Sequence record: MK327931.1
Direction: 5' to 3' (one strand)
DNA length: 64,000 nt
Part shown: one piece after another, positions 1 through 64,000 of the stretch
How positions within the stretch are numbered: position 1 is the stretch's first letter
Layout: every line of letters begins with the position of its first letter
Notes under the pieces: generated by a model
Database searches by the model: none
What the model was told of the DNA's origin: nothing
What the model saw: only the letters and a program-made list of their open reading frames with translations
Translations under genes and position numbers: made by a program

Positions 1-613
1 AATCAATGCACCGTACCATGTAACTCCTTTATCGTATGTTTCTAATGAAATAATATCTTTTTCACCAATTTCATAAGAAAGAACAACTGGTCTATTATAT
101 GACCATTTAACATTAGATCCCCAATTAACGAGGTTAGACCCTGTTTGCTGAGTTAATAGGATAGTAATTGAATAAACTTCAGTAGGAGCAGCACCAATAG
201 CAATAGTGGTATTTCTGTCAGATAAATTAATATTAAAAACTGTATTACCTGATAGGGGATTAATTAAAATATTATTAGAACTCAATACATTATATAATTT
301 GTTACTAGCACTATCATACAATGTTACCCATTCTGTTTCATGATTCTCATTAGTAGCTTTAGCTTTTATTTTTACATTATTTTCGGAAGAAGTCATTCCA
401 GTCCAGCCAGAAATAATAAAAGAACTGTTTTTATTTGTTCCAAATGATGCAATTACTGAATCACTAAGAGAACTATCTTCACCGTCAATAGATCCGAGTA
501 CTGACAATGTTAAAACCATCATTTTTAATGTCTACACCAGTTGCACCTGAAAAATTATTTTGAAATTTAATAACTCCGGTAGTGTGGATATCTGTGAAAA
601 TTTGTTGTGCCAT
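1..613 (-). CDS. Putative tail fibre/virion protein split by a +1 frameshift (43-aa ORF 613-485 plus ORF 522-<1 running off the window)
   Basis: RBS AAGGA before ATG at 613 (MAQQIFTDIH...). A second frame is open from 531 to base 1 and ends ...NWGSNVKWSYNRPVVLS...DIISLETYDKGVTWYG, a tail-fibre C-terminal-type module. Confidence 0.6.
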
Positions 614-641
614 ACTTAATCCTTGCGTTAATTTATATTGA

Positions 642-650
642 GTATTTATT
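642..650 (-). promoter_or_regulatory. Late-type promoter candidate (AATAAATA)
   Basis: One mismatch to T4 late TATAAATA, ~30 nt upstream of a structural gene start. Confidence 0.4.
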
Positions 651-690
651 GAGTATAATGGCATTTTTAGTACCATTATACTCATGTATG

Positions 691-1923
691 TTACTTATAC
701 CATTGCATTTCTCTGATATCAATGATAATTTTTGATGCTAATTTAATGTTTGGTTTTTTGGGAAGTACTGATTTCTTATATAGAACATCACGAATGTATT
801 GTACTTTATCATCGAAATATTCTAATACTTCTTCATACTTCCACTTACCATTACGAATATCCATCAACATTTGTGCATCAGGTCGTTTAACTTGAATAAT
901 TCCACTCTGTAAAGCTTCTTCTGCACTATTCAAAAGTCTAATTGTGTGCATAGCATGTTTACAATCGTATCCGTGTTGTGATTCTAAAACAGCACGTTTG
1001 GCATTACGATTTTCTTTCCATTTATGATAACTTTTCCTATTCTCACTATTCTCCTGATATTCTTTTTCGTTAAATTTTACAATTAGTTCTGGTTTGGTTT
1101 TCAACTCTTCAGTACTACGTTCTTTTGAAAAATAACGCAATGAACCATCATGGTTAATAGTGCTTTCATTAGGATTCTTAACAATCGCAAAAATGTTTTC
1201 TCCGTAATGAATTAGTTCATAACCATTATTAAAATTCAATAAATTGAAATCACGATCAAGAATTTTTTCAGTAGTGTAGTTATGCACTAATCTTACGAAA
1301 TGATATTGCTTTAATGGATTTTTCGAAACTAACTGCAATGATGTATCACGCATATATTTTTCAAAATCAATCTTTTTAGCATTAAATGGATGTAAGTTGG
1401 ATGTATCTAAACGTTCAACAAGATACTGTGGGAATGAATCATACATCCACGCAAGAACCTCATCGACAGGGTGTTCTTCTAAAATCTCATTTAATCGTTT
1501 TTCAGCAATACGCTCTTTATCCATCCAACCGTGATGATTTGTCATACGCTTAATCTGATTATATGCATATCCAGTGTATGAAAATGCAATCTTGGAACTA
1601 AGAAGTTTTTGGTTAAATGAACGAAGATAGTCATAAATTTCAGTACTTTCCACAATGTGTTCAGGTTCAACCCAAAGTGATTCAAGAATATTAGGGTTAG
1701 CTTCAGTGTATAATTTTAAATACTGATTCAACTCATAGAATTTAGTATCTTCTTCGCTTTTGTCAGCTACCTCTTTGACCTTATAGAAGGGTGTAAGAAT
1801 AAATTCTTTATTAGCAAGAAAAATACCACGATAATCAGTATCACTTTCCGGTGTACTGGTTCCGTAGGCTTGTGACCCAGCCAAGTGTTTCACTATTGTT
1901 TGTTCAATATATTGGTTATTCAT
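691..1923 (-). CDS. Pol-beta superfamily nucleotidyltransferase (RlaP/YcgL, T4 NrdC.11-like)
   Basis: GSQAYGTSTPESDTDYRGIF motif; NPNILESLW; C-terminal YDCKHAMHTIRLL. Confidence 0.85.
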   Translation of the reverse strand: MNNQYIEQTIVKHLAGSQAYGTSTPESDTDYRGIFLANKEFILTPFYKVKEVADKSEEDTKFYELNQYLKLYTEANPNILESLWVEPEHIVESTEIYDYLRSFNQKLLSSKIAFSYTGYAYNQIKRMTNHHGWMDKERIAEKRLNEILEEHPVDEVLAWMYDSFPQYLVERLDTSNLHPFNAKKIDFEKYMRDTSLQLVSKNPLKQYHFVRLVHNYTTEKILDRDFNLLNFNNGYELIHYGENIFAIVKNPNESTINHDGSLRYFSKERSTEELKTKPELIVKFNEKEYQENSENRKSYHKWKENRNAKRAVLESQHGYDCKHAMHTIRLLNSAEEALQSGIIQVKRPDAQMLMDIRNGKWKYEEVLEYFDDKVQYIRDVLYKKSVLPKKPNIKLASKIIIDIREMQWYK

Positions 1924-2321
1924 AGATAAATTGTTAACTCCTTTAAGAAACCATTATAATAACGATTAAAGTCATGTTCTAATGTTTTATAATCATCAAA
2001 ACTAAAACCTAAATTGATAATTGTATCTTCTTGAAAGAAAGTTTCTTCATTCATACATTCAATAGGTTCGTAATTAATTCCACCTTTGAAAACTTTTGTA
2101 AAAAACATTCCATCATTATTAATTTCAACATACATAAAATTATTTTCTGGGTCACGAGGACAGACGATATTCAGTGAACTATTTCCACTTGTATTGTACT
2201 CATAAGAAATTATATCAAAAGAATCAATACCATAACACTTAGATTTTTCTTTATCGCCAAATACTTTTCTATCTGTACTCATATTGCGTATAGTGCTATA
2301 GATATCATCAACTGTAGTCAT
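1920..2321 (-). CDS. Hypothetical protein, outlying member of the EExxFQxS/T family
   Basis: MNEETFFQEDTIINL. Confidence 0.6.
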   Translation of the reverse strand: MTTVDDIYSTIRNMSTDRKVFGDKEKSKCYGIDSFDIISYEYNTSGNSSLNIVCPRDPENNFMYVEINNDGMFFTKVFKGGINYEPIECMNEETFFQEDTIINLGFSFDDYKTLEHDFNRYYNGFLKELTIYL

Positions 2322-2323
2322 AG

Positions 2324-2833
2324 TTAACCACCATACTTTGACTTGTATGTTTCAAGTGATAAAGATATACGATTTTGCTTTTTAATTCTTTCATCAATAT
2401 CCTTTGAATTCTTCACACTTCGGTATACGTCAGCTAATAAATTATAATCTTCTTTATTTGAGCTATGCTGTGTCCAACCTATGTCTGTTTTAATACGAAC
2501 ATTTGCTTTATTTGACGAGTAAAAGAAACTGAAACCATTTGACCCATCAAAAATATCAAAAGTATCTACCCAATCACCATAAGGAAAACTCATCGGGACT
2601 GACTCGTGGTCGATTGTGATATCCGATAAATTTTTTGAACAGTACTTCGCAAAGTGATAAACAATTGGATCACATTTAGATAATTCATATTTGTATTCAA
2701 TGATAGTTTTTCTATTAGCATCATTGATAGCATATTCTTTCATCAATGGGCTTTTTTTGATGATAAGAGTCCACAGAAACGATTCTAATCCGGTTTCATC
2801 AACTTTTTGTTTCTTTTTGAAAAATGAAATCAT
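2324..2833 (-). CDS. Hypothetical protein, tandem paralog 1 of 3
   Basis: KKSPLMKEYAINDANRKTIIEYKYELSK. Confidence 0.7.
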   Translation of the reverse strand: MISFFKKKQKVDETGLESFLWTLIIKKSPLMKEYAINDANRKTIIEYKYELSKCDPIVYHFAKYCSKNLSDITIDHESVPMSFPYGDWVDTFDIFDGSNGFSFFYSSNKANVRIKTDIGWTQHSSNKEDYNLLADVYRSVKNSKDIDERIKKQNRISLSLETYKSKYGG

Positions 2834-3351
2834 TTATATAAACCCTTAATTTTCTGTCTATTATGTATATCATTTTGCTGGATTTTCAATTTAGTAAGGT
2901 TGTTTCTTACACCTTCAACTCCACGCATTATTTGTAACATAATTAGTGATTCGTCATATGTTAGTACATTGCTATTATTATCGATATATACTTTCACTCC
3001 ACTTTCAAGATAATCATTTTCTTTGGAGTTAAAGTTTCTAATAGCAAACTTAACGCCATTTGATGTATCACTGAAAACATATCGTTCCGCACCGTAGAAT
3101 GTTTTTCCACGAAATAAACCGCCGTCTTCCCACTTCCAACGACTAGATTCATAATCATTAACGTAATCAATGATTAAAGAAAGTAAAGGGTGTTTGCTCA
3201 ATTTATATTTTGCATCTAACAGGATACGTCTATCATTATCTGTGGTGATAATATCCTTTAGTGAGTAGCTTTTAGATATAATTTTAAAGATAATTTCATG
3301 CCAAATTAAAGTACTGTTTTGTTTTCCAACTGATCCAAAAAACATATCCAT
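2830..3351 (-). CDS. Hypothetical protein, tandem paralog 2 of 3
   Basis: SKSYSLKDIITTDNDRRILLDAKYKLSK. Confidence 0.7.
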   Translation of the reverse strand: MDMFFGSVGKQNSTLIWHEIIFKIISKSYSLKDIITTDNDRRILLDAKYKLSKHPLLSLIIDYVNDYESSRWKWEDGGLFRGKTFYGAERYVFSDTSNGVKFAIRNFNSKENDYLESGVKVYIDNNSNVLTYDESLIMLQIMRGVEGVRNNLTKLKIQQNDIHNRQKIKGLYK

Positions 3352-3357
3352 TCCTCA

Positions 3358-3924
3358 TTAGTATAAATCAGTAATGTCTTTGTATGCATTAATCTGTTTT
3401 TGTTGTAATGAAAGTTCATTGAGTTTAGTTACCATTTTATCTACACCAACACGTGTATAGAAAATAATAAATGAATCTAAATTGCCTAGAGTAATTCTTG
3501 AACTGAAATTTGAAAGTTTTCTTGCATAAACATAAATTTCTTCTTCACTTGGTAAACGTTTCTCAATCGGCCAGCTTTCCACACCATTCGGCTCATAATC
3601 GATTTCAAATTCAACTCCCATCACTGTGTCTTGAATGAGATCCGTATATGAACCACCGTAAAAATACTCTCTTGGTTTGGCTCTCCAACGAGGACTAAAT
3701 GGGTCAGATGCGTATTCTTTTACAAATTTGTAAAAGGACATTTTACTGAGCATATACTTCATCTCAATTAGTGCTTTGCGGTCATCATCAGTTTTAAACT
3801 CTGCTTTGAGCGATGGACTTTTACACAGTAACTTAACTAAATTGATGTACATCTTTAATGTACGTTGTTCTTTCATTTCTTTGATTTTGTGACGTTTTGG
3901 TGGCGGTAATAAAGATTTGACCAT
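3358..3924 (-). CDS. Hypothetical protein, tandem paralog 3 of 3
   Basis: CKSPSLKAEFKTDDDRKALIEMKYMLSK; RBS AGGAGG. Confidence 0.7.
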   Translation of the reverse strand: MVKSLLPPPKRHKIKEMKEQRTLKMYINLVKLLCKSPSLKAEFKTDDDRKALIEMKYMLSKMSFYKFVKEYASDPFSPRWRAKPREYFYGGSYTDLIQDTVMGVEFEIDYEPNGVESWPIEKRLPSEEEIYVYARKLSNFSSRITLGNLDSFIIFYTRVGVDKMVTKLNELSLQQKQINAYKDITDLY

Positions 3925-3946
3925 AATTTCCTCCTATTTTTATTCA

Positions 3947-3975
3947 ATTATACACATAAAAGAAAAGCCCGTCAA
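3947..3975 (-). promoter_or_regulatory. Sigma70-type promoter TTGACG-17-TATAAT
   Basis: Near-consensus hexamers with exact 17-nt spacing; -35 lies in the terminator hairpin. Confidence 0.8.
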
Positions 3976-3987
3976 TAGACGAGCTTT
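3957..3987 (-). terminator. Intrinsic terminator of the tail-protein operon
   Basis: Stem AAAGCTCGTC/GACGGGCTTT followed by a U-rich tract. Confidence 0.8.
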
Positions 3988-3991
3988 AAAT

Positions 3992-6721
3992 TTATTTCCA
4001 ACGTGTACCTGGACCTGATGGTACACCAGTACTGGCAGGTATCGCTGAACCACGTTTCGTTGTACTTGGACGATATGTCAAAAAACGAGTTACTTTTTCT
4101 GTATCAATTGAAGTTATTCCTGAAGTTCCAGTAACTATCTTACCAATGTAAGTGCTAGTTAAAGATTCATCAATTGTTTCAGTACTAATAACATATGACG
4201 CTTTCTTAGTATTCCTGTTCATTTGTATATACAAATAGAACGTAGTATTAGCTGGGTTACTTTTTACAGTACTTAAATCAACACTTTGTATAGGTAGTCT
4301 GTCGAAAATTCCACCTAAAAACACCGGAACTTCACGTGTAAAGTACACTGAGAATCCTTGTGCAACGTCTTGTGATACTACCACAATCTTTTCTTTAACG
4401 CTACCATTTCCACTAATTAAACCATCCATTTCAGCAGATGTTGTACCAAAAACGCTGAATACAGATTTGGTTTGATAGTCAGAATCTTGAAAATTGTAAT
4501 ATCCAAAACCAACACCAGGAATAACACCATGTTGATATGCTGCACCAAGTTGGATGTAACTAGATGATAAAAAACGATTTGATGTTATGACACCATCTAC
4601 TGTTTTAGCTATCATCATCTTAAATTGTGCATTACCTGGTTGTGAAAATTGATGAACAGCATCAACACCAATGTAACCAAATCCTGAATATTTTGCAACT
4701 GTTAGACCAGTACAACGTTTCATATATGCTTCAGTAATAATTCCTGTAACAGAACTAAGTGTCTCATATCTAGTACTTACCAATGTAGCTGAAGTTATGT
4801 TAGATCCAGATAATACAACATCAACTTCGGCATAGATTGCATAACCTTGGTTATTGTTAAGATTATATGCTGAAACTACTGCAATGGATTTAGAAAAAGT
4901 ATTATCAGGTACATAATATAATACAATTTGTCCAGATAGTGTACCAACAATGCCAGAGTTTCCTAGATTAGCAAAAATATCTTGTTTTAATGATTCTAAT
5001 ACCGTTGGTTCTATTGTATATGTTTCATCAAATTCTAAAGTATCTGGGTTTAATAATCCACCACTTGTTTTATATACACCTTCAATGAATGATGTTCCAT
5101 AACATCTAACACTACCATCGGTATCAACAAGAGAAATCATAGCAGTGTATGTAAAATCATCACCTATTTGTTTACGATTAGATTGTGGTGCAAAACCATT
5201 TAATGTAGTATTATTTTGAACTGAGTTATATTGATATGTTGGTTGTGAGCCTATTTCAGAAAAAACAGTATTATTATAATTATATGTTACATCATCATAC
5301 GTACCAGAACATGCTAATAATATTTTTCTATTATCGATGAAACGTACACCTAATAGGTTTGCACCAACAGCACTACCAAAAACTGGTAAAACGTTTGCAT
5401 TTATAACGTTACTTGCGGATCTAGTACTAGCAACCCATGAATCAAACGGTGTACCACTAACCTTATATCGTTGTAGACCATAAAATTCAGTTGAACTCCA
5501 TCTAAATTTAGATGCAAATACTAAACCATCTTTGGTTTGACATAAACCACCTGCGTTTCCTAATACACCAGCAGCAGTTGTCCCAGTAAAGTTGACCATA
5601 TTGATTTCAAATGGGTTAGAAACTTGAAATCCATTATCATATGAAACTGTAGCAGGAGCACGAGCAGAACCATCTAGTGACATAGATTTTGAGTTTATAT
5701 TATAAACAAAACTGATACCAGTACCATACACTGTTGAAATATATAAAGGTGTAACCATTCTATGGGTTGGGTATAAAGTTACACGTATTTTGGATAAATC
5801 AGTACTAACGTTTGCTTGTATATTAAAGTCTGTATAATCCGAAAATTCTACACGTGAGACTGGTGATGTAACTTCGAATAATGAATCCGAGCTAGTACCA
5901 ACACTATATAATCTATCAAACACTCTTATGTTATTAGATGCAGAATAACTTGTATTTCGAACAGTTTGCCCTGATAATCCAGTAACTTTTGTTAATGATG
6001 CCATTGAGCTTGCTTTCACATCACTTAGCTCTACTGTATAAATTGAAAGTGCTAATCCTAAATTAGAAACACTTTTATCTTTACACCAAATATATACTTT
6101 TGTTCCAACAATATGAGTATATATAGGCATATCATTACCAAAAGAAGTACTTGGTACTTTAGCATGAATATGTGATACTTCGTTGAATGTACCATTAGTT
6201 ATAGTAAAAATATAATTATCTTCTGTACTTAAACATCCAAGCATTTCATAACCATTAGAGCCAATAAAATACTTAATATTCTCTGTACTACTCATAATTG
6301 AAGGTTTATACATTGAATTGGTTGAAATAACACTTTCTTGTGAAATCATGGTTATATTTCTGATTTCTCGTATAAATGAATAATAAAAACCTTTAGTACT
6401 ACCATTGGTTCCGCTACGCAGAACAACGGCGGTTCCATCATCTTCAATAATTGTTGGCTGAACTACTTGGTCACTTGACATAGGTGTAGCACCTTCATAC
6501 GACCCACTTACGTTTAATGGCAAGTAATCCATTTCTCCTACACGTGATATAGGCAACATATCTAAAATACTTTGAACTTCTGAACGCTTATATATTGGAT
6601 ATTGAACAATTCCAGTATTGGCATTCGGTGAGGTTCCATTAAAAGTACGCATAGCGTACCTTTGTCCAATTGCCAAGTTCCCAAGGATCTCGGCACTTCC
6701 TATAATTCGTTTTGATGACAT
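3992..6721 (-). CDS. Large putative virion tail/baseplate-associated protein (~909 aa, true start MSSKRIIG)
   Basis: S/T/G/N-rich beta-type composition; paralog of 7337..10033; RBS AAGGA before 6721. Confidence 0.7.
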   Translation of the reverse strand: MSSKRIIGSAEILGNLAIGQRYAMRTFNGTSPNANTGIVQYPIYKRSEVQSILDMLPISRVGEMDYLPLNVSGSYEGATPMSSDQVVQPTIIEDDGTAVVLRSGTNGSTKGFYYSFIREIRNITMISQESVISTNSMYKPSIMSSTENIKYFIGSNGYEMLGCLSTEDNYIFTITNGTFNEVSHIHAKVPSTSFGNDMPIYTHIVGTKVYIWCKDKSVSNLGLALSIYTVELSDVKASSMASLTKVTGLSGQTVRNTSYSASNNIRVFDRLYSVGTSSDSLFEVTSPVSRVEFSDYTDFNIQANVSTDLSKIRVTLYPTHRMVTPLYISTVYGTGISFVYNINSKSMSLDGSARAPATVSYDNGFQVSNPFEINMVNFTGTTAAGVLGNAGGLCQTKDGLVFASKFRWSSTEFYGLQRYKVSGTPFDSWVASTRSASNVINANVLPVFGSAVGANLLGVRFIDNRKILLACSGTYDDVTYNYNNTVFSEIGSQPTYQYNSVQNNTTLNGFAPQSNRKQIGDDFTYTAMISLVDTDGSVRCYGTSFIEGVYKTSGGLLNPDTLEFDETYTIEPTVLESLKQDIFANLGNSGIVGTLSGQIVLYYVPDNTFSKSIAVVSAYNLNNNQGYAIYAEVDVVLSGSNITSATLVSTRYETLSSVTGIITEAYMKRCTGLTVAKYSGFGYIGVDAVHQFSQPGNAQFKMMIAKTVDGVITSNRFLSSSYIQLGAAYQHGVIPGVGFGYYNFQDSDYQTKSVFSVFGTTSAEMDGLISGNGSVKEKIVVVSQDVAQGFSVYFTREVPVFLGGIFDRLPIQSVDLSTVKSNPANTTFYLYIQMNRNTKKASYVISTETIDESLTSTYIGKIVTGTSGITSIDTEKVTRFLTYRPSTTKRGSAIPASTGVPSGPGTRWK

Positions 6722-6737
6722 CTTTCTTTTCCTTAAT

Positions 6738-7325
6738 TTACCAACCAATTGTACCAGTTTCTGATGGTTTTCCAGTACTGACTGGGAATGAAGAACCTTT
6801 TTGTGTAACACTAGGTCTATATGTACTAAATCTGGATACTTTATTAATGTTTATATTTGTAATACCACTTGTACCAACGGTCAGTGTTCCAATAAACATT
6901 ATAATTTCAGATTCTTGTATTTGTGTTGGTGATATTTTATAAATTGGTTCACCGAGAACTAACGTTGCATATACATATTGTGTTTGTGTTCCAGATGAAA
7001 CAGTTGAAGCAAAAATAGAAACTGCTGGAAATTTATAAAGATAACCACCAATAAATGATGGTATCTGTCTATTAAATGTAAGACTATAGCCTGATGAAGT
7101 AATATTTAGACTAGCGTCATCATACAATTCTCCGTATTGTGTAAGTGGTAATCCATTGACAATAAAGTTAACTTCATCTTTGGTAATAGAGGGGAATGTA
7201 CATTCCCCATTTGAATTTGTTGGGTAATAAGTCATATTATTACCTAATACACCAAGTCCAGTACTTTTACCCTGTACTGTAACTTGTTGCATTGCCTTAA
7301 GGTCTGCTCTTATTTTAAATGCCAT
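6738..7325 (-). CDS. Short paralog of the flanking tail proteins (shared C-terminal domain)
   Basis: C-terminus ...YRPSVTQKGSSFPVSTGKPSETGTIGW matches both neighbours. Confidence 0.7.
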   Translation of the reverse strand: MAFKIRADLKAMQQVTVQGKSTGLGVLGNNMTYYPTNSNGECTFPSITKDEVNFIVNGLPLTQYGELYDDASLNITSSGYSLTFNRQIPSFIGGYLYKFPAVSIFASTVSSGTQTQYVYATLVLGEPIYKISPTQIQESEIIMFIGTLTVGTSGITNININKVSRFSTYRPSVTQKGSSFPVSTGKPSETGTIGW

Positions 7326-7336
7326 TATGTAATCCT

Positions 7337-10033
7337 TTACCAGTTTATGGTTCCTGTTTGTGATGGTAGACCGTAGCTAACTGGGAACGATGAACCTGCT
7401 GATTCAAGTGAAGCACCAAATATATCTAAACGTGAACGTTTTTGTATATTAATAGTTTCGATTTGAATTGCGTTAGTTTGAATAGTACCTATCCAAAAAA
7501 TATTATATGCAGTTGTTCCTGTTTCGGAAATAACATCAGTAGTTATGTAGTAGTTTGCCAACCCTTGTTCTAATTTAACATATACATAAAATGTTGTATT
7601 TGCTGGATTAGATTTTATAGTTCTCAAATCAATATTTGAAACTGGTAGTGTAAAAGACTTACCTGATAGTATAACTGGTGTTTCCTCTGTAAAATAAACA
7701 ATAAACCCTTGAGCAACGTCTTGTGATACTACGTTAATTGGGCTACCTTGTGGAGTCCAGTTATTATAGTCGGCTATCGTTGTTCCATATTTTTGAAATG
7801 ACATTTTATTTGTATAATCCAGTGGATCAAAAATACCAAATCCAATACCAGGCAACGCAGTGGGTTGTCTTCCTTGTTCATAACTGGCATGAGAACCAGT
7901 AATAACAAAACTTGTAAATTGTGCAGTTGATTTAGTTACATATGCTCTAAATTGATGAGTTGCTGTATTTCCTATTGTTGGATGTGTTAATGGGTCAGAA
8001 CCACCAATGAAGTAGAATGAACCACCATCATAAATTGTTAACCCAACAGAAGAAGATGCAATCGAACCATTACCATTAGGTGTAAAGTTTTCACCATATG
8101 TATTTTCTAGTACTAAACGCTTAAAGGTAATAGATGTTATATTTCCAACTCTAGTATTAACGTTAACTTCAGCAATTCTAATATAGTTTTTATAGTCATT
8201 TGTTATAGTACTCAACATAACAAAAGCCGGAATGTCAGTTTGTTGTGGAACAAATAATGTCATATCACGATAAGCTTGTGAAGATAAGTTCCAGTCACTT
8301 AGAACTTTAGCATATTCTGTATTTCTAAAGTTATCTAGAACTGATTGTGTAACACTAATAACACCAGTACCATTTAAGTTTTTATCATATGAAAATGATT
8401 GTGAATAACGTTGACCAACCATAAAAATACCGCCATTAGTTGTTACAGTTGAACCTGAAATACTACTAATGAAAATTCTATTATTGGCATTATCATCTAC
8501 ATAACCACGTTCAGTTGTAGGTTCATAACCTTGTATGGTTCCTAAAGATAATGATTTAAATGTAAAATTAGGAGTACTTTTATGAACTGCATATGATGGT
8601 CTAAACCCACCACTACCAGACGCACGTGAATATTGTTTAGTACTATTATCTGGTAACAACTCCACACCATTAATAAATGAACCAACTGCTGAACCAAAGG
8701 ATGGTCTAACAACTCCACCTTTAAAATCAGTTGATTGTACTGCACGAACGTTAATCATACTATAAACAATTTGTATAGGAAACTTTGCTTTTTGCATAAG
8801 TAATGGTTCTGCTAAGTTTGGACACACAGTACAAAAAGCTTCACCTGAACTTAAGTAAAAATAAGAACTATAAATGTTTCTTGCATTAGCATGATTATAT
8901 AATGGATCATTATTTAAAACGTTACCTGTAGGCACTAATGCAGAACCAGTATTGGTTATAACCAATGGTGCTTGATATGAACCTATGTCATTCCCAGCGT
9001 CTAGGGTGCATTGTTTAGTACTCATATTAAATGCAAAGCTGTAGCTATGTTGTGGTCGGGCATTATATGTCGCCATTGTAAACCATGCATCACCATTCAT
9101 TCTAAAACGAAAGTTCTGTGTTCCTGGTTGCTGTGCAACATACAAATCAATGGATGTCATATAAATCCCAATACCACGTAGGTTTTGTGGTACATACACA
9201 TAAGGCTTATCTGCTATATTAGTTGAAGTTACTTGATTAGTAATAACCATGTTATTCTGTGCAGAATAAGTTGTATTATAGAATGTTTTTGTAGTCCATC
9301 CTGTAATACGAGTTGCCGTATATGTTCCATTGCTAATATTATATACAACTCGGACAACAACTAACTGTAGTTGGTTATTTTCATTAAGAACACTAAAGAC
9401 ATAGATTGAACCATCTTCAGCCATCATTGCAAATTCTATACCACCTTCAGGGCAAATATCTGCTTGATTTACAAAAAAACCAGTATGTAATTTATCATCT
9501 AATGTACCATTAGTAATAGAAATAAACAATCCATTAGTACTGTTAGAAGTGTCTACATATCTACCGAGTAAAATATTTGGATCAGTATTGTATAAGCCAA
9601 TTGCGACGCGATTTGAACCGAAAAAACCAGGCTTGTATTGACGACTGGTGTTAATTGTACGGCTCATGTCATCAACTGATAATGCGTTAGCCAAATATGA
9701 ATAATATAATCCCTCAACACTACCGTTTGTACCACTACGTAATAATACGAGTGTACCATCGTTTTCTAATAAAATTTTATTTCTACGTTGGGACTGGTTT
9801 TCAGATGCACCATTGAAATCACCAGATACACCAGCAGGAAGATAGTTTTGTGACCCATAATGGGAAATTGGCATCATACTGACGATATCTAGTACTTCAT
9901 CTCTTGAATAAGTATCTAGCTCCATATTGCCATTAGCATCAAATACTTGATCATTGATACCTTGTATTGTTCTTTTACCATTAACTGTCACATTATGTGT
10001 GACATCCAAGCCACCATATATTTTCTTTGACAT
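7337..10033 (-). CDS. Large putative virion tail/baseplate-associated protein (898 aa)
   Basis: Shares ENDGTLVLLRSGTNGS and VVSQDVAQGF.VYFT motifs and the C-terminal domain with 3992..6721. Confidence 0.7.
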   Translation of the reverse strand: MSKKIYGGLDVTHNVTVNGKRTIQGINDQVFDANGNMELDTYSRDEVLDIVSMMPISHYGSQNYLPAGVSGDFNGASENQSQRRNKILLENDGTLVLLRSGTNGSVEGLYYSYLANALSVDDMSRTINTSRQYKPGFFGSNRVAIGLYNTDPNILLGRYVDTSNSTNGLFISITNGTLDDKLHTGFFVNQADICPEGGIEFAMMAEDGSIYVFSVLNENNQLQLVVVRVVYNISNGTYTATRITGWTTKTFYNTTYSAQNNMVITNQVTSTNIADKPYVYVPQNLRGIGIYMTSIDLYVAQQPGTQNFRFRMNGDAWFTMATYNARPQHSYSFAFNMSTKQCTLDAGNDIGSYQAPLVITNTGSALVPTGNVLNNDPLYNHANARNIYSSYFYLSSGEAFCTVCPNLAEPLLMQKAKFPIQIVYSMINVRAVQSTDFKGGVVRPSFGSAVGSFINGVELLPDNSTKQYSRASGSGGFRPSYAVHKSTPNFTFKSLSLGTIQGYEPTTERGYVDDNANNRIFISSISGSTVTTNGGIFMVGQRYSQSFSYDKNLNGTGVISVTQSVLDNFRNTEYAKVLSDWNLSSQAYRDMTLFVPQQTDIPAFVMLSTITNDYKNYIRIAEVNVNTRVGNITSITFKRLVLENTYGENFTPNGNGSIASSSVGLTIYDGGSFYFIGGSDPLTHPTIGNTATHQFRAYVTKSTAQFTSFVITGSHASYEQGRQPTALPGIGFGIFDPLDYTNKMSFQKYGTTIADYNNWTPQGSPINVVSQDVAQGFIVYFTEETPVILSGKSFTLPVSNIDLRTIKSNPANTTFYVYVKLEQGLANYYITTDVISETGTTAYNIFWIGTIQTNAIQIETINIQKRSRLDIFGASLESAGSSFPVSYGLPSQTGTINW

Positions 10034-10067
10034 TATATATCCCTTATAAATTAGATATTAGTTAATG

Positions 10068-10075
10068 TATTTATA
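10068..10075 (-). promoter_or_regulatory. T4-type late promoter TATAAATA
   Basis: Exact T4 late consensus ~35 nt upstream of the tail-protein operon. Confidence 0.65.
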
Positions 10076-10083
10076 TACATAAC

Positions 10084-10106
10084 AAAAAAGCACCCAATGG
10101 GTGCTT
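10084..10106 (-). terminator. Intrinsic terminator after nrdG
   Basis: AAGCACCC/GGGTGCTT stem plus U6. Confidence 0.8.
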
Positions 10107-10109
10107 ATG

Positions 10110-10580
10110 TTAAAAATCTTTATTTTTATATAGTATTCTTTGATTATTTGAACCACGGAAAGGTAATTTTAAATTCTTTTCGGACTCGATAAACTTACCA
10201 TCAACTAATACATCTAAGTACTGAAGTATATCTTTAGCATGATTTTTCATAATCTCATCTAAAGTATACCCACTCCAGCACCAAATAGTTTTACTAGGAT
10301 AAGTTTCTTTAACTACTTTGCATAGATTTAAAACTTCATCTATATTCTTTTTCATTAATGGATCGCCGCCTAGAAGTGACAAACCACTAACATATGGTTT
10401 TTTTAGTTCCTGTAGTATAATCTCAACTGTTTCAGTACTGAACTCTTGTCCACTTCGGTAGTCCCATGCTTCTTCATTGAAGCAACCATCACATCCGTGC
10501 GAACACCCACTAACAAATAAAGAGCAGCGAACGCCCTCTCCATTTACTAAATCATCCTTGATTATCGTCTGGTAATTCAT
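10110..10580 (-). CDS. nrdG: Anaerobic ribonucleotide reductase activating enzyme (radical SAM)
   Basis: DLVNGEGVRCSLFVSGCSHGCDGC (CxxxCxxC); LPFRGSNNQRI. Confidence 0.97.
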   Translation of the reverse strand: MNYQTIIKDDLVNGEGVRCSLFVSGCSHGCDGCFNEEAWDYRSGQEFSTETVEIILQELKKPYVSGLSLLGGDPLMKKNIDEVLNLCKVVKETYPSKTIWCWSGYTLDEIMKNHAKDILQYLDVLVDGKFIESEKNLKLPFRGSNNQRILYKNKDF

Positions 10581-10884
10581 CTAATATTGCACTCACTATT
10601 TCGACAAGAACATCGCCGTGACATGATTTTGGTTTACAGAAACAACCAAGGCGTTTCCCTGCGAGTTCAAGTAATTCATCAATCTTAACTTCTCCACAAG
10701 AAATACGTTCAATAATGTATTCTCTGAATTTTTCAATTGATTCTTCTCTTGTACTAACAATGAATTCGGCTTTAGTTTGTTTATCTTTAATATGGGTAAA
10801 TGGGTTTCCCCATTTAGACCCACGTCCAATATACACATCATACGGTTCTTTGTATTTGTTAACCACAATTGGCTTTAAATCCAT
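10552..10884 (-). CDS. DUF4326-family protein
   Basis: YDVYIGRGSKWGNPF ... LAGKRLGCFCKPKSCHGDVL. Confidence 0.85.
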   Translation of the reverse strand: MDLKPIVVNKYKEPYDVYIGRGSKWGNPFTHIKDKQTKAEFIVSTREESIEKFREYIIERISCGEVKIDELLELAGKRLGCFCKPKSCHGDVLVEIVSAILDELPDDNQG

Positions 10885-10892
10885 AATTTACC

Positions 10893-12698
10893 TTATTTGT
10901 GCTGAATACGCTCACAACACTCTTGTTGTTTGCCTTTATTGAATCCACGCGAAGAAGGATTACCCAAGTAACCAGAAACACGACGAATCACTGAGATTGT
11001 CTTCTCATTACGATTATCACATACCGGACAGTGGAAACCATGTTTATCTACACTGAACTCACCCTGGAAGCCACATTCATAACAATGGTCAACTGGTTGG
11101 TTAATACCAAAATATGGTATCTTAGTGTACGCATAGTTAACTAATGTTTCAAGTGCTTGAATGTTGTTTGCTAAGTTTGGAGATTCAACATAACTGATGT
11201 TTCCACCGTTACTTAGGTAAGCAAACCCTTCTTCATAACTCCATTTATCAAATGGAGAACTTTCTACCCATACTGGTTGATGGAAGGAATTTGTGATGTA
11301 ATCACGTTTTAGTACTGAAGGATATTTTGCTTCAATGCAACGTGCAAATTTATAACAAAGCGACTCTGCTGGAGTTCCATATAGACTAAAAGCAATATTA
11401 CTTTCTTTTTTGAACTCATCACATTTTACTTTCATATAATTCAGTACTGACATACAAAACTCCTTACTGATAGAACCAGTGAGGATTTCTGAACATTCAA
11501 CAAGACCAACATAACCAATACTAATACTAGCATAACCATTGTAAAATAGCTTGTCAATGGTTTCTTCTGCACCTAAACGTGCTAATGCACCTTCCATGAA
11601 CAAAATTGGATTCTGCTTCGCTTTAGTGCCTTTTAAACGCTCCACACGGTTCATCTGAGCACGATATGCAATATTCATGTGCTCGTCTATCTTATCAAAA
11701 AACTCTCCATCAGAAGCACTCTCAAGAGCAATTAGAGGTAAATTGATAGAAACTACGCCTAAATTGAAACGACCGTTGTATTGTTCATTTCCATTTGAAT
11801 CTTCCCATTTTCCTAAGAATGAACGACAGCCCATCGGTGTTACAGCAGTACTACTACTTCCAGTCACTTTGTGATTTAATGGAACTGAAACAAAGTCTGG
11901 GTAGATTCGTTTTGATGCACAACGCATAGCTAACTGTTTAAGGTCATAATTACTATCATTGGTATTCATGTTTATACCATCTTGTAAAAAGAAAATTACT
12001 TTAGGAAACACTGGAGTAATCTTATCTTTACCTAAACCATTCTCATGAACTTTTAAGTACTGTTCAGTGATTAATTTACCAAATTTAGAAGTATTAAGCC
12101 CTAAACTAAGAGAAATGAATGCAGCTTGTCCATTAGTGCTAATCATTGAATTAGTCTGGTAAAGTAATGTTTGACATCCATCGTATACTTCTTTTCGTAA
12201 TTCTTCTTCAATGAACTCATCACTTAGATTATATTTCTTTTGTTTTTCTAACAGCTTATCCCATGACTTTTGGACGTAAGGTTCAAGACCAACGTCAATA
12301 TGAGCCAACGATTGTCCACCGTACTGGGAACTGGCAACAGCTTGGACAATTTGTGTCAGTACTGTGCAAGCTACACTGAAACTTTTTGGTTCTTCAATTT
12401 TAGCACAACCAATAGTGAAGCCGTTTTTAAGCATATCAGGATAGTTAACCAAGCAACAATTGGTCAATGGGCTAATATAGTAATCTAAATCATGAATATG
12501 ACCATATCCATCATTATGCCATTGCATTAACTCGGTGGGAATAACATCTTGTGAATAATGCTTAGATAGAATACCTGCTAGTAAATCTCTATGTGTATTG
12601 ACGCATTTTGCATCTTTATTAGCGTTTTCATTAGTAAGATCAGTATTACTCTGATTTAGGAAATTTGTTACATCGGTATATAATTTATCTAATTGCAT
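10893..12698 (-). CDS. nrdD: Anaerobic (class III) ribonucleoside-triphosphate reductase, no N-terminal ATP cone
   Basis: HIHDLDY, NCCLVN, PMGCRSFL, GRFNLGVVSINL, Zn site CYEC..CPVC, RRVSGYLG glycyl-radical motif; RBS AAGGA before MQLDK. Confidence 0.98.
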   Translation of the reverse strand: MQLDKLYTDVTNFLNQSNTDLTNENANKDAKCVNTHRDLLAGILSKHYSQDVIPTELMQWHNDGYGHIHDLDYYISPLTNCCLVNYPDMLKNGFTIGCAKIEEPKSFSVACTVLTQIVQAVASSQYGGQSLAHIDVGLEPYVQKSWDKLLEKQKKYNLSDEFIEEELRKEVYDGCQTLLYQTNSMISTNGQAAFISLSLGLNTSKFGKLITEQYLKVHENGLGKDKITPVFPKVIFFLQDGINMNTNDSNYDLKQLAMRCASKRIYPDFVSVPLNHKVTGSSSTAVTPMGCRSFLGKWEDSNGNEQYNGRFNLGVVSINLPLIALESASDGEFFDKIDEHMNIAYRAQMNRVERLKGTKAKQNPILFMEGALARLGAEETIDKLFYNGYASISIGYVGLVECSEILTGSISKEFCMSVLNYMKVKCDEFKKESNIAFSLYGTPAESLCYKFARCIEAKYPSVLKRDYITNSFHQPVWVESSPFDKWSYEEGFAYLSNGGNISYVESPNLANNIQALETLVNYAYTKIPYFGINQPVDHCYECGFQGEFSVDKHGFHCPVCDNRNEKTISVIRRVSGYLGNPSSRGFNKGKQQECCERIQHK

Positions 12699-12759
12699 TG
12701 TACATTCCTTGTATTTTGAAATCATCTGGGGGTGAAGATATTTAATATCACCAGACAAC

Positions 12760-12801
12760 ATTATAGCGTCAGAACAGGTTATTTCTCTTGACCTATATCA
12801 A
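12760..12801 (-). promoter_or_regulatory. FNR-dependent class II promoter (FNR box TTGAT-ATAG-GTCAA at 12788-12801; -10 TATAAT at 12760-12765)
   Basis: 9/10 match to TTGAT-N4-ATCAA, centred ~41.5 nt upstream of the predicted start; no recognisable -35. Confidence 0.7.
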
Positions 12802-12836
12802 GGAAAAGTCACATTGCTTTTTATTTGCACAAATAG

Positions 12837-12860
12837 AAAAAGCACCACAAGGGTGCTTTT
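12837..12860 (-). terminator. Intrinsic terminator insulating nrdDG from upstream genes
   Basis: AAAAGCACC/GGTGCTTTT. Confidence 0.8.
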
Positions 12861-12975
12861 AAAGTACTGCTAATATAACAACTGCCCAAATTAGCAGTAA
12901 TACATTGGTTGGTGCGGAAAAAAGCATATATGCAGCAAGTGCACTGCAACCTATGACAAGTTTAGCTAGTCTCAT
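12859..12975 (-). CDS. Small membrane protein (38 aa, not in ORF track)
   Basis: MRLAKLVIGCSALAAYMLFSAPTNVLLLIWAVVILAVL; tiles between neighbours. Confidence 0.55.
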   Translation of the reverse strand: MRLAKLVIGCSALAAYMLFSAPTNVLLLIWAVVILAVL

Positions 12976-13776
12976 CTGGACTCCATGTAATAGTTACTGT
13001 GAACGTCCCTTCTTGAAAACCAAACTCATCTTGTGGGATTTGTTCAGCTAATGGGTTAAATCTTGAATCGAAGGCTTCATGCACATCTCTCTGAATATCA
13101 TAGAGACTTTCACCATCGTATTCTTTTTTAAAGATTTCATTCTGCATTGATACGTAACGACCCTCGTATTCTGTCTGGATAGCCATCAAATAGTTCAATA
13201 AGTTGGTTTAACGCATAAGAACTGAAGAATGGATTATTCTTTGCAATTTCTATTCGTTTTTCAATATCCATTAATATAATCTCTGGTCTACTGAAATTAC
13301 CTTTACGTCTATATGTTAGTAAACGCTCTTTGTGTCCGTTGAACTGAAATTCAAAATATGTTGATGATGTATAATCACTTCCATCAGGAATCGGAATTGA
13401 GAAATCAACATTGTACTTATAACCAAATGCAAAAAAATAACCACCATCTTCGAACGGTATAGTTGTATCATTTAGGTGGAAATCTATTTCATCTCCTAAT
13501 ATATCAAATATCTTGGTACTTAGAGACATAAAATCATCGGCTAACATTTTTTTTACCTTATTTTATAACTCGACAGTAGTACTGAATAATGTAAGGAAAT
13601 AATGGATTATTCACGTATGTAGCGAAATTAGCTATTGTAACTTTTTTATAGTACGAATTATGAATTGTTATAAGAGTGTGGGGATCTATTGATTCTCTAT
13701 TAGAGAGTTCAACATAACGCCCACACTTCATATAAGCCTTACCATAATAATCGTAAATTATGTCATATTTTTCCAT
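12962..13776 (-). other. Three hypothetical CDS (12962..13198, 13137..13547, 13558..13776)
   Basis: Tightly tiled minus-strand ORFs with no recognisable motif. Confidence 0.6.
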
Positions 13777-14136
13777 TTATTCTGGATCTTTGTTTTTATC
13801 AACTGTGTTGTTTTTATTTAAATCAATTTGTAAAGCCATTGCAGCTTCAGCATTTTCTTCATGTGTGCCATTGAATTTATACCCATTCTTAATGAGATTC
13901 ACTGTGTAGTACTTATTGTAAAGAAATGCCCACACGACCATTGCAATTGTACCCACAATCCAAAATGACACTGCGTTGAGGATGAAGTAAATTACAAATG
14001 CACCGATGAACGTAATAAAGTCACCACGAAACAATGCAGGGAATGGTCCAAAGAATAGTGTTGTCCATGAGAATCCAAAGAAACCATCTTTGCGTTGTCC
14101 TACATTTTCATTTTTTAAAGAAATAGTTTTAGCCAT
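13777..14136 (-). CDS. Membrane protein, DUF2628/HrgC-like
   Basis: GFSWTTLFFGPFPALFRGD; YNKYYTVNLIKNGYK. Confidence 0.7.
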   Translation of the reverse strand: MAKTISLKNENVGQRKDGFFGFSWTTLFFGPFPALFRGDFITFIGAFVIYFILNAVSFWIVGTIAMVVWAFLYNKYYTVNLIKNGYKFNGTHEENAEAAMALQIDLNKNNTVDKNKDPE

Positions 14137-14366
14137 TTTAATCTCCTACTTATTATTTGGGTTTGGTATACAGTACACATATACTAGATTACTAAAGTGT
14201 TCAGTACTGGAATATTTTGCTAACTCAGTAATGTGAAAGTTCTTGTCATAAAACCTTCCACTATTGAATGTTGTTATTTGGCAACAATGTATAGGTCTGA
14301 AAATATAATAATAAAATATATCATTTTCAACTACAACAGTATGGTTTGTATAACGCTCGATTTTCT

Positions 14367-14735
14367 TCATGTGTGGATAATTTCCTTAACCCCGTATTCC
14401 ATAATTGCTAATGTGCAAATTTCACATGGTTTGGCAGGTACAGGAATTCCATCTTTACTTATCCGTGCAATCAGTAAAGTATGAACATCAGCACGAGCAG
14501 CCAGTAAACATGAAATTTCAGCATGAAGAAACTCACCTTGCGGTCGCCCAGCACGAATGGCGAAACCCTTCTGTACTGGGTGAGTCTGTGTATAAGAATT
14601 TGTGCGAGTTGCCAGTACTCGACCTTTTTTATCCAGTGCACGAGCAATCACACGATACCGCTTGTAGTTCCCTACTTGCTCAATAGGTGGCATCCGGCGT
14701 AATTCTTCAACAAGTTTCTCCAATTTACTATTCAT
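14367..14735 (-). CDS. Zinc-dependent cytidine/dCMP-deaminase-fold protein
   Basis: LHAEISCL ... AKPCEIC (HxE + PCxxC). Confidence 0.85.
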   Translation of the reverse strand: MNSKLEKLVEELRRMPPIEQVGNYKRYRVIARALDKKGRVLATRTNSYTQTHPVQKGFAIRAGRPQGEFLHAEISCLLAARADVHTLLIARISKDGIPVPAKPCEICTLAIMEYGVKEIIHT

Positions 14736-16541
14736 AAGTCTAAGTCTATACCCTTTTCAAGTGATTTTTCTAGAACCCAAAGTTTACATTCTTCACTCTC
14801 CAAATGTATCTTTGCCTCTTGCTGTTCTCCTATTGTACAAGACTTTATGAATGCACGCAAGGCTTGGATTGTATTTTTTAAATTTTTTATGTCATCGATG
14901 ATTTTTTCTTTGGTTTCTTCATCGATTACACATGAACTCCAACTGTGTCGTTCCTCCCAAACTGTTTTAGCGGGATTATATATTGATTGTGATGCATTGA
15001 ATGAATGTATTTTATGAAATTTATCATCTGCTTCCTGTTGGGTATAATCCCCATATGTGTTCAGAACATTTTTGTATAATTCATCAATGGCCTCTTCATA
15101 CGTATCACCACCACAATCCAATTGATAATCATGTGCTTGTACCCATTCGTCGTCTTGCTCAATATACATTGGTGAAAGAAATTCTACCCAAAATTGAGTC
15201 TTTGTATTCAATGCTTTGAAATCTTCAATTCGATTTGTCATTGGACACACATCATGAGGTTCAATATCAATCCTAGCTGGAACCATATCTTTGTTTATGA
15301 ATTTAGGATGACCCAAAATCCACCAGTACTTTTCCGATGTAGTCATAGTAATCTCCAATTAAAAAGTACTGCACACGATGGCAGTACTGATGTTAAACGT
15401 AACGTTTCTTTTTATAATCATACCCTACTGCTTTGTAAAAGTCAAACAAAGAAGCATGTTCAAATGTAGGTAATAGATCATATGGGTGCTGATAGTTCGC
15501 AATACCAACAATAGCCATCATTGATTCAGCAGTTCTTACGTTATCACTATCCCATTCATCTAAACGCCAAAGTGAGCAAAGTACCTCTCGTTCATGTTGC
15601 TTACCCAGAAAGAATCCAGCTTCACGGTCACGAAATGCACCTACACTGACAGTACTTTTGTACCAGTCTTTTTCACCATATAATGGCATACGGATAATAT
15701 GTTTTTCTTTAGCTTCTCCAAAGCGATGAAGAAATGCTACATAATCACTCATAATTTATAACCCATTACAGGTTTGGTATGATCCGGTTCGTAAGACTTT
15801 TCAGTACTGAACCCTCTGAAATTTCCACGTCCTGGATTTGGACAAGCCATCCCTTGTATTGAATGCTTACCCTTATCTTTGCCACAATTTTTACATTTGT
15901 AGCCAATTACTTCTTTCATTGTGCATCCTTCGGAACAGTATTAAGACGTTTGCGATTCACAATCTTCCTGCACATGAGGTTAAGATCTTGCCCATGACGC
16001 ATAGTATGACATGCGTATAGTGTTCCTTGATGATTTAGTTTTGTTAAACCTTGACGGATGATTTCAGCATCCATCTCATCAACTTTAGGAGCACAACCAC
16101 AGAGAATAATGGATACAAATATTGTTAATGTAATGAATATATTTTTCATGATATTTTTTCTCATTTAGTAAAACACGAATTATTACTGATAAGTTCATCA
16201 AGTACTTTTTGTACTTCGATAGAATTAATATCAACTTTGTAATAATTATAGTTTTTAACTCTAAAATGTTCTTTTGATATATCAACTTTAAATTCAATAA
16301 TATCAAGATTACCAATAAAATCAGACTTATCAGTTCTTAAATCCAAAATACCTAATTCCGGTTTTTGTGGTTTACATAAAATCAAACCAAATTTATTTTC
16401 TTCAAATGCCTGATTAAACATATCATAATAATCACTAATAACAAATCTAATATTATCAGTGCTTAACTTTCCTGATTTTCCTTTTTTATAAACAGAAACA
16501 ATGTTTAGTTCAAAGGTTTTACCAAAGCGTGTGATTTTCAT
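14732..16541 (-). other. Hypothetical CDS run (14732..15358, 15393..15752, 15749..15919 CxxC 56 aa, 15916..16164 lipoprotein-like LCGC, 16161..16541)
   Basis: Tiled ORFs; LCGC lipobox after a hydrophobic N-terminus in 15916..16164. Confidence 0.55.
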
Positions 16542-17509
16542 TTTGGGCTATAACCACTTTTAATTTTAGAAATTACTTTCTTCTCGAAGAACTTACGTGC
16601 TTCTTCAATAGTTTCGAATTCTTCACCATCTGTAGTACTGGTTTTACCAATAGCACCGTACTCAATAATTACTTCACACACTGGAGCATTCAATTCAATA
16701 TTATAGAATTTGTTTGAAGAACCGTGAACATATTCCAAATGTACATTATCAGGAATGTTCTGTACATAATCATAGTTCTTGAAGATAATATCAATCATAT
16801 TTTCTTCGCCGCGATCAGGAAATAGTTCAGTATTATTCAGTACTAAACGCTGTGCAGCACGGAACATATCAAAATATTGTTCGCCTTTTTTCAGTTCTTT
16901 TGTATCAGAACAGAAATGACCATAGTATTCTACATAATCATTCCAAGGATAAATTCCTTCATCAGCAGTTTCAGACACGTAAGTTTCATCTTGTGGAACT
17001 TTAAAACCACGAGTTTTTGGATGAGAAATTAAGCACAGTGAAATATTATGACCGATATCTGAATCATCAGTAATACTACCACCAACCATATGAACAACAT
17101 TTTTAATACTTTCAAAATCTACATCTTCAATTTCATGATACATTAAATGTTCTTCAATATTACTTACTAGTAATGAATTACCATTTCCGGCATCGAATTC
17201 AAAAATGAAAAGTTCTACACAATCTTCTTCTTTCATTTCAATAGTATCACTGAGTTTAATATACTCATTTTTTAATTGTTCAATATTTTCATGAGAACCA
17301 AAACTATAACGTGAACTGATATAACTACTACCGTCCAACCATCCCATATCCCAAGGTTCTTCTGACATGTATTCTGAGCTATAGAAATCAGTCAAATCAT
17401 CTCTCTGAGTACAAACCGTAAGAGAACGAACATTACTAAGACCTTGAACTTCAAGATTCAGTACTGTAGTATTGCCAATTTTTTGTTCAGAAATAATTTT
17501 AGTTTTCAT
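16538..17509 (-). CDS. Protein with C-terminal WGR domain
   Basis: LEYVHGSSNKFYNIEL...VIIEYGAIGKT...EEARKFFEKKVISKIKSGY. Confidence 0.75.
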   Translation of the reverse strand: MKTKIISEQKIGNTTVLNLEVQGLSNVRSLTVCTQRDDLTDFYSSEYMSEEPWDMGWLDGSSYISSRYSFGSHENIEQLKNEYIKLSDTIEMKEEDCVELFIFEFDAGNGNSLLVSNIEEHLMYHEIEDVDFESIKNVVHMVGGSITDDSDIGHNISLCLISHPKTRGFKVPQDETYVSETADEGIYPWNDYVEYYGHFCSDTKELKKGEQYFDMFRAAQRLVLNNTELFPDRGEENMIDIIFKNYDYVQNIPDNVHLEYVHGSSNKFYNIELNAPVCEVIIEYGAIGKTSTTDGEEFETIEEARKFFEKKVISKIKSGYSPK

Positions 17510-17518
17510 TTAAAATAC

Positions 17519-17709
17519 CTATTGAATTGATTTACGCCATTTGGCTAGTTTAACATTCATGTAAGTAACTCACGTTCCATCTCTTCTGAACTCATATTAT
17601 CGCATTACAAAGCGAACATGTCAAGTGCACAAATGCAAAGATCTACAGCTTCACCTTTGACACCATCTTTACCTGCTTCTTTATATGATAACCCATCACG
17701 GATGTTCAT
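17519..17709 (-). pseudogene. Degraded MazG-like (all-alpha NTP pyrophosphohydrolase) gene remnant
   Basis: MNIRDGLSYKEAGKDGVKGEAVDLCICALDMFAL*CDNMSSEEMERELL, then shifted frame MNVKLAKWRKSIQ*. Confidence 0.5.
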
Positions 17710-17722
17710 ATTTCATATCATC

Positions 17723-19287
17723 CTACTTTTTCGATTGGAACAATGCAATCTGTACGCGTGTAATGAACTCACGCTCTACTTCTTCAGCACTGTGTCCTTC
17801 ATATTGTGTCTTGAAAAGTTCCATTGCTTTTAGTGCCATCTGTACAGAAATGTCTGTAATACTTTCAGTACTGGTACTTTCAAATACATTTTTGAGGCTT
17901 AGTTCATCATCACTAACATCATCAACTTCAACTGGGTTGTTGTTTTGTTCATCAATGTAACGTAAAGCTTTGTACTCTGCTTTTGTTAGATTTTCATACC
18001 AACGTGGGTGGTGGAACAAATCATGCATTGTAACTTTTGCTGCTTCCATGAGAAGTAATAGCTCTTCATTTCTGCGAATATGTTTTTCTTCACCTTTATG
18101 ATTTTTGTAAGTATATGCACAACGCATAATGGCTAATCGAACTTCACCTGCTTTGGTGATAGTGTATGAATGTATTGCATTATCATAATCACTTTCCCAT
18201 TTCTGACCAGCATATTCGTACCAAAGTTCATTAGTTTCCCATTTAATGAAATCAAATTCTAACAAACTGTCAATCAACTTAGCCAAATTACCACTGTACT
18301 CACGGCTAATGATATTGAAACCACCATTGTACTTTGCAAGGTACAGAATCTTTTCTTGAGTTACATTTTTCATTACATGTAATCCTTGATGTATTTTAGC
18401 AGTTTAGATTTCTCTTCGGTACTTAATGATTTCTTGTTCATTAAGTGTTTCATTTCTTGACGTTCAATTTCTTCACATCTTTTAGATTCAGCTTCAATTC
18501 GTGTATTATATTCTTCGTCAGTTTCTTCTCTGGTCCAAATTACATTGTATCCATGAAAACCGCCGTAACCACTGTCTGGTGAAAGACTAATGTGACCGTT
18601 ATATTCAGCACGATACTTATTAAGAGTGTCAATAAAGGTATCAATGCCACACGGTTCAATTTCAATATAACCAATCACTACAGTAACGTCAATTTTGTTC
18701 ATAAAGTTCACCTATAAAATTAGGGAGCATTAGCTCCCTTTGTATTGATGTTTACGTTTAGTACTGTATTTCCAGCCAGTACTATGTCTTGTTCTGATAT
18801 CGTCCCAATACGATGGTAATGAACGCATCTTACGTCTTCCACGTATATCAGGTTCCCCCTCATCCTTCAGTACTGCACAAGCCATACGACGCTCTTGTTG
18901 TGTCTTAGGACGCTTGTATCGGGAGTGGTTATGTTTGTACATATACGAACGCTTATGTCGCCATTCCGTATCACGAGCTTTACGTTTATGTTCCCAGTAC
19001 TCATTATAGAGTATCATGTATTCACCCATAAGTAAATCAGGAGATACAAGTAATCCTTTTTCAGTACAAAGATAATAACCCACAAACTTTTCTGGAAACA
19101 TTTCGTAATAGAAACGGTTCTTCCAAAATGTTTCACGATTCTTTTTGTTGAATTCAGCTAAATCGAATTTCATCTTACTGTGGAAACGGTCTATACCGTC
19201 ATGTTCCGCAATGTACTCTAACAGATTATCAATAATCTCAACTTTACCAGAATCGTGATACAACGTAAATGTTTGGTCAAAAAACAT
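17723..19287 (-). other. Hypothetical CDS (17723..18373, 18373..18711, 18730..19287)
   Basis: Tiled ORFs; 18730..19287 has a basic C-terminus RPKTQQERR...LPSYWDD. Confidence 0.6.
18717..18740 (-). terminator. Terminator-like hairpin
   Basis: AGGGAGC/GCTCCCT followed by AATTTT. Confidence 0.55.
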
Positions 19288-19383
19288 ATGAAATCTCCTT
19301 TAAGTTAAAATAACCTAATGGAAAGTCATTCTTCCTTTAATACATGTTCTCATGATTTGTTCCTTTTGTCAAGATATAGATAT

Positions 19384-19409
19384 AAAAAATCCCTGCCAAA
19401 AGACAGGGA
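19384..19409 (-). terminator. Intrinsic terminator
   Basis: TCCCTG/CAGGGA stem plus U tract. Confidence 0.6.
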
Positions 19410-19513
19410 CGAAAAACTGAAATAACACATGGAGTTCTTTTTAATTTAATAAAAAGTATTATTATTCTTATAAAAGTATTTATTAAGAACTCCACAATAT
19501 GTCTTCAAATGAA

Positions 19514-19702
19514 TCAAAAACCTTTCTGAGCTACTAGTTCACGGTACTGTGCACGAGTTAGTACACCTTGTTTGCGTAGAGCTTGAAGACCGGATAGGGT
19601 TTCACTCTTACGTTGTTCGTACATACGTTGTTCTTTAGATTGAATAACTTTCTCTTTCTTAACTTTTGCTACTGGTTCTTTTTTCTTAGGTTGTTTAGCC
19701 AT
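19514..19702 (-). CDS. Small basic protein
   Basis: RBS AAGGAG; K/R-rich 62 aa. Confidence 0.65.
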   Translation of the reverse strand: MAKQPKKKEPVAKVKKEKVIQSKEQRMYEQRKSETLSGLQALRKQGVLTRAQYRELVAQKGF

Positions 19703-19733
19703 TTTATATCTCCTTCTGTATTATGATAACAAC

Positions 19734-19767
19734 ATTATATCATGTATGGGACATAATGTCCCATACA
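19734..19767 (-). promoter_or_regulatory. Extended -10 promoter GGGACA-17-TATAAT overlapped by a 10-bp inverted repeat
   Basis: TGATATAAT; TGTATGGGAC...GTCCCATACA palindrome at 19743-19767. Confidence 0.55.
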
Positions 19768-19770
19768 ATA

Positions 19771-21210
19771 TTACATATTTTCTTCAGCAAATTCTGCAAG
19801 TGGTGAACGAACAACACCTTCTAGTTCGATGACACGACAACCTGCCCAATCTTTAAACTTCTCAGTTACATATGTCAAACCACTGTTAACAGGACTAATA
19901 AACTTACTGTCAATCTGACTCAAGTTACCCATAATTACTACTTTACAGTTTAATCCTGCTCGTGTCAAGATTGTTTTGGCTTGTGCAGGTGTAATGTTTT
20001 GGAATTCATCAACTACTAGAATAGTGTTGGTGAATGAACGTCCACGTACAAAGTTTAGTGCTTTAAATTGAATAACATTACGTTTCATAATCTCTTCAAT
20101 ACTACCTTGAGGGTTAGCATCATCTTTATGAAGAAACTCTAACGCGTCAATTGCGGCTCCACAGAATGGAATCACTTTTTCTGCTTCTGAACCTGGCAAG
20201 AAACCAATATCTTCAAACTGTGAGTCTTGAGTTTTAGAGAAGATGATTCGGTCGTATTTACGTTTTTCCAGTACTAATTCTAATGCAGTCGCAATCGTAA
20301 TTAGTGTTTTACCAGTACCAGCAGAACCTAGCAGTACTGTTAGATGTACATCAGGATCGAGAATACTGTTGATGGCGAGTGCTTGTTGGATATTCTTTGC
20401 TTTAATATCCCATACTTTAGCACGTAAAGCTACTGATTGTCCAATATCTTGGAATACCAAAATATCTTCTGGTGTTAGTGTTCCATCATCTTCCTCAATT
20501 GCTGATTGACCTTCGTACACAAATAATACGTCTGCATCATCATATAGATAATCCCCGATGCATAGATTTTGTGGGAGCAAATGCTCAATCAAGCTTTTGG
20601 AAATGTAATGATACAAACGACGACCAACTTGTTCGGATTGAATATTAGTATTGGTTAAGTTGCTATATACTTCCCAAAAATTGATTTCCAAATGGTGTTG
20701 ACCAATGTGAATCAAATCACTATCACCAATAACAATATCATGGCGATAATCTTGTACCTCGACACCATAACTTAGTGCTTTGATACGCATGTTGATATCA
20801 CGAGTTACCAGTACTGATTCTGTTGCTAAAGCTACCAGAATGATTTTATCATCAGGTACTGTGCTTTTGAGAAGGGTTTGAACTTTCTCTTCTGAACCTT
20901 TAGTACGAATTAGTGCTTCAGCTTCTTCGTTTGTAATAACAAACAATTTGCTATCAGGATTCATATTGGTATGAACATCAGCAATATTAACACCAGTACT
21001 ACTAATCTCATCATGTGATGCATCTGCAATAATTGCTTCAATGTTACGAATAGCAACACGAGCATCGCGTGAAACATCTACATTACGACTCTTAATTGAA
21101 TCCAATTCTTCCAGTACTGTAAATGGTAGAATGATTGCAGCACCATCAAAAGCAATAGATGCATTAGGGTCAGATAGTAGTACGTTTGTGTCAATTGTAT
21201 ATTTTTTCAT
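19771..21210 (-). CDS. phoH: PhoH-family ATPase with N-terminal PIN domain
   Basis: YTIDTNVLL PIN start; GSAGTGKT Walker A; RGRSF; VDEFQN; VRSPLAEFAE. Confidence 0.95.
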   Translation of the reverse strand: MKKYTIDTNVLLSDPNASIAFDGAAIILPFTVLEELDSIKSRNVDVSRDARVAIRNIEAIIADASHDEISSTGVNIADVHTNMNPDSKLFVITNEEAEALIRTKGSEEKVQTLLKSTVPDDKIILVALATESVLVTRDINMRIKALSYGVEVQDYRHDIVIGDSDLIHIGQHHLEINFWEVYSNLTNTNIQSEQVGRRLYHYISKSLIEHLLPQNLCIGDYLYDDADVLFVYEGQSAIEEDDGTLTPEDILVFQDIGQSVALRAKVWDIKAKNIQQALAINSILDPDVHLTVLLGSAGTGKTLITIATALELVLEKRKYDRIIFSKTQDSQFEDIGFLPGSEAEKVIPFCGAAIDALEFLHKDDANPQGSIEEIMKRNVIQFKALNFVRGRSFTNTILVVDEFQNITPAQAKTILTRAGLNCKVVIMGNLSQIDSKFISPVNSGLTYVTEKFKDWAGCRVIELEGVVRSPLAEFAEENM

Positions 21211-21270
21211 AAAACATCCTTGAGTTATGAGTACATCCTTGTACTCGACTAATGTTATTGACTCGGATTA

Positions 21271-21573
21271 TTACATATTTGGTTCGTATTCAACATAGCA
21301 ACGTGAACCTCGAACCTTTTCTTCCCAGCACTCCTGGTAAACAAGTTGACCAATTGAAACTGGTTCTCTTGATAGTCCATTACGTACTTCACCATTTTGG
21401 GTTTTATACATAAATGAACATTTGGACTCGCTACATTGTCCTAAACTAACAACTTCTGCGGTATTGTAGTGAATGTTGGTACGCTTAGTGTTCTCGTGAT
21501 ACTGTCCGAACCAAAGAACTCCTGCACCTAACAGAACAGTACAAATAAGACTTTTGATGTGTGTTTGAATCAT
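21271..21573 (-). CDS. Membrane-anchored hypothetical protein
   Basis: N-terminal TM helix, Cys-rich body. Confidence 0.6.
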   Translation of the reverse strand: MIQTHIKSLICTVLLGAGVLWFGQYHENTKRTNIHYNTAEVVSLGQCSESKCSFMYKTQNGEVRNGLSREPVSIGQLVYQECWEEKVRGSRCYVEYEPNM

Positions 21574-21890
21574 AATGAGTTAAATCCATTGTTTAAGTAT
21601 GTTTCAATATTAATTTTACCAACAGGATTACTACTGTGAACAAAGTACTCAAACGGTTCTTTAATATTATTATCAAACATATAATCAATAAGAAACTTAG
21701 CAAAAGAATATCCAGTCTTTTCGTCTTCGCTCACATCACCCAAGTCATGGTCGAATGATACAAATGCTGGAATTCCATTTTCAATAACATATTCACATGC
21801 ACTTTTAAAGTCACGACATACCACCATATCTTGGTTTGGATAATATAGATTTGCATCACGAATATCATCCAAAAACATTGAGTAAGACAT
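21570..21890 (-). CDS. Cyclic-phosphate-processing receiver domain protein (cREC-like)
   Basis: MFLDDIR, SFDHDLG, KTGY, VHSSNPVG. Confidence 0.8.
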   Translation of the reverse strand: MSYSMFLDDIRDANLYYPNQDMVVCRDFKSACEYVIENGIPAFVSFDHDLGDVSEDEKTGYSFAKFLIDYMFDNNIKEPFEYFVHSSNPVGKINIETYLNNGFNSL

Positions 21891-21899
21891 GTTAAACTC

Positions 21900-22451
21900 C
21901 TATAGATAACTAATTAGTAAGTTTTCTTTTTGAACCAGATACTCCAATTCTTGTTTTGCTGTACCGATGAAGTTCTGTGTCATAAGATTATTATATCCCG
22001 CTTCTCGATTTTGTCCCTTAGAATAACGAGAAATATGACATAAATTTACACCAGCAACTTCTGCACTTGCATGTTTAGCATTAGTGTATCCATCTCTAAT
22101 GTGTTTCAACTCGTCATAGGTTACTTCATAGCTAAAACTGTGACTGTTTGCACCTGGGTAAATTTCAAAAGTTTTGAGTGGTCGAAGATGGGAAACAAAA
22201 ATATTGTAATCCATTTCTTCTTGAACTTCACGACGCAACGCATCTTCTAGTGAGATATCAGTACTTTCTACGGTTCCACCACATCCACCAAGAAGACCAT
22301 CCCATCGTAATTGCAGTAATACTAAATTTACTTCTGGTATATCATTCAACTCATAGTTTTTGTAAGGGTTGCATTTTCTTGCAAAGAAATAACAAAATAC
22401 AAAATTTGCACGTGTGCCATATTCACCAAAGGGAACTTCTTTAACACTCAT
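21900..22451 (-). CDS. Nudix hydrolase, NUDT16-like
   Basis: LLQLRWDGLLGGCGGTV...SLEDALRREVQEE (Nudix box); C-terminal NFIGTAKQEL. Confidence 0.8.
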   Translation of the reverse strand: MSVKEVPFGEYGTRANFVFCYFFARKCNPYKNYELNDIPEVNLVLLQLRWDGLLGGCGGTVESTDISLEDALRREVQEEMDYNIFVSHLRPLKTFEIYPGANSHSFSYEVTYDELKHIRDGYTNAKHASAEVAGVNLCHISRYSKGQNREAGYNNLMTQNFIGTAKQELEYLVQKENLLISYL

Positions 22452-23206
22452 TTCATACGTTCCTTAATTATAGTCTCTAGATGCGGTATTGCTTTGGTTG
22501 CTGGCTTGATAACTTTTTCATTAAACAAAAAATCATTATCATTTTTACGAATGTTAACATTAACACTATAACATGGTAATGCTGCTGCTAATCTCGACCA
22601 TACCAGTACTGTATCGCTACTACCAATTACAATAACTGTATCATTTTCATTAAGAGATTTCAACACATTATTTCGTTCTTCGTAAATTGGTAAGCGAATA
22701 CCATCAACATAACGATGATATTCTCCAATCATTACTACATTTGGTTTAGCAAAAACATCATGTTTTGGTATGTATGGTTCGTATCCGCAGTTAATAACAT
22801 TATAATCATCGGAATTGATACTATAATTTTCAATAACTTCGCACAAGTTTCCATGAAGTTTAAGCTCATGACCACCAATACGAGTATAAAGATCGTCCAT
22901 GTTAGAAGTCATATGAAGGAAGCAATCACCATATTGATCTTCTAACGATTTTATAAAATAATGCATTGCATTCGGTTCGCATTGTCCCAATTTTACACGT
23001 AATGTATTATAGAAAGAATGAACAACATGATATTTTGTAGTTAAACTAGCAATGTTACATACATCATTAATTTTAAATGTATCCCACAAACCATCATCAA
23101 ATCGAAAAGGTTCCATACCACTTTCAACAGAAAGTCCTGCACCTGATATAATCAGTAATCGCTTTTTACCTTCATTGCTTATAAATTTTTCTGATATCAT
23201 ATTCAA
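22448..23206 (-). CDS. Sir2/CobB-family NAD-dependent enzyme
   Basis: IISGAGLSVESGMEPFR..DGLW; TSNMDDL; LHGNL; KPNVVMIGE; VIGSS. Confidence 0.9.
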   Translation of the reverse strand: MNMISEKFISNEGKKRLLIISGAGLSVESGMEPFRFDDGLWDTFKINDVCNIASLTTKYHVVHSFYNTLRVKLGQCEPNAMHYFIKSLEDQYGDCFLHMTSNMDDLYTRIGGHELKLHGNLCEVIENYSINSDDYNVINCGYEPYIPKHDVFAKPNVVMIGEYHRYVDGIRLPIYEERNNVLKSLNENDTVIVIGSSDTVLVWSRLAAALPCYSVNVNIRKNDNDFLFNEKVIKPATKAIPHLETIIKERMK

Positions 23207-23403
23207 TCCTTATAAAAAACAATTAAATATATTGATAATAACAGAATGATTCCAATATGATAGGCATACATAAAATTATTATCTTTGTGATAACCATTGG
23301 ATTTCAAGTCCCTATATAAGCATTTAGCATTGTTATAAATTACAACAATAGAAAAAACTATAAAAAAACTCAAAACCCATTCATAAATTGTGTATGCCAT
23401 CAT
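23203..23403 (-). CDS. Small membrane protein
   Basis: Two hydrophobic segments. Confidence 0.55.
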   Translation of the reverse strand: MMAYTIYEWVLSFFIVFSIVVIYNNAKCLYRDLKSNGYHKDNNFMYAYHIGIILLLSIYLIVFYKD

Positions 23404-23430
23404 CTATTCTCTCTTATAATATTAGTACTT

Positions 23431-24024
23431 TTAATATTTTAAAACATCAAACTCTTCGCTTACGNNNNNNNNNNNNNNNNNNNNNNNNNNNNNNNNNNNN
23501 NNNNNNNNNNNNNNNNNNNNNNNNNNNNNNNNNNNNNNNNNNNNNNNNNNNNNNNNNNNNNNNNNNNNNNNNNNNNNNNNNNNNNNNNNNNNNNNNNNNN
23601 NNNNNNNNNNNNNNNNNNNNNNNNNNNNNNNNNNNNNNNNNNNNNNGATTGTATGATTGTGGAGAATGATAAATTGTCCACCTCCTACATCTTGTGATGC
23701 ATCTCGTGCACCCCATTCTTCTTTAAACATTTGACGAATAATTGGAATAACTTTAAGAACCAAATATTGTGAAAATGTTTGACTAGCATCTTGTTCAGGT
23801 AAATTAAGGTTATAATTTAACAACTGACCCATACGAAATGATGTAGTATAACCCAATGCCATTACTTCTTTAGTTCTAGTTAGTCCATCATCATGTAACT
23901 TGATAAATTCTTTCTCGAATACCTTTGGCTCAGTTTGAACAGTTTTTGTAAATCCATTGCTTCCTAACTTATCCCCAGCAATAAAAGAACTTACTCCGTC
24001 AGTGTGTGCAATAATACAGGTCAT
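23431..24024 (-). CDS. Ntn-hydrolase (HslV/proteasome-beta-like) peptidase; partly N
   Basis: Start MTCII (Thr2), AGDKLGS, PKVF, GYTTSFRMGQLL. Confidence 0.7.
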   Translation of the reverse strand: MTCIIAHTDGVSSFIAGDKLGSNGFTKTVQTEPKVFEKEFIKLHDDGLTRTKEVMALGYTTSFRMGQLLNYNLNLPEQDASQTFSQYLVLKVIPIIRQMFKEEWGARDASQDVGGGQFIILHNHTIXXXXXXXXXXXXXXXXXXXXXXXXXXXXXXXXXXXXXXXXXXXXXXXXXXXXXXXXXXXXXVSEEFDVLKY

Positions 24025-24281
24025 AAAATAGCTCCAATTGCAAATAATGTTGTGTATAAGATATAAATTAGTGCTCCTAACAACATTAGGCACACCAAGT
24101 ATGAAGTTGATAGTACATAATAAATTATTGCTTCGAATTTTGAATTGAACTTCATTGTAGTTGAATCAATAAAGCCATTACGATAATCTTTGTAAATGAA
24201 AACTGTTAGAAAAATAACTGTAGCATACATTACTACAGTAGCATAAAAAATAATAGATGTCAAGTTTTGGATGTTTGTCAT
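24021..24281 (-). CDS. Small membrane protein
   Basis: Two TM-like helices. Confidence 0.6.
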   Translation of the reverse strand: MTNIQNLTSIIFYATVVMYATVIFLTVFIYKDYRNGFIDSTTMKFNSKFEAIIYYVLSTSYLVCLMLLGALIYILYTTLFAIGAIL

Positions 24282-24351
24282 AGTTATATAATCTCAATAT
24301 AATTAATAACAAAGGAAGTACATCATAATCATCCTGTTATTTTAATTATTT

Positions 24352-24975
24352 TTATTGTTTGACTGAACCGTAAAAAACCAGTTCTGGTTTTGTTAATATT
24401 ACAACATCTTCACCACGAGAACGACTAACTCTAAATAGAACTTCTGGTGGGATTCCATTTGCTGCATATAGTGAAAAAAGGAAACCTACCTTTGTTGCCA
24501 TTTCTTCGGTAAAAGTTGATAACTGTCTTACAGACACAAATGAATTATCACCATCAGTAACATTACTTTTAATCGAAATGTTATGAAGACCCAGTACTGA
24601 GCGATTTGTCATATATCGCTTTTCGGGAGATACACTAAAGAATACCACAGTACATGCTGAATTGCAATACCTAGAAACAATTAAATTTATCCCATTGTCT
24701 CTAACAAAGTTTGCCATTCGAATACCTGCATCAAAATCACCACCAGGAGATGTAATTGTGATGGTATCATAGTGTTCTTTATCATACAACTCTATCATAC
24801 GCTTGAGTGACCCATCTGTAATATCTGATATGAAATATACATTTCGGGTTTCAGGATTATACTTTATCACATTTTTACTTTCAATACCAGCACTGGCTGG
24901 AAAATTTATTAACAATAGAAACATTGCTGCTTGTATCACTTCAAGCCATAGTCTTTTCATATAACAAGTCCTCAA
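24352..24975 (-). CDS. Exported ClpP/crotonase-fold peptidase-like protein
   Basis: Signal-like N-terminus; ITSPGGD; CNSACT; LGLH. Confidence 0.7.
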   Translation of the reverse strand: MRTCYMKRLWLEVIQAAMFLLLINFPASAGIESKNVIKYNPETRNVYFISDITDGSLKRMIELYDKEHYDTITITSPGGDFDAGIRMANFVRDNGINLIVSRYCNSACTVVFFSVSPEKRYMTNRSVLGLHNISIKSNVTDGDNSFVSVRQLSTFTEEMATKVGFLFSLYAANGIPPEVLFRVSRSRGEDVVILTKPELVFYGSVKQ

Positions 24976-24990
24976 TTTTGTTTAGGAAGA

Positions 24991-24998
24991 TATAAATA
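24991..24998 (+). promoter_or_regulatory. T4-type late promoter TATAAATA candidate for the plus-strand gene
   Basis: Exact consensus ~190 nt upstream of 25186; an AT-rich chance match is possible. Confidence 0.4.
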
Positions 24999-25024
24999 AT
25001 ATAGTACTTAAACACTTAAGTCAA
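24996..25024 (-). promoter_or_regulatory. Sigma70-type promoter TTGACT-17-TATTAT
   Basis: Exact spacing, upstream of 24975. Confidence 0.6.
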
Positions 25025-25185
25025 ACTTTTTCTGTACTTAACTCAAATTTTTAAAAATAAAACTTAAGGTGTACAGTTTATAACAGATCATATCATACCA
25101 CTGATGTTTTGTCAACTAGTTCATGGTGCATCTGATGTAAAAAACAAATATATTTCATACTTATATTTAAAAAAGGAAATAAAAT

Positions 25186-25563
25186 ATGAAAGCTATCGCA
25201 GCACAAGGTAAACTACCATTCAATATCGGCGGGTTTTGTGTAACCGCAGCTAATATAAACGGTGAATTGAAATATAACTTGAACATCTTTAATCAACGTT
25301 CTAGTTGTGTTTACGATCTCATTGATACTGATTTTAATGTTTATCGTTTTGTAACTATCACTAGTTATGATAAAGATAAAATTAGATTAGATGCATCTAA
25401 AACAGCATTGGAAATTGCACCAACTCTAGCCAAAAATACTTTTTGTATTAAGATTGACGATAGTGCATTTGCTGAATCATTCCAGTTTCATAAAATTAAA
25501 TTGAGTACTGGGGCGATGAAATATCACCCTTGGGATTTGTATTATTGCAACCTCCCAGGTTAA
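25186..25563 (+). CDS. Hypothetical protein; only well-supported plus-strand gene
   Basis: RBS AAGGA, own intergenic space, followed by a bidirectional terminator. Confidence 0.8.
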   Translation: MKAIAAQGKLPFNIGGFCVTAANINGELKYNLNIFNQRSSCVYDLIDTDFNVYRFVTITSYDKDKIRLDASKTALEIAPTLAKNTFCIKIDDSAFAESFQFHKIKLSTGAMKYHPWDLYYCNLPG

Positions 25564-25564
25564 C

Positions 25565-25593
25565 AAAAAAGGAGCCTTGTGGCTCCTTTTTTT
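25565..25593. terminator. Bidirectional intrinsic terminator
   Basis: A6-GGAGCC-TTGT-GGCTCC-T7 between convergent genes. Confidence 0.9.
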
Positions 25594-25849
25594 ATTCTAC
25601 AGTATTAAGCTTCTGACAAATCATATCAGCTTCTACTNNNNNNNNNNNNNNNNNNNNNNNTCCAAATCTACTTGTTACCCTTTTCTCACTACGGTGTATA
25701 CAGTTTACAATATAGTACTTATTATTTTGTGCAGAAAAACGAACTTCATAATTTCGAAAAGAAGTATTAGGTTCATCCATAGCAACTATATATAACATAA
25801 AAATAAAAAACACTGTTATTAGAAAAGCAATAATAATTATTACTGTCAT
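25592..25849 (-). CDS. Membrane-anchored hypothetical protein
   Basis: N-terminal TM helix; short N-run inside. Confidence 0.55.
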   Translation of the reverse strand: MTVIIIIAFLITVFFIFMLYIVAMDEPNTSFRNYEVRFSAQNNKYYIVNCIHRSEKRVTSRFGXXXXXXXXVEADMICQKLNTVE

Positions 25850-26337
25850 TTATCAAGACCCTTATCATAAATGCAATTAACAATAATTNNNNNNNNNNNN
25901 NNNNNNNNNNNNNNNNNNNNNNNNNNNNNNNNNNNNNNNNNNNNNNNNNNNNNNNNNNNNNNNNNNNNNNNNNNNNNNNNNNNNNNNNNNNNNNNNNNNN
26001 NNNNNNNNNNNNNNNNNNNNNNNNNNNNNNNNNNNNNNNNNNNNNNNNNNNNNNNNNNNNNNNNNNNNNNNNNNNNNNNNNNNNNNNNNNNNNNNNNNNN
26101 NNNNNNNNNNNNNNNNNNNNNNNNNNNNNNNNNNNNNNNNNNNNNNNNNNNNNNNNNNNNNNNNNNNNNNNNNNNNNNNNNNNNNNNNNNNNNNNNNNNN
26201 NNNNNNNNNNNNNNNNNNNNNNNNNNNNNNNNNNNNNNNNNNNNNNNNNNNNNNNNNNNTTGTGAAATACATTTACTTTCCTCAGCAACTACTTCTGCTA
26301 TCTTCAACCAAGTCGTATGTTTCATTATAAGCTCCAA
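25846..26337 (-). CDS. Probable dCMP deaminase (mostly N)
   Basis: MKHTTWLKIAEVVAEESKC resembles the T4 Cd N-terminus; catalytic motifs fall in the gap. Confidence 0.6.
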   Translation of the reverse strand: MELIMKHTTWLKIAEVVAEESKCISQXXXXXXXXXXXXXXXXXXXXXXXXXXXXXXXXXXXXXXXXXXXXXXXXXXXXXXXXXXXXXXXXXXXXXXXXXXXXXXXXXXXXXXXXXXXXXXXXXXXXXXXXXXXXXXXXXXXXXXXXXXXXIIVNCIYDKGLDK

Positions 26338-28218
26338 TACTTAACAATGCGTTTTTACACAAATCATGAATTTTCATAACTCGAATATAGTTTAACACAT
26401 CTGTTTCATTAATTTCAAATGGTTTATCTGCATATGTAGACCACGTTTGATTTAATTCAATAACAAATGTAATTTTATCTGTATCCATAATATTATCACA
26501 AAATCTACGAAAATCTTGCTCTTCATCGGAAAGTCTGAAATTTAAATCATTTTTTAAACCATTAACTGTGAAGCAAATACCAGTACTGTAACCGATGCAA
26601 ATATCTTCAATATCATATAATCCATAAATTAATTTAGAGATAAACGTGCTATATTTGTTTCTATGATAATAGTTTAATATTTCTTGTTTAATATTAATTT
26701 CAATATCAGTAGTTTTTTGTAATGTAAGTTTAATTAATTCTAATGTCTTGATTATGTTATCTAACCAGATATTAGTATCATCTATACTTAGGTGTGTGTA
26801 TTTCATTATGTCCCTCTAGATTCCAATCATCAACGAGTTTAGAACAAACTTCCATATGATTATAGTACTTTTCATCCAATACATACGGTTTATTATGATN
26901 NNNNNNNNNNNNNNNNNNNNNNNNNNNATTTCTATATATGAATGACATATTTTTATGCATTAATTCTATAGTTTTCCAAATTTTCTCAATATCATATAGA
27001 ATTGTTTCTAATGACAAACCTGTTAACTTGGAAATTCTTTCAACTTTAAACCCTGATAACATCATAGTACTGTTGTGTTTAGTTAAGTAACTATATCCAA
27101 TAGAACTATGTATTAACTCAATACTATCAGTGTATGTGATTGTTTTTAGAAATGATTTTATATTTCTATTAAACCAATACCACTTTTTGTTTTTATTATA
27201 ACAACTATACCATTTCTTCAATATATCAATTGCTTCAGAATTAATTTTTAAANNNNNNNNNNNNNNNNNNNNNNNATGATGGTAAAAAATATCACTTTGT
27301 TCTTCAGTTAAATTATATTGCTGCATATTCACCTACCCTAGTAACAATGATTCCTTGGGTATTTAGCTCATATAGATCAAAATATGATCAATGGAAAATT
27401 GATATACAGCAATAAAAATAGGAATCCCATGATAGGATTCCTTTTCACAATATTATTTTTGATATGGGGTGTACTGATATTTTTCACAATCAGAAACAGT
27501 TAGAACACCTTCATCATAACCATATTGAAGTACAAGGNNNNNNNNNNNNNNNNNNNNNNNAACAACATCTTTATAACGAACAATCTTATGAGATTGATTC
27601 TCAACTGCTTTCATAATCCCCATTAGCAACCAGCGACCTTCATCGGTGTGTAATTTAGCAAAGCGTGGACGCTTTGTCGCTGCCATAATATCAGTCCATT
27701 CAGCTTTAAAAATGTGTGGACGTTTTGGAATATCATATAGTGTAGTAGGGAAAGTTACATTATTTTTCTTCATTGCTTCTGCTTGTGCTGCACGATAGCC
27801 CTGACGATATAATGGATGCTGCATTTTTAGCTGTTCAGCACTTAGAACTACTTTTGCTTTGTATGCGTCATAACCATCTTTATATTGTGCATTGGACATA
27901 TTATTCTTTTACCTCATCAGTTTGAATGTATTTTTTGTCAGAGAATGTACCGTGTTCTTTACGCACAGCTTCTGCATGTTGAACCGCATCAACNNNNNNN
28001 NNNNNNNNNNNNNNTAGTACTTCATTCATTAATTCAAGTACAATTGCAAAACCATTCAGCACACGCTCAGATTCATCTACATTTTTTAATTCAAGTGCTA
28101 CTGCACTAATTTGATCGAACGCAACATTAATAAAATCGGAATCTTCTAATACATTTGCTACTTCCGTATTATTACGTACTAGTACTTTCATATAATCTCC
28201 ACAAAGATGATGCCCCAT
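26282..28218 (-). other. Hypothetical CDS (26282..26806, 26778..27332, 27453..27899, 27901..28218)
   Basis: Tiled ORFs interrupted by short N-runs. Confidence 0.5.
27414..27445 (-). terminator. Intrinsic terminator
   Basis: AGGAATCC/GGATTCCT with T/A tracts on both sides. Confidence 0.7.
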
Positions 28219-28239
28219 ATTGAGGCATCAAAATCTATC

Positions 28240-28935
28240 TTACACCCACTCTTCTACACCACCGCGACGCTTAACTAAGTACTTGCCTTCTTCGTTACGT
28301 GGACCAAGAATAATACCATCAATGAAACCATGTTCACCATATTCAAGTGCTTCTTCTGCATTTAACCACAAATCGCGGTCAGCATCTTTTAGTAATTGTT
28401 CATGTGATACACCTACAGCTTCTGCAATTTCTTTGGTCAACAATGTATTCAGTGCATCAGAATGTTGTAGGGAAATCTTCTGGTCTGTAATTAGACCTTG
28501 TGTACCAGAACTTACTTGGTGACACATGAAGTATGAGCGTTTACCACCTAAACGGAAACCTTTAGTCCCAATAACAGATTGTGTATAGCAACCCATTGAT
28601 GCTGCATAGCCCATTACTACAGTGCGAATTGGCGAAATACAAGACTTAGCAACATCTGCAATACCCAAACCTGCGTGTACTGAACCACCCGGTGAACTAA
28701 TGTAGAATGTAATAGGGGAATCACCTTGTGAGTCTAACCATACCAATTGTTGTTTGATGATATGTGCCATTTGATCATTGAAATCAGTATCAAGGAAAAT
28801 GATACGGTCTTGCATCATACGAGATGCTAGATCATATGTACGTTCTGAACCATTAACTTTCTCAACTACGTAAGGAATAGAAATGTTACGTACTTCGCCA
28901 TTAGCATAACCACCAAACATGAATTGTTCAACCAT
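28240..28935 (-). CDS. clpP: ATP-dependent Clp protease proteolytic subunit
   Basis: IPYVVEK, DRIIFL, YISSPGGSV, AASMG (Ser), MCHQ (His), DADRD (Asp). Confidence 0.95.
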   Translation of the reverse strand: MVEQFMFGGYANGEVRNISIPYVVEKVNGSERTYDLASRMMQDRIIFLDTDFNDQMAHIIKQQLVWLDSQGDSPITFYISSPGGSVHAGLGIADVAKSCISPIRTVVMGYAASMGCYTQSVIGTKGFRLGGKRSYFMCHQVSSGTQGLITDQKISLQHSDALNTLLTKEIAEAVGVSHEQLLKDADRDLWLNAEEALEYGEHGFIDGIILGPRNEEGKYLVKRRGGVEEWV

Positions 28936-28969
28936 TATTAATTTCCTCTATTATTTCGTTGTTGTGAGT

Positions 28970-28998
28970 ATTATATCACTAAGATTTAAAATGTCCAA
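28970..28998 (-). promoter_or_regulatory. Extended -10 promoter TGGACA-16-TATAAT
   Basis: TGATATAAT upstream of clpP. Confidence 0.6.
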
Positions 28999-28999
28999 A

Positions 29000-29789
29000 C
29001 TATTTTACTGGAATATTTGAAAAGAAATCAGTCATCCAATACGCCGTCTCTTTGTTGAATAATACTGGATCAAACTTAAGTAACTCAACATGACTTGTAT
29101 CATACACGCTTGTATCGGTAATGTCAAACAAAGTTTTAGTACTGAATAGTGGATTACTCACTAGAAAGTAGTAATCAGCAGTAGTGCTAATGTCATCATA
29201 AAACACACCGTCATACCATCCATCATCATATACATAAACAGAATCGTCATGAAGATAGTAAACTTCTATATGTAAACTCAAGTTCTTCATGGTTTCAATC
29301 ATTTTTGCCGTATGAGGATTTAACTTATTGACATTTTCAAACACATAAGAGTGTTTTTTATTCATATCAACAAATGAAAATATTCGTACTGAACGTATAT
29401 TCATATTACTCCAAATAAACAAGTGAATTAATGAAATCATATTTCAATTTATCATCAACATAATTCAAATCAACTTTAATCATCGGAGCATGGGAACGTA
29501 TAGACAGTGTTTCCATAAAGTACTGATTAAGTTTGTATGTATGGAAAAGATGAATATCTCGTTTCAATACCACCATTACTTCCCCGAACAGATCACAGAG
29601 TTCAACTTCAGTGTTAGTTGGGTCAAACCCATAACGATTCTTTAATGTACGTGGTTCTTTATTTCGATAATAATGCACAGCTTTATTACTATTCACTAAC
29701 AAGTGATGATATGCATTACTATAAACTGAGCAAATAACTCGGCTTGGATAATTGGTATATTCTGGCAGTTCAAAATAAATTAATGACAC
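29000..29789 (-). other. Two hypothetical CDS (29000..29440, 29406..29789)
   Basis: Tiled ORFs. Confidence 0.55.
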
Positions 29790-29801
29790 AATATCCTCTC
29801 A

Positions 29802-30605
29802 TTAAATTTCAAATACAAATTTAGGATTGTAATCAAAATTCTCACAAGCTCCACTGTATGATTCATAGCCTCGTGGATTACAAATGATACGTGTCTTACC
29901 AATGTGGTAGTCAAAACTACTATGAACATGACCATGAATCCAAACATCAGCACCCAAATCTTCAATGTACTGATCCATATCGGAACAGTAACAACCATTC
30001 AGTGAATCATTTTTATATTTTGGTGAAACACTTTGATAACTTGGTGCGTGATGGGTAACCACGATGACCTTGAAATCATTATCATGCATAAAGCGAACTG
30101 TGTCAATAGAATTTTTGATAAATTGTTTATCTTTGTGATGCATAAACTCAGTATCATCTGGTGTCAGTTTCTTACGCCAAGGCTCTGATGTTGTTCCATG
30201 ACGGATATGTTTGTAATCGTTCATCTTCAGACGAGCATCAAACTTCGTCAAAGAATTACCTTTATCGAAGTCTGTCCACAGAGTACTACCAACAAGCAGT
30301 ACTCCGTCCAGCCATACAAATTTGTTTTGCAAAAAGATGAAATTTGGAATCTCATCTTGCATATCGGACAGTACTTTATGCGTTTTGTGGATATTGGAAC
30401 CATAATATTCATGATTGCCAGGAACCAGTACTACATTCTTAAACTGCTTACATAGTGATTCTATACCAGTACGGTAACGACTGCGTTTAACTTCATCGAA
30501 GTCCCCAGCAATAATCAGTACTGTATCACTGTAATCACCACTATGGAGGTAATCAGTCCCACCGTGTACATCAGATGTTACAACAAATTTCATAATCACC
30601 TCCAA
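29802..30605 (-). CDS. Calcineurin-like metallophosphoesterase
   Basis: SDVH, AGD, GNHEYY, HHAP, HGHVH. Confidence 0.92.
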   Translation of the reverse strand: MEVIMKFVVTSDVHGGTDYLHSGDYSDTVLIIAGDFDEVKRSRYRTGIESLCKQFKNVVLVPGNHEYYGSNIHKTHKVLSDMQDEIPNFIFLQNKFVWLDGVLLVGSTLWTDFDKGNSLTKFDARLKMNDYKHIRHGTTSEPWRKKLTPDDTEFMHHKDKQFIKNSIDTVRFMHDNDFKVIVVTHHAPSYQSVSPKYKNDSLNGCYCSDMDQYIEDLGADVWIHGHVHSSFDYHIGKTRIICNPRGYESYSGACENFDYNPKFVFEI

Positions 30606-30612
30606 TAAATGG

Positions 30613-32031
30613 TTAACCTAATGCGTCAATAATACTGTTTGAGAACACTTCAACAGCACTCTCACGAATTTCTAAGATACGAGTATAATCATCACAAGTG
30701 TTTTTGTCAAATCTAAATTCAATAAACACTGGTAAGAACAGTGATGGCTCACCAGTACGCTTGTCGAATACAATGTCATTACACTCAACTGTAACCACTT
30801 TACCAATAAGTTCTTGCATTCTTTCCCAAATGGTTTTAAATGTCCATTCAGCATCTTTCTCTTTGATACCAGTACCCACATTAACTTTCAATGAACCACA
30901 AGCACTTTCCAGTTGTAAAGAACCTAGGCTTCCTTTACGTTTACCTTCACCTTCATTGAAACCAACAATACGTAAGTCCAGTTGCATTTTCAATTTCATT
31001 TTCAACTGCTTAGGTGAAGTATGAGATTTCCAGATACCATCTTCACATTTCAGTACTGAACCCTCTTCACCTTCGTTCATTAGTTCACTATTGTACTCAA
31101 ATGCTTCTTTGATGTTTAGAACTTTACGGAATCCAACCATACGAACAAAATCACTATTGAGTTCGTTAATTGCATCTACTAAGATCTCGCGACGTTCTTT
31201 ACGTTTTACATCCCATACACCTTCACAAAATGCATCATATGGAACAACATCCCATAGAACGAATACAGTACGCATTGCTTCATTCTGACTGATGCTATCT
31301 TTACCAGCTTTCTGAATTATACCGTTGCCAGTAGTGCGTGGGAGAATGGTTTCTCCATCATTGTCCAGTACTACACCTTCCCCCATAAAGACTACACCAC
31401 TACTAAAACGTTCATCTTTACTTTGGATGATGTGAGCAAGACCTGCCATCTCACCATCACGACAACCCAGGAAGTCGTATAGTTTACCATTACGGGATGT
31501 AGAAGTTAATGAACCATTAATGACAACGTGGTTTAAGTACTGACCATCCATTTTCACTTCTGATATAGCGTAACCATAATCTTTGAAGTTGATGTTCTTT
31601 GCAGTCTTTTTGTCAATCAAAGAACAACGCATATATGGTTCGTCTTTGATGAATCCTTTACCAAACACATCATTGCAGTTCTTCTCCTGAATACCACAAT
31701 CAAGGTTCTTAGTGAGCATTCTACGTAGAACTTCCTGATCATCTTCAGATACAGAACCCAGTACTGAAGCAATGAAATCACGCCCCGCATTTCCTGTCAC
31801 ATCACGCTTGTAAATGCATTCTAGCTTATCAATTGCTTCATCTAACGTCATATGTTGATATACGTCATCAGCGGCAGGGAGCTTCTTATAGCCACTAACG
31901 ATAGAAGGGTCTAGAGTATATTTCAGTACTTTTTGTAAAGTTACATTATCTTTATTTTGTTCAAGAATAGCCTTTTTGCCCAGAGTACTGCTAGTATTTT
32001 TAATGCTTTCAAGAATTGCTAAAATGCTCAT
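30613..32031 (-). CDS. lig: ATP-dependent DNA ligase (T4 gp30-like)
   Basis: EVKMDG adenylation motif, MGE, WDVV, EGSVLK, KLK, OB fold ...LFLPVFIEFRFDK. Confidence 0.95.
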   Translation of the reverse strand: MSILAILESIKNTSSTLGKKAILEQNKDNVTLQKVLKYTLDPSIVSGYKKLPAADDVYQHMTLDEAIDKLECIYKRDVTGNAGRDFIASVLGSVSEDDQEVLRRMLTKNLDCGIQEKNCNDVFGKGFIKDEPYMRCSLIDKKTAKNINFKDYGYAISEVKMDGQYLNHVVINGSLTSTSRNGKLYDFLGCRDGEMAGLAHIIQSKDERFSSGVVFMGEGVVLDNDGETILPRTTGNGIIQKAGKDSISQNEAMRTVFVLWDVVPYDAFCEGVWDVKRKERREILVDAINELNSDFVRMVGFRKVLNIKEAFEYNSELMNEGEEGSVLKCEDGIWKSHTSPKQLKMKLKMQLDLRIVGFNEGEGKRKGSLGSLQLESACGSLKVNVGTGIKEKDAEWTFKTIWERMQELIGKVVTVECNDIVFDKRTGEPSLFLPVFIEFRFDKNTCDDYTRILEIRESAVEVFSNSIIDALG

Positions 32032-32042
32032 TGTATATTCCT

Positions 32043-33245
32043 TTATAGATAATACTTTCCAATATAAAGTGGATTACTAATTGATAGTTGAACGTGACAT
32101 GGTTTGTCTTGGTAGTAACGAGTGCTTGATGTTTTGCGTTCATTTGGTGGGAAGAATGGGGAACGATAGCCATTCCATGTACTAAATGATGAGTGTTCAT
32201 TAATATCAACATCCATTACCATAATCCCATTATCATCAATTTGAACTGGATATGCACTAAAGCGTTCAAATTTATCATTATAATGGATATTATAATCTCC
32301 ACTACGCCCATAATAACTACGCGTTGTATTATTACTTACACCAAAAAATACGCGATATGTTTGTTCATTATCTTTAGTCATAAATGGTACGTTCTCGTTG
32401 AAACGTCCATTATTCATAAGATCATCAACATTTATTTCTTCGTATTTAATTTTAAGGTCTTTTGCTTTAAATGATTTATTGTGTACCAGTACTGGAATGT
32501 TAGATTCACCTAATGGGTTATGTCTGTTTGTTCTATAGCTTTGCCAAAATTCATTAGCAAGTTTAATTTCTTCATCTGCCGTAGTCTTCTTATTCAAGAG
32601 TGCACGAGGTTCAAGATTGTAATTATCCAAACGTTGATTCAATGCATAAGTTCCACGAGTACTGTTAAAAAGTAAATGATAAACTGAACTTTTGTCGGGA
32701 TATGCAAATTCTTTAGTTTTCTTTATACAAATTGCATGTACTTTACCGCAGTAATAGTAATCTTCTTTAAGATAAGTGAAACCATCACCAACTTTAAGAC
32801 CTGCTACAGTTTCTTTTTGTTGTTCTTTTTTATTTTCTTTTTCAACTAACTTAGCAAACGTTTTTGTTTTACCATTAATTAATTCTAAGTTATTGTTGAA
32901 AAACATTGGGTCTACAAAAACACCTTTGATTATATCGTTATTGATAATTAAATCATTCATGTTTTTTGCACTAATCATAAATTCAAATCCTTCTGGGTGA
33001 CGGATCGTGAAATATGTTTCTCGTGCATGAGTTGTTAATTTATCAACTACACAAAATCCCGTAGTTGGAACGTTGTCAATATATAACGATGGAAGATTGT
33101 TCTTCTTTGCCCAGTACTCTGCTCTCTCTTTCTTTGTTTCAAACGCTTTTGTATGTGATTTTGTTGCATCGATAATAAAACCATCAACTTGGTTGTGGTT
33201 TACATAGGAACGTGCAACAAATAACTTCTCTGGAAAATCCATCAA
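32043..33245 (-). CDS. Hypothetical protein (400 aa)
   Basis: Long ORF, no recognised motif. Confidence 0.7.
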   Translation of the reverse strand: MMDFPEKLFVARSYVNHNQVDGFIIDATKSHTKAFETKKERAEYWAKKNNLPSLYIDNVPTTGFCVVDKLTTHARETYFTIRHPEGFEFMISAKNMNDLIINNDIIKGVFVDPMFFNNNLELINGKTKTFAKLVEKENKKEQQKETVAGLKVGDGFTYLKEDYYYCGKVHAICIKKTKEFAYPDKSSVYHLLFNSTRGTYALNQRLDNYNLEPRALLNKKTTADEEIKLANEFWQSYRTNRHNPLGESNIPVLVHNKSFKAKDLKIKYEEINVDDLMNNGRFNENVPFMTKDNEQTYRVFFGVSNNTTRSYYGRSGDYNIHYNDKFERFSAYPVQIDDNGIMVMDVDINEHSSFSTWNGYRSPFFPPNERKTSSTRYYQDKPCHVQLSISNPLYIGKYYL

Positions 33246-33661
33246 ATTGTCCTCATTGTGCTGATTGCTTTTAATGTGTCAAACAATGCACCATATTTTA
33301 CTTGCATTAGTTGATCACCAGCAGGAAGATTCATACGCATAACAGCCATGTCTTCAATCATTTCAGACGTACACAGTACTGCTACACAGGTAATAGCATC
33401 ATTCAATCCAGCTTCATTGAATTTGGCAAACGGAACTTTTCCCTGTTTGCTAAGGTTGTTATAATAAGAATTTAACTTATCATGTCCACCAGCATTTAGT
33501 ACTACAATAGTTTCGTGTTCATAGTACCATTCATCAATAATAGTACTGAAAGCAGTACCTTCATATTCTTTAATTAGTTTAACACCAGCATGGAATGCTT
33601 GAATACCAGCTTGGACACCTTGGCAGTACATATTAGTTAAGCAATACAATTTCATTTCCAT
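33242..33661 (-). CDS. Peptidyl-tRNA hydrolase 2-like protein
   Basis: GIQAFHA, TIVVLNAGG, FNEAGLNDAITCVAV. Confidence 0.6.
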   Translation of the reverse strand: MEMKLYCLTNMYCQGVQAGIQAFHAGVKLIKEYEGTAFSTIIDEWYYEHETIVVLNAGGHDKLNSYYNNLSKQGKVPFAKFNEAGLNDAITCVAVLCTSEMIEDMAVMRMNLPAGDQLMQVKYGALFDTLKAISTMRTI

Positions 33662-33879
33662 ACCTCTTGTTTTTCTACGTAGCCTTTCCCATCACAGTGT
33701 GGACAAGCATAAAAGCTGCGGTAATCTTCTGACGGTACTTGTTGTGTTCCATTACATGTAGGACATACTTTACGTGCACCAGAAATAATACGTTCATGGT
33801 GTTCAGCTTGTTTAGCTGAATCAAAAATACGACCATCTTCAGTTTGGTATTTTTCTACCATAACTTGAATTACTTTCAT
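33652..33879 (-). CDS. Small DnaJ-type Zn-finger protein
   Basis: CPTCNGT...CPHCDGKG. Confidence 0.7.
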   Translation of the reverse strand: MKVIQVMVEKYQTEDGRIFDSAKQAEHHERIISGARKVCPTCNGTQQVPSEDYRSFYACPHCDGKGYVEKQEVWK

Positions 33880-34164
33880 TTCTATTTCCTTATAAAAATG
33901 TTAAATCTTCAGTACTTAATTGTGATAATTTACCATCATATTCTATTTCAACATATACATCTTGGTCATAAACAGCAACTACACGTTTAATAACTCCAAC
34001 CTTCACGACATTCTTTTTGTAGTTGAACTCAACTGAACAACCAATAAGTTTATTTGATAGAATCTCACGTATTTGATTTGCATGGTCTTTTAGGATAGAA
34101 TTAATAGATTTTTTCATAATATATCTATCATTCAAATATTTTTTAACTACATCATGCATAATTA

Positions 34165-34923
34165 TTACCTTTTGAAACGATTGAATGAGTACTCATCTTT
34201 TTCTTTACGTAAGTATCTCATCCCACCACTTTGTGGAGTAGCGAGAGTTAAGTCACCCGTCAAGAACTGACTATCAATCCAAATGCGATTACCGTAAATG
34301 AGTGGGTCTGTAACTGCTGTATGTCCACTAAAGACACAATGCACTCCATCTAACTTAGGTGCATAATATGTATTATTAGTTCTACAATAATCGAATGTTT
34401 TTCTATCCCACAAGCACTTATCAATTATATCAGCACTAAGTGATTTTGTCCCATTAACAAATCGTTCCCATGTTGTATATTCCAACGGAACTCCAGCATG
34501 AACTAACCCAATCTTCAATCCTCGGTGATTGATTTGGATAATCATAGGGAGATCCTTTAAGTACTGACGAAAGAATTGAATGCCTGTTCCTCCAACTTCA
34601 TCAAGGAATTTATCACCACCATTACTTATCCAACAATGATACCAATCTCGAAGTGTTTCCGAATCAACGCACATCATCTCATGATTACCCGCAATCATGT
34701 AACGATTTTCTCCGAACAAAAATTCAAAAAGGAGCTTTGAATTTTGTTCTCCACGGTCGATAATATCACCTACACTGAAAACATAATCATTGTGTGTAAT
34801 ACCAAATTCTTTCACTGTAGCATCCCATAGTTTACCATTACCATGCAAATCACCTACAATGTATAAATCTTTATCATCAGGTACAGTTACTTCTAAGAAG
34901 TGTTTCATTATTACTCCAACCAT
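34165..34923 (-). CDS. Ser/Thr protein phosphatase (lambda NinI/PphA family)
   Basis: GDLHG, GDIIDRG, GNHE, VHAG, LWDR, GHT. Confidence 0.92.
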   Translation of the reverse strand: MVGVIMKHFLEVTVPDDKDLYIVGDLHGNGKLWDATVKEFGITHNDYVFSVGDIIDRGEQNSKLLFEFLFGENRYMIAGNHEMMCVDSETLRDWYHCWISNGGDKFLDEVGGTGIQFFRQYLKDLPMIIQINHRGLKIGLVHAGVPLEYTTWERFVNGTKSLSADIIDKCLWDRKTFDYCRTNNTYYAPKLDGVHCVFSGHTAVTDPLIYGNRIWIDSQFLTGDLTLATPQSGGMRYLRKEKDEYSFNRFKR

Positions 34924-35708
34924 ATAATATTAGTGTGTTTAGTAACTTGTGTTCCAGCAAAAGAACCATCTTTAAGATAAGTATTAATTTTAAAACGCCA
35001 TTCACCACCACTAATATACATATCAGTAATAATATACTTTCCATACCCTCTGGAGTTTATTAATCGTACTTCTTGACCAATATATTTTGGCTTCAGATCA
35101 TTTATAAAATCATCAGCCAAAGACATAAGATATCGCAAATGTGATAAGTCAGTGTTGAACATTATTTCTTTCTCTTATATTTGTTAATAATATCTTGGGT
35201 AAGTGAAATAAAAATATATACTAATGTTACAGGCCAAATAATAGCCATCAGTGCTGCTGTTTGGAGATTCATGATAATCATGATTTCATCTTTAAAACAA
35301 CCCCAATTAAGTACTAGAAAGTTGGTTATAAATGTAACAAATGCTACAAAACCATATATTGCAAAAAATGTTATCATAATTATTCCTCATCATCCACTAA
35401 AACAAGATAATCCAAACTTAACTCGGTATCTATGTAACAATCACAATTCAAGTACTCAATTTCAGCACCTATAGTTCTCCCATTCTTAAATATCTCAATG
35501 ATTTTCATTCTAGTATTGGGATTAATGTGTTCAATGTCGTATTCGTATTCAGGGTCAATATACTCACTTGTCATACGTTTGATGTATTGTTCCGAATATC
35601 GTACAGTTTTACCTATAAGATCATTACTCAACGTCTGATAAAAATCATCTTGAATTTTGAATAATGACCTATAAAAAATATTATGTTGAATTAGTGGTTT
35701 CATTGACA

Positions 35709-36350
35709 TTAATCACAACTTCCAGACGATGAACTTGAATCAGAACTAGAGCTATCATAGGAACAAGAATCAGAGGAAGAACTGCTGTGACGGCTATAAT
35801 CACTGTAATCATCATTGTTGTAGATTGGTGATGTTACGATTGCTGCTGCGGTCGCTGCCGTTGCAATTTGTGCAGTATGGTCATGAACACCTAGTTGTGG
35901 TTCATCCTTAGATTTACCTTTGTTCTTACCTTTAGTGTAACGAGCTTTCTTTGCAGTTTTAGTATTTTTCTGTACTTTAGGAGCTTTTGGTTTCACATCT
36001 TCAACGACTGGAACTACATTCACTACAACTTTAGGATCAGTTTCTTCAAGTGTATTATACACTTTAACTTGCATTTGAACTTCAACTTCTTTAACTTCTT
36101 CTTTAACTTCTTCTTTAACTTCTGGAATAACTGTTTCTGGTGCTGGAGTGATTTTATCAAGTTCTTTAGTAATAAAGAAGCTTGTATTTTTCTCACCTAG
36201 CATAACAAGAAGACCAATGGCAATCACTGGACTTAGTACTGTACCAAGTACTACATAACCTAGAACACTTCGGTTATAGTTATATGCAAGCATACCAGAA
36301 ATAATAATACCGATTACATATGCACTGCTAAGAATAATTGGGGTTAACAT
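35709..36350 (-). CDS. Membrane protein with EVKE repeats and a Ser/Asp-rich tail
   Basis: Two TM helices; EVKEEVKEEVKEVEV; SSSSSDSCSYDSSSSDSSSSSGSCD. Confidence 0.7.
   Translation of the reverse strand: MLTPIILSSAYVIGIIISGMLAYNYNRSVLGYVVLGTVLSPVIAIGLLVMLGEKNTSFFITKELDKITPAPETVIPEVKEEVKEEVKEVEVQMQVKVYNTLEETDPKVVVNVVPVVEDVKPKAPKVQKNTKTAKKARYTKGKNKGKSKDEPQLGVHDHTAQIATAATAAAIVTSPIYNNDDYSDYSRHSSSSSDSCSYDSSSSDSSSSSGSCD
36085..36123. repeat. 12-bp coding tandem repeat (~3 copies, TTCTTTAACTTC)
   Basis: Encodes EVKE repeats. Confidence 0.8.
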
Positions 36351-38311
36351 ATTCTACTCCTTTGTATATAAATTTACTAACTTCTTCGATGTATAAAGAC
36401 AACCCTGAACGTTCATTTAGAACTAACCAAGCACCAAAACCACATCGAATCTCGGATATATGAAACTCTTCTACACTATAAATTGAATACGCGTTAAATG
36501 GACATATTTCATCAGATATACTTACCACATAGTTATTATTAATTGAATCTAACACCTGGGTATTGTATAAATTATTAGTACTGAAAATCTGCATTAACGA
36601 GCTAGAAAGCATCTCGGTTGTCTTTTCTAATATTGTTAAAAACGAACCATTCACTTCAACTTCTCCCTATTGGTGATGTAATCAAATTATATCACCGAAT
36701 TCTGATACGTCTCATGATATTCGCATTTCATCTATATATAATGAACATGATTCAGAATTATCGTCTAAACTTAAACCTAAATCGACCATCAAACCGCAAT
36801 GCGTTCCCCAGAATTTCTTTATGTATAGTTTTTTGCTATTATTACCTAAATCATAAACATATTCATTTTTAAATATACTTTTTAATTCTTCACATATACA
36901 TTTTATTATCTTCATTACTTGATTATGATATTCGTATGGTATTCCATCAAGTTCGTTAATTATTAATGCAAAACCATCATCATAGTACTTAAGTTTATTG
37001 AATGTTTGTATATCCATTTAATATATAATCTCACTAGCTTCTATTGTGTAGACACCATCATCAGTCATTAATCTAACTGCAACTTTAATATTATTAGACA
37101 TTCGTGTAACTATCAATCCAATAATTACACCATTCTTTAAAGTACCGTTATGGTATCTTACTTGTACTTTAGTTTTGTTATCAATTAGGTATCTTCGAAT
37201 TTGATGAATTTCAGTTCTAAACAGTTCTAAATAAACTTCACTATATTCCTTATCTGAACCGTCTGAACACCAGTACAATAAATTTACTTGTTCAAATAAT
37301 TTTTTTATATTCATAAAAATCTCACAGATTTAATATTACTGGTTACATGATTTACCCAAGTGTTATCGAACTTGTAAACAATTGTATTAAGTGATTTATG
37401 AAAATTAACCTCGCACACTAATGCCTTGGAACCATTGATTGTACAGACCGTGGATGGTAAGTTGTTTGCTAATATCTCTTTTTCATCTAAACATAGTGAA
37501 CTAATACAATCATAATAGAGAGGTTCAAGAACTTTTTCAGTACTGAGAAATTCAAAAGAAAGATCATCTATTAGTTTTATGTAATCGAATAAATTATGAT
37601 AATATTCATTCATTGCAGATCCTTTTAAATTTAGCATTATTAGAATATGTATATGAATGACCGAAATCATTTACACCATGTACATTTAGTACACCGTCAC
37701 TGAAATAAATTCGATCAATAGTGAGTTCACGTTTATAATCCCAATCATCATACCAGCACAGAACACGAATACCTTTGTACTTTGTAGTTAAATCATTTTC
37801 TAATATAGTCAAGTAATCAATATGACTTTTGAATATCTCTAAGTCCTGCTCAAACATCATTGTTCCTCGTATAATTCTATATCATCAACACCAACTTGGC
37901 GAATTGCAGTACTTCTGTTGAATGTATTTTTTTCAAACAAACATACTGTTAAACGTATTTCACACTTCAATGCACTATAATAAATCATATCAATAACACC
38001 ATATGTTTCATACATTTCTACGTATACATTTCGACCTAAATACTTTTCTTCTAAATCAGTAATTAGACTATTGATAAGATTACCTATCTGTGTTATATCT
38101 GTGTGAAATTTATCCATTATAATAAACCTCTCACATAAAACATTGATGAAAATAGATAATCATCAGTACTGGAATTTAGTAGTTTATCAAAACTATAATT
38201 TTTATGCTTATTTTCATACAAAGACAATCTATAGTATCGTTCTATATTTTCTAAGTAGTCTTTTTGTAATAACATCTGTGTTGTTACATTCACTATAATG
38301 TACCTTAAAAG

Positions 38312-38339
38312 AAAAAGGGACCAATATATGATCCCTTTT
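38312..38339 (-). terminator. Intrinsic terminator after pseT
   Basis: AAAAGGGA/TCCCTTTT plus U tract. Confidence 0.75.
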
Positions 38340-38342
38340 GTA

Positions 38343-39275
38343 TTAGAAATTTCCTTCAGCCACTTGGAAAACTTTCAACCCAAGTAGCTTACGCCACATG
38401 AATACAACTTGATCGCGGTCATCATATACCTTTTTAACATCGTAATGATCAACCACATTTTTCATGTACAGGTCGAATTTTACAACATCATCAGGACGTT
38501 TATCATCGATATCTCGCATAAACAATGCATCGTAAGGAACACCCCAATTCTTAAGCCACTGTTCGGTATCAGCACGACACCCTTCAGTACGCCCACTCAT
38601 GACGATAATCTTGCGTTTATGAAAAACTGCTTCAGCGATAATAGACAAAATAACTTCTTCATCAGGTGTATCCTGAAGAACAGTACTTTCATCGTAAGGA
38701 TTACGACCCCATTTATGAGCAAGAGTTCCATCGATATCAACGATGATAGCAGCTTCGCGTGAATTACCATAGTAACCAATGTGTAATGCCTTACTATAAT
38801 AGTACGTATCTGCCATTGTGTCAATGATATCATCTTGTACTGAACGCTCACGCTGGAGGTTATATTTCTTACAAAGTTTTACGAACTCTTTAATCTTAAA
38901 GAATTCATGAACATCTGCACCACGGTCTTCATTAGGTACAAAATCATCATAGAAGTTCTTTTCTTTGTAATCATAACCATTATCTTTAGCCCATACTTTC
39001 CAGAGATTACGGAAATGTTGTTTAAGGTTTGTATCGGATATGATGATGTTCCAACCATTCTCTGCTGCTGAATTTGCTGCACTGAACTGTAAATTAGTTA
39101 CGTACTGCTCATTAGCATCGTTGAATTTGTAAGCATCATGTGACCCAGCCATAGATTCACGAATATCATCACGGTTGATGTTGATAGTCTTGGATTTGGC
39201 ATTTTTAATTTCTTGAACTGCCCATGTGGTTTTACCACACCCAGGTAATCCAACTGTTAGTGTAATAGTTGGCAT
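38343..39275 (-). CDS. pseT: Polynucleotide 5'-kinase/3'-phosphatase
   Basis: GLPGCGKTTW, NRDDIR, HAD DIDGTL, DDRDQVVFMWR, FQVAEGNF. Confidence 0.96.
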   Translation of the reverse strand: MPTITLTVGLPGCGKTTWAVQEIKNAKSKTININRDDIRESMAGSHDAYKFNDANEQYVTNLQFSAANSAAENGWNIIISDTNLKQHFRNLWKVWAKDNGYDYKEKNFYDDFVPNEDRGADVHEFFKIKEFVKLCKKYNLQRERSVQDDIIDTMADTYYYSKALHIGYYGNSREAAIIVDIDGTLAHKWGRNPYDESTVLQDTPDEEVILSIIAEAVFHKRKIIVMSGRTEGCRADTEQWLKNWGVPYDALFMRDIDDKRPDDVVKFDLYMKNVVDHYDVKKVYDDRDQVVFMWRKLLGLKVFQVAEGNF

Positions 39276-40371
39276 TATTACTCCTTGTTACTCAATGAAT
39301 TCTACATCTTCGAGTTTGTGCCATCCTCTTGAAAGGTTTCTTGTTCCGTTATTGTATTCAGTGTATACAAAGCATTCACCATTTACTAAATTACCAATAG
39401 CAGTACGCGATACTTTAACATCAAGAATTATAGTACTGAACCATTCTCTGATTGTATGATCCCAGCATTTAACTTTACATCCAATCAATGTTTTCTTAAA
39501 ATCGAAAACGTAATCTTCGACCATTGATTCGACAGATTCTATTAGTTCCTTTTCAATGTACTTTAACTTTTCGATCCTCTCAAATGCAAGTTCTTTATTC
39601 ATATGTCCTCAATTATCTAGAACATCCACTATCAAACAAGCTTCAATAACGAAACAATCATCTAATTCAAAGAGTAATTGATAGTCATCAGAAAACTTCA
39701 CTTTAGTAATGTAAGCACTTTCAATTCCACCACTATGATAAGAACTATATAAAATACATTTACCTGTATATTCCTTACGGATACGACTAAATTCTTCATA
39801 TAAATGAGTAATAAACGTATCCGCAGTTTTGTTGTAGTATTTTAGGTCACTTACTGTGCTCATTAACTTTTCCTACTCCAAATCGTTTGGAGATTTTCAC
39901 AAGTACAGATTCATCACAACGAATACTAGCAGTATCATTGGATGAACTGTACTTTAATGGGGTCCACTGTAATTGAGATTCTTCTAGGAACTTGATACAT
40001 CTGAAGTAATCTTTCAGAGAAAGAAATTTAACTACTGACATATCCTGAACAATACTATGCTGAACTTCAACTTTCATATGAACTCCTTATAGTGGATCAA
40101 ATTTATTTTCACGTTTCGATGTATAGCGAGTTACATCATGTATTCTCGGCTTAACACCTTTTGGTTTCCTTTTCTTCTTGTATTCAGTACTACTACATCC
40201 GAAGGTATTCTCGATTCGTTTCTTACTTATCTTCACACCTTTCATTGAGCGTTTGTGCTGTAATTCATCGATTTCTTCTTGTATTTTCCTGAACTCAGTC
40301 GGAGAAAGGGAACCGTCATTTTTATACTTAGGTTTAGCCATCACTTCTCCTTGTGCTTAGGCTAGATAGTA

Positions 40372-41514
40372 CTAAAAATCCTTTAGTACAATTTTCATGT
40401 ATTTTATAAGAGTCTCTTTGTAATCAACTTTCTTATTGTTATACATTGCAAAGGCCAAGCCCTGACGATTCAGTTCATTAGTTAAACACTCCTGAACCTT
40501 CATTGCGAATTCCTTTCGCTCCAAGTGCTTGTGTTCCTTGACGAAGCTTTCTACTTCATCTTGTAATGCATTATAGCACGAAAATACCAATTGTTCCATT
40601 CTTAATATCTTTTGCATAGCATATTCATCAGTACTGAACAATTGTTTTAAATCATCACTTGAACCATTTAATACTGCTTCATATAAATGAGAATCAATAA
40701 TAATACTATCTTTTGTAAGATGTAATGAACTGTACCAGTCAGTCTTTATTTTACACATTGTCCCATTATTTAGGATGCACACAAAACCCTCAATATCAAG
40801 CATTTTATGAACTTCCTCCACGCTTTCACGGAAGGTATTTCGTACCGGAAAAGTGTGATGAATATCTTTTCCAGTCATATTAGTACTGTACTGTGCAAGA
40901 CATGGAAACTTATCACGTAGTGCTTTACCACATAGCAACTCACCACTCACACGATGACGAACGTTCAGTACAAACAGTTGTTCTACCTGATATGGTAATA
41001 CAATTCGGTACTCTGGGCTTGTATACTCCATATTAACTGTGTAACCTAAACGTTCCGCTTCGTCGATGTACTGATACAAATTCTGGTTCTCGTTAATAAG
41101 TCGAGTACTGTTAATCGCATGGTCAGAATACAATGCAGTATGTGATTTACAACGAATCTCACCATCATTATCACGGTAAGTACTGATAATCGAACCATCC
41201 AACTTAGGCATCACTACCGCAATGTCATCGCATGTGGTGTTAGCAGGGAACATTGTAGCAGGATTCTCGTAAGCATTGAAGAACTTTTTCATTGTACGTG
41301 CTGCACAACGTATCATTTCACCTTCTTCATCAATTTCCCACATAGAGCCACGGGTTTCCAACGCATTTGGTTGCATGAAATCAGTGTATGATGCTAGACG
41401 ATAACTGAATACACGATACGTGCCACCAGCAGGACTTTTATGATCCACATAAAAGAATGCATCGTTTGTATTACATAAGTGCATTAAATCTTCATATATT
41501 TGCAAAAGGGTCAT
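40372..41514 (-). CDS. rnlA: RNA ligase 1 (T4 Rnl1/gp63-like)
   Basis: YRVFSYRLASY, ETRG, KKFFN, KLDGS, MEYTSP, EGFV, KIKTDWY. Confidence 0.93.
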   Translation of the reverse strand: MTLLQIYEDLMHLCNTNDAFFYVDHKSPAGGTYRVFSYRLASYTDFMQPNALETRGSMWEIDEEGEMIRCAARTMKKFFNAYENPATMFPANTTCDDIAVVMPKLDGSIISTYRDNDGEIRCKSHTALYSDHAINSTRLINENQNLYQYIDEAERLGYTVNMEYTSPEYRIVLPYQVEQLFVLNVRHRVSGELLCGKALRDKFPCLAQYSTNMTGKDIHHTFPVRNTFRESVEEVHKMLDIEGFVCILNNGTMCKIKTDWYSSLHLTKDSIIIDSHLYEAVLNGSSDDLKQLFSTDEYAMQKILRMEQLVFSCYNALQDEVESFVKEHKHLERKEFAMKVQECLTNELNRQGLAFAMYNNKKVDYKETLIKYMKIVLKDF

Positions 41515-41819
41515 TTTATTACCTCTATATCTACATCAGTTCCATAATATGATATTAATCCATCATCAGATTCACACTGAATAGACAACTCAGATTCATA
41601 GTATGTTACTTTATTCACTGTTAGTACTTGTTCTTCAATTACTCCAGAAAAATAATTCATCTCACGTACACGAACTTTAGTTCCTTTAGGTAGTTCATCT
41701 GAGATTTTTCGAACAAGATCATAAGCAGCCTGTTCAAGTGTGTACAGTAATTGTAATCTATCTTGAATATTCATATTATTTCCACCAACTGGTATCACGT
41801 CCATTAGACAAAGATTCAT
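41511..41819 (-). CDS. Small hypothetical protein (helix+beta family)
   Basis: ELPKGTKVRVRE. Confidence 0.55.
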   Translation of the reverse strand: MNLCLMDVIPVGGNNMNIQDRLQLLYTLEQAAYDLVRKISDELPKGTKVRVREMNYFSGVIEEQVLTVNKVTYYESELSIQCESDDGLISYYGTDVDIEVIK

Positions 41820-42465
41820 TGTACTGATGCCTAAAATTAGTTTTTGGATTATTGTTCATAGTACTAATAAAATCAAATTTAACATTCTCTTGAATATATT
41901 TTTTAACACTATCTTTAAATTTAATAGTACTGAAGTCTAAATCTAGATGTTCATACAATACCGGATGACAAAACTCATGTGTACGCAACGCTGGCATGGT
42001 ATCCTTAATGTATTGCACAGTGTTAATCATTGCATTGTATTCCGGCATAGCACGCATCATCATTAGCTGAAAGTGTTCTTCCTCTGACATTGACTCATCC
42101 AAATCAATAACGACTTCATCATTTTTAGAGTCATAAACTTTAATGGTACTCTTGGTTGGATCAAGCATAGCCCACTCTGGATACAGGCATGTTTTCCAAA
42201 AAGGATTATTGCACTGAAACATACTAATGAGATTTTGATCTTTATCAAAAATAGCAAATCCAAGATCCGAACTTGGTTGTACTTCACATACACAAATATC
42301 GTAAGACGAGTCTTCAGTACTGAGTGAACCAACTACATTTGATATATGTGAATATGGAGTTTCTCTTGACTCCAACTGAAATGTACTTTCAATTCGATTG
42401 ATTTGTGGATGTAATGTAATTACACCCCTTAGTACATATAAAATTCTATCTAAATCTTTAATCAA
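41776..42465 (-). CDS. EExxFQ family protein
   Basis: MSEEEHFQLMMMRAMP. Confidence 0.65.
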   Translation of the reverse strand: MIKDLDRILYVLRGVITLHPQINRIESTFQLESRETPYSHISNVVGSLSTEDSSYDICVCEVQPSSDLGFAIFDKDQNLISMFQCNNPFWKTCLYPEWAMLDPTKSTIKVYDSKNDEVVIDLDESMSEEEHFQLMMMRAMPEYNAMINTVQYIKDTMPALRTHEFCHPVLYEHLDLDFSTIKFKDSVKKYIQENVKFDFISTMNNNPKTNFRHQYNESLSNGRDTSWWK

Positions 42466-43040
42466 AATTCTATCCCCGTATCAGTTAATTTCGTTCCGTC
42501 CATGTACTTAACAGTTATTTCAATGCGTCGATCAGTACTCAATTTTTGAAGATCATTGTAGTACAATTTAAATTCTTCAAAGAACTCAAGTGGTGGAATA
42601 TCGTATAAAGTACTAATCTGGAAGTGCTCAGGTAATCCAAATTCCAATATATCAATCTTAGGCATAAGTCCATCGGCTGCTGCACCTTCTGGAGTACTGC
42701 TATCTGCTACATAAAACATAGAATTACCATGACGCTGGATAACGAATATGCAATCATCTTCACTTACATAAATCATATTTCCAAGGTATGGATCGTTATC
42801 ACACCAATTATCATGGACGAGTTGTTCAACTTGAAGTAAATCTTTTATAATTCCCTGACCACTATCGTCAACTAGAATATGTAAACCAGAACAATCTTTG
42901 CTCAACCAGCGGTATCTTGCATCACATCCTGATTCCATAAATGGATATTTTGAAAAATCCATATCAGTACCATTATAAAACCAATCGTACCACTCATTAC
43001 GCATACTAATCAGCTTAGTACTTAATTCTAATACATTCAT
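42462..43040 (-). CDS. EExxFQ family protein
   Basis: LPEHFQISTLYDIPP. Confidence 0.7.
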   Translation of the reverse strand: MNVLELSTKLISMRNEWYDWFYNGTDMDFSKYPFMESGCDARYRWLSKDCSGLHILVDDSGQGIIKDLLQVEQLVHDNWCDNDPYLGNMIYVSEDDCIFVIQRHGNSMFYVADSSTPEGAAADGLMPKIDILEFGLPEHFQISTLYDIPPLEFFEEFKLYYNDLQKLSTDRRIEITVKYMDGTKLTDTGIEF

Positions 43041-43047
43041 TTTAGTT

Positions 43048-43676
43048 TTATCCTCTTAATTTAATAGTACTGGCTGGATATTCTACAAAAGTATTATCTG
43101 GTAATCCTATACAGTAATAAGGTAAATACCCCATCTTTATATTAATACCAATTAAAATTCCTGTTTTATATGAAGTATTAATTCCATAGTAATCGTCTAT
43201 ATCAACAGCAAGTCCATATAATGATATGTTACAATCCTTGATGTATCGGTCAAACATTTTATACATTGATGGATATAAAGTTCCATTGGATTGTCTCACC
43301 AAATCAGCCAACATTTTGATAGTACTGTTAATTAAATCTATACTGAACATCTTTGTACCTGCGAAAAAAGACCAGCAAACGCTGGCCTAAGAATTTAAAT
43401 TATTTCATAAAGACAATATACACCATCAACGCCAGCATCAGGAAAATCAACATAGAAATTCACACTAACAGTGTCGTAATCTATATCAGTGATTCGTCCG
43501 GTTTTACCTACACTTTTTACAAATATATCAGACCCAAGATACACAAACTCGAACTCGTCAGCATACTCTTTTATGATATCTGCGAACCTACAACCACACC
43601 TAGGTTCTGTGTTAATAATTTCAAGATATAATGTAATATATTGTTCGTATGTCCATGTGTGTAGATAAAAATCCAT
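43048..43676 (-). other. Two small hypothetical CDS (43048..43350, 43395..43676)
   Basis: YLGSDIFV..GKTGRITDI family pattern. Confidence 0.55.
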
Positions 43677-43686
43677 AGAAGTTTCC

Positions 43687-44424
43687 TTAGAAATATATCA
43701 TACCCATCAATTCAGAATCGGCGGGGCGAGTATAACCTTGCTTCTTAACTTTAAAATAGAATGATTCATGCTCTTCTAAATTATAACGTTTTTTCAAGCA
43801 ACGAGTGTATGTCTGACAATTTGGGTGAACCCATTCATAAATGTGAATGCCATTTTCGTCATAACCATTTATACTACAACGATTTCCTTCATGCTTCATG
43901 AAGTTTTTACTTTTTTCAGTAAATTCTTTCACTGTAGTTGTATATGGGGATTTGTATTCAAAAGGAACTTCAGTCATACGAAAATAATAGTATTCTTCGT
44001 CTTCATCATATCCCAAGAGCACTGTGTTAGTTTCACGTACATTGTAATGATTCTTACTTTTTAATTCATTTTCGTATATATCTTTCAGTACTTCTGCAAA
44101 AACTTCCTCGCTTGATGCATTAGGATTAGATACACCTGATACTCGGCGTTCAATAATAAAATCAGTGAATTTACGGTCTTCGGCAATATCTTCGTTCATA
44201 TAAAGACTAACAAACTTATCCTTATATGTCTTTACACTATATTGCTTACTTTGCACTTCACTATAAACATCTGCTAACATATTCTCCTGACCACACTGCA
44301 CACCACTTACAGAATAAGCACATGCATGTTCAGCCATTACTGATGTTAACATTTGGAAATTTGCCATGTTTAATTCATTCGCCATCTCTGTAGCGAAACG
44401 GATACGGTCAAGCATTTCACACAC
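43687..44424 (-). CDS. Possible PD-(D/E)xK restriction-endonuclease-fold nuclease
   Basis: AEH...ADV...YSVKT (E..D..SxK). Confidence 0.4.
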   Translation of the reverse strand: MCEMLDRIRFATEMANELNMANFQMLTSVMAEHACAYSVSGVQCGQENMLADVYSEVQSKQYSVKTYKDKFVSLYMNEDIAEDRKFTDFIIERRVSGVSNPNASSEEVFAEVLKDIYENELKSKNHYNVRETNTVLLGYDEDEEYYYFRMTEVPFEYKSPYTTTVKEFTEKSKNFMKHEGNRCSINGYDENGIHIYEWVHPNCQTYTRCLKKRYNLEEHESFYFKVKKQGYTRPADSELMGMIYF

Positions 44425-44455
44425 TCCTTGTGTTAATTATTGTTCCTTACCCATT

Positions 44456-44483
44456 ATTATATCATGAATTAAACTATTGTCCC
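44456..44483 (-). promoter_or_regulatory. Extended -10 promoter GGGACA-16-TATAAT
   Basis: ATGATATAAT directly upstream of the putative nuclease. Confidence 0.6.
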
Positions 44484-44770
44484 TGTTTATAGCAATAAAG
44501 ATTCTCTAATTTAAAATCTACTAGATCACATTCAGAACGTACTCGATTCTTGTTCCAGAATAAAATACGAATCCTTTCATAATCACGATAAACACTAATA
44601 ATGCTTCTGTGCTTGGATTTGTAGTAATCCTGTACTATCCCCAGATACACAGTCCTCAATAAAGACTTAGTTGGATAGGGCATATTCTGTGCTGACGTGA
44701 TATCGTAAATCATCTTCATTGTTTCAGCAACAAGTACTTCATTTGTTCTCATTGTAATCCTTACATACAC
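44474..44770 (-). CDS. Hypothetical protein
   Basis: Tiled ORF. Confidence 0.5.
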   Translation of the reverse strand: MYVRITMRTNEVLVAETMKMIYDITSAQNMPYPTKSLLRTVYLGIVQDYYKSKHRSIISVYRDYERIRILFWNKNRVRSECDLVDFKLENLYCYKQGQ

Positions 44771-44911
44771 TATGTAAAGTAAATCCTAATCCAACACCGA
44801 CAAATGGAAATAGTAAATTGATATACCAAGTATTAATTGATGAAAGTAAACAAATCCCACATACTGTCAGTACTGCCAATGAAAAAAGACTCCAGATAAA
44901 AAATACTGCTC

Positions 44912-47057
44912 TCATAAAAATGTTACCTCATCAAATGAAAAGTTTAAGTACGTTGTTGAATCTTGGTCTAAAGTATGAATAGTAATATGACCATTGAAAT
45001 AAAAAGAAACATCAACTATTTGAAGTTTTGGGTATTTTCTAGTACTGAAATACCTTCCTACTACTAAGTCAGAAAACATATTTCTGTATTCTTGTGTTAC
45101 GTTTTTGTATAGGTTATGTAGAGCACTTTCTTGTGAATCGAAAGTAATGGAATAATCTTTCACCAATATAGCATATGTTTTCTGCATTAAAATGATATTC
45201 ATAAATCTCCTAATATCTCAAAAATTATTGATATTGGGTATACTGGGTTATCAGATGAAGTAACACATACTATTAGTACGTTTTTTCCAGGTGCTACATC
45301 CTTTACCGTGAAATTAATATTATTAAGAATCAGTGATTTACCAATATAATGCTCTTTCAATAATTCAACAAAATAATCCAGTACTGGATTATCTGCACTA
45401 TATGATAACTCAGTACTTGATATCATTTTATATGTATGAACTATTAGTTCAGCTTTAGTCATGAACACGCTCACAATTAAGGCAATAAATGCACTCAATG
45501 TCAGGTCGCCATGATTTATCAAAATCTTTGTGTTGTTCTTCGGTGTATTCCGCATCATCATTAATAGGGAAGAAATCACCAGCACCAGTCGCCCAGTCTG
45601 AATCTAAACGGAAACGAGCTAATTGAGTACTGTTACAATATGGACATTTATTCAAAATTTATTCCTTCTAACTGATATACGTTTAATGAAAATGACCCAC
45701 TATTATTATCGCATCTGAAACACAGTGTTAAAGAACCATTAAAACTAACTACATCCGTACAGATACATTTTTCACCATTGGATATGATAGATTTTCCTAT
45801 ATATAAATCTCTTACTATAGTACGGTAATGTTGCCATAAAAAATAATACACACTTTCATAGTACTCATCTTTTACATATGATAAGTATAAGAATTTATAA
45901 AATACTTGTATTTCCTTTAAGTTGTTTTTCATTCTTCAATTCCAGTAAATTTACACCAATCCAATCAACATCACTATCAGTACTTAATTCCAATCGTAGC
46001 TTACCGCTATGACTAACAATATCGCGGAATTTGTATATTTTATTATCACGAACTATACACAAATCATGGTAATATTCATGTAATTCATCCAAAAACTTTA
46101 TCCATACCGAACGATAGATTTCACTGTAGAGATATTCTCCAGCATCAACCGTAGCGTATTGGATATACAAAAATTTGTATGTGAATTGTATATCATTTAA
46201 TAACATATGTAACCTCTTATAAATTCACCAACTTCACAACTTTAATCTCGATAAATCCCCTATCGGTTATTTCCTGAAATTGAACATGGATTATACCATT
46301 ATATGATTGCACACCATAGAAATCGAATTTATCATTTCCATCGATAAAAGTACTGTAATTCTTTTTTATATATTCACCTACTGAATCTAAGTACTCAATA
46401 TATAAATCAATAAATGGTTGTTCTTTGGATCGGTTATGTGAACCTATGTTGTTACTAACAAGGTATACATCATACAAATCATATAGGATCTTATAAGTGA
46501 ATTGTATATCATTTAAATTTAATCCCAAGGGAATATCTCCAACGGAATACTGGTAAATCCAAAATCAGTGTAGTACTGAACCTCAACTTTACCATCACGT
46601 CTAATGATTATATCAGAAAATTCTGCATGGTCATCACCAATAATAACAGTACTGAATTTTTTTTTAATCTTACCACGAATCGTATGAATCATTTCAGTGC
46701 ATGTGTCTTCTAGACTAGGGCTATCATTGTCGTGTGCTAAATCTCGAATAATCTTGTATGTTAGTAGGAAATCTTTATAATTCATATGTCCACCAAATCT
46801 ATACTATATCTTTCATTAGTATTACTATCTATAAATGATAGTACTAATTTACCACCAAAACTATTAACTTGTTCTATCTTCTGTTTTTTACCACGAATGA
46901 TTATCTCACTATTAACAAAATATTCACGTATCATTATTAAGTGATTAATCCAGATAGTATGAGTGAATGTGTTTTCTCGTATTGTATTGAGATATCTTCC
47001 ATTGTGATGTAAATCAAACAAAACACTGTATGTATATTGTAGAACTTTATAATTCAT
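44912..47057 (-). other. Tandem array of 'Q/LxTYK' small paralogs: 44912..45202, 45199..45462, 45648..45932, 45895..46206, 46217..46528, 46519..46785, 46782..47057; plus Zn-finger ORF 45455..45655
   Basis: LNDIQFTYKFLY / LNDIQFTYKILY / KEIQVFYKFLY / YKDFLLTYKII / YKVLQYTYSVL; CPYC...CLNC. Confidence 0.7.
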
Positions 47058-47069
47058 ATATCCCCTTAC

Positions 47070-47098
47070 AAAAATAGCCCGAACTTATGTCGGGCTAT
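47070..47098 (-). terminator. Intrinsic terminator
   Basis: ATAGCCCGA/TCGGGCTAT plus U tract. Confidence 0.85.
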
Positions 47099-47103
47099 GT
47101 ACA

Positions 47104-48272
47104 TTATTCATCGTCGTCATCGTCATCTAGATCGATATAGATACTATCATCACCATCATCAAAGTACTCCACAATAACTCCTGGAATATTAAGGGCAGTA
47201 AACATTGCATCATATTTCTCATCAGATGGAATCAAAACAAATTCGTCAATGTTTTGAACTTCTGGCATTTTATCTTCGGGGATACCCATATCAACAAGTG
47301 ACTGAATAATCTTTTCTTTGAATTCTAAAAACTTCTCTTCAGATTCAAAATCCATAATAAGCTGTGCAACATATCCTTCATCGTTACCGAATGAAATTGA
47401 CATTTGTGCATCAGTACCGACATAGCACCAAACACGTTTACCTGTGTGCTGCTCAATAAAGTTTTGAATCTGTAACACAATGTCATGGCGAGAACTGTTA
47501 GCAATGTTGTTAAGATTTTCTACACCAGCATTAATTCCAGTACTGTCATTTGTTTCTTCAAATTCACCATAATCACCCAATACATACTGTACACCTTCAT
47601 GATGTAATGCATATGCATAGTCAAGGTCAGCGAGTGAATCGCACTTTCCACGGATCGGACGTAGGGAAAGACCTAAGCGAAGATAACGGAAGTATGTATT
47701 AGTATTTGTATTTGTCAACGTAATGCTCCTTAACAATATAAAAGTAGTTGCTGTTATTGTCAAAAAAGATAACCATCCCTTTATAGACATTTACACCAAT
47801 TTTGATTTCACATATGTTATTTGATTTACTCGCTTCAGTCAATAACATTTTGTGCTCTTTACTGAAAGTGTGGAACAGTGGTTTGACATGCCACATTTCG
47901 ATACCATCCAGTACTGAAAATTTTTCACTAAATTTAATCATTGATTCTTGTAAAAAATATCCTGTAAGATTTATTTCATCACACATGCAAGTTTCCAAGA
48001 AAATTAATCACATCTGCATGTGATAATGTATCATTACCTTCTAGTACATTAATGATAAACGGCACTTGACGATATAGTTCAGCCAGGAATTGTACCTCAT
48101 CAGATGTGTAAGAATATCCCATAGGAACAACCTGTGCAGTCCAGTTTCCTAGAGTTTTGTTAGCAATAATTGCAACTACAGTATTACCTTTGTATTCAAC
48201 ATGGATGGAACGAAATCCTGATTGCTCATTTTGATCCCAAAGTACTGGATTGGTTTTGAACAGTACTGACAT
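47104..48272 (-). other. Hypothetical CDS (47104..47790 acidic tail, 47699..47998, 47979..48272)
   Basis: Tiled ORFs; start of 47104..47790 uncertain. Confidence 0.55.
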
Positions 48273-48274
48273 AA

Positions 48275-48808
48275 TTATTTCCTCATGTATTTTATAACGT
48301 CTTCAAATAATTGTATTTTTAAGTCCTCGTCATTTCCAGGTAAAAACTCACGAAAACTATCAAAATCTTCATTTTTTGCGAAGTTACGCATTTGTGTTGA
48401 GCTATATTGACTTACATTACGGTCAATACCTGCCTGAATTGCTTTTATACTACAAAAATTATACAACTTACCATTGTACATGTCAAGAGTTTTTTGAAAA
48501 GAATCAATACGGTCAGAACCACAAATGAAAAGAACATCTAAGTACTTTCCATCCAGTTCTCTCATTATATCAAATAGATTGTCTTCTGTGTAGATGTTCT
48601 CTTGCACTGAAGGATAGAATCCCTCTGTATAATACATTTTTAGTTCAGGTGGGAGTGGGTTTTTTATATTGTCAGTACTGGTGCTTAGATATATTTTTAA
48701 ATCAGCATTGTACTGTTCTTGTAATGTTTTGGCCTTTTCAAAAACTAAACCATGTCCACGATGTACAGGATTAATACGACCAAACGTTAATACACATGTT
48801 TCTTTCAT
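48275..48808 (-). CDS. HxGH cytidylyltransferase/NMNAT-like nucleotidyltransferase
   Basis: LTFGRINPVHRGH, NPL, ICGSDR, SSTQMR. Confidence 0.85.
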   Translation of the reverse strand: MKETCVLTFGRINPVHRGHGLVFEKAKTLQEQYNADLKIYLSTSTDNIKNPLPPELKMYYTEGFYPSVQENIYTEDNLFDIMRELDGKYLDVLFICGSDRIDSFQKTLDMYNGKLYNFCSIKAIQAGIDRNVSQYSSTQMRNFAKNEDFDSFREFLPGNDEDLKIQLFEDVIKYMRK

Positions 48809-49326
48809 AAATTCTTCATCACCAATCCGAGAGATTTAAGATAATTAATTTTAGCAGTGGTTAAGTACTTATCCAGTACTATCAGACACGAAGGAAATGG
48901 TGCTGAATCTGTTTTCTTATCGGGTTCTTCTGGTATACCAAATCGTAATCTTCCCTTAATAAAACAAATACAATCACATATTTTAGCAGCATAATCCTGA
49001 AAAGCAATTGTGTCGGTTCTTGAGGGTACAAGAATAACTACAGTTGCCCCGTTATTATATGCATCTACTGCTTTAGATAACCAAGTTTTCAAATCACTGT
49101 ATGGTGGATTCAACCAAACTATATTATTTCCCCAATCCTGTGATAGTGAATCATCTTCTGGAGTGAAAAAATTATCACACAATGCAGTCTCATCAACACA
49201 AGCAGCATCAAGTGTAAATCCCCATAACTCATCCAAATCTTCAAAGAAATCTTTGGGAGTTGTCCAGTTATCTTTTCCAGTACTGAAATGTACTGAATGT
49301 TTTTTCGAAGCATCCTTCTTCGACAT
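48805..49326 (-). CDS. dam: Phage DNA N6-adenine methyltransferase (phage Dam family)
   Basis: DNWTTP..FF, FTLDAA, VWLNPPYS, VILVPSRTDT, KGRLRF, SAPFPS. Confidence 0.92.
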   Translation of the reverse strand: MSKKDASKKHSVHFSTGKDNWTTPKDFFEDLDELWGFTLDAACVDETALCDNFFTPEDDSLSQDWGNNIVWLNPPYSDLKTWLSKAVDAYNNGATVVILVPSRTDTIAFQDYAAKICDCICFIKGRLRFGIPEEPDKKTDSAPFPSCLIVLDKYLTTAKINYLKSLGLVMKNL

Positions 49327-49342
49327 TATATAATTCCTTTTG

Positions 49343-49888
49343 TTAGAGACAGTTGTGTACTATCTTATCAAAAGTACTACTGTCAATGTTATATTCATAT
49401 AAAAATTTAAAATGTGAACCGTAACGCATCATCAGATTAAACTCTTCTTCAGTATTGAACTTGTAATCATGAATAGTCTCAGGGGTACATTTTAAACCCA
49501 AGAACTCTATAATTTCAGATGTTACATCATATCCTGAATTGAAGTATTTAACCCAAACACATTTTCCTTGTGGGTTGTATTTTCTATATTCTCCTTCTAG
49601 TTCTCCTTTAATAATATGAGCCTTAACACTTATTGAATTATTACTATATCTTTCTTCAAAATAATTACCATACTGGGCTTTTGATATTGTTGGTTTTTGA
49701 GTAGGAAGTAATTTAACTGAAGTTACTTCAATTCCATTTTGTAATTCCTTTATATAAGAAATGCATCCTTTTTCTTTAATAACCACATATCCAGTAAAGA
49801 TATCTTCGTCTTGTGATTGATTAATGCAATCATCAAAATTCAAAGTTTTATAAGTAACAGTTTTTTCTTTTCTAATAAATGCCATCAT
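49343..49888 (-). CDS. Hypothetical protein (true start MMAFIRK; MORN-like GEYRKYNPQGK)
   Basis: RBS AGGA before 49888. Confidence 0.6.
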   Translation of the reverse strand: MMAFIRKEKTVTYKTLNFDDCINQSQDEDIFTGYVVIKEKGCISYIKELQNGIEVTSVKLLPTQKPTISKAQYGNYFEERYSNNSISVKAHIIKGELEGEYRKYNPQGKCVWVKYFNSGYDVTSEIIEFLGLKCTPETIHDYKFNTEEEFNLMMRYGSHFKFLYEYNIDSSTFDKIVHNCL

Positions 49889-49894
49889 TATTCC

Positions 49895-50536
49895 TATGGA
49901 AACATCAATGAATATACGTGACGTTGATTGCATCAACATCAGTAGAATTATCATGCTACGCATGTCTAATTCTACACAAGTACTATTTTCTTTTAATTAA
50001 TATTGACGGGGTTTGCTTGAGCATATTTCATCCCCCCGCAGGGGAAAGAACAAAAAAATTTGACGCTGGTGGCCTTCACATAGTTCATATCACGAATTCT
50101 CTTACGAGACGAAAGCGGGTTGCTCTGTTTCTCTCTATCGCGGTTCTTGTAGCAACGGTCGTCGGTCTTAAACATCCCGACACATAATACAAATACCATA
50201 TGACCAGTACTTGTATTTGATTTCACAAAATTTGGACGCAACTATATTGTATAATTCCGACCGCATATTTCTTATGAAATCTCCCTTAGATAATTGGTAA
50301 GGTGCGATCCTTATATGTCTATCGAGGAACTCTCTTTATCCTATTGGAGTTCTTTATACAGCCGCATTGCCGTGAGTGGTTCAAACTATGCCATCATCTA
50401 ACGGGTTTCATCTGCTGTTCGTACTGAAAGGACTACTCATCTACCCTCTACATTTTCGAGTGGATTAGGCTTTTAATCATTTCCTTATGGGAACCTTTCA
50501 GGATTAAAAAAAGGTGACTAACATATTATGTTGTCA
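49895..50536 (-). ncRNA. Candidate large structured non-coding RNA (~640 nt)
   Basis: Only large gap in gene tiling; visibly higher GC; at least ten consecutive hairpins; promoter immediately upstream. Confidence 0.5.
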
Positions 50537-50540
50537 CCTT
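50506..50540 (-). terminator. Intrinsic terminator after 50569..51423
   Basis: AAGGTGAC-AACAT/ATGTT-A-GTCACCTT plus U7. Confidence 0.8.
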
Positions 50541-50542
50541 AT

Positions 50543-50570
50543 ATTATATCATTAACTTATCATTTGTCTC
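50543..50570 (-). promoter_or_regulatory. Extended -10 promoter GAGACA-16-TATAAT feeding the ncRNA candidate
   Basis: ATGATATAAT; predicted start inside the 5' arm of the terminator. Confidence 0.6.
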
Positions 50571-51435
50571 AGTTATATTCGGTTTTTTCTGTGAAATTTG
50601 TTAGTATATCAACACTAAAACTTCGAATAACCTCAATCCTGCTTGGCATGAAACGATGTTTATTTTTAATATACAACTCATCATCTTCAATAAAAGACGT
50701 AAAAATAAATGTCATATCTTCACGTGGAATTTGTAAAATATCACACATTTCATTTGCCGATGCTACTGGTGAATCGTTGTAGTACTGAGAGTATGCACTA
50801 GATTGGCGACCGATTATAATAGAATTTCTGATTAGAAAATTACTACAGTACTGAAAATCTTTGTAGTACTTTTCAATAATGTAAGGCATAAGTGCTTCTT
50901 TCACGTCTTCATAACCATTAGTACTATCAATTGCTATACAGTAATCTTCACGTTCTTTTTTCTCATGATGGTAATCATAAACATACTCAAAGAATGAATT
51001 TTTATTTAATGAATCATTTAAACCAACTGACCCACTATAGTATGATTTTCTATCATTCATTCGATCATCTGGGCATGATGCATACATAGAAGTGTCATGT
51101 GATGATGTACCAATATAAATTTTCTTAGTAATATGATTATACGCTATGTAATCATAATCTTGAACTCCAGTCAGCATTAACTGGAACATTAAATCATCAG
51201 GAACATCAATTAACGGGTACTCAAACTTCGAATATCTACTGCGGCAGAAGTTCTTTTCAAATGCTCGGTATGCGATAAAATCTTTTAGATTTTTACAAGA
51301 TTCATGTTCATGAGCACTACTGCTACGTACATTGACATTAGTCGATGTGCAATATCCATCCGAATCTTCGGTGAAGTTACCAGCATAATCCTTATTGTAG
51401 TCAACGATTAGATAAAGTTTCATACATCTCCAGAC

Positions 51436-51469
51436 AAAAAAAAGGACGAGATAACAAATCCCGTCCTTT
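51436..51469 (-). terminator. Intrinsic terminator
   Basis: AAAGGACG/CGTCCTTT plus U8. Confidence 0.8.
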
Positions 51470-52243
51470 GGTTTATTAGTGACTTGCCCAGCAGTAAACA
51501 GGACGTAGATTTTCCATTGGATTTACTTCAGGCTTCAGTACTGTTACACGTACTTCATATGGAGTTCCATCTGCGTGATGGAATGTTTCATAATGAATAC
51601 TTTCAATAAATGTTTCGTATTCTTCTTGTGAACGTGAACGTACTGATGATGAATATTTCTTTTTAGAATCTGCTTTAAGTGTAACACTAACTAGTTCTGA
51701 TTCCTCACCTTCTTCAAGTTTGTTGAAATCGAACTCTGGTACACCTTCAAACATATCAAATTTCATTCCATTGTCTTCCATTTTTAAATTCCTTTTATAT
51801 AATGTTAATTAGATATTTTTAATAAGCAGATTAGATTGTGTCATACTGTAGTGTTCCGTGACGGAATTTTTCAAGTCGTGCTAGAACTTCTTTTCGTTCA
51901 ACAATTTCTGGAACATCTTCTTGTAGTTGATCACAAACTTCAACAATGAAGTCCCAATCACTCTCACAACTTTGTCGTACCGCCTCAATTGTTTTCCAAT
52001 CAGTACTGATATCACCATCAGCATTTTGATATACAGGCCAAACTTTTCCATAATCAGCAATGGATTTGTCATTTAGAATACGAATGGCATTGAAAATCTG
52101 ACCAGTACTGAAGTGTTTTGTATTCTTCATATCTTCTAAACAGCATAGCTTTGGCTCACCTTTTACTTCAATGAGTAAAACACCACCAATTGCTTTTAGG
52201 ACTGAACTTGTATTCATCTATATCTCCGTTATCAAAAAAAAGA

Positions 52244-52280
52244 TGTGAACATTATATCACAAGAATCTAATATGTTCACA
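52244..52280 (-). promoter_or_regulatory. Extended -10 promoter TGAACA-16-TATAAT bracketed by the inverted repeat TGTGAACAT/ATGTTCACA
   Basis: Direct reading of the sequence. Confidence 0.55.
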
Positions 52281-53471
52281 TTATTTTCATTAGATTTTAA
52301 TAATATTGTACCAGTTATCAAAATCCTCAATTGCTAGAATGAACATATTTTCATCATTGAAATCTAAAATATGTTCATTGTATAGGTAACTAATGTACTT
52401 GTTTTTGCATAGTCTAGCATTCATTAGTAACATTTCTACTGCACGTTCATAAGAACAAGGAACAAGGTATAACTTAGTACCATCTTGGTGAATAATTTCC
52501 TCAGCACCATGTGGTATAAAACGTTCTGCTGTATGTGGAATATACGGCTTAGTTTTAAAAATAATTTTGAATTTAGTATCCATACCAAATCCTCCAGATT
52601 TATAATGTTTCTTTTATGTTATGTAACATAGTATTAACTATGCACATCTTACCACCTAACTTGTAGTAATATTCTAACTTATTAATAATATTACTTTTTA
52701 ATATATCAAATATTTGATATTCATTTGGATCGAAACTAAGTTCGAATTGGAATGTATATAAATTGTTAAAGAGGTGAACTAATGATGCATCTGGTGATTC
52801 CATTGTAACTGTATATTTTTCACGATAACCAGTACTAATCACTACTTCGGATATATCACCTTTCATGTATATGTCAATATTGTACATCATTGGTCTGCCT
52901 GTGGCAATATCTTTCATGCGAAAGAATGCAGTACTACGATATACAATGCCTTCTGAAACCTGTTCTTGTATAGTGATATTTGAAACTTCACTCTCTTGGA
53001 ATTTGGACTCGAATGAATGAGTGTAATTTGTTTTTTCATTATCCGTGTGCATAGTACATGTGTATTTTCCAAAATCATCTCTAGATGTATATGATTTATC
53101 ACTGCTAGTTTTATAGAACGAAACACCATTAATATGTTGTTCTTTATACATCATCGTGTCATGGGATTTGTAGTATGAACAATTAGGTGTTGAAAGAGAT
53201 TCAAACTTGTTCACGTCATGACAGTAAGAAATAGAAGAATCGCTATACATTACTACATCACGAATTGCAACTTCTTTTGTAAAACCTTTTTTGACGGAAA
53301 TTTGAAAGTCATTGTATGGGAAGATTGTATATCCATCGTATGCATCTGATGTACTGATACCAAATGGTGTAGTAGAATTCAGAAATTCGTTGATATGTTC
53401 AAGTACTGAATACTTTTTAAAATTAAGAAAATCTGAAATATCTAACATATACAATCCTCATAAATTTAGAC

Positions 53472-53500
53472 AAAAAATTAGTCGAGAATAAATCTCGACT
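53472..53500 (-). terminator. Terminator overlapping stop codon
   Basis: AGTCGAGA/TCTCGACT plus U6. Confidence 0.7.
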
Positions 53501-53609
53501 TGTGTTTTACTTTACCATTTTTCATTTCTTTTTTACGATCCACATGTGTCTGAGGCTTGTTAAACTCATTCATGTGTTTCTGTACGAAATTGTTTACTTT
53601 CTTAGCCAT
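53478..53609 (-). CDS. Small basic conserved-type phage protein (43 aa, not in ORF track)
   Basis: MAKKVNNFVQKHMNEFNKPQTHVDRKKEMKNGKVKHKSRFILD; RBS GGAG. Confidence 0.65.
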   Translation of the reverse strand: MAKKVNNFVQKHMNEFNKPQTHVDRKKEMKNGKVKHKSRFILD

Positions 53610-53611
53610 AC

Positions 53612-54085
53612 TTACTCCAAACTGGGATCTTTAACTGTTAGACTTTCTATGTCACTCGCATAAAGAACTACATTGGATTGATTTTCAGACACTTTAAAGT
53701 CGTGATAACTGTCTTTGACGATAAAATTATCTAATATAAACCCTTTACTACAGCACATCATAATTTTATCATCTTTGATTGTGTAGGTGTTTTTCTTTTT
53801 ACGTACTTCAGATTGTGGCGTAATACTATCGTTATTACGAATAACACAATCAATATATTGTTCATTTGTACTCATAGGCATACCCATGATAAACGAGTTT
53901 TCAGTACTGATTGTTAGTATAAAAACGTTAGTATTTGGGTTGTGAAAAAAATCATGCATTGTCTTGCTACACAAAAATAGACATTGAATAATGTCCTTCA
54001 CATTAAACATTATATCATGAACTTTGAATGCGTCCAACTCTAAAATGTCATCAATTTTCCCATTTTCAACAGTTTTAATCTCCAT
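53612..54085 (-). CDS. Hypothetical protein
   Basis: ORF with RBS. Confidence 0.6.
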   Translation of the reverse strand: MEIKTVENGKIDDILELDAFKVHDIMFNVKDIIQCLFLCSKTMHDFFHNPNTNVFILTISTENSFIMGMPMSTNEQYIDCVIRNNDSITPQSEVRKKKNTYTIKDDKIMMCCSKGFILDNFIVKDSYHDFKVSENQSNVVLYASDIESLTVKDPSLE

Positions 54086-54127
54086 GATCTATCCTTGATC
54101 TTCTAATGCACTCCATGTGCGTTTTTA

Positions 54128-55980
54128 TTAAGTCACTGCATTATACTTCTCTATAGCATTAGTAATATTTAATATAGCTTCAGGAACCATTTCTTTATTG
54201 TATTCACGTTTTAAATTTTCCATTTTCTTAATAATTTCCAAGAAAAATGGCAAAATACATGAAGTATCTGTAAAATTACATGAGTACAAAGTACTCATTT
54301 GAAATAATTCACCTGAATCAATATTAAGAGATTTGTATTCCTTAACAATGTTTTCGTTTGTATTGAAAATATGAAATACTGTTCCCATGTGATGAAGATA
54401 TACACCATTCTCATTTTGAATATGGCATGGTGTGATTACAATAGCAGTGTTGTCAATATTATTTACTATTGATAAACGTAGACTATGTAAACCTAAAATA
54501 ACAGTACAATCACTTGAACTGCTTTGAATTTGGTCAGCAGTTTGTGTAACACTTGTAATATTTTCCCCATCAAGACAACTCTTGATTTTATCAAATGAAT
54601 TTTTCATTGATTTAGTTAGATACATTTATGAACACCTTCGAAATATTTGATTAATGATTTTATCATATCGCTACTAATGCCATGTAAGTCAACACCTAAA
54701 CACTCGTATTGAAAAAAATCAATATCCTCCAGTGTGTTTAGATCAATTTCCACCTTATCATGACCCAACGAATTCATAATAACGTTTTTATCATTAATTG
54801 TCAAGAAAGTTTTTTTATCTGAACCTAAAAAGATTTTTACATGTTTTTTTGGCATTACATCATAAGATAAAGATTGTGAACCATAAATGTATATGCCTTC
54901 CATTGAACCAATATCTATAAAATATAGACGAATCCCTTTGTGGTATTTTGACTCCTTAGTGATCGCCTCTATTAGTTCATCTGTGGTTGTTAACCTTGTT
55001 TCTTTCTTCTCTAAATTGCTCAAATGCATAAAATAATACCTTGATCATTTGTAATGTTTCTGACATTACATCAGCAGAAAATTGAACATCAGTGTATTTT
55101 ACCATAGTACTTTGAGTAAAGAAAGTAGCTTCAATATCTTCAAGGTCAAATGGTTCATCAAATAAATTAGTACTGAACATATCAGTTTTTTTCTTATAAG
55201 TCAACATAAACTTAGCACTGTATCTCAATACAATTTCATCTTTACTTACTAAAATTCGTGCAATGTTCTGTCTACCCAGTGTTGTAATGTTAACATTAAA
55301 CGTATTCTTTCGTGCCTCAACAATATCAACGAAATAACCATCACCTTGGTAAACGTTATGACGAACTTCTAATCCTTGTTGAACTGTATTGAACAGTGCG
55401 TCCTGGATAAAATAATTTGCAGTATCGATGTTTCCTAAAATATCTAACATAACTTCTCCTTTATAGCTGTCATATTTAGAAGAAATTCAGTAAGCAATTC
55501 CTCCGTAACATGCTCTGTATACCAGAATATCACAATATCTTTTGAAAGTCGTGTATTCATAAAAATATCTACTAACTCTTTGTAGAACTCTAGTGTTTCG
55601 AGATTTGTGAGAATTAACGAGTACTGAAAGAGTAATTCTTCCGTTAGATTAAATTCTGGATAAAGTAAATCATTGAACTCATGTGATGCAGTTTGAACTT
55701 TAATTTCTTTGAAGTTATTGGTTATACAACCGGAATAAATATTTCGGTGCAACTCTCTGTACAACGCAGCATAATCTATGAATTTTGCTTTAGGGTTAAA
55801 ATCAAGAACACTTTCACCTTTATATGACAATCGGTGGAACGCCGAGAACATAGTCACTTCCCACGGTTGCTTAATATCTAGCTCAGTAATATCAATATTA
55901 TTGGACAGAAGAACCGTAAAAATCTCACCAATCTTTAATAGTAACTTAGTACGTGCCAGTGCTACCATCGGGTCAGTCAT
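54128..55980 (-). other. EExxFQ family CDS x4 (54128..54625, 54616..55029, 54977..55450, 55444..55980)
   Basis: GELFQMSTL / DIDFFQYECL / EATFFTQSTM / EELLFQYSLI. Confidence 0.7.
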
Positions 55981-56393
55981 TATACACCTTCATATTCATC
56001 AAGAAAATCTTCGATAATCATTTCAGCTTCATCCATATGCATAGCATCAACTTCAATGATGCGAACTTTAGATGCATCCCAAATCATAAAGCTAGGAACA
56101 TTATCAGGCTCGTAGTCATTTTTGTACTGAACAGCATCATAACCTTGAGCAGTGCAATTCTCAATAAGTGAACGCCACTCATCATCACTGCCTAAATCTT
56201 CACACAGAAGCACGTTATCAACATCAACTTCTAAGGTATGCAAGTATACTGTACATGCGTCTACTACGTTCAGTGGGCTTCTCAGCTTGCGTAATGCAGC
56301 TTCCAAAGCACTGTGTTTACCTCCCATATGAAGACCACCATACGGGATATAAAAGTTATCAATTTTTACAGTACTCGCATGATACAGTTTCAT
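55980..56393 (-). CDS. Possible ADP-ribosyltransferase-fold protein (ART-PolyVal-like)
   Basis: KLYHAS ... GGLHMG ... QGYDAVQYKNDYE ... SFMIWDASKVRI. Confidence 0.5.
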   Translation of the reverse strand: MKLYHASTVKIDNFYIPYGGLHMGGKHSALEAALRKLRSPLNVVDACTVYLHTLEVDVDNVLLCEDLGSDDEWRSLIENCTAQGYDAVQYKNDYEPDNVPSFMIWDASKVRIIEVDAMHMDEAEMIIEDFLDEYEGV

Positions 56394-58145
56394 ATTTCAT
56401 TCCTATTTCAGTACTTTAGTCAATGCTTTCACAGCGGTTTCGAGTTGAGCATAGTCGTTAATTGTAAGGTAATGAATACCATGTGCCTTCATTTCAGCAT
56501 CTATTTTACTATATAAATCAAACATGTCAAGGATATGATTGTATGCATATGAAGTATTTGAAACACACAATTCTTGGAACAAACGTTCTTCCAAGTCATT
56601 CACAACTTCTCCATGAATGTCAAGTACTACACCATCTTTGTAAGTGTAGTACTCTTCACTCCACTCTTCAGAAAGTCGGAACAGTAACGGATTCCCGCCG
56701 AACACTTCCATGTCATAGGAATTTATCTCACTAAGTAGTGTTTCACCTGGTTCTGGTGTGAAGTCAAAATATGCGAGTGTTGTACCATCATAGTCCTTGA
56801 GTGATATACCAGTATGATTTAAGGTTACTTCACCATAATTATTATTCTTGAACTTGATTTTGATATTAATCTCAATGTATTTTATTGTCTCATCATCACT
56901 GAAATTGTAATCAACTTTATACTTTTTCCAAAGAAGTTTGATATCTTTGAAGTACTTTAATTTACTTTCAATTTCTTTAAAGTCCATCTGGAACCACCAT
57001 TTCTTGAATGTGCTTACATTTTATATTTGCCATATTGGTATGTAATATAATGCTGTGTTTACGCAATGATTTTACTTTGTAGCACTCATTGAGTACTGAA
57101 ATAATTCCCCATAACTCTTCTACACTAATAGTGATAGGTTCACTTGTACTCAGTTGCATCAGTGCTGCTTGAACATCATCTTTGTTATTAATAGTGAACT
57201 GGATTCCTCTTTTGAGAATTTTAGTTTTTGGATTGTACTCAGCTAATACATCACCTTCTGGATAACCCTCATGAAGTAATAATGTTGTTTCAAAATCACC
57301 GCAGTTGAAGTTAATTTCATCATAATCAGGTACACAAATGTTCCCTTCCCCGTACTCATTAGGTTCAGATTCTAGTGTTAAAATACGCTGAGTCTCATTG
57401 CTCAGGATGATAGAATCATTCCAGTACTGGGTAGTGAATGCTCTACGTTTCTTTTGAAAGCACATACTCGACATTGAACCATACTTCTTGTATATGGACT
57501 TCTTGAACTCAATAGCAGCAGGAGCCACCTTGATAACTTCACGAATTAAGTCAATAGCTTCTTGATAACTTTTTCTCATTTATCGTATCCATATAAAATA
57601 TGATCTAGTGTACTTTGTACTTCTTCATGAAAGAATGAAGGGTAAACTTGTATCAATTTATCTTTAAGTTCAAGGGAATGGCATAGTTCTAATGTTTTGT
57701 AACAATCCTCGTACTGTGCCAGATCATGTAATGTACTTAACTGAAAATGTTGTTCTTCGGAGTACAATAAATCATAAACCATATTATCGGATAAAAGATT
57801 AGATTTGATTGAAGGATCAAGTACTGTCTGGTGGTGACCAACCCAAAAGATAGCTTTTGAGTTAATGTTATTACAACCCCATCCTTTCCCCATCTTTTGG
57901 TGAATAGCAAATACACAGGAATCATACAAATTAATGCTCAGACGTTCTTCGTCTGCATGGATAGTTACACCATCAATAGATAGTGTATATTTGAAATCCA
58001 TAGCCCCCTCACTTCGTGCACGAGAACTAAAGACCAGATATCGATGAATTATGGTATTGATTTTATCTGTCCATCCATCAACACATTTGGATGCACATAA
58101 TGTAAAAAGATCATGATTGTAGTTCATAAAATTCTCCTTTAGGAC

Positions 58146-58174
58146 AATGTATCATACAAAAATACCAGAGTCAA
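58146..58174 (-). promoter_or_regulatory. Sigma70-type promoter TTGACT-17-TACATT
   Basis: Exact spacing, TGn extension; -35 in the terminator loop. Confidence 0.7.
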
Positions 58175-58183
58175 CCCCTGGTA
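58158..58183 (-). terminator. Intrinsic terminator
   Basis: ACCAGGG/CTCTGGT plus ATTTTT. Confidence 0.65.
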
Positions 58184-61100
58184 CGAATTTAATCCATCAT
58201 AAGTGGGATAATTGCCCATATCTTTTTCATAATCATATCTTCAGTAAAAACAAATGTTTTAGGAGCAGTATATGATATTGACACACCAAATGGAAGTTTG
58301 ATTGCATCATCAATTATATTATGAATATCAAACCATGTTTTAACATAATCATACGGTGGAAGTTCATGAATTGTACTTAACTGAAAGTAATTCTCTTCAC
58401 CAAAATCACTATATTCAATTTCACAAATTTTAGTGAATTGATGATTCCATTTAGATATAATACTATTTTTATTATTGTACATAGTAGTTCTATGCATAAA
58501 ACCATTTTTGCTAGTATGATTTGATATTACGTTTTCTTCAATGTCAGTATCTATTTTAAAATTCATATCAAAGTTGTAGTACGGACTTGACGATTCTTTG
58601 AATTTTAAATGTAAATTGCGATTGTTATTAATTTCAATTTCAATACAAAACACATCTGAATCAAAACGATTAAACTTGTAATCGTTATCTTCCGGTAGAT
58701 TCTGTATTTTTTTCATAATACTAAGCATAGGGTGTACTACACTTTTAATAAAATCATTTGTTATTTTCATAGTATTCCTTTAGAACTTTATATGATTCAA
58801 CAATACTATCTTGTGTATAATTTGAACTATATACAACAGCACTTGTTTTAGTTGACCATAGATATGACATAAAGGTTATAACACTACTACATGGACTTAA
58901 TGTATTGTTTTGAAATTCAATTTCTTCAATGTTATCAGTACTGGTATAGATGAATTGGAAAGTACCCATTGATTTATTGGACAGCGATACTATAGTAGAA
59001 TCCGTACCAGGACTATACATGAATGTCTCATTACTAATTGAACTATCATTAGTATATGATGGTTTGGGAATATAAATCAAACGCATGATATCGCGTTCAA
59101 GACCTGACTTATTACTTTCCACCAAAGAAATCATATCTATATTTGATATATGTTCAACACTGACATGGAACTTTTTGTCGAGAATCACATCTCCATGAGA
59201 ATTTTTATATGAAGACAAAATCTCATACATCTCAACTAATTCGCGTGCATTTAATAAACTCATGTTTTGTCTCTTAATGAAAGAATATCCTTAGTATAAA
59301 CTGAAACAGAAATATGATTATATTTCATCATTAATTTATACACATAAGAAGCTAGTACTAAATCGTAAATTAATTTAGTATTATACAGTACTTGGTATTG
59401 TAACGCAAGTGAATCAATATCATCTTTACTTTCAATATCCAGAAATGTACCGAAAAATGTAGTACCGTAGAGATGAAAAGTGGAATTAATGCAATCAATG
59501 CATTCATTGTCCAATAGAGTAGATGCTGATGCCCTCGGTGAATCCCAAATAGTCACTGCGTGTATGCCCTCAACGAACAAATCTATCCATATTTTGTGTC
59601 GTTGTCTTTTTTTTGTTTTATAATTTTCTGGATTTGAAAGTGTAGTTTCAATTATATCCCATATGTACAAACAATCATCTCTTGTCATTATATAACCTTA
59701 TCCATTGCTGCATTTAATGCTTTTAAACGATCTACATTCAAATTATTGAAGATGTACGTTCCTAACATGTGGAAATCGAACTGGTTCTTTTTGTATTCAT
59801 GATAAATTAAACTACAAAAAATAATAGTACTAAGAACCTCTTCAGGTATAACAGTGCTCATCTGGAACAGTTCTTCTTCAACTGTACTTGAATCTGGATT
59901 GATAGATTTTAACACATACTCTTCATCACCGAATAGTACTTTAATATTATATAAAACACCAACAGTACTAATATGGAATGGGTGGTGTGAAAAACTTCCA
60001 TCATCCTTAATTTGTATATCGGTTCTAATCTCACACTCTTCATTACTTTTACTTTTATTTTTTACAATACAAATATTTCTGGCCCCAGAAATAGTAAGAA
60101 TACCGTGGTCGTAATATTCATTTGACCAACATTTGGATGAAATTGATACATCACGGATGAGATATTGTTTTTCAATTTCTTTCGCACTACCAACAATTGA
60201 TAGCATTTTTTTACTGATATCATATAATAACTGATGGCGTTCTGTCATATAACTATAAGCGTTCATATTTTTCCTTAACAGATTCTATATTTTGAAGTAG
60301 TGTATTCAGAACATCAGTCTTGCAATTGATAAAATCATTGTACATAACTAGTTCACCACAATCAAGAATTTTTGCAGTATCGTAACAAAGCATTAAGTAC
60401 TCGAATTCTTTGTAATTGTCCAACAAGGATTTCTGGAAAATGAATGCATCTCGAATATCTTCACTTTGGTCTAATTCTGGTGGAACATCCAACCCAATAA
60501 ATCCATCATCTTCACTGAAATTAGATTCTACAATTTTATTCATTTTTTCATGTAATGCATTCGCAAATACCATATTAGAAGAAATAGAACCAATACGTTC
60601 ACGATTTCTGGATGTGCGAATGTACATAGTAATCGTATCCCATGAACTTTTAATTTTTTTAGAAAATTCATAAGTTTTATATACATCCAACTGAACTGAT
60701 CCAAAACGATGTTTGGATTTGTTTTCAATTTTCAGTCGATAATCATCAAATTCAACAATTTCTGTAATGTCATGAATCTCTGAAAGTTCTGCAATGTCAT
60801 GCATGAGTCTCAAAATTTTAGTTCTGATATGGTTCATTGTGCATCCTCGAATTTAACAGGTACATGTTCATTAATGAAATTCTTAAGAGCCTGTACTAAA
60901 TCCTCTAATTCTTTTGTACTGTATTTTAAAATAGTTTTAAAGTGAATCAAATCTTTTCTTTCCATGATCTTTGGAATTTTATATGCTAACTCTAAACAGC
61001 GTACAGTACTGGCATCATACAAAAGGTTTGCGTTGAACATTAGAACATTGTATTCATCAGATGAAATTTTATAATTATATGTATCAATCACTTCATGTGT

Positions 61101-61427
61101 GTATAAATTCTTATACACAATTTTATTCTCACTGAAGTTTGAGCAAACACACAGATGATCGTTGTAAAATGAAGAACGATAATCTTGTTTACGTTGTACA
61201 TCTGCTATGATTTGTAATACTGTATATTTTTCTTCAGAATCCAACTCAATGTTTGCATAACTGCTCGCAGTTTCAGATACAAGGATATTGATGTTATATT
61301 TCTCATTAACTTTAATGTACTGGCGTGAGCCAGTATCAGGAATGAACTTAAAACAATGCTTCAGAAGTAATGTGACTTCTTTAATTAATTCAGTACTCAT
61401 AGATTCCTCCAACTCTAGTTAAAATCA

Positions 61428-61456
61428 AGTATAACACACCTGAATGCTCTTGTAAA
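61428..61456 (-). promoter_or_regulatory. T4-early-like promoter TTTACA-17-TATACT
   Basis: Exact spacing with TGTG extension. Confidence 0.7.
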
Positions 61457-61467
61457 GCCATAAACAC

Positions 61468-61489
61468 AAAAAGACCCATACGGGTCTTT
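61468..61489 (-). terminator. Intrinsic terminator
   Basis: AAAGACCC/GGGTCTTT plus U tract. Confidence 0.8.
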
Positions 61490-63989
61490 ATTTTGGTAAA
61501 ACACTGTCGATGTACGCTAGAACCTCATCTCGAAGGTACGTTCCATCTATAGTTAGGTAATAGTTCATGGGAATATCACTCCCAACCTTCTCATAAATTT
61601 TCATACATGATATCACATCTTCATCACAAATGGTACTCAATTGAAAAATAACTTCATCGGTTAACGGTACGATATCATGTTTAGATAGGGGATTTGTATT
61701 TTCATTCAACACAATATTAATCAAGTTAGGAGTATTCTTTGACGAAATATAACGATGCTTACTACGAATTACCATTCTCGATAGTGAAATACTGGAACTC
61801 CATCTTGGATCAACATCTTCATATGATAACGATATTAACATCTCGTGAAAATCTTGAAATTTCATTGACGCATAATATGTTTTATCCTCACCGTACATAC
61901 CAAATGATTTAAATTCAATATCCCCCACTTTGTATGTATCGACATCATTATTTGAGAACTTTATTAAACTATTAATTAGTCTAATTAGAATATCATCTTT
62001 ATCCATTCTTAAATAACTCCAAGTGCATGTCGTATAAATCTCTGAAGTCTTCATAGAAATCTTTTTCTTCGAGAATATTCTTTAAACTGGGAATCTCTTC
62101 CATAATTTCATCTATATCTGATTCTATGAAAAATCCTGATGGATTATCGTAGTTTTGTAACAGATAACTGAAAGTAATAATGTAAAGAAGTTCATTAGGA
62201 TTGTGAATTAAACTTAGCTGGAACATAGCTGATTCTAAATCTGATTCAGTACTAAGATCAACCCAACGTGAATTTCTATAATCAATTCGTACTTGACTTG
62301 TATTTGGATTCCATGTGAAGCAATGTGTACCAATATGACCTATACAACCAACCCTTGTACTGTCTCCGGTATCAACACTGATATCAACAAATAGTTCAAT
62401 ACCGATATCGGTTGATGTTACACGACCTTTTTTCAGAAATAAATCATTATCCTTACGAAATTGTTTGGATGAAAGAGTGTCAATGATGCACATCAATGTT
62501 TTTGCAAATGCAACACAATGACGAAATTCAAGCCTATGAAATTGGTAATCATTGATATTCATAATTCAACCCTCAATATTTTATCAGCAATAGATATAAC
62601 CTTATCATTGAATACATTACCAATCTCAATCCTTATATACATAGCAGGTGGAATCTTTCCTTGTAGTGAATAATATGTTTGTATACCTAAGTACTCATTA
62701 TCTGATAATGAAAATTTGATTCTCTCCATATCAATGTCTGTTACTGGTAAATCTATCATTTCATAATGGTAGTCAACGTTTTCATTGTATATTTTATCGA
62801 AGTAATTTGAATAATCACTACTAATGTAGATGCTATCATCACGAATAATTACTTTATAATCAGAAGGTTCAAATTTATCTTTACAGGAAAAGAATGCATC
62901 ATCTATTTTCTCTTCTCTTATGCCAAATAACATTCTACCATCATATTTTACATCAAGAATACTACCTAGTATATTAATGGTACAATGCTCATCAATATTA
63001 TGATGTAATGAACGTTTTTTGTATTTTGGGTTAATGAAAATTTTCATTAATTTTATACAAATTTCAGTAATGCATTTTACATTCTCATTTTCTATGTACA
63101 TTAAAAGCCCTCTTTAATTCTTTTACATTTTTAATGAATACTTTCATTGCAGAAATCTCAAAAGATAATGTATTAAATTTGCAGTACTTTTTAAAGTACG
63201 ACATAATATATAACATTTTGAGTTCTTTTTCTGTATAAATTAAACTGTTTTGAAAGTAACTTTCTTCGGAAATGTCCGTAAGAAAAGAATAAAATGTATT
63301 TTGCTTGTGCACAATTTTAATACTATCAGACCAAGATTTGTATGAAACGTAATCAGTACGTGCAAAATCATATAGTGAATTAGATGTATCTGTGTATGTT
63401 TCCGAGAACACAATCTTATATATCTTATCTTGAATTCGAGAACATATGTACCTATGGTCATCTGTCTCACTGATTGCAATGTATCTATGGAGTAAATCTT
63501 TATGAGCATTGATGAACTCAAACACTTCTAAACACTCCCTAGCGAACTTCATAGTTTCTCTGTACTTTCGGTTCATTAGTCTCTCCAAACTTTACCAGGG
63601 AAGTGTTTCTCGTAGTACTCATCATCACTTAACATATAATCAGGAGTTTCTACTTCTATGGTTTTGAAGATTGTTTCTGGAATGTGTGTGACTTTATTGG
63701 GTTGTACTTTATGTTCGCGTAAAACCTTCTGTATCGCTCCTAGACGTTGTAAATCGATACATGTAGGAAAGACTAAGCTGTACTGAAATAACTCATCAGG
63801 GGTCATTATAGACACATCTTTAGCTTGTTTGATTTGATAATTAGTACTAATGAATATATCAAATCCTTGTACAGCATTATAGCTTACATAGGTTGTTTTA
63901 TTTTTGTCAATAGGAGCACTTAAACGATATCCATATATCCCGTGTTGGTCAACAACACAACGTTGCATAATTTTAATCATTTCTAACAT
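61488..63989 (-). other. EExxFQ family CDS (61488..62054, 61999..62562, 63085..63588, 63576..63989) and similar-sized 62559..63101
   Basis: DEVIFQLSTI / ESAMFQLSLI / EESYFQNSLI / PDELFQYSLV. Confidence 0.7.
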
Positions 63990-64000
63990 AATTTACCTCA

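Follow-up and report, generated by a model that had tools for sequence, protein, structure and literature searches.

The analysed stretch (hereafter the window) comprises 64,000 nucleotides of record MK327931.1, the genome of Escherichia phage vB_EcoM_G17/121Q (hereafter G17), an Rak2-like jumbo phage of the genus Asteriusvirus. The window contains 7 N runs, including one at 27994-28014 that was missing from the initial list. It is letter-identical to MK327931.1 on both sides of the masked zone with a single offset of 260,880, so the flanks are continuous and the N runs keep their true length. All counts were split at N, and ORFs were reset at N. The features discussed below are as follows.

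1-64000, no strand: an array of 181 independent AGTACT sites, 42 of which are CAGTACTG; 167 lie inside minus-strand ORFs and 14 are non-coding.
15365-15388, minus strand: an intrinsic-terminator hairpin whose two arms each carry an AGTACT copy (15365-15370 and 15383-15388), followed by a T run.
24996-25024, minus strand: a promoter-like site inferred from consensus only, with TTGACT (25024-25019), a spacer containing AGTACT (25008-25003) and TATTAT (25001-24996), 33 nt upstream of the ORF at 24352-24975, in readable sequence between two N runs.
48805-49326, minus strand: an orphan DNA N6-adenine methyltransferase of the phage Dam family (173 aa), assigned by profile search.
59380-59408, minus strand: an early-type sigma70-like promoter with a -35-like TTGCGT (59408-59403), a 17-nt spacer ending in AGTACT (59392-59387) plus G, and a -10 TATAAT (59385-59380), about 120 nt upstream of the gene at 58754-59263.

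The G17 record annotates a terminator at window positions 15366-15387, and this hairpin is the only one of the 11 annotated terminators in the window that is built from two AGTACT copies.

An earlier note made from the sequence alone had reported about 174 AGTACT and about 42 CAGTACTG at about 31% GC. Exact counting confirmed this observation and showed it to be stronger than reported, with 181 AGTACT (one per 352 bp, largest gap 1274 bp), 42 CAGTACTG and a GC content of 33.0%. The expected numbers of AGTACT are 21.3, 32 and 61 under order-0, order-2 and order-3 Markov models, respectively, and those of CAGTACTG are 0.57, 1.7 and 4.3. AGTACT has the highest z of all 4096 hexamers, followed by its overlapping words GTACTG and CAGTAC. 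The order-4 model, which had been proposed as a refutation test, gives 149, but it conditions on AGTAC and GTACT, which are themselves the signal, and is uninformative. In the whole G17 record there are 1034 copies compared with 154 of the reversed word, and every 5-kb bin of 214 kb examined is above expectation. The copies are independent of each other, because no two sites in the window share more than 24 of 40 flanking bases (mean 13) and BLASTP shows no large paralogue family. A dispersed repeat or mobile element is excluded by this result.

To examine whether codon or peptide usage accounts for the enrichment, we applied gene-aware nulls to 110 minus-strand ORFs containing 167 sites. A synonymous-codon shuffle gave 41.3 ± 5.6 (z 22), a codon shuffle gave 22.8 ± 4.8 (z 30), and a shuffle that keeps the protein, per-gene codon usage and exact dinucleotide counts gave 69.6 ± 5.0 (z 19.5). 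In the last shuffle each frame is enriched (85 vs 38.5, 33 vs 14.6, and 49 vs 16.5). By the first ORF assignment, the sites fall into S-T (84), x-V-L (49) and [KEQ]-Y-x (34) contexts and non-coding DNA (14), the last at similar density. AGT, ACT, GTA and TAC are common codons here. However, 85 of 147 S-T dipeptides are spelled AGT-ACT (21 expected), and S-T and V-L dipeptides are over-used 1.69- and 1.43-fold while T-S and L-V are not, indicating that amino-acid sequences are bent to make the word.

The flanks of the sites are symmetric. C at -1 and G at +1 each occur in 84 sites, both are present in 42 of 181 (23%, against about 2.7% by composition), and G is the rarest base at -1. T at -3 and A at +3 are also preferred, and these preferences hold in every frame. 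The preferred extended form in Asteriusvirus is the symmetric 12-mer T-n-C-AGTACT-G-n-A, which suits a dimer with a footprint of about 12 bp. The flank preference drifts between lineages, with CAGTACTG making up 2–42% of sites, and differs between phages of the same host.

The enrichment is a clade trait. Ten Rak2-like genomes (Asteriusvirus, Alcyoneusvirus, Mimasvirus, Eneladusvirus and the unplaced Salmonella phage 7t3) carry 853–1312 sites each. In contrast, the relatives PA5oct, Atu_ph07 and XacN1 carry 15, 25 and 0, respectively, although their GC content is the same, T4 carries 28, Deimos-Minion carries 54, and the whole E. coli K-12 chromosome (4.6 Mb) carries 400. Density is highest (6–7 per kb) in the terminal repeat/early region and lowest in constrained core genes.

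Comparison between genomes indicated that individual sites are under purifying selection. G17 sites are kept in A4 at 44% vs 19% for frame-matched control hexamers, in EJP2 at 44% vs 11%, in 7t3 at 27% vs 11%, and in other genera at 10–20% vs 7–10%. The sites are thus conserved 2–4 times better than the controls at 60–70% nucleotide identity, and they turn over at long range. They are also spaced more evenly than chance. The CV of gaps is 0.73 in the window (0.99 for random placement) and below the random mean in 12 of 12 other loci, while control hexamers give 1.03. Fewer genes lack a site than Poisson predicts (61 vs 82). Intragenic sites show no helical phasing or pairing, so cooperative binding there is not indicated.

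The earlier note had suggested that a factor might create the sites through methyl-directed repair. This idea is not supported for repair of the methyl-directed or very-short-patch type. None of the 9 single-substitution neighbour pairs is depleted (observed/expected 0.7–2.5 by order 2 in six genome sets; 0.87–1.25 for AGTATT/AATACT), and the conservation of individual sites points to selection rather than replenishment. An RNA-level motif is contradicted by the boxes upstream of -35, which lie in untranscribed DNA. Together with the shuffles, the enrichment of all frames and non-coding DNA, and the low counts in sister phages, these tests refute an explanation without function, although an order-4 model nearly absorbs the count.

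A part of the sites occupies fixed positions in sigma70-type early promoters. In the G17 terminal repeat, 19 of 33 TTG-N16-18-TATAAT promoters carry AGTACT at -35 and 13 carry it at -10, and in GAP32 the figures are 12 and 9 of 19. The AGTACT-N-TATAAT architecture seen at 59380-59408 occurs 10–37 times per genome in five genera, with 0 in the reversed-pattern control. AGTACTNTATAAT and AGTACTTGCA occur 10–37 and 8–44 times per genome, respectively, with 0–2 in controls. Distances between paired sites peak at 20–24 bp only in early regions. The promoter position holds for under 10% of sites (roughly 80 of 1034 in G17), and the great majority are intragenic without promoter context. The promoter boxes could also be inherited from duplicated promoter cassettes rather than each being functional.

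We next searched for a protein that might read the motif. Pfam, NCBIfam and PHROG scans of 40 window ORFs gave no DNA-binding family, and the HTH_3 and AbrB/MazE families are not shared across the clade. The only enzyme candidate is the putative methyltransferase at 48805-49326, which matches PF05869 (E 7e-32) and scores 91.5 bits against TIGR01712, below the cut-off of 97. PF05869 is present in 9 of 9 AGTACT-rich genomes searched and absent from PA5oct, whereas other methyltransferase families are patchy: PF01555 is found only in GAP32 and Yen9-03 (Mimasvirus and Eneladusvirus), not in G17 or RaK2, and PF00145 is missing from Yen9-03. In one alternative reading, this enzyme methylates AGTACT or its GTAC core, and the methyl mark, not a bound protein, would protect about 1,000 ScaI/RsaI-type sites from restriction and/or switch early promoters between injected (methylated) and newly replicated (unmethylated) DNA. 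A phage with 1,000 copies of a known type II target would presumably be very exposed unless the sites were modified, RaK2 DNA was reported as heavily methylated with data not shown (PMC3622015), and HIP1 is likewise tied to orphan methyltransferases (PMC4390886). On the other hand, the co-occurrence is confounded by common descent, with only one lineage lacking the gene, and the nearest homologue outside the clade (about 40% identical) is too distant to indicate specificity. Characterised members of this family are GATC-specific or non-specific, M.ScaI is an N4-cytosine enzyme, and GTAC outside AGTACT is barely enriched. Methylation alone also does not explain why sites should be multiplied, evenly spaced and given a 12-bp symmetric context. 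We regard methylation as the sole signal as possible but doubtful. It is not exclusive with the reading below, and a methyl mark instead of, or in addition to, a binding protein fits most of the data equally well.

A host reader, which the phage would recruit or titrate, was also considered. All enriched phages infect Enterobacterales, while PA5oct (a Pseudomonas phage), Atu_ph07 and XacN1 lack the enrichment, and early promoters must work before any phage protein is made. The obvious candidate is the nucleoid-occlusion factor SlmA, whose 12-bp consensus GTGAGTACTCAC has AGTACT at its centre (PMC3020112), and its titration could cause the cell filamentation reported for phage Sharanji (PMC13282480). 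SlmA requires G1, T2, a purine at 3, A4, G5, a pyrimidine at 6 and the mirror half (PMC3020112). However, no match to GTRAGYRCTYAC was found in about 320 kb of sampled phage DNA (the window and five other phage stretches). Only about 1–4% of sites have even one extended half-site (1 of 181 on each side in the window). T4, which has the same host, is depleted for the motif, and the flank preference differs between phages of one host. Its drift between lineages is predicted by a co-evolving phage reader but not by a conserved host protein. A host reader is therefore very unlikely, and SlmA in particular is largely refuted.

A Chi-like role, in which AGTACT would attenuate a phage helicase-nuclease so that phage DNA is spared and channelled into recombination-dependent replication while host DNA is degraded, was judged similarly improbable. 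A RecD-like helicase, a Cas4-like nuclease and SbcCD-like proteins are annotated in G17, and the motif is over-represented, evenly spread and rare in the host. In addition, GCGC, which is abundant in the host (6.8 per kb in E. coli), is totally absent from the clade, which points to sequence-based self/non-self discrimination. Nevertheless, known Chi sites are asymmetric, strand-oriented and read as single strands, whereas the word and its flank preferences here are symmetric, and nothing in that mechanism asks for a palindrome or explains fixed positions in promoters.

The interpretation that we favour, with a probability of roughly 0.45, is that AGTACT is a selected, DNA-level signature of the Rak2-like jumbo phages of Enterobacterales and the recognition site of a dimeric, sequence-specific, phage-encoded reader with two uses. 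Such a reader would bind a TYCAGTACTGRA duplex in preference to a scrambled one. First, the site would act as an operator-like box at two places in early promoters, abutting or overlapping the -35 element and immediately upstream of the -10 element, 20–21 bp apart on one face of the helix, where a bound reader would control early transcription, most simply by shutting it off. Second, it would act as a dense, fairly even, genome-wide mark of about one site per 350 bp and about 1,000 per genome. Because the host chromosome holds only 400 sites, the reader would go almost only to phage DNA, for coating, organisation or protection. The enrichment, DNA-level selection, symmetry, clade distribution, site conservation, spacing, promoter placement and host rarity were demonstrated by the present analysis. 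In contrast, that a protein binds the site, that this protein is phage-encoded, what binding does, and any methylation of the site are inferences from sequence, and no reader was identified in the scans described above.

The interpretation in the earlier note was thus supported only in part. Its view that the signal acts on the DNA, is not one peptide motif, is palindromic in a way that fits a dimeric reader, and resembles cyanobacterial HIP1 held, the traits shared with HIP1 being over-representation, above-chance site conservation, non-random spacing and a co-occurring orphan methyltransferase. No prior description was found in the literature searched. Of its three candidate reader classes (methyltransferase, nucleoid/packaging protein, nuclease), all still hypothetical, only the methyltransferase has a gene candidate. 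It had missed the placement in early promoters of five genera, the restriction of the roughly 1,000-copy trait to one clade, and the bending of amino-acid sequences.

A more speculative and rather unlikely extension is also compatible with the evidence. Rak2-like jumbo phages do not make a phage nucleus, and their published genome descriptions report no T4-type base hypermodification genes. They may instead tell their own DNA from that of the host by sequence alone, with the host-poor AGTACT multiplied about 1,000-fold as a positive self tag for a dedicated reader that also gates early promoters, and the host-rich GCGC erased completely so that a phage-borne GCGC-directed nuclease could destroy host DNA safely. 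This would be a two-word, sequence-encoded self/non-self system in a virus.

Phage proteins such as SPO1 TF1 and phi29 p6 bind all along the phage genome, prefer phage over host DNA and turn down early promoters, as in the working model proposed here, but they discriminate by base modification (hmU) or DNA bendability and not by an iterated exact palindrome, and no such protein has been identified in Rak2-like phages. Chi, KOPS and DNA uptake sequences are likewise short words multiplied by selection across coding DNA at the expense of codon and amino-acid choice, and mark own DNA for a protein machine. They are asymmetric, strand-biased and far less dense, and none is known to be part of a promoter. 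The SlmA-binding sequence is also palindromic, shares the AGTACT centre and is read by a dimeric helix-turn-helix protein in the same host group, but the outer positions that SlmA requires are absent, and if anything disfavoured, at the phage sites. Restriction-site avoidance in phages concerns the same class of words, and PA5oct, Atu_ph07, XacN1 and T4 behave classically in this respect, as does the clade itself for GCGC. For AGTACT the sign is opposite, with a 7–13-fold multiplication. The closest system is HIP1 (GCGATCGC) of cyanobacteria, a short palindrome that is many-fold over-represented at roughly one per gene in coding and non-coding DNA and in all frames, is conserved above expectation and hence kept by selection rather than repair bias, is distributed non-randomly, co-occurs with orphan methyltransferases, and has an unresolved function (PMC5861425, PMC4390886). 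The present motif differs in belonging to a virus rather than a cell, in having a 6-mer core, in being the phage's own signature in a host depleted for the word, in showing short-range evenness rather than 10–90 kb periodicity, and in being built into early promoters, whereas the HIP1 study found no role in gene expression.

Megablast places the window in Escherichia phage vB_EcoM_G17 / Sharanji / 121Q (100-99.8% identity), which belong to the genus Asteriusvirus, the Rak2-like jumbo myoviruses of 350-370 kb. Window base 1 corresponds to base 260,881 of MK327931.1, and both flanks of the masked zone are letter-identical to that record with the same offset, so that the sequence is continuous and the N runs keep their true length. 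The window contains seven N runs, one of which was missing from the supplied list. All counts were made on N-free segments, and ORFs were reset at N. The identical public record G17 was analyzed in pieces that leave out the counterpart of the masked zone, and whole-record searches contributed only counts, the first 100 positions per record, and family or pattern hits outside that zone. All genes in the window lie on the minus strand. Features of the window are as follows.
3992-10033 (minus strand): three adjacent ORFs (939, 195 and 898 aa) that are paralogues at 27-43% identity, with homologues annotated as structural or minor tail proteins in relatives and in phiKZ/EL-like phages.
16538-17509 (minus strand): an ORF with a C-terminal WGR domain (Pfam E 1e-10), a domain predicted to bind nucleic acid.
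24996-25024: a probable promoter-type context of AGTACT.
27994-28014: the seventh, unlisted N run of 21 bases; an AGTACT at 28016-28021 lies one base beyond it.
48275-49963 (minus strand): the Dam-family methyltransferase gene (48805-49326), flanked by a cytidylyltransferase-like ORF that overlaps it by 4 bp and by a 206-aa ORF with no assigned function.
59380-59408: a promoter-type context of AGTACT.

The observation of the earlier note, that AGTACT is highly iterated in this DNA, was confirmed. The window has 181 AGTACT and 42 CAGTACTG at 33.0% GC. The expected numbers of AGTACT are 21, 32 and 61 under order-0, -2 and -3 models, respectively, and those of CAGTACTG are 0.6, 1.7 and 4.3. AGTACT is the most deviant of all 4096 hexamers and is 8.5 times over expectation, while the next-ranked palindrome is only 2-fold over. 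The earlier note had proposed that an order-4 Markov model might erase the signal. It nearly does (149), but only because it takes the counts of AGTAC and GTACT as given, and Markov nulls of order 4 or higher were therefore rejected as circular. Gene-aware nulls were applied to 110 ORFs holding 167 sites. Shuffling of synonymous codons within each gene gave 41±6 (z 22), shuffling of whole codons gave 23±5 (z 30), and a shuffle that keeps protein, per-gene codon usage and exact dinucleotide counts gave 70±5 (z 19.5). In this strictest shuffle, each of the three frames is separately enriched about 2-3 fold. The sites fall in the S-T frame (84), the x-V-L frame (49), the [KEQ]-Y-x frame (34) and non-coding DNA (14). 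No two sites share flanks, the best match being 24 of 40 bases, and only three small paralogue groups exist with no large paralogue family. The copies are therefore independent, and inflation by a repeat family or by paralogy was rejected.

The pressure acts on DNA and is strong enough to bend proteins. Specifically, 85 of 147 Ser-Thr dipeptides are written AGT-ACT, against 21 expected from codon usage, and GTA-CTN is used for 61 of 140 Val-Leu (24 expected), of which 49 follow a codon ending in A. The dipeptides S-T and V-L are themselves 1.69 and 1.43 times over-used, while the reverse orders T-S and L-V are not. In contrast, Thr-Ser is never written ACT-AGT in the window ORFs (0 of 85, 12 expected), ACTAGT occurs 7 times against 21 expected, and many GC-rich 6-bp palindromes are at zero, which is classical restriction/CTAG avoidance alongside the AGTACT excess. 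The preference for C before and G after the hexamer, and for T at -3 and A at +3, is mirror-symmetric and is seen in every reading frame against frame-specific backgrounds. In this genus the preferred site is therefore a symmetric 12-mer, T-n-C-AGTACT-G-n-A. None of the nine one-substitution neighbour pairs is depleted in six genome sets, which argues against a directed repair process (such as very-short-patch-like conversion) converting one precursor word.

Whole-record counts indicated that the enrichment is a clade trait, not a host or GC effect. In the ten enriched genomes, the reversed-word control gives 136-187. One phage genome thus carries 2.6 times more sites than the whole host chromosome, a 32-fold difference in density. 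The absence of the word from XacN1 and its low count in Atu_ph07 are extreme avoidance of the same word in distant relatives. In PA5oct (the stretch at 100-150 kb), the most over-represented palindrome is CTGCAG (15 vs 3.9), along with TGCAGA-type words, which may reflect a codon effect or a weaker iterated palindrome of its own. The C..G flank preference varies from 2% to 42% of sites between lineages.

Table. AGTACT counts in whole records.
G17: 1034
CRJP21: 1022
A4: 922
EJP2: 1312
Salmonella 7t3: 853
Klebsiella RaK2: 937
Cronobacter GAP32: 1011
Pectobacterium CBB: 1235
Erwinia pEa_SNUABM_12: 1078
Yersinia fHe-Yen9-03: 1012
Pseudomonas PA5oct: 15 (same GC; reversed-word control 40)
Agrobacterium Atu_ph07: 25 (490 kb)
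Xanthomonas XacN1: 0 (385 kb; reversed-word control 127)
T4: 28 (166 kb)
Erwinia Deimos-Minion: 54
E. coli K-12 chromosome: 400 (4.64 Mb; reversed-word control 1147)

Individual sites are under selection but turn over. In codon alignments of orthologues, G17 sites are intact in phage A4 at 44%, against 19% for frame-matched control hexamers. The corresponding figures are 44% vs 11% in EJP2, 27% vs 11% in 7t3, and 10-20% vs 7-10% in the other genera. Some sites are shared by 7-8 of 9 genomes. The density stays near 2.4-3.8 per kb genome-wide while most positions change. The spacing is more even than random: the CV of gaps is 0.73 in the window, against 0.99 for random placement, with none of 2000 simulations as low, and the largest gap is 1274 bp, against about 2000 expected. 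The CV is below the random mean in 12 of 12 further loci, and control hexamers give 1.03. Sites are uniform along ORFs with no start or stop bias, and intragenic sites show no helical phasing. The density is not uniform along the genome. It is 6-7 per kb in the roughly 20-kb terminal repeat/early region, 2-4.6 per kb in the window, and 0.8-2.8 per kb in replication and structural modules, and is lowest in the most constrained genes (terminase, 0.6 per kb; major capsid protein, 0.85 per kb). Every 5-kb bin of 214 kb still exceeds expectation.

The motif was also found to be part of the early promoters, which the earlier note had not recognized. The early region, examined in the G17 terminal repeat (locus L015, 1-20500) and in GAP32 (locus L018, 3000-26000), consists of dozens of very small genes, each with its own strong sigma70-like promoter, a conserved G-rich 5'-UTR hairpin and a terminator, and it carries the highest AGTACT density. 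The G17 repeat recurs at an offset of 350,149. In the G17 terminal repeat, AGTACT sits at fixed places in these promoters. One position is fused to the -35 element (AAAA-AGTACT-TGCA, or TTGAC-AGTACT), the other is directly upstream of the -10 element (AGTACT-N-TATAAT), and often both are present, 20-21 bp apart. Of 33 TTG-N16-18-TATAAT promoters in G17 1-20 kb, 19 have the -35 box, 13 have the -10 box, and 5 have both. In GAP32, a different genus, the figures are 12, 9 and 8 of 19, respectively. AGTACTNTATAAT occurs 37, 17, 10, 13 and 15 times in G17, RaK2, GAP32, Yen9-03 and 7t3, with 0 in the controls, and AGTACTTGCA occurs 44, 8, 36, 28 and 25 times, with 0-3 in the controls. Pair distances peak at 20-24 bp only in early regions. 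The -35 box lies upstream of the transcript, so at least these sites cannot act as RNA. In the window itself promoter-type contexts are few (59380-59408 and probably 24996-25024), and more than 90% of all sites are plain intragenic sites. A role in termination was rejected, since only 1 of 11 annotated terminators in the window uses the motif. Among public reads, this DNA was found only in assembled contigs and low-share metatranscriptomes, which gave no transcript ends or modification data.

To identify a candidate reader, we scanned 40 window ORFs against Pfam, NCBIfam and PHROG. Apart from the Dam-family methyltransferase, the WGR domain and weak nucleotidyltransferase-like hits, only families of unknown function were returned, and no DNA-binding family was found in these ORFs or shared across the clade; in particular, HTH_3 and AbrB/MazE families are not shared by the clade. 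An ESM Atlas look-up of the ORF upstream of the methyltransferase (49343-49963) gave no usable result. Of four DNA methyltransferase families searched, only the phage Dam family (PF05869) is present in all nine enriched genomes tested and absent from PA5oct, although this correlation is confounded by descent and does not establish the specificity of the enzyme. We attempted to examine the link in an unrelated phage, but the only close homologue outside named Rak2-like records (phiKp_21, 66%) proved to be a fragment of a RaK2-like genome, in which the same three-gene order is kept (locus L019, 123-1850), and the next homologues are about 40% identical. The host protein SlmA binds GTGAGTACTCAC, but it requires G1, T2 and a purine at position 3 (PMC3020112). 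The phage DNA has no such site in about 320 kb, and it disfavours G at -1.

Symmetry over about 12 bp, selection on single sites, even coverage, rarity in the host, and two phased boxes over the -35 and -10 elements of early promoters together point to a dimeric, sequence-specific reader acting on double-stranded phage DNA. We think that the reader is phage-encoded, because flank preference drifts between phages of the same host and T4 lacks the motif (28 copies in 166 kb). The tentative working model is a protein that gates early promoters and marks or coats the whole phage genome; in this view, the reader would bind a duplex carrying TYCAGTACTGRA. While the five features listed here were observed in the sequences, the binding, the identity of the reader and the consequence of binding are inferences. 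The interpretation in the earlier note, that a dimeric phage factor reads or creates the sites, was thus supported in part, since the data point to a dimeric reader but argue against creation of the sites by directed repair. The main rival, which is less favoured but possible, is that the Dam-family enzyme methylates the site and the methyl group is the signal. This fits much of the data and may be true alongside the main model. Host-factor and Chi-like models are less likely, and neutral models and RNA-motif or peptide-motif models are excluded by the tests described here.

The tetranucleotide GCGC showed the opposite behaviour. It is totally absent from the window (45 expected) and from all of the roughly 590 kb sampled from five genera of Rak2-like phages (about 470 expected; counted in the window and in the sampled loci L003-L010, L012, L014, L015 and L018-L020, not in whole genomes), whereas E. 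coli K-12 has 342 per 50 kb and PA5oct has 47 per 50 kb. Absolute avoidance across phages of seven host genera suggests a clade-borne GCGC-directed nuclease, or a very widespread host one. Together with AGTACT, this suggests that these phages separate self from host DNA by sequence words, an idea that we regard as speculative and do not present as a finding. In practice, AGTACT density together with zero GCGC is a two-number diagnostic for this clade in metagenomes.

Phages are textbook avoiders of short palindromes, yet a whole clade of 350-kb phages multiplies one about tenfold, at a cost in codon choice and even in amino-acid sequence, and the same word is wired into the early promoters of the clade. 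This gives a sharply defined and cheap-to-test handle on three open questions: how nucleus-less jumbo phages mark, organise or protect their DNA, what controls their early transcription, and what highly iterated palindromes such as HIP1 are for, after 30 years without an answer. A 350-kb phage in E. coli K-12 is a far easier system than cyanobacteria for finding the reader. We found no mention of the motif in papers on RaK2, CBB, phAPEC6, G17, Sharanji or MIJ3, in a 2026 jumbo-phage review, in the literature on jumbo-phage palindromes and HIP1, or in full-text searches for AGTACT with phage, although the coverage of the literature was incomplete and the absence of a prior description is not proven.

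The proposed model is comparable in logic to SPO1 TF1 or phi29 p6. The nearest described phenomenon is HIP1 of cyanobacteria, which shares the over-representation, conservation above expectation, non-random spacing, orphan methyltransferases and unresolved function (PMC5861425, PMC4390886). The AGTACT case differs from HIP1 in that it is viral, is opposite in sign to the host's own usage, has a 6-mer core, and is built into promoters.

What the first reader, a model, noticed from the sequence alone, without database searches (positions are those of the whole stretch)
12753..12860. Phage nrdD-nrdG operon wired to the host oxygen sensor FNR
Seen: TTGAT-ATAG-GTCAA (12788-12801) is a 9/10 FNR consensus. 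With -10 TATAAT at 12760-65 the start falls near 12753, placing the box centre at -41.5. There is no -35, and a terminator at 12837-60 insulates the operon. Known: -41.5 is the canonical class II FNR position, and E. coli nrdDG is FNR-activated. Inference: a lytic phage senses host anoxia through FNR to switch on its oxygen-sensitive class III RNR. This also points to a facultatively anaerobic gammaproteobacterial host.
Basis: partly seen in the sequence, partly recalled or inferred. Interest (0 to 1): 0.65.

Follow-up and report, generated by a model that had tools for sequence, protein, structure and literature searches.

The report
Conserved FNR box before phage nrdD
A giant E. coli virus carries, in front of its oxygen-sensitive DNA-building-block enzyme genes, a binding site for the host's oxygen sensor FNR that is kept unchanged across a whole clade of related viruses, so these viruses very probably read the host's oxygen status to decide when to make that enzyme.

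Summary
On the minus strand, TTGATATAGGTCAA (12801..12788) matches the FNR consensus at 9 of 10 positions. TATAAT (12765..12760) lies exactly 22 nt downstream, there is no -35, and an intrinsic terminator (12860..12838) lies upstream. The window is Asteriusvirus jumbo phage G17/Sharanji, host E. coli. The operon is nrdD, a DUF4326 gene, then nrdG.

One 9/10 site alone is not unusual: the window has 18 against 10 expected. The comparative evidence is strong. In 24 distinct nrdD upstream regions of Rak2-like jumbo phages, the flanks have diverged to about 45% identity. Only two blocks are conserved: the FNR box (TTGA and TCAA invariant; 10/10 in most relatives) and TAAATA exactly 43 nt downstream. 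In G17 this is the only convincing intergenic FNR-type site, and G17 encodes no Crp/Fnr-type regulator. T4-like phages lack the box.

Genome-wide it is depleted 3-fold and clusters 31-60 nt upstream of start codons. It is therefore probably the phage's late-type promoter core, which would give nrdD a second, FNR-independent promoter.

Verdict: a class II FNR-activated promoter is likely, supported by comparison only. The transcription start and the FNR/O2 dependence remain untested.

The parts
12838..12860 (-). Intrinsic terminator ending the upstream transcription unit. It directly follows the stop codon of a 38-aa ORF (12975..12859).
   Evidence: annotated as a terminator in MK327931. Conserved in the Asteriusvirus and Salmonella/Klebsiella groups.
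12802..12815 (-). Semi-conserved block AATGTGAC.TTTCC directly upstream of the box. Function unknown; it lies where RNA polymerase alpha-CTD would sit at a class II promoter.
   Evidence: Box-anchored comparison. Conserved in groups A and B only.
12788..12801 (-). FNR-type box TTGATATAGGTCAA, 9/10 to consensus with the TTGA/TCAA cores intact.
   Evidence: TTGA and TCAA invariant in 24 distinct relatives, 10/10 in most. Mean pairwise identity 0.95 against 0.40-0.48 in the flanks.
12760..12765 (-). -10 hexamer TATAAT, 22 nt after the box. No TG extension (CGC precedes it) and no -35.
   Evidence: The same hexamer lies at 22 or 23 nt in the Asteriusvirus, EJP2, Hallingskeid, RCIP0023 and Salmonella/Klebsiella groups.
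12752..12756 (-). Predicted start zone of the FNR-dependent transcript. This is an inference only.
   Evidence: Derived from the distance to the -10. No transcript-end data could be obtained.
12739..12744 (-). Invariant TAAATA, 43 nt after the box and starting 46 nt before the ATG. Proposed late-type (T4 gp55-like) promoter core.
   Evidence: Identity 1.00 in 15 lineages, at a fixed 43-nt distance. Genome-wide depletion and a pile-up 31-60 nt upstream of ATGs. Late motif ATAAATA is reported for the clade in PMC5259590.
12705..12710 (-). Ribosome-binding site AAGGAA, 6 nt before the nrdD ATG.
10893..12698 (-). nrdD, class III (anaerobic) ribonucleotide reductase, 601 aa.
   Evidence: PF13597 E 1.9e-166; Gly_radical.
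10552..10884 (-). DUF4326 gene, 110 aa, inside the operon. It overlaps nrdG by 29 nt.
10110..10580 (-). nrdG, radical-SAM activase of NrdD, 156 aa.
10089..10105 (-). Terminator closing the operon. It is followed by a canonical late promoter, TATAAATA at 10075..10068, for the next gene (a tail gene).

Best explanation
The nrdD-DUF4326-nrdG unit is a terminator-bounded operon of an E. coli jumbo phage (Asteriusvirus). Its proximal sigma-70 promoter has a consensus -10, no -35 and no TG extension. By itself it should therefore be weak.

Proposed mechanism:
1. A host FNR dimer, which binds DNA only when its [4Fe-4S] cluster is intact (low O2), binds the box centred about 41.5 bp upstream of the start.
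2. From there it recruits host RNA polymerase as at class II promoters such as narG, dmsA and nirB.
3. The oxygen-labile class III reductase and its activase are then made early, mainly in anoxic cells.
4. A second element 21 bp downstream, the invariant TAAATA, is most likely the phage's own late-type promoter. It would give FNR-independent transcription late in infection.

Shown here: the sequence elements, their spacing, their clade-wide conservation, the uniqueness of the site in the genome, and the gene functions.

Inferred: FNR binding, the transcription starts, O2 dependence and the temporal class of each promoter.
For: 1. Anatomy.

2. Phylogenetic footprint. I compared 24 distinct nrdD upstream regions of Rak2-like jumbo phages. 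These include Asteriusvirus, Salmonella 7t3, Klebsiella fENko-Kae01 and RCIP0023, Erwinia Hallingskeid and pEa_SNUABM_50, Pectobacterium CBB, a contig of GAP32's length, Yersinia fHe-Yen9-03/04, XbC2 and IMG/VR contigs.
   - All have TTGAT-N4-(A/G)TCAA 74-90 nt before the ATG, and most are perfect 10/10.
   - Mean pairwise identity is 0.95 at the 10 consensus positions, against 0.44 upstream and 0.48 and 0.40 downstream.

3. A -10-like hexamer sits 22-23 nt after the box in most lineages. This is the class II geometry. In E. coli, 19 of 23 FNR-activated promoters have the site at -41.5 +/- 4 (PMC3688515).

4. All boxes are FNR-type (TTGA), none CRP-type (GTGA).

5. Uniqueness. G17 has 55-56 sites with up to 1 mismatch, about 90% of them in coding sequence as expected by chance. 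This is the only convincing intergenic one. The single perfect site, window 42235-42248, lies inside an ORF.

6. G17 encodes no Crp/Fnr-type HTH; PF13545 gives no match while all 14 control genomes do. A host protein is therefore the obvious reader of the box.

7. The host homologue nrdDG is FNR-activated (PMC2892513, PMC3688515).

8. The phage also has class I nrdA/nrdB elsewhere, so an O2-dependent division of labour makes sense.

9. The phage's ordinary promoters are extended -10 sites (TGATATAAT) without a -35. The nrdD promoter is the same type minus the TG, which fits dependence on an activator.

10. A clade relative, PA5oct, depends on host RNA polymerase throughout infection (PMC7318152).

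11. TAAATA as a promoter core. It occurs 95 and 138 times on the two strands against 329 and 417 expected. Of the 96 copies within 150 nt upstream of ORFs, 53 lie 31-60 nt from the ATG, many before large structural ORFs.
Against: - There are no transcript ends or expression data. The only RNA libraries holding the region are metatranscriptome contigs, and these are uninformative.
- In the CBB/GAP32/Yersinia group, the hexamer at the class II position is only TATTTT or TATTAT, and in two lineages TTGAAT or TTTTTT.
- In the Salmonella/Klebsiella group and in RCIP0023, the -10 carries a full TG extension. It may fire without FNR, so FNR may only modulate expression.
- The box-to-TAAATA distance is invariant at 43 nt while the box-to-TATAAT distance varies between 22 and 23. 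This also fits a class I arrangement on the downstream promoter.
- The G17 box itself is 9/10.
- One box-bearing relative is labelled as a Xanthomonas phage.
- Whether host FNR and sigma-70 remain usable after infection is unknown.
Confidence: 0.7

Rival explanations
1. FNR acts from a class I position on the downstream promoter. The functional unit would be box-N43-TAAATA. With TAAATA at the -10 position of the transcribing holoenzyme, the box centre falls at about -62. This resembles the essential -64.5 site of E. coli nrdDG. The TATAAT in between would be a separate or secondary promoter.
For: - The box and TAAATA are the only two invariant blocks, and their distance is exactly 43 nt in all 24 sequences. 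The sequence between them has diverged to 40-48% identity, and the -10 hexamer shifts by 1 nt between groups.
- TATAAT and TAAATA lie 21 bp (two helical turns) apart, so one FNR dimer faces both.
- The -10 at the class II position is degenerate in the CBB/Yersinia group.
- The automated annotation of fHe-Yen9-03 places a -10 over the TAAATA region.
Against: - TAAATA is a poor sigma-70 -10: 3/6, and it lacks the T at -7.
- Its genome-wide behaviour is that of the phage late motif, which in T4 needs no upstream activator.
- Class I FNR promoters are rare (1 of 23 in PMC3688515).
- Indels are scarce throughout this spacer. The terminator-to-box distance is also nearly fixed in groups A and B. The fixed 43 nt may therefore not reflect selection.
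Confidence: 0.12
2. The palindrome is the operator of a phage-encoded regulator, or of another host factor, and only resembles an FNR site. Expression would be timed by the phage and not by oxygen.
For: - Function was not tested.
- Most ORFs of these phages are uncharacterised.
- The spacer of the box is also fairly conserved (nTAG; 0.73 identity), which FNR does not strictly require.
- The box is kept in a phage labelled as infecting Xanthomonas.
Against: - The match to the FNR consensus is perfect at all 10 positions in most lineages.
- There is only one such intergenic site per genome, whereas a phage regulator would be expected to have several operators.
- G17 has no Crp/Fnr-type HTH.
- The gene controlled is the one whose host homologue is FNR-activated.
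Confidence: 0.1
3. Chance resemblance. The site would be an ordinary AT-rich palindrome next to an ordinary phage -10, with no regulatory role.
For: Sites with 9/10 matches are common: 18 in the window against 10 expected, and 56 in the genome against 37 for the control.
Against: The core is invariant in 24 distinct sequences whose flanks are at 40-48% identity. It has the same distance to the -10 region and to TAAATA throughout, and the consensus is perfect in most lineages.
Confidence: 0.02
4. The site is bound by CRP rather than FNR, so expression would follow carbon status rather than oxygen.
For: CRP and FNR sites are related palindromes. A TGTGA lies just upstream of the box, at 12813..12809.
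Against: - All 24 boxes read TTGA...TCAA and none reads GTGA...TCAC. From established knowledge, this position discriminates FNR from CRP.
- The upstream TGTGA has no partner half-site at N6.
Confidence: 0.03

Closest known systems
Class II FNR-activated promoters of E. coli (narG, dmsA, nirB, nrfA, ydfZ)
   Same: TTGAT-N4-ATCAA box about 22 nt upstream of the -10, centre near -41.5, with the site replacing the -35 (PMC3688515).
   Different: Here the promoter sits in the genome of a virulent jumbo phage. No start site or FNR dependence has been measured. A phage late-type motif follows 21 bp downstream.
E. coli / Salmonella nrdDG promoter
   Same: It controls the same enzyme pair and is activated by FNR under anoxia (PMC2892513; FNR ChIP peak at nrdD in PMC3688515).
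   Different: - The host promoter has two FNR sites 31 bp apart, reported at -64.5 and -33.5 (positions recalled from the literature, not checked here), plus two NrdR boxes (sequence read).
- The phage has one site at the class II distance, and I found no NrdR-type boxes.
- The two regions are not alignable, apart from a 12-nt identity that is probably chance.
Host-regulator sites in phage genomes: PhoB (Pho box) before cyanophage pstS/phoA, NtcA sites in cyanophages, LexA boxes in temperate phages (own knowledge, not checked here)
   Same: A virus places a binding site for a host environmental sensor in front of an auxiliary metabolic gene, so viral expression follows host physiology.
   Different: The sensor (FNR), the signal (oxygen), the host group (Enterobacterales) and the gene (class III RNR) are different. 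I found no report of this case in the searchable library.
Phage T4 nrdD/nrdG and the T4 late promoter TATAAATA
   Same: A virulent myovirus with its own class III RNR and activase. The late motif is a short A/T-rich -10-type element, and the window has an exact TATAAATA before a tail gene.
   Different: T4-like nrdD loci (43-48% identity) show no FNR box in the proximal upstream region. In the Rak2-like phages the conserved core is TAAATA with a variable preceding base.

Membership tests
FNR class II activated promoter | Inverted repeat matching TTGAT-N4-ATCAA | tested here: met
   9/10 in the window. 10/10 in most relatives, with TTGA/TCAA invariant in 24 sequences.
FNR class II activated promoter | Site centred about -41.5 relative to the transcription start, overlapping the -35 region | tested here: inconclusive
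   The distance to the -10 hexamer is 22 nt, which gives -41.5 if the start is 7 nt after the hexamer. The start itself is unknown, because the RNA contigs gave no ends.
FNR class II activated promoter | Weak core promoter: no -35 and no compensating TG extension | tested here: met
   AGAGAA lies at the -35 position and CGC precedes TATAAT. The two-hexamer scan was negative. Not met in the Salmonella/Klebsiella group or in RCIP0023, which have TGATATAAT.
FNR class II activated promoter | FNR binds the site, and transcription depends on fnr and anoxia | not testable with these tools
   This needs EMSA or ChIP and reporter or transcript assays.
FNR class II activated promoter | Host possesses FNR | tested here: met
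   The window is 100% identical over the 2.8-kb region compared to phages isolated on E. coli, including K-12 MG1655. That E. coli FNR exists is established knowledge (PMC3688515).
Rho-independent terminator (insulating the operon) | G+C-rich hairpin followed by a T run, at the end of the upstream gene | tested here: met
   Conserved in related groups. Termination efficiency was not measured.
T4-type late promoter (gp55-dependent) | Short A/T-rich element (TATAAATA / ATAAATA) 30-60 nt before late genes and avoided elsewhere | tested here: met
   The TAAATA core is depleted about 3-fold on both strands and peaks 31-60 nt upstream of ATGs. The nrdD copy starts 46 nt upstream. The base before it is T here; genome-wide that base is A in 48% of copies and T in 18%.
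T4-type late promoter (gp55-dependent) | Phage encodes a gp55-like late sigma, and transcription from the site is late | not tested
   A gp55-like factor is reported for the relative CBB (PMC5259590). I did not search for it in G17, and no time-course data exist.
NrdR-repressed nrd promoter | Two 16-bp NrdR boxes (acaCwAtATaTwGtgt) about 31-32 bp apart overlapping the promoter | tested here: not met
   I compared by eye with the two E. coli nrdD boxes read. Only a right half-box resemblance (ATGTTGT) overlaps the -10 in G17, and it is not conserved in other groups. This is a weak test, since no profile search was run.
CRP-dependent promoter | TGTGA-N6-TCACA | tested here: not met
   All boxes have T, not G, at the discriminating position.

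The most novel reading that the evidence does not exclude
The invariant pair box-N43-TAAATA is one composite element. Host FNR, sitting about 62 bp upstream, would activate or gate a phage late-type promoter read by RNA polymerase carrying the phage's gp55-like sigma. A host oxygen sensor would then directly control a non-sigma-70, phage-reprogrammed polymerase. No activator of this kind is known for T4-type late promoters.
Probability: 0.08. Interest if true: 0.85.

Novelty: new variant of a known kind. Interest (0 to 1): 0.6.

Why it matters
If confirmed, this would be a clear case of virulent phages of enteric bacteria using a host global regulator to sense oxygen. It would be the gut and sediment counterpart of cyanophages using host PhoB or NtcA to sense nutrients.

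- It would explain how jumbo phages that carry both class I and class III ribonucleotide reductases choose between them.
- It predicts that host fnr affects phage yield under anoxia. That is relevant to phage therapy in the oxygen-poor gut and in biofilms.
- It provides a compact, naturally insulated, oxygen-responsive promoter cassette.
- It is cheap to test. The phages (G17, Sharanji on K-12 MG1655), fnr mutants and reporter systems all exist.
- The TAAATA statistics also give a usable definition of the late promoter core for this poorly annotated clade.

Tried and rejected
- Whole genome of the window: not held. I fetched MK327931 instead as L100-L118. That record has letters where the window has N. 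I masked those seven stretches in my copy and did not print or use them. The first ORF map was made before masking, and only a block summary was printed. It was redone on the masked copy with the same results.
- RNA evidence: one run search and one lay of four runs. All were assembled contigs. The largest holder is probably DNA, and the metatranscriptome pieces are short and do not cover 12567-12820. This says nothing about starts or strand, and I draw no conclusion from it.
- NrdR boxes: the Torrents 2007 paper is not held. I compared by eye with the E. coli boxes and found nothing conserved.
- CRP site: rejected.
- Capture of the host promoter: blastn of the phage spacer against E. coli nrdD upstream gives only a 12-nt identity (ATAACCTGTTCT; E about 0.008 in that tiny search). 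It is not conserved in A4 or JNE01, so it is probably chance.
- Known RNA element or structured leader: Rfam gave only a sub-threshold hit (21.9 bits against a cut-off of 100). The leader fold has z +0.16.
- Phage-wide FNR regulon: rejected, because sites are neither enriched in non-coding DNA nor promoter-placed elsewhere.
- FNR box before the phage class I nrdA: none, only a lone half-site.
- Literature: no paper in the library links FNR with jumbo or Rak2-like phage nrdD.

Full report
**What the window is**

Window region 10800-13600 is 100% identical to Escherichia phage vB_EcoM_G17 (MK327931, 370,817 bp) and to phage Sharanji. It is 98% identical to 121Q and 90-94% identical to about 30 other Asteriusvirus jumbo phages of E. 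coli and Salmonella. Window coordinate x corresponds to G17 coordinate x + 260,880. Nearly all genes in the window are on the minus strand.

**Check of the observation**

On the minus strand the region reads, in order:
- the stop codon of a 38-aa ORF;
- a terminator hairpin at 12860..12838 with a T run;
- the block AATGTGACTTTTCC;
- the box TTGATATAGGTCAA at 12801..12788;
- 22 nt of spacer;
- TATAAT at 12765..12760;
- 15 nt of spacer;
- TAAATA at 12744..12739;
- AAGGAA at 12710..12705;
- the ATG at 12698.

With a start 7 nt after the hexamer, the box centre is at -41.5. The -35 position holds AGAGAA, and a two-hexamer promoter scan finds nothing in this spacer. The same scan does find the terminator. 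The terminator folds at -14.6 kcal/mol, z -3.2.

The genes are nrdD (601 aa, PF13597 E 1.9e-166), a DUF4326 gene and nrdG. The unit is closed by a second terminator at about 10105..10089.

Taken alone, the box is not significant. Sites with up to 1 mismatch number 18 in the window against 10.2 +/- 3.0 in shuffles. In the whole genome there are 56 against 37 for a reversed control.

**Comparative evidence**

I first aligned the nrdD upstream regions of 11 relatives. I then fetched 80 nrdD loci from IMG/VR and seven more GenBank phages.

Every Rak2-like jumbo phage examined has TTGAT-N4-(A/G)TCAA 74-90 nt before the nrdD ATG. That covers 24 distinct sequences, whose NrdD is 69-100% identical to the window's. 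The recorded hosts are E. coli, Salmonella, Klebsiella, Yersinia, Erwinia, Pectobacterium and, by record label, Xanthomonas; two IMG/VR contigs match the Cronobacter phage GAP32 and Serratia phage BF genomes in length. Most boxes are a perfect 10/10, typically TTGATCTAGATCAA.

Among 15 lineage representatives, mean pairwise identity is as follows:

| Region | Mean pairwise identity |
|---|---|
| 10 consensus positions of the box | 0.95 |
| 45 nt upstream of the box | 0.44 |
| First 22 nt downstream | 0.48 |
| Next 21 nt downstream | 0.40 |
| TAAATA | 1.00 |

The box is therefore an island of selection in otherwise scrambled sequence.

T4-like phages (NrdD 43-48% identical) have no such box in the proximal upstream region.

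In G17 itself, about 90% of the 55-56 near-consensus sites lie in coding sequence, as chance predicts. The nrdD site is the only convincing intergenic one. The one perfect site, at window 42235-42248, is inside an ORF.

G17 encodes no Crp/Fnr-type HTH. All boxes carry the FNR-specific TTGA rather than the CRP-type GTGA.

**The core promoter**

A hexamer TATAAT lies 22 nt after the box in Asteriusvirus, EJP2, Hallingskeid and RCIP0023. It lies 23 nt after the box in the Salmonella 7t3 / Klebsiella fENko-Kae01 group.

The phage's ordinary promoters in the window are extended -10 sites (TGATATAAT) without a -35. The Asteriusvirus nrdD promoter is the same type but lacks the TG. That is what one expects of an activator-dependent promoter.

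The Salmonella/Klebsiella group and RCIP0023 keep the TG, so there FNR may only boost a constitutive promoter.

The CBB/GAP32/BF/Yersinia group differs. The spacer holds a palindrome (ATACCCC-N7-GGGGTAT) followed by a T run. The hexamer at the class II position is TATTAT or TATTTT, and in two lineages TTGAAT or TTTTTT. This weakens the class II reading for that group.

In E. coli, 19 of 23 FNR-activated promoters with a known start have the site at -41.5 +/- 4, and one is at -60.5 (PMC3688515).

**The second invariant element**

TAAATA lies exactly 43 nt after the box in all 24 sequences.

In G17 this hexamer occurs 95 and 138 times on the two strands, against 329 and 417 expected from dinucleotide content. 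TATAAT occurs at about the expected rate on one strand and somewhat above it on the other.

Of the 96 copies within 150 nt upstream of ORFs, 53 start 31-60 nt before the ATG. Many precede large structural ORFs. An exact TATAAATA precedes the tail gene just downstream of nrdG.

The CBB paper reports ATAAATA as the putative late promoter of Rak2-like phages, and a gp55-like sigma (PMC5259590).

I therefore read TAAATA as the core of the phage's late-type promoter. The nrdD copy starts 46 nt before the ATG and has T at the preceding position; 18% of genome copies have T there and 48% have A.

The operon thus probably has two promoters, one FNR/sigma-70 and one late-type. 'Switch' is too strong a word for the FNR input.

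The fixed 43-nt distance also places the box at about -62 relative to the downstream promoter. That keeps a class I reading open, and with it a more exotic coupling of FNR to the late machinery. I rate these as minority possibilities, because TAAATA is a poor sigma-70 -10 and indels are rare throughout this spacer.

**Context**

- The phage also has class I nrdA/nrdB about 143 kb away, with no FNR box before nrdA.
- E. coli nrdDG is FNR-activated (PMC2892513; FNR ChIP peak in PMC3688515). The host promoter has two FNR sites 31 bp apart and two NrdR boxes. It is not alignable with the phage spacer beyond a 12-nt identity that is probably chance.
- The clade relative PA5oct needs host RNA polymerase throughout infection (PMC7318152).
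- No known RNA family or significant leader structure lies between the promoter and the ATG.

**What could not be settled**

No transcript starts or expression data could be obtained. The only RNA-type libraries holding the region are assembled contigs that do not cover the promoter.

FNR binding, O2 dependence and promoter timing are inferences.

I found no report of this feature in the searchable literature.

The GenBank record of G17 has letters where the window has N. I masked those stretches in my working copy and did not read, print or use them.

**Verdict**

It is a new variant of a known kind: a host-regulator site in front of a phage metabolic gene, with class II FNR architecture. Confidence in FNR-dependent activation is 0.7. 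Interest is 0.6.

Noticed in passing
window 12739-12744 and genome-wide (G17): TAAATA is about 3-fold depleted on both strands and clusters 31-60 nt upstream of start codons. An exact TATAAATA sits at window 10075..10068 before a tail gene. It is likely the late promoter core of this clade.
   Followed up: yes
window minus strand, motif starts at 52259, 46298, 44464, 36694, 28978, 19742; also 3991..3925: The recurrent intergenic promoter type is an extended -10 (TGATATAAT) with no recognisable -35. There are 14 on the coding strand against 2 on the other.
   Followed up: partly
L008 3110-3472 (phage A4); L011 3683-4045 (fHe-Yen9-04); L099 2317-2679 (RCIP0023, Gly_radical not tested): In A4 and fHe-Yen9-04 a roughly 120-aa stand-alone glycyl-radical protein (GrcA/YfiD, T4 Y06I-like) lies shortly downstream of nrdD, presumably under the same FNR box; RCIP0023 has a same-sized ORF at that position. 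G17 and the window lack it, with only one Gly_radical hit.
   Followed up: partly
window 10552-10884: A DUF4326 gene is embedded between nrdD and nrdG and overlaps nrdG by 29 nt. It is conserved in this position in relatives. Its role in anaerobic ribonucleotide reduction is unknown.
   Followed up: no
L123 about 500-600 (nieznany); L127 250-300 (phiWec181); L121/L083 (Justusliebigvirus): Stephanstirmvirinae phages (NrdD about 61% identical) also show FNR-like boxes before nrdD.
- Nieznany: terminator, TTGATTTCCCTCAA, 22 nt, TAGAAT.
- phiWec181: TTGATCCTGAACAA, 21 nt, TAAAAT. This uses the same AACAA half-site as E. coli ydfZ.
- Phi92-like: TTGACTAAGATCAA overlapping the upstream stop codon, 22 nt, TAAAAT, then a terminator-like hairpin before the RBS.
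The trait may be older or more widespread than the Rak2-like clade.
   Followed up: partly
L013-L015, L018, L021, L090, L091, L093, L098 (between box and TAAATA): The CBB/GAP32/BF/Yersinia group has a conserved palindrome, ATACCCC-N7-GGGGTAT, followed by a T run exactly where the other groups have the -10. It also has a conserved AAACGTTAAyC block upstream of the box. This could be a terminator overlapping the promoter or a site for another protein.
   Followed up: no
window 12802-12815: The block AATGTGAC.TTTCC directly upstream of the box is conserved in the Asteriusvirus and Salmonella/Klebsiella groups. It may be an alpha-CTD/UP-like contact or a second regulator site.
   Followed up: no
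window 12771-12782 vs L092 (E. coli K-12 nrdD 5' UTR): There is a 12-nt exact identity, ATAACCTGTTCT, between the phage promoter spacer and the host nrdD leader. It is not conserved in A4 or JNE01 and is probably chance.
   Followed up: partly
L093 (Xanthomonas phage XbC2, OP292654): A phage recorded as infecting the aerobe Xanthomonas vesicatoria keeps a perfect FNR box. Its nrdD upstream region is almost identical to two IMG/VR Rak2-like contigs (3300042256, 3300031414). The host label or the host range deserves a look.
   Followed up: no
window 10100-13600: Twelve small DNA runs of one coded organism, from about ten studies, hold 64-74% of the sampled words of this phage region. Bovine gut and wastewater metagenomes hold it too. 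This may reflect carriage of Asteriusvirus DNA in isolate cultures.
   Followed up: no
window 42235-42248: The only perfect TTGAT-N4-ATCAA in the genome lies inside a 229-aa ORF (TTG start, 41776..42465). There is no promoter context.
   Followed up: yes
window 23465-23646, 25638-25660, 25889-26259, 26900-26927, 27253-27275, 27538-27560, 27994-28014: These are runs of N (671 bases in all). They were left as they are and masked in the related record used for statistics.
   Followed up: no

What the first reader, a model, noticed from the sequence alone, without database searches (positions are those of the whole stretch)
54128..63989. Tandem expansion of a ~20-member protein family sharing an E-E-x-x-F-Q-x-S-[TL] helix
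Seen: ~17 consecutive 140-200-aa ORFs, plus outliers at 1920, 41776 and 42462, have divergent N-terminal two-thirds. They share a motif near the C-terminal third: EEQHFQLSTLHDL, EENYFQLSTIHEL, EEELFQMSTVIP, DEVIFQLSTICD, ESAMFQLSLIHN, EESYFQNSLIY, PDELFQYSLVF, EELLFQYSLIL, GELFQMSTLY, PEHFQISTLYDI. Early-type promoters subdivide the array. Inference: a modular arsenal with variable target-binding domains and a constant docking helix for a shared partner, for example adaptors for the phage ClpP, anti-defence proteins, or virion-packaged ejected proteins.
Basis: partly seen in the sequence, partly recalled or inferred. Interest (0 to 1): 0.7.

Follow-up and report, generated by a model that had tools for sequence, protein, structure and literature searches.

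The report
Giant hidden gene family in jumbo phage
A jumbo E. coli phage devotes roughly a tenth of its genes to about 60 very divergent copies of one small protein of unknown fold, all keeping the same short motif, and these are probably early-made proteins that act on the host rather than parts of the virus particle.

Summary
The window is Escherichia phage vB_EcoM_G17 (Asteriusvirus, RaK2-like jumbo myovirus).

- **Motif:** FQxS[TL] occurs in 10 of the 19 array ORFs, against 0.04 expected in shuffles.
- **Family:** a profile separates 47 members (E ≤ 3e-9) from everything else (next best 0.004).
- **Extent:** the window cuts the array. It runs about 19 kb further, a second cluster lies elsewhere, and the genome holds about 60 copies. 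RaK2 has at least 27, collinear with G17, so the expansion predates the split of these genera.
- **Fold:** two AlphaFold models give one compact α/β domain, with the motif at a helix–turn–helix corner. No solved structure or Pfam family matches. Only uncharacterised proteins of RaK2-like phages match.
- **Properties:** members are acidic and lack predicted membrane-spanning segments. dN/dS is about 0.24. They diverge faster than their neighbours.
- **Expression:** near-consensus σ70 promoters sit in the few intergenic gaps. No member appears in two virion proteomes.

"Virion-packaged" is contradicted. "Docking helix for ClpP" is unsupported, and the motif reads better as a structural keystone. 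Best reading: an old, diversified set of early host-binding or counter-defence proteins. Function is inferred, not shown.

The parts
63576..63989 (-). family member, 137 aa, motif PDELFQYSLVF
   Evidence: HMM E 6.8e-16; leave-one-out E 4.6e-8
63085..63588 (-). family member, 167 aa (G17 annotates its start at 63576); motif SEESYFQNSLIYT at 63232-63270; folded
   Evidence: HMM E 4.5e-24; phrog_12674 E 1.9e-7 over nearly full length; AlphaFold model pLDDT 79, pTM 0.74; motif translation
62559..63101 (-). degenerate family member, 180 aa, motif decayed (RIKFSLSDNEY)
   Evidence: The G17 copy misses the HMM (E 2.8). Its positional orthologue in phage A4 has DETLFQYSLIHN and HMM E 1.4e-9. dN/dS 0.23
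61999..62562 (-). family member, 187 aa, motif ESAMFQLSLIHN
   Evidence: HMM E 1.9e-18
61488..62054 (-). family member, 188 aa (annotated start 62006), motif DEVIFQLSTICD
   Evidence: HMM E 1.4e-19; leave-one-out E 1.6e-10
61413..61487 (-). intergenic terminator hairpin (61470-61489) followed by a sigma70-type promoter, TTTACA-17-TGtTATACT
   Evidence: terminator also annotated in the G17 record
60834..61412 (-). possible degenerate member, 192 aa, no clear motif
   Evidence: HMM E 0.0037 and 4e-4 for the 121Q copy. hhalign places it on the motif region, but no better than negative controls
60253..60837 (-). family member, 194 aa, motif DAFIFQKSLLDN
   Evidence: HMM E 4.3e-14
59688..60266 (-). 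family member, 192 aa, motif EEELFQMSTVIP
   Evidence: HMM E 6.8e-21
59260..59688 (-). degenerate family member, 142 aa, motif decayed (SLALQYQVLY)
   Evidence: The A4 positional orthologue has EATIFQLSTLYS and HMM E 6.5e-11
58754..59263 (-). family member, 169 aa, motif EEIEFQNNTLS
   Evidence: HMM E 4.2e-11
58189..58770 (-). family member, 193 aa, motif EENYFQLSTIHE
   Evidence: HMM E 1.2e-20
58128..58188 (-). intergenic terminator hairpin (58162-58184) overlapping a sigma70-type promoter, TTGACT-17-TGaTACATT
   Evidence: terminator annotated in G17
57576..58127 (-). family member, 183 aa, motif EEQHFQLSTLHD
   Evidence: HMM E 1.5e-18
56977..57579 (-). possible degenerate member, 200 aa (AALMQLSTSEP)
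   Evidence: HMM E 0.047. The A4 orthologue keeps FQ, but its HMM E is 2.2. Not settled
56403..56987 (-). degenerate family member, 194 aa (EERLFQELCV)
   Evidence: The A4 orthologue has EEMAFQSSTVND and HMM E 1.7e-4; hhalign P 0.004 on the motif region
55980..56393 (-). not a family member: conserved 137-aa protein, probably an ART-PolyVal / AcrIF11-like ADP-ribosyltransferase, embedded in the array
   Evidence: 90.5% identical in phage A4 and 60% in RaK2, at the same array position. It is the only part of the array conserved at DNA level across genera, and two GenBank records annotate it as a putative ADP-ribosyl transferase. Atlas features give PF18760 0.90 and PF26151 0.88. Not confirmed by PDB sequence search
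55444..55980 (-). family member, 178 aa, motif EELLFQYSLIL; unusually conserved (80% in A4)
   Evidence: HMM E 1.9e-12; identity; a RaK2 family member sits in the same place after the ART-like gene
54977..55450 (-). not a detectable member, 157 aa, conserved
   Evidence: HMM E 1.2; 41% identical to the RaK2 positional orthologue; dN/dS 0.04
54616..55029 (-). family member, 137 aa, variant motif DIDFFQYECLG
   Evidence: HMM E 9.9e-10
54128..54625 (-). family member, 165 aa, motif GELFQMSTLY; last gene of the array
   Evidence: HMM E 8.6e-11
42462..43040 (-). outlying family member, 192 aa, motif PEHFQISTLYD
   Evidence: HMM E 1.9e-14
41776..42465 (-). outlying family member, 229 aa, motif EEEHFQLMMMR
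   Evidence: Not a seed, yet HMM E 2.6e-16
1920..2321 (-). outlying family member, 133 aa, motif EETFFQEDTII
   Evidence: Not a seed, yet HMM E 1.5e-15; leave-one-out E 5e-6

Best explanation
The array is part of an old, lineage-restricted multigene family of RaK2-like jumbo phages, with about 60 copies in this genome.

**The protein.** Each gene encodes one small (about 100-230 aa), acidic protein without predicted membrane-spanning segments, so probably cytoplasmic. It folds as a single alpha/beta domain: a long N-terminal helix, an antiparallel sheet of six or seven strands with variable loops, then a short helix, a turn, a helix, a strand and a last helix.

**The motif.** The motif [ST]-E-E-x-aromatic-F-Q-x-S-[TL]-[VIL]-aromatic-[DN] forms the short helix and the turn into the next helix. 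It most likely acts as the structural keystone of the fold, the part that cannot change while the rest diversifies. It is probably not a separable docking module.

**Expression and role.** The genes are transcribed by the host RNA polymerase from strong sigma70-type promoters, so early, and are not packed into virions. Most likely each paralogue binds and blocks or redirects a different host protein or defence protein, through its variable sheet and loops. This would be a host-takeover and counter-defence arsenal built on one scaffold.

**Shown:** family, extent, fold model, age, purifying selection, promoters, absence from virions. **Inferred:** early timing, cytoplasmic location, the structural role of the motif, and the binding function.
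For: - **Family is real.** Motif statistics. HMM gap and recovery of non-seed members. Leave-one-out 40 of 47.
- **Extent.** 58 six-frame matches in G17. Continuation beyond the window. Second cluster.
- **Lineage-restricted.** 22 hits among 1.84 billion representative proteins, all but one of them matching a window member by BLASTP and so orthologues or close kin in related phages. tblastn finds only Asteriusvirus. The profile finds 33 matches in RaK2, 8 in GAP32, 4 in CBB and 0 in PA5oct. No Pfam family on any homologue.
- **Single shared fold.** Two models with the same architecture. BFVD hits are only uncharacterised proteins of RaK2-like phages, TM up to 0.68 over full length.
- **Old and retained.** Gene order is collinear between G17 and RaK2, with members at 20-40% identity beside neighbours at 41-64%. 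The closest paralogue pair is 56% identical, and only 53 of 1081 pairs are BLASTP-significant.
- **Functional genes.** dN/dS median 0.24, none above 0.6.
- **Faster turnover than neighbours.** Median reciprocal-best-hit identity to phage A4 is 39% against 69%, and 12 of 46 members have no reciprocal hit. Per-gene dS ranges 0.08-2.2, which points to cassette exchange.
- **Early and non-virion.** Six strict sigma70 promoters with TGn on the coding strand in 34 kb (shuffle mean 1.7), four or five of them inside the 1.9 kb of intergenic DNA. TATAAATA is absent from the array. No member in the phAPEC6 or RaK2 virion proteomes.
- **Acidic, no membrane segments.** Median pI 4.96, net charge -9, only one of 47 members with a strongly hydrophobic 19-residue stretch.
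- **Context.** An AcrIF11/ART-PolyVal-like gene sits inside the array. The same window holds the RNA ligase and polynucleotide kinase tRNA-repair pair, an N6-adenine methyltransferase, and Sir2-like and NUDIX genes.
- **Motif is structural.** It lies in the highest-confidence segment of both models (pLDDT 96-98).
Against: - No member has any experimental or homology-based function. The binding role rests on analogy and context.
- Gene-wide dN/dS (0.24) is only slightly above that of neighbouring small genes (0.19). No positive selection is shown, so an arms race is not demonstrated.
- Early expression is inferred from promoter sequence only. The metatranscriptome contigs could be DNA carry-over.
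- I had no model coordinates, so burial of F and Q was not measured. An absolutely invariant Q (47 of 47) is unusual for a purely structural residue and would also fit a shared contact or ligand site.
- Some copies have lost the motif yet stay intact and constrained. That is awkward for a strict 'keystone' reading.
- The sheet region of the models has low confidence (pLDDT 42-58).
Confidence: 0.45

Rival explanations
1. The proteins are modular adaptors: a variable N-terminal part binds different targets, and the constant E-E-x-x-F-Q-x-S-[TL] element docks all of them onto one shared partner, either a phage protein such as ClpP or a host hub.
For: - F and Q are invariant in 47 of 47 members while the rest drops to 10-20% identity.
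- The sequence signal is concentrated in the motif.
- The motif is kept across phages of E. coli, Klebsiella, Cronobacter and Pectobacterium, with matching folds in phages of Serratia, Yersinia and Erwinia. This would fit a conserved partner.
- A phage ClpP lies in the window.
- Q-x-S-[LT]-[VIL]-[FYW] loosely recalls the bacterial clamp-binding motif QL[SD]LF (my own knowledge, untested).
Against: - The models show one compact domain, with the motif inside a confidently folded helix-turn-helix corner and not on a free peptide.
- No resemblance to ClpS, SspB or any other solved adaptor.
- Known Clp adaptors bind the unfoldase, not ClpP (established knowledge).
- Some members lost the motif and remain under constraint.
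- No binding evidence of any kind.
Confidence: 0.17
2. The proteins are packed into the capsid and ejected with the DNA, like the T4 internal proteins.
For: They are small, numerous and variable, as internal proteins are. phAPEC6 has a capsid inner body (PMC7247149).
Against: - None of gp404c-gp422c is among the 62 phAPEC6 virion proteins. The list jumps from gp347 to gp549.
- No RaK2 virion protein lies between gp275 and gp493, while the RaK2 array is ORF362-440.
- Promoters are sigma70-type, and the T4-type late motif is absent from the array.
- There is no conserved N-terminal targeting sequence. The conserved element lies 50-70 residues from the C-terminus.
Confidence: 0.03
3. The array is largely evolutionary ballast: old duplicates that drift under weak constraint, with little present function.
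For: - Extreme divergence, and motif decay in some copies.
- Presence and absence differ between close relatives.
- No known function.
Against: - All copies are intact, tightly packed ORFs.
- dN/dS is 0.08-0.56, median 0.24.
- Order and membership are kept between genera.
- The genes have dedicated strong promoters and terminators.
- About a tenth of a genome that must fit a capsid of fixed size is a real cost.
Confidence: 0.1
4. The domain is an enzyme or small-ligand binder, and the invariant Q with the acidic pair forms the active or binding site. The copies would differ in substrate.
For: Q and F are invariant, and E-E is common just before them.
Against: - The acidic residues are not invariant (E in 32 and 30 of 47).
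- No other conserved polar residue exists.
- No fold match to any enzyme.
- Sixty-fold expansion at 10-20% identity is unusual for an enzyme.
Confidence: 0.05

Closest known systems
Multigene families of large DNA viruses (African swine fever virus MGF110/360/505, poxvirus Bcl-2-like and ankyrin/PRANC families; the zinc-ribbon expansion of about 35 copies in Bacillus phage G, PMC7824862)
   Same: Tandem arrays of many very divergent paralogues of one small domain in a large viral genome. Copy number varies between relatives. In the animal viruses they are expressed early and used against host defences (established knowledge).
   Different: There is no sequence or fold relationship. The host is a bacterium and the function here is unknown. 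Copy number (about 60, roughly a tenth of the genes) is higher than the roughly 35 zinc-ribbon copies of phage G, the only other phage expansion I found a count for.
Poly-immunity loci of SUKH / Imm-type immunity proteins (Zhang, Iyer and Aravind 2011; recalled from memory)
   Same: Tandem arrays of small, divergent alpha+beta proteins that each neutralise a different toxin. Relatives have been recruited by DNA viruses. An ADP-ribosyltransferase-like gene sits inside this array.
   Different: No SUKH or other immunity fold was found. The best PDB Z-scores are 3.9 and 2.6, and no NCBIfam or Pfam family matches. The motif is unrelated.
T4 internal proteins (IPI-III) and the hypervariable internal-protein locus of T-even phages
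   Same: A variable set of small proteins in T4-related phages that share one short conserved element. At least one, IPI*, is an anti-defence protein (established knowledge).
   Different: In the internal proteins the shared element is an N-terminal capsid-targeting peptide and the proteins are in the virion. Here the motif is internal and the proteins are absent from two virion proteomes.
PHROG families phrog_12674 and phrog_9317 (unknown function)
   Same: Five window members hit phrog_12674, best E 1.9e-7 over nearly full length. One also hits phrog_9317.
   Different: These are unannotated clusters. Each window member has its own separate PHROG, so the unity of the family is not recorded there.
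p32 / C1QBP (MAM33 family)
   Same: The order of elements (N-terminal helix, antiparallel sheet, C-terminal helices) and strong acidity. Three chains of this family appear among the weak Foldseek rows for the second model.
   Different: Superposition is poor (TM 0.11-0.15, E about 2-3.5) and there is no VIA-align match. I do not count it as a match.

Membership tests
FQxS family itself (this report; partly phrog_12674) | Profile match that includes the invariant F-Q of the motif, 40-75 residues from the C-terminus | tested here: met
   15 window ORFs at HMM E <= 1e-9. Leave-one-out keeps 40 of 47. Three more window ORFs qualify through their A4 orthologues.
FQxS family itself | Shared full-length fold | tested here: met
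   Two AlphaFold models have the same order of elements. BFVD models of paralogues and of RaK2 and GAP32 proteins align over 156-188 columns, TM up to 0.68. All of these are predictions, not solved structures.
Clp protease adaptors (ClpS, SspB type) | Homology or fold similarity to a known adaptor | tested here: not met
   No adaptor appears among PDB matches. Foldseek E > 0.5, and the best VIA-align Z-scores are 3.9 and 2.6. PDB profile search was empty.
Clp protease adaptors | Physical binding to ClpP or to its unfoldase | not tested
Virion-packaged internal or ejected proteins | Presence in purified virions | tested here: not met
   Absent from the phAPEC6 list (62 proteins; the array is gp404c-422c) and from the RaK2 list (54 proteins; the array is ORF362-440). 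Mass spectrometry can miss low-copy proteins.
Virion-packaged internal or ejected proteins | Late promoter and an N-terminal targeting or cleavage signal | tested here: not met
   No TATAAATA in the array. Promoters are sigma70-type. N-termini are not conserved.
SUKH / immunity-protein superfamilies | SUKH or other Imm fold, or a family HMM match | tested here: not met
   No NCBIfam hit, no Pfam family on homologues, and no fold match.
SUKH / immunity-protein superfamilies | Tandem arrays of divergent small proteins next to toxin-type genes | tested here: met
   Array organisation. An ART-like gene lies inside it. This is a resemblance in layout only.
DNA-mimic anti-restriction proteins (Ocr, ArdA) | Strong acidity together with the Ocr or ArdA fold | tested here: not met
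   Acidic (median pI 4.96), but no fold match.
Bacterial sliding-clamp binding motif (QL[SD]LF) | Motif in an exposed, flexible peptide that binds the beta clamp | tested here: inconclusive
   Q-x-S-[LT]-[VIL]-[FYW] is loosely similar. However, position 4 is T in 19 of 47 members, the invariant F precedes the Q, and the segment is confidently folded. Binding was not tested.
ART-PolyVal / AcrIF11 ADP-ribosyltransferases (only for ORF 55980-56393) | Family profile match and catalytic H-Y-E-type residues | tested here: inconclusive
   Language-model features give 0.90 to PF18760 clusters and 0.88 to PF26151. Two GenBank records annotate it this way. H5, Y90 and E95 are conserved. There is no PDB sequence match and no fold was made.

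The most novel reading that the evidence does not exclude
RaK2-like jumbo phages carry a repertoire of about 60 binders built on one new fold, in the way an immune system builds on one scaffold. Each paralogue would neutralise a different bacterial defence or host factor. That would make it the largest single-family counter-defence arsenal known in a phage, and a source of dozens of new inhibitors. A bolder variant is that the invariant F-Q-x-S-[TL] corner also plugs all of them into one common hub.
Probability: 0.25. Interest if true: 0.85.

Novelty: new variant of a known kind. Interest (0 to 1): 0.62.

Why it matters
About a tenth of the genes of a widespread group of therapeutic-candidate jumbo phages (121Q, PBECO4, phAPEC6, RaK2, K64-1 and relatives) turn out to be one family. 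Until now each was listed as a separate 'hypothetical protein'.

The family has no Pfam entry, no solved relative and a predicted fold without a match. It has nevertheless been kept in order since before the E. coli and Klebsiella phage genera split.

If the members are host-binding or counter-defence proteins, they would help explain why these genomes are so large. They would also give a ready-made panel of about 60 natural variants of one scaffold for finding new inhibitors of bacterial proteins and defence systems.

Even if the function proves otherwise, the profile lets annotators collapse dozens of orphan genes per genome into one family.

Tried and rejected
- **BLASTP all-against-all in the window** found almost nothing within the array: one 19-residue match at E 0.003. 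Profiles were needed.
- **PDB searches with the family profile** found only chance hits. Foldseek, VIA-align and ESM-Atlas searches with both models gave no credible match.
- **Protein-atlas feature search** gave no usable hit for two members.
- **NCBIfam** gave nothing above its cut-offs.
With a single protein it returned one locus, 121Q.
- **The whole genome** was not available as G000.
- **Complex prediction** on the ART-like protein (55980) with the adjacent member (55444) returned 'no answer' (score 0.00). This is neither for nor against binding. ClpP was not tested, because only one job was allowed.
- **Wastewater metatranscriptome contigs** cover parts of the array but cannot separate RNA from DNA.
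- **hhalign of single degenerate members** against the family profile did not beat the negative controls. Their membership rests on A4 orthologues instead.
- **The generic promoter scan** over the array was not above chance (59 found, 67.5 expected). Only the strict scan with an extended -10 and the intergenic location is informative.
- **PDB profile search for ORF 55980** gave only RecA repeat artefacts.
- **Literature searches** found no description of this family. The RaK2 paper only notes that about 10% of its products are paralogues.
- **A winged-helix reading** of the C-terminal helices (GntR rows at Z 2.1-2.6) was rejected as too weak and at odds with the acidity.

Full report
**Where the window lies.** The array matches Escherichia phage vB_EcoM_G17 (MK327931.1, Asteriusvirus, 370.8 kb) at 100% identity. 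The window corresponds to record positions 260881-324880 on the same strand. G17 belongs to the RaK2-like jumbo myoviruses (121Q, PBECO4, phAPEC6, RaK2, GAP32). Nearly all genes are on the minus strand. Every gene of 54128..63989 (G17_00517-00535) is annotated 'hypothetical protein'.

- FQxS[TL] occurs in 10 of these 19 proteins and in 1 of the other 95 window ORFs. In 2000 shuffles of the array proteins the mean was 0.04 and the maximum 1.
- The motif lies 52-74 residues from the C-terminus in every case.
- An HMM built from motif-bearing ORFs of the window and of the adjoining G17 sequence recovers non-seed proteins strongly.
- The HMM leaves a clean gap: 47 members at E <= 3.4e-9, the next protein at 0.0037.
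- In leave-one-out tests 40 of 47 are still recognised. With the motif masked only 6 are, and the N-terminal part alone finds 8.

**The family is much larger than reported.** The window ends inside the array.

- In the G17 record the same kind of ORF continues for about 19 kb, to window-equivalent 82826. About 30 further members carry a sharper motif, for example PWDSEEYYFQNSTVYD.
- A six-frame profile search of the whole G17 genome gives 58 matches.
- A second cluster at record 80-97 kb holds at least ten more ORFs with the canonical motif.
- Three motif-less window ORFs (56403, 59260, 62559) have positional orthologues in the related phage A4 that carry the canonical motif and hit the HMM (E 1.7e-4, 6.5e-11, 1.4e-9). 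They are decayed members.
- ORFs 56977 and 60834 are possible members. ORFs 54977 and 55980 are not.

In all, about 60 genes belong to one family, roughly a tenth of the genome. This agrees with the unexplained remark in the RaK2 paper that nearly 10% of its products are paralogues (PMC3622015).

**Distribution and age.**

- A profile search of 1.84 billion representative proteins returned only 22 hits. All but one match a window member by BLASTP, so they are orthologues or close kin of window members in related phages.
- tblastn finds only Asteriusvirus.
- The profile finds 33 matches in RaK2, 8 in GAP32, 4 in CBB and none in PA5oct.
- No homologue carries a Pfam family.
- In RaK2 at least 27 ORFs of 244-277 kb hit the HMM.
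- The end of the RaK2 array is collinear with G17. Orthologues of 56977, 55980, 55444, 54977, 54616, 54128 and 53612 follow in the same order. Family members are at 20-40% identity and the non-family genes at 41-64%.
- Within G17 the closest paralogue pair is 56% identical, and only 53 of 1081 pairs are BLASTP-significant.

The expansion therefore predates the split of the E. coli and Klebsiella phage genera, and the copies have been kept individually since.

**Structure.**

- The AlphaFold model of 63085-63588 has pLDDT 79 and pTM 0.74. The model of the 121Q orthologue of a near-consensus member has pLDDT 84 and pTM 0.81.
- Both give the same compact architecture: a long N-terminal helix, six or seven antiparallel strands with a low-confidence loop, a short helix that ends in ...EExxFQ, a four- or five-residue turn (S-[TL]-[VIL]-aromatic), a longer helix, a strand and a final helix.
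- The motif lies in the most confident part (pLDDT 96-98).
- Its positions read as local structural signals: an S/T N-cap followed by E-E at the start of the short helix, hydrophobic residues in the turn, and D/N as N-cap of the next helix. This is inference, because I had no coordinates to measure burial.
- No solved structure matches. Foldseek gives E > 0.5, and VIA-align against 48,161 chains gives best Z 3.9 and 2.6. ESM-Atlas models reach TM 0.37 at most.
- BFVD returns only uncharacterised proteins of 121Q, SP27, UB, RaK2, GAP32, Serratia phage BF, Yersinia fHe-Yen9 phages and Erwinia pEa_SNUABM phages. These align over their full length at TM up to 0.68 and 13-20% identity.

The 'divergent N-terminal two-thirds' is thus the same fold in all members, not a set of unrelated domains.

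**Properties and evolution.**

- Members are acidic (median pI 4.96, net charge -9), and only one of the 47 has a strongly hydrophobic 19-residue stretch that could span a membrane.
- Against phage ph0011 (about 83% DNA identity) their dN/dS is 0.08-0.56, median 0.24, against 0.19 for neighbouring genes. They are real, constrained genes, and no gene-wide positive selection is shown.
- Against the more distant Asteriusvirus A4 the family has a median reciprocal-best-hit identity of 39%, and 12 of 46 members lack a reciprocal hit. The neighbours are at 69%.
- Per-gene dS varies from 0.08 to 2.2. This indicates that individual cassettes have been exchanged by recombination.

**Expression and location.**

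- The array is almost gap-free.
- In 34 kb a strict scan (-35 with at most one mismatch, 16-18 spacer, TGn extended -10) finds six promoters on the coding strand and one on the other. The shuffle mean is 1.7.
- Four or five of the six lie in the 1.9 kb that is intergenic. Two are in the window, each just after a terminator hairpin, with -10 elements ending at 58146 and 61428.
- The T4-type late motif TATAAATA is depleted in the window (2 found, 13.8 expected) and absent from the array.
- None of the array products (gp404c-gp422c) is among the 62 virion proteins of phAPEC6 (PMC7247149). No RaK2 virion protein lies between gp275 and gp493, while its array is ORF362-440.
- Short contigs from four wastewater metatranscriptomes cover parts of the array but cannot be told from DNA carry-over.

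I infer early transcription by host RNA polymerase and a cytoplasmic, non-structural role.

**Context.**

- Inside the array, ORF 55980-56393 is not a member. It is 90.5% identical in A4 and 60% in RaK2 at the same position.
- It is the only part of the array whose DNA is conserved across genera, and two GenBank records annotate it as a putative ADP-ribosyl transferase.
- Language-model features place it near ART-PolyVal (0.90) and AcrIF11-type (0.88) ADP-ribosyltransferases.
- PDB sequence searches did not confirm this.
- The family member just downstream (55444) is unusually conserved (80% in A4). A complex prediction for this pair gave no answer.
- The rest of the window carries known counter-defence or host-manipulation genes: the RNA ligase and polynucleotide kinase pair, an N6-adenine methyltransferase, and Sir2-like and NUDIX genes.

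**Interpretation.** The best-supported reading is an old, lineage-restricted multigene family of early, acidic, single-domain proteins.

- The invariant motif is probably the structural keystone of a fold with no detectable relatives.
- The variable sheet and loops have probably diversified to bind different host or defence proteins.
- The 'separable docking helix' and the ClpP link have no support, though a shared contact at the invariant F-Q is not excluded.
- The 'virion-packaged' option is contradicted by two proteomes and by the promoters.
- Pure ballast is unlikely, given the constraint, the conserved order and the dedicated regulatory signals.

**Comparison with known systems.** In layout and evolutionary behaviour the array works like the multigene families of large animal DNA viruses and like bacterial poly-immunity loci. 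By sequence and predicted fold it belongs to none of them. I found no paper that describes it.

Noticed in passing
beyond the window's end: L002 14000-33000 (G17 record about 324.9-343.7 kb): The array continues for about 19 kb, with about 30 more members carrying a sharper motif ([ST]EE.[YF]FQ.S[TL][VI][YHFW][DN]). A sub-cluster of five tandem copies at window-equivalent 70033-72354 holds the closest paralogue pair (56% identity).
   Followed up: yes
L012 (G17 record 78001-98000): A second, looser cluster of at least ten family members with the canonical motif lies about 220 kb from the main array (HMM E 7e-9 to 1e-5), interspersed with unrelated small ORFs.
   Followed up: partly
window 55980-56393 (-): A conserved 137-aa gene embedded in the array is probably an ART-PolyVal / AcrIF11-like ADP-ribosyltransferase. 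It is the only piece of the array conserved at DNA level from E. coli to Klebsiella, Erwinia, Serratia and Cronobacter phages. A family member follows it directly in both G17 and RaK2.
   Followed up: partly
whole window: The T4-type late promoter word TATAAATA is strongly avoided (2 found, 13.8 expected; all 100 shuffles had more). One of the two copies (10068-10075, minus strand) sits just upstream of the large gene 7337-10033. This suggests the word is a working late promoter in this phage.
   Followed up: no
window 3992-6811, 6738-7325, 7337-10033 (-): Two large genes (939 and 898 aa) are paralogues (27% identity over 956 columns, E 1.6e-59). The short ORF between them matches the C-terminal ends of both.
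   Followed up: no
window 45648-47057 (-): Another small tandem family: five adjacent ORFs of 88-103 aa with weak chained similarity (E 6e-6 to 2e-4). They also diverge fast between G17, ph0011 and A4.
   Followed up: no
window 24352-24975 and 28240-28935 (-): A second, very divergent ClpP-like ORF (29% identity over 100 residues, E 0.006) lies 3.3 kb from the annotated phage ClpP. The stretch between them contains masked N runs, which I left alone.
   Followed up: no
window 54128-63989 compared with L011 (phage ph0011): Synonymous divergence differs more than 20-fold between adjacent array genes (dS 0.08 for 59260, 1.36 for 60253). This is a sign that single gene cassettes are swapped by recombination among Asteriusvirus phages.
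   Followed up: partly
motif of all members, e.g. window 63232-63270 (-): Q-x-S-[LT]-[VIL]-[FYW] loosely resembles the bacterial beta-clamp binding motif QL[SD]LF. The RaK2 paper reports no detectable gp45 clamp homologue (PMC3622015). This is probably coincidence, because the segment is confidently folded, but I did not test it.
   Followed up: no
window 2324-2833, 2830-3351, 3358-3924 (-): Three adjacent ORFs of 169-188 aa next to family member 1920-2321 are paralogues of each other (E 9e-14 and 0.01) but do not hit the family profile.
   Followed up: no
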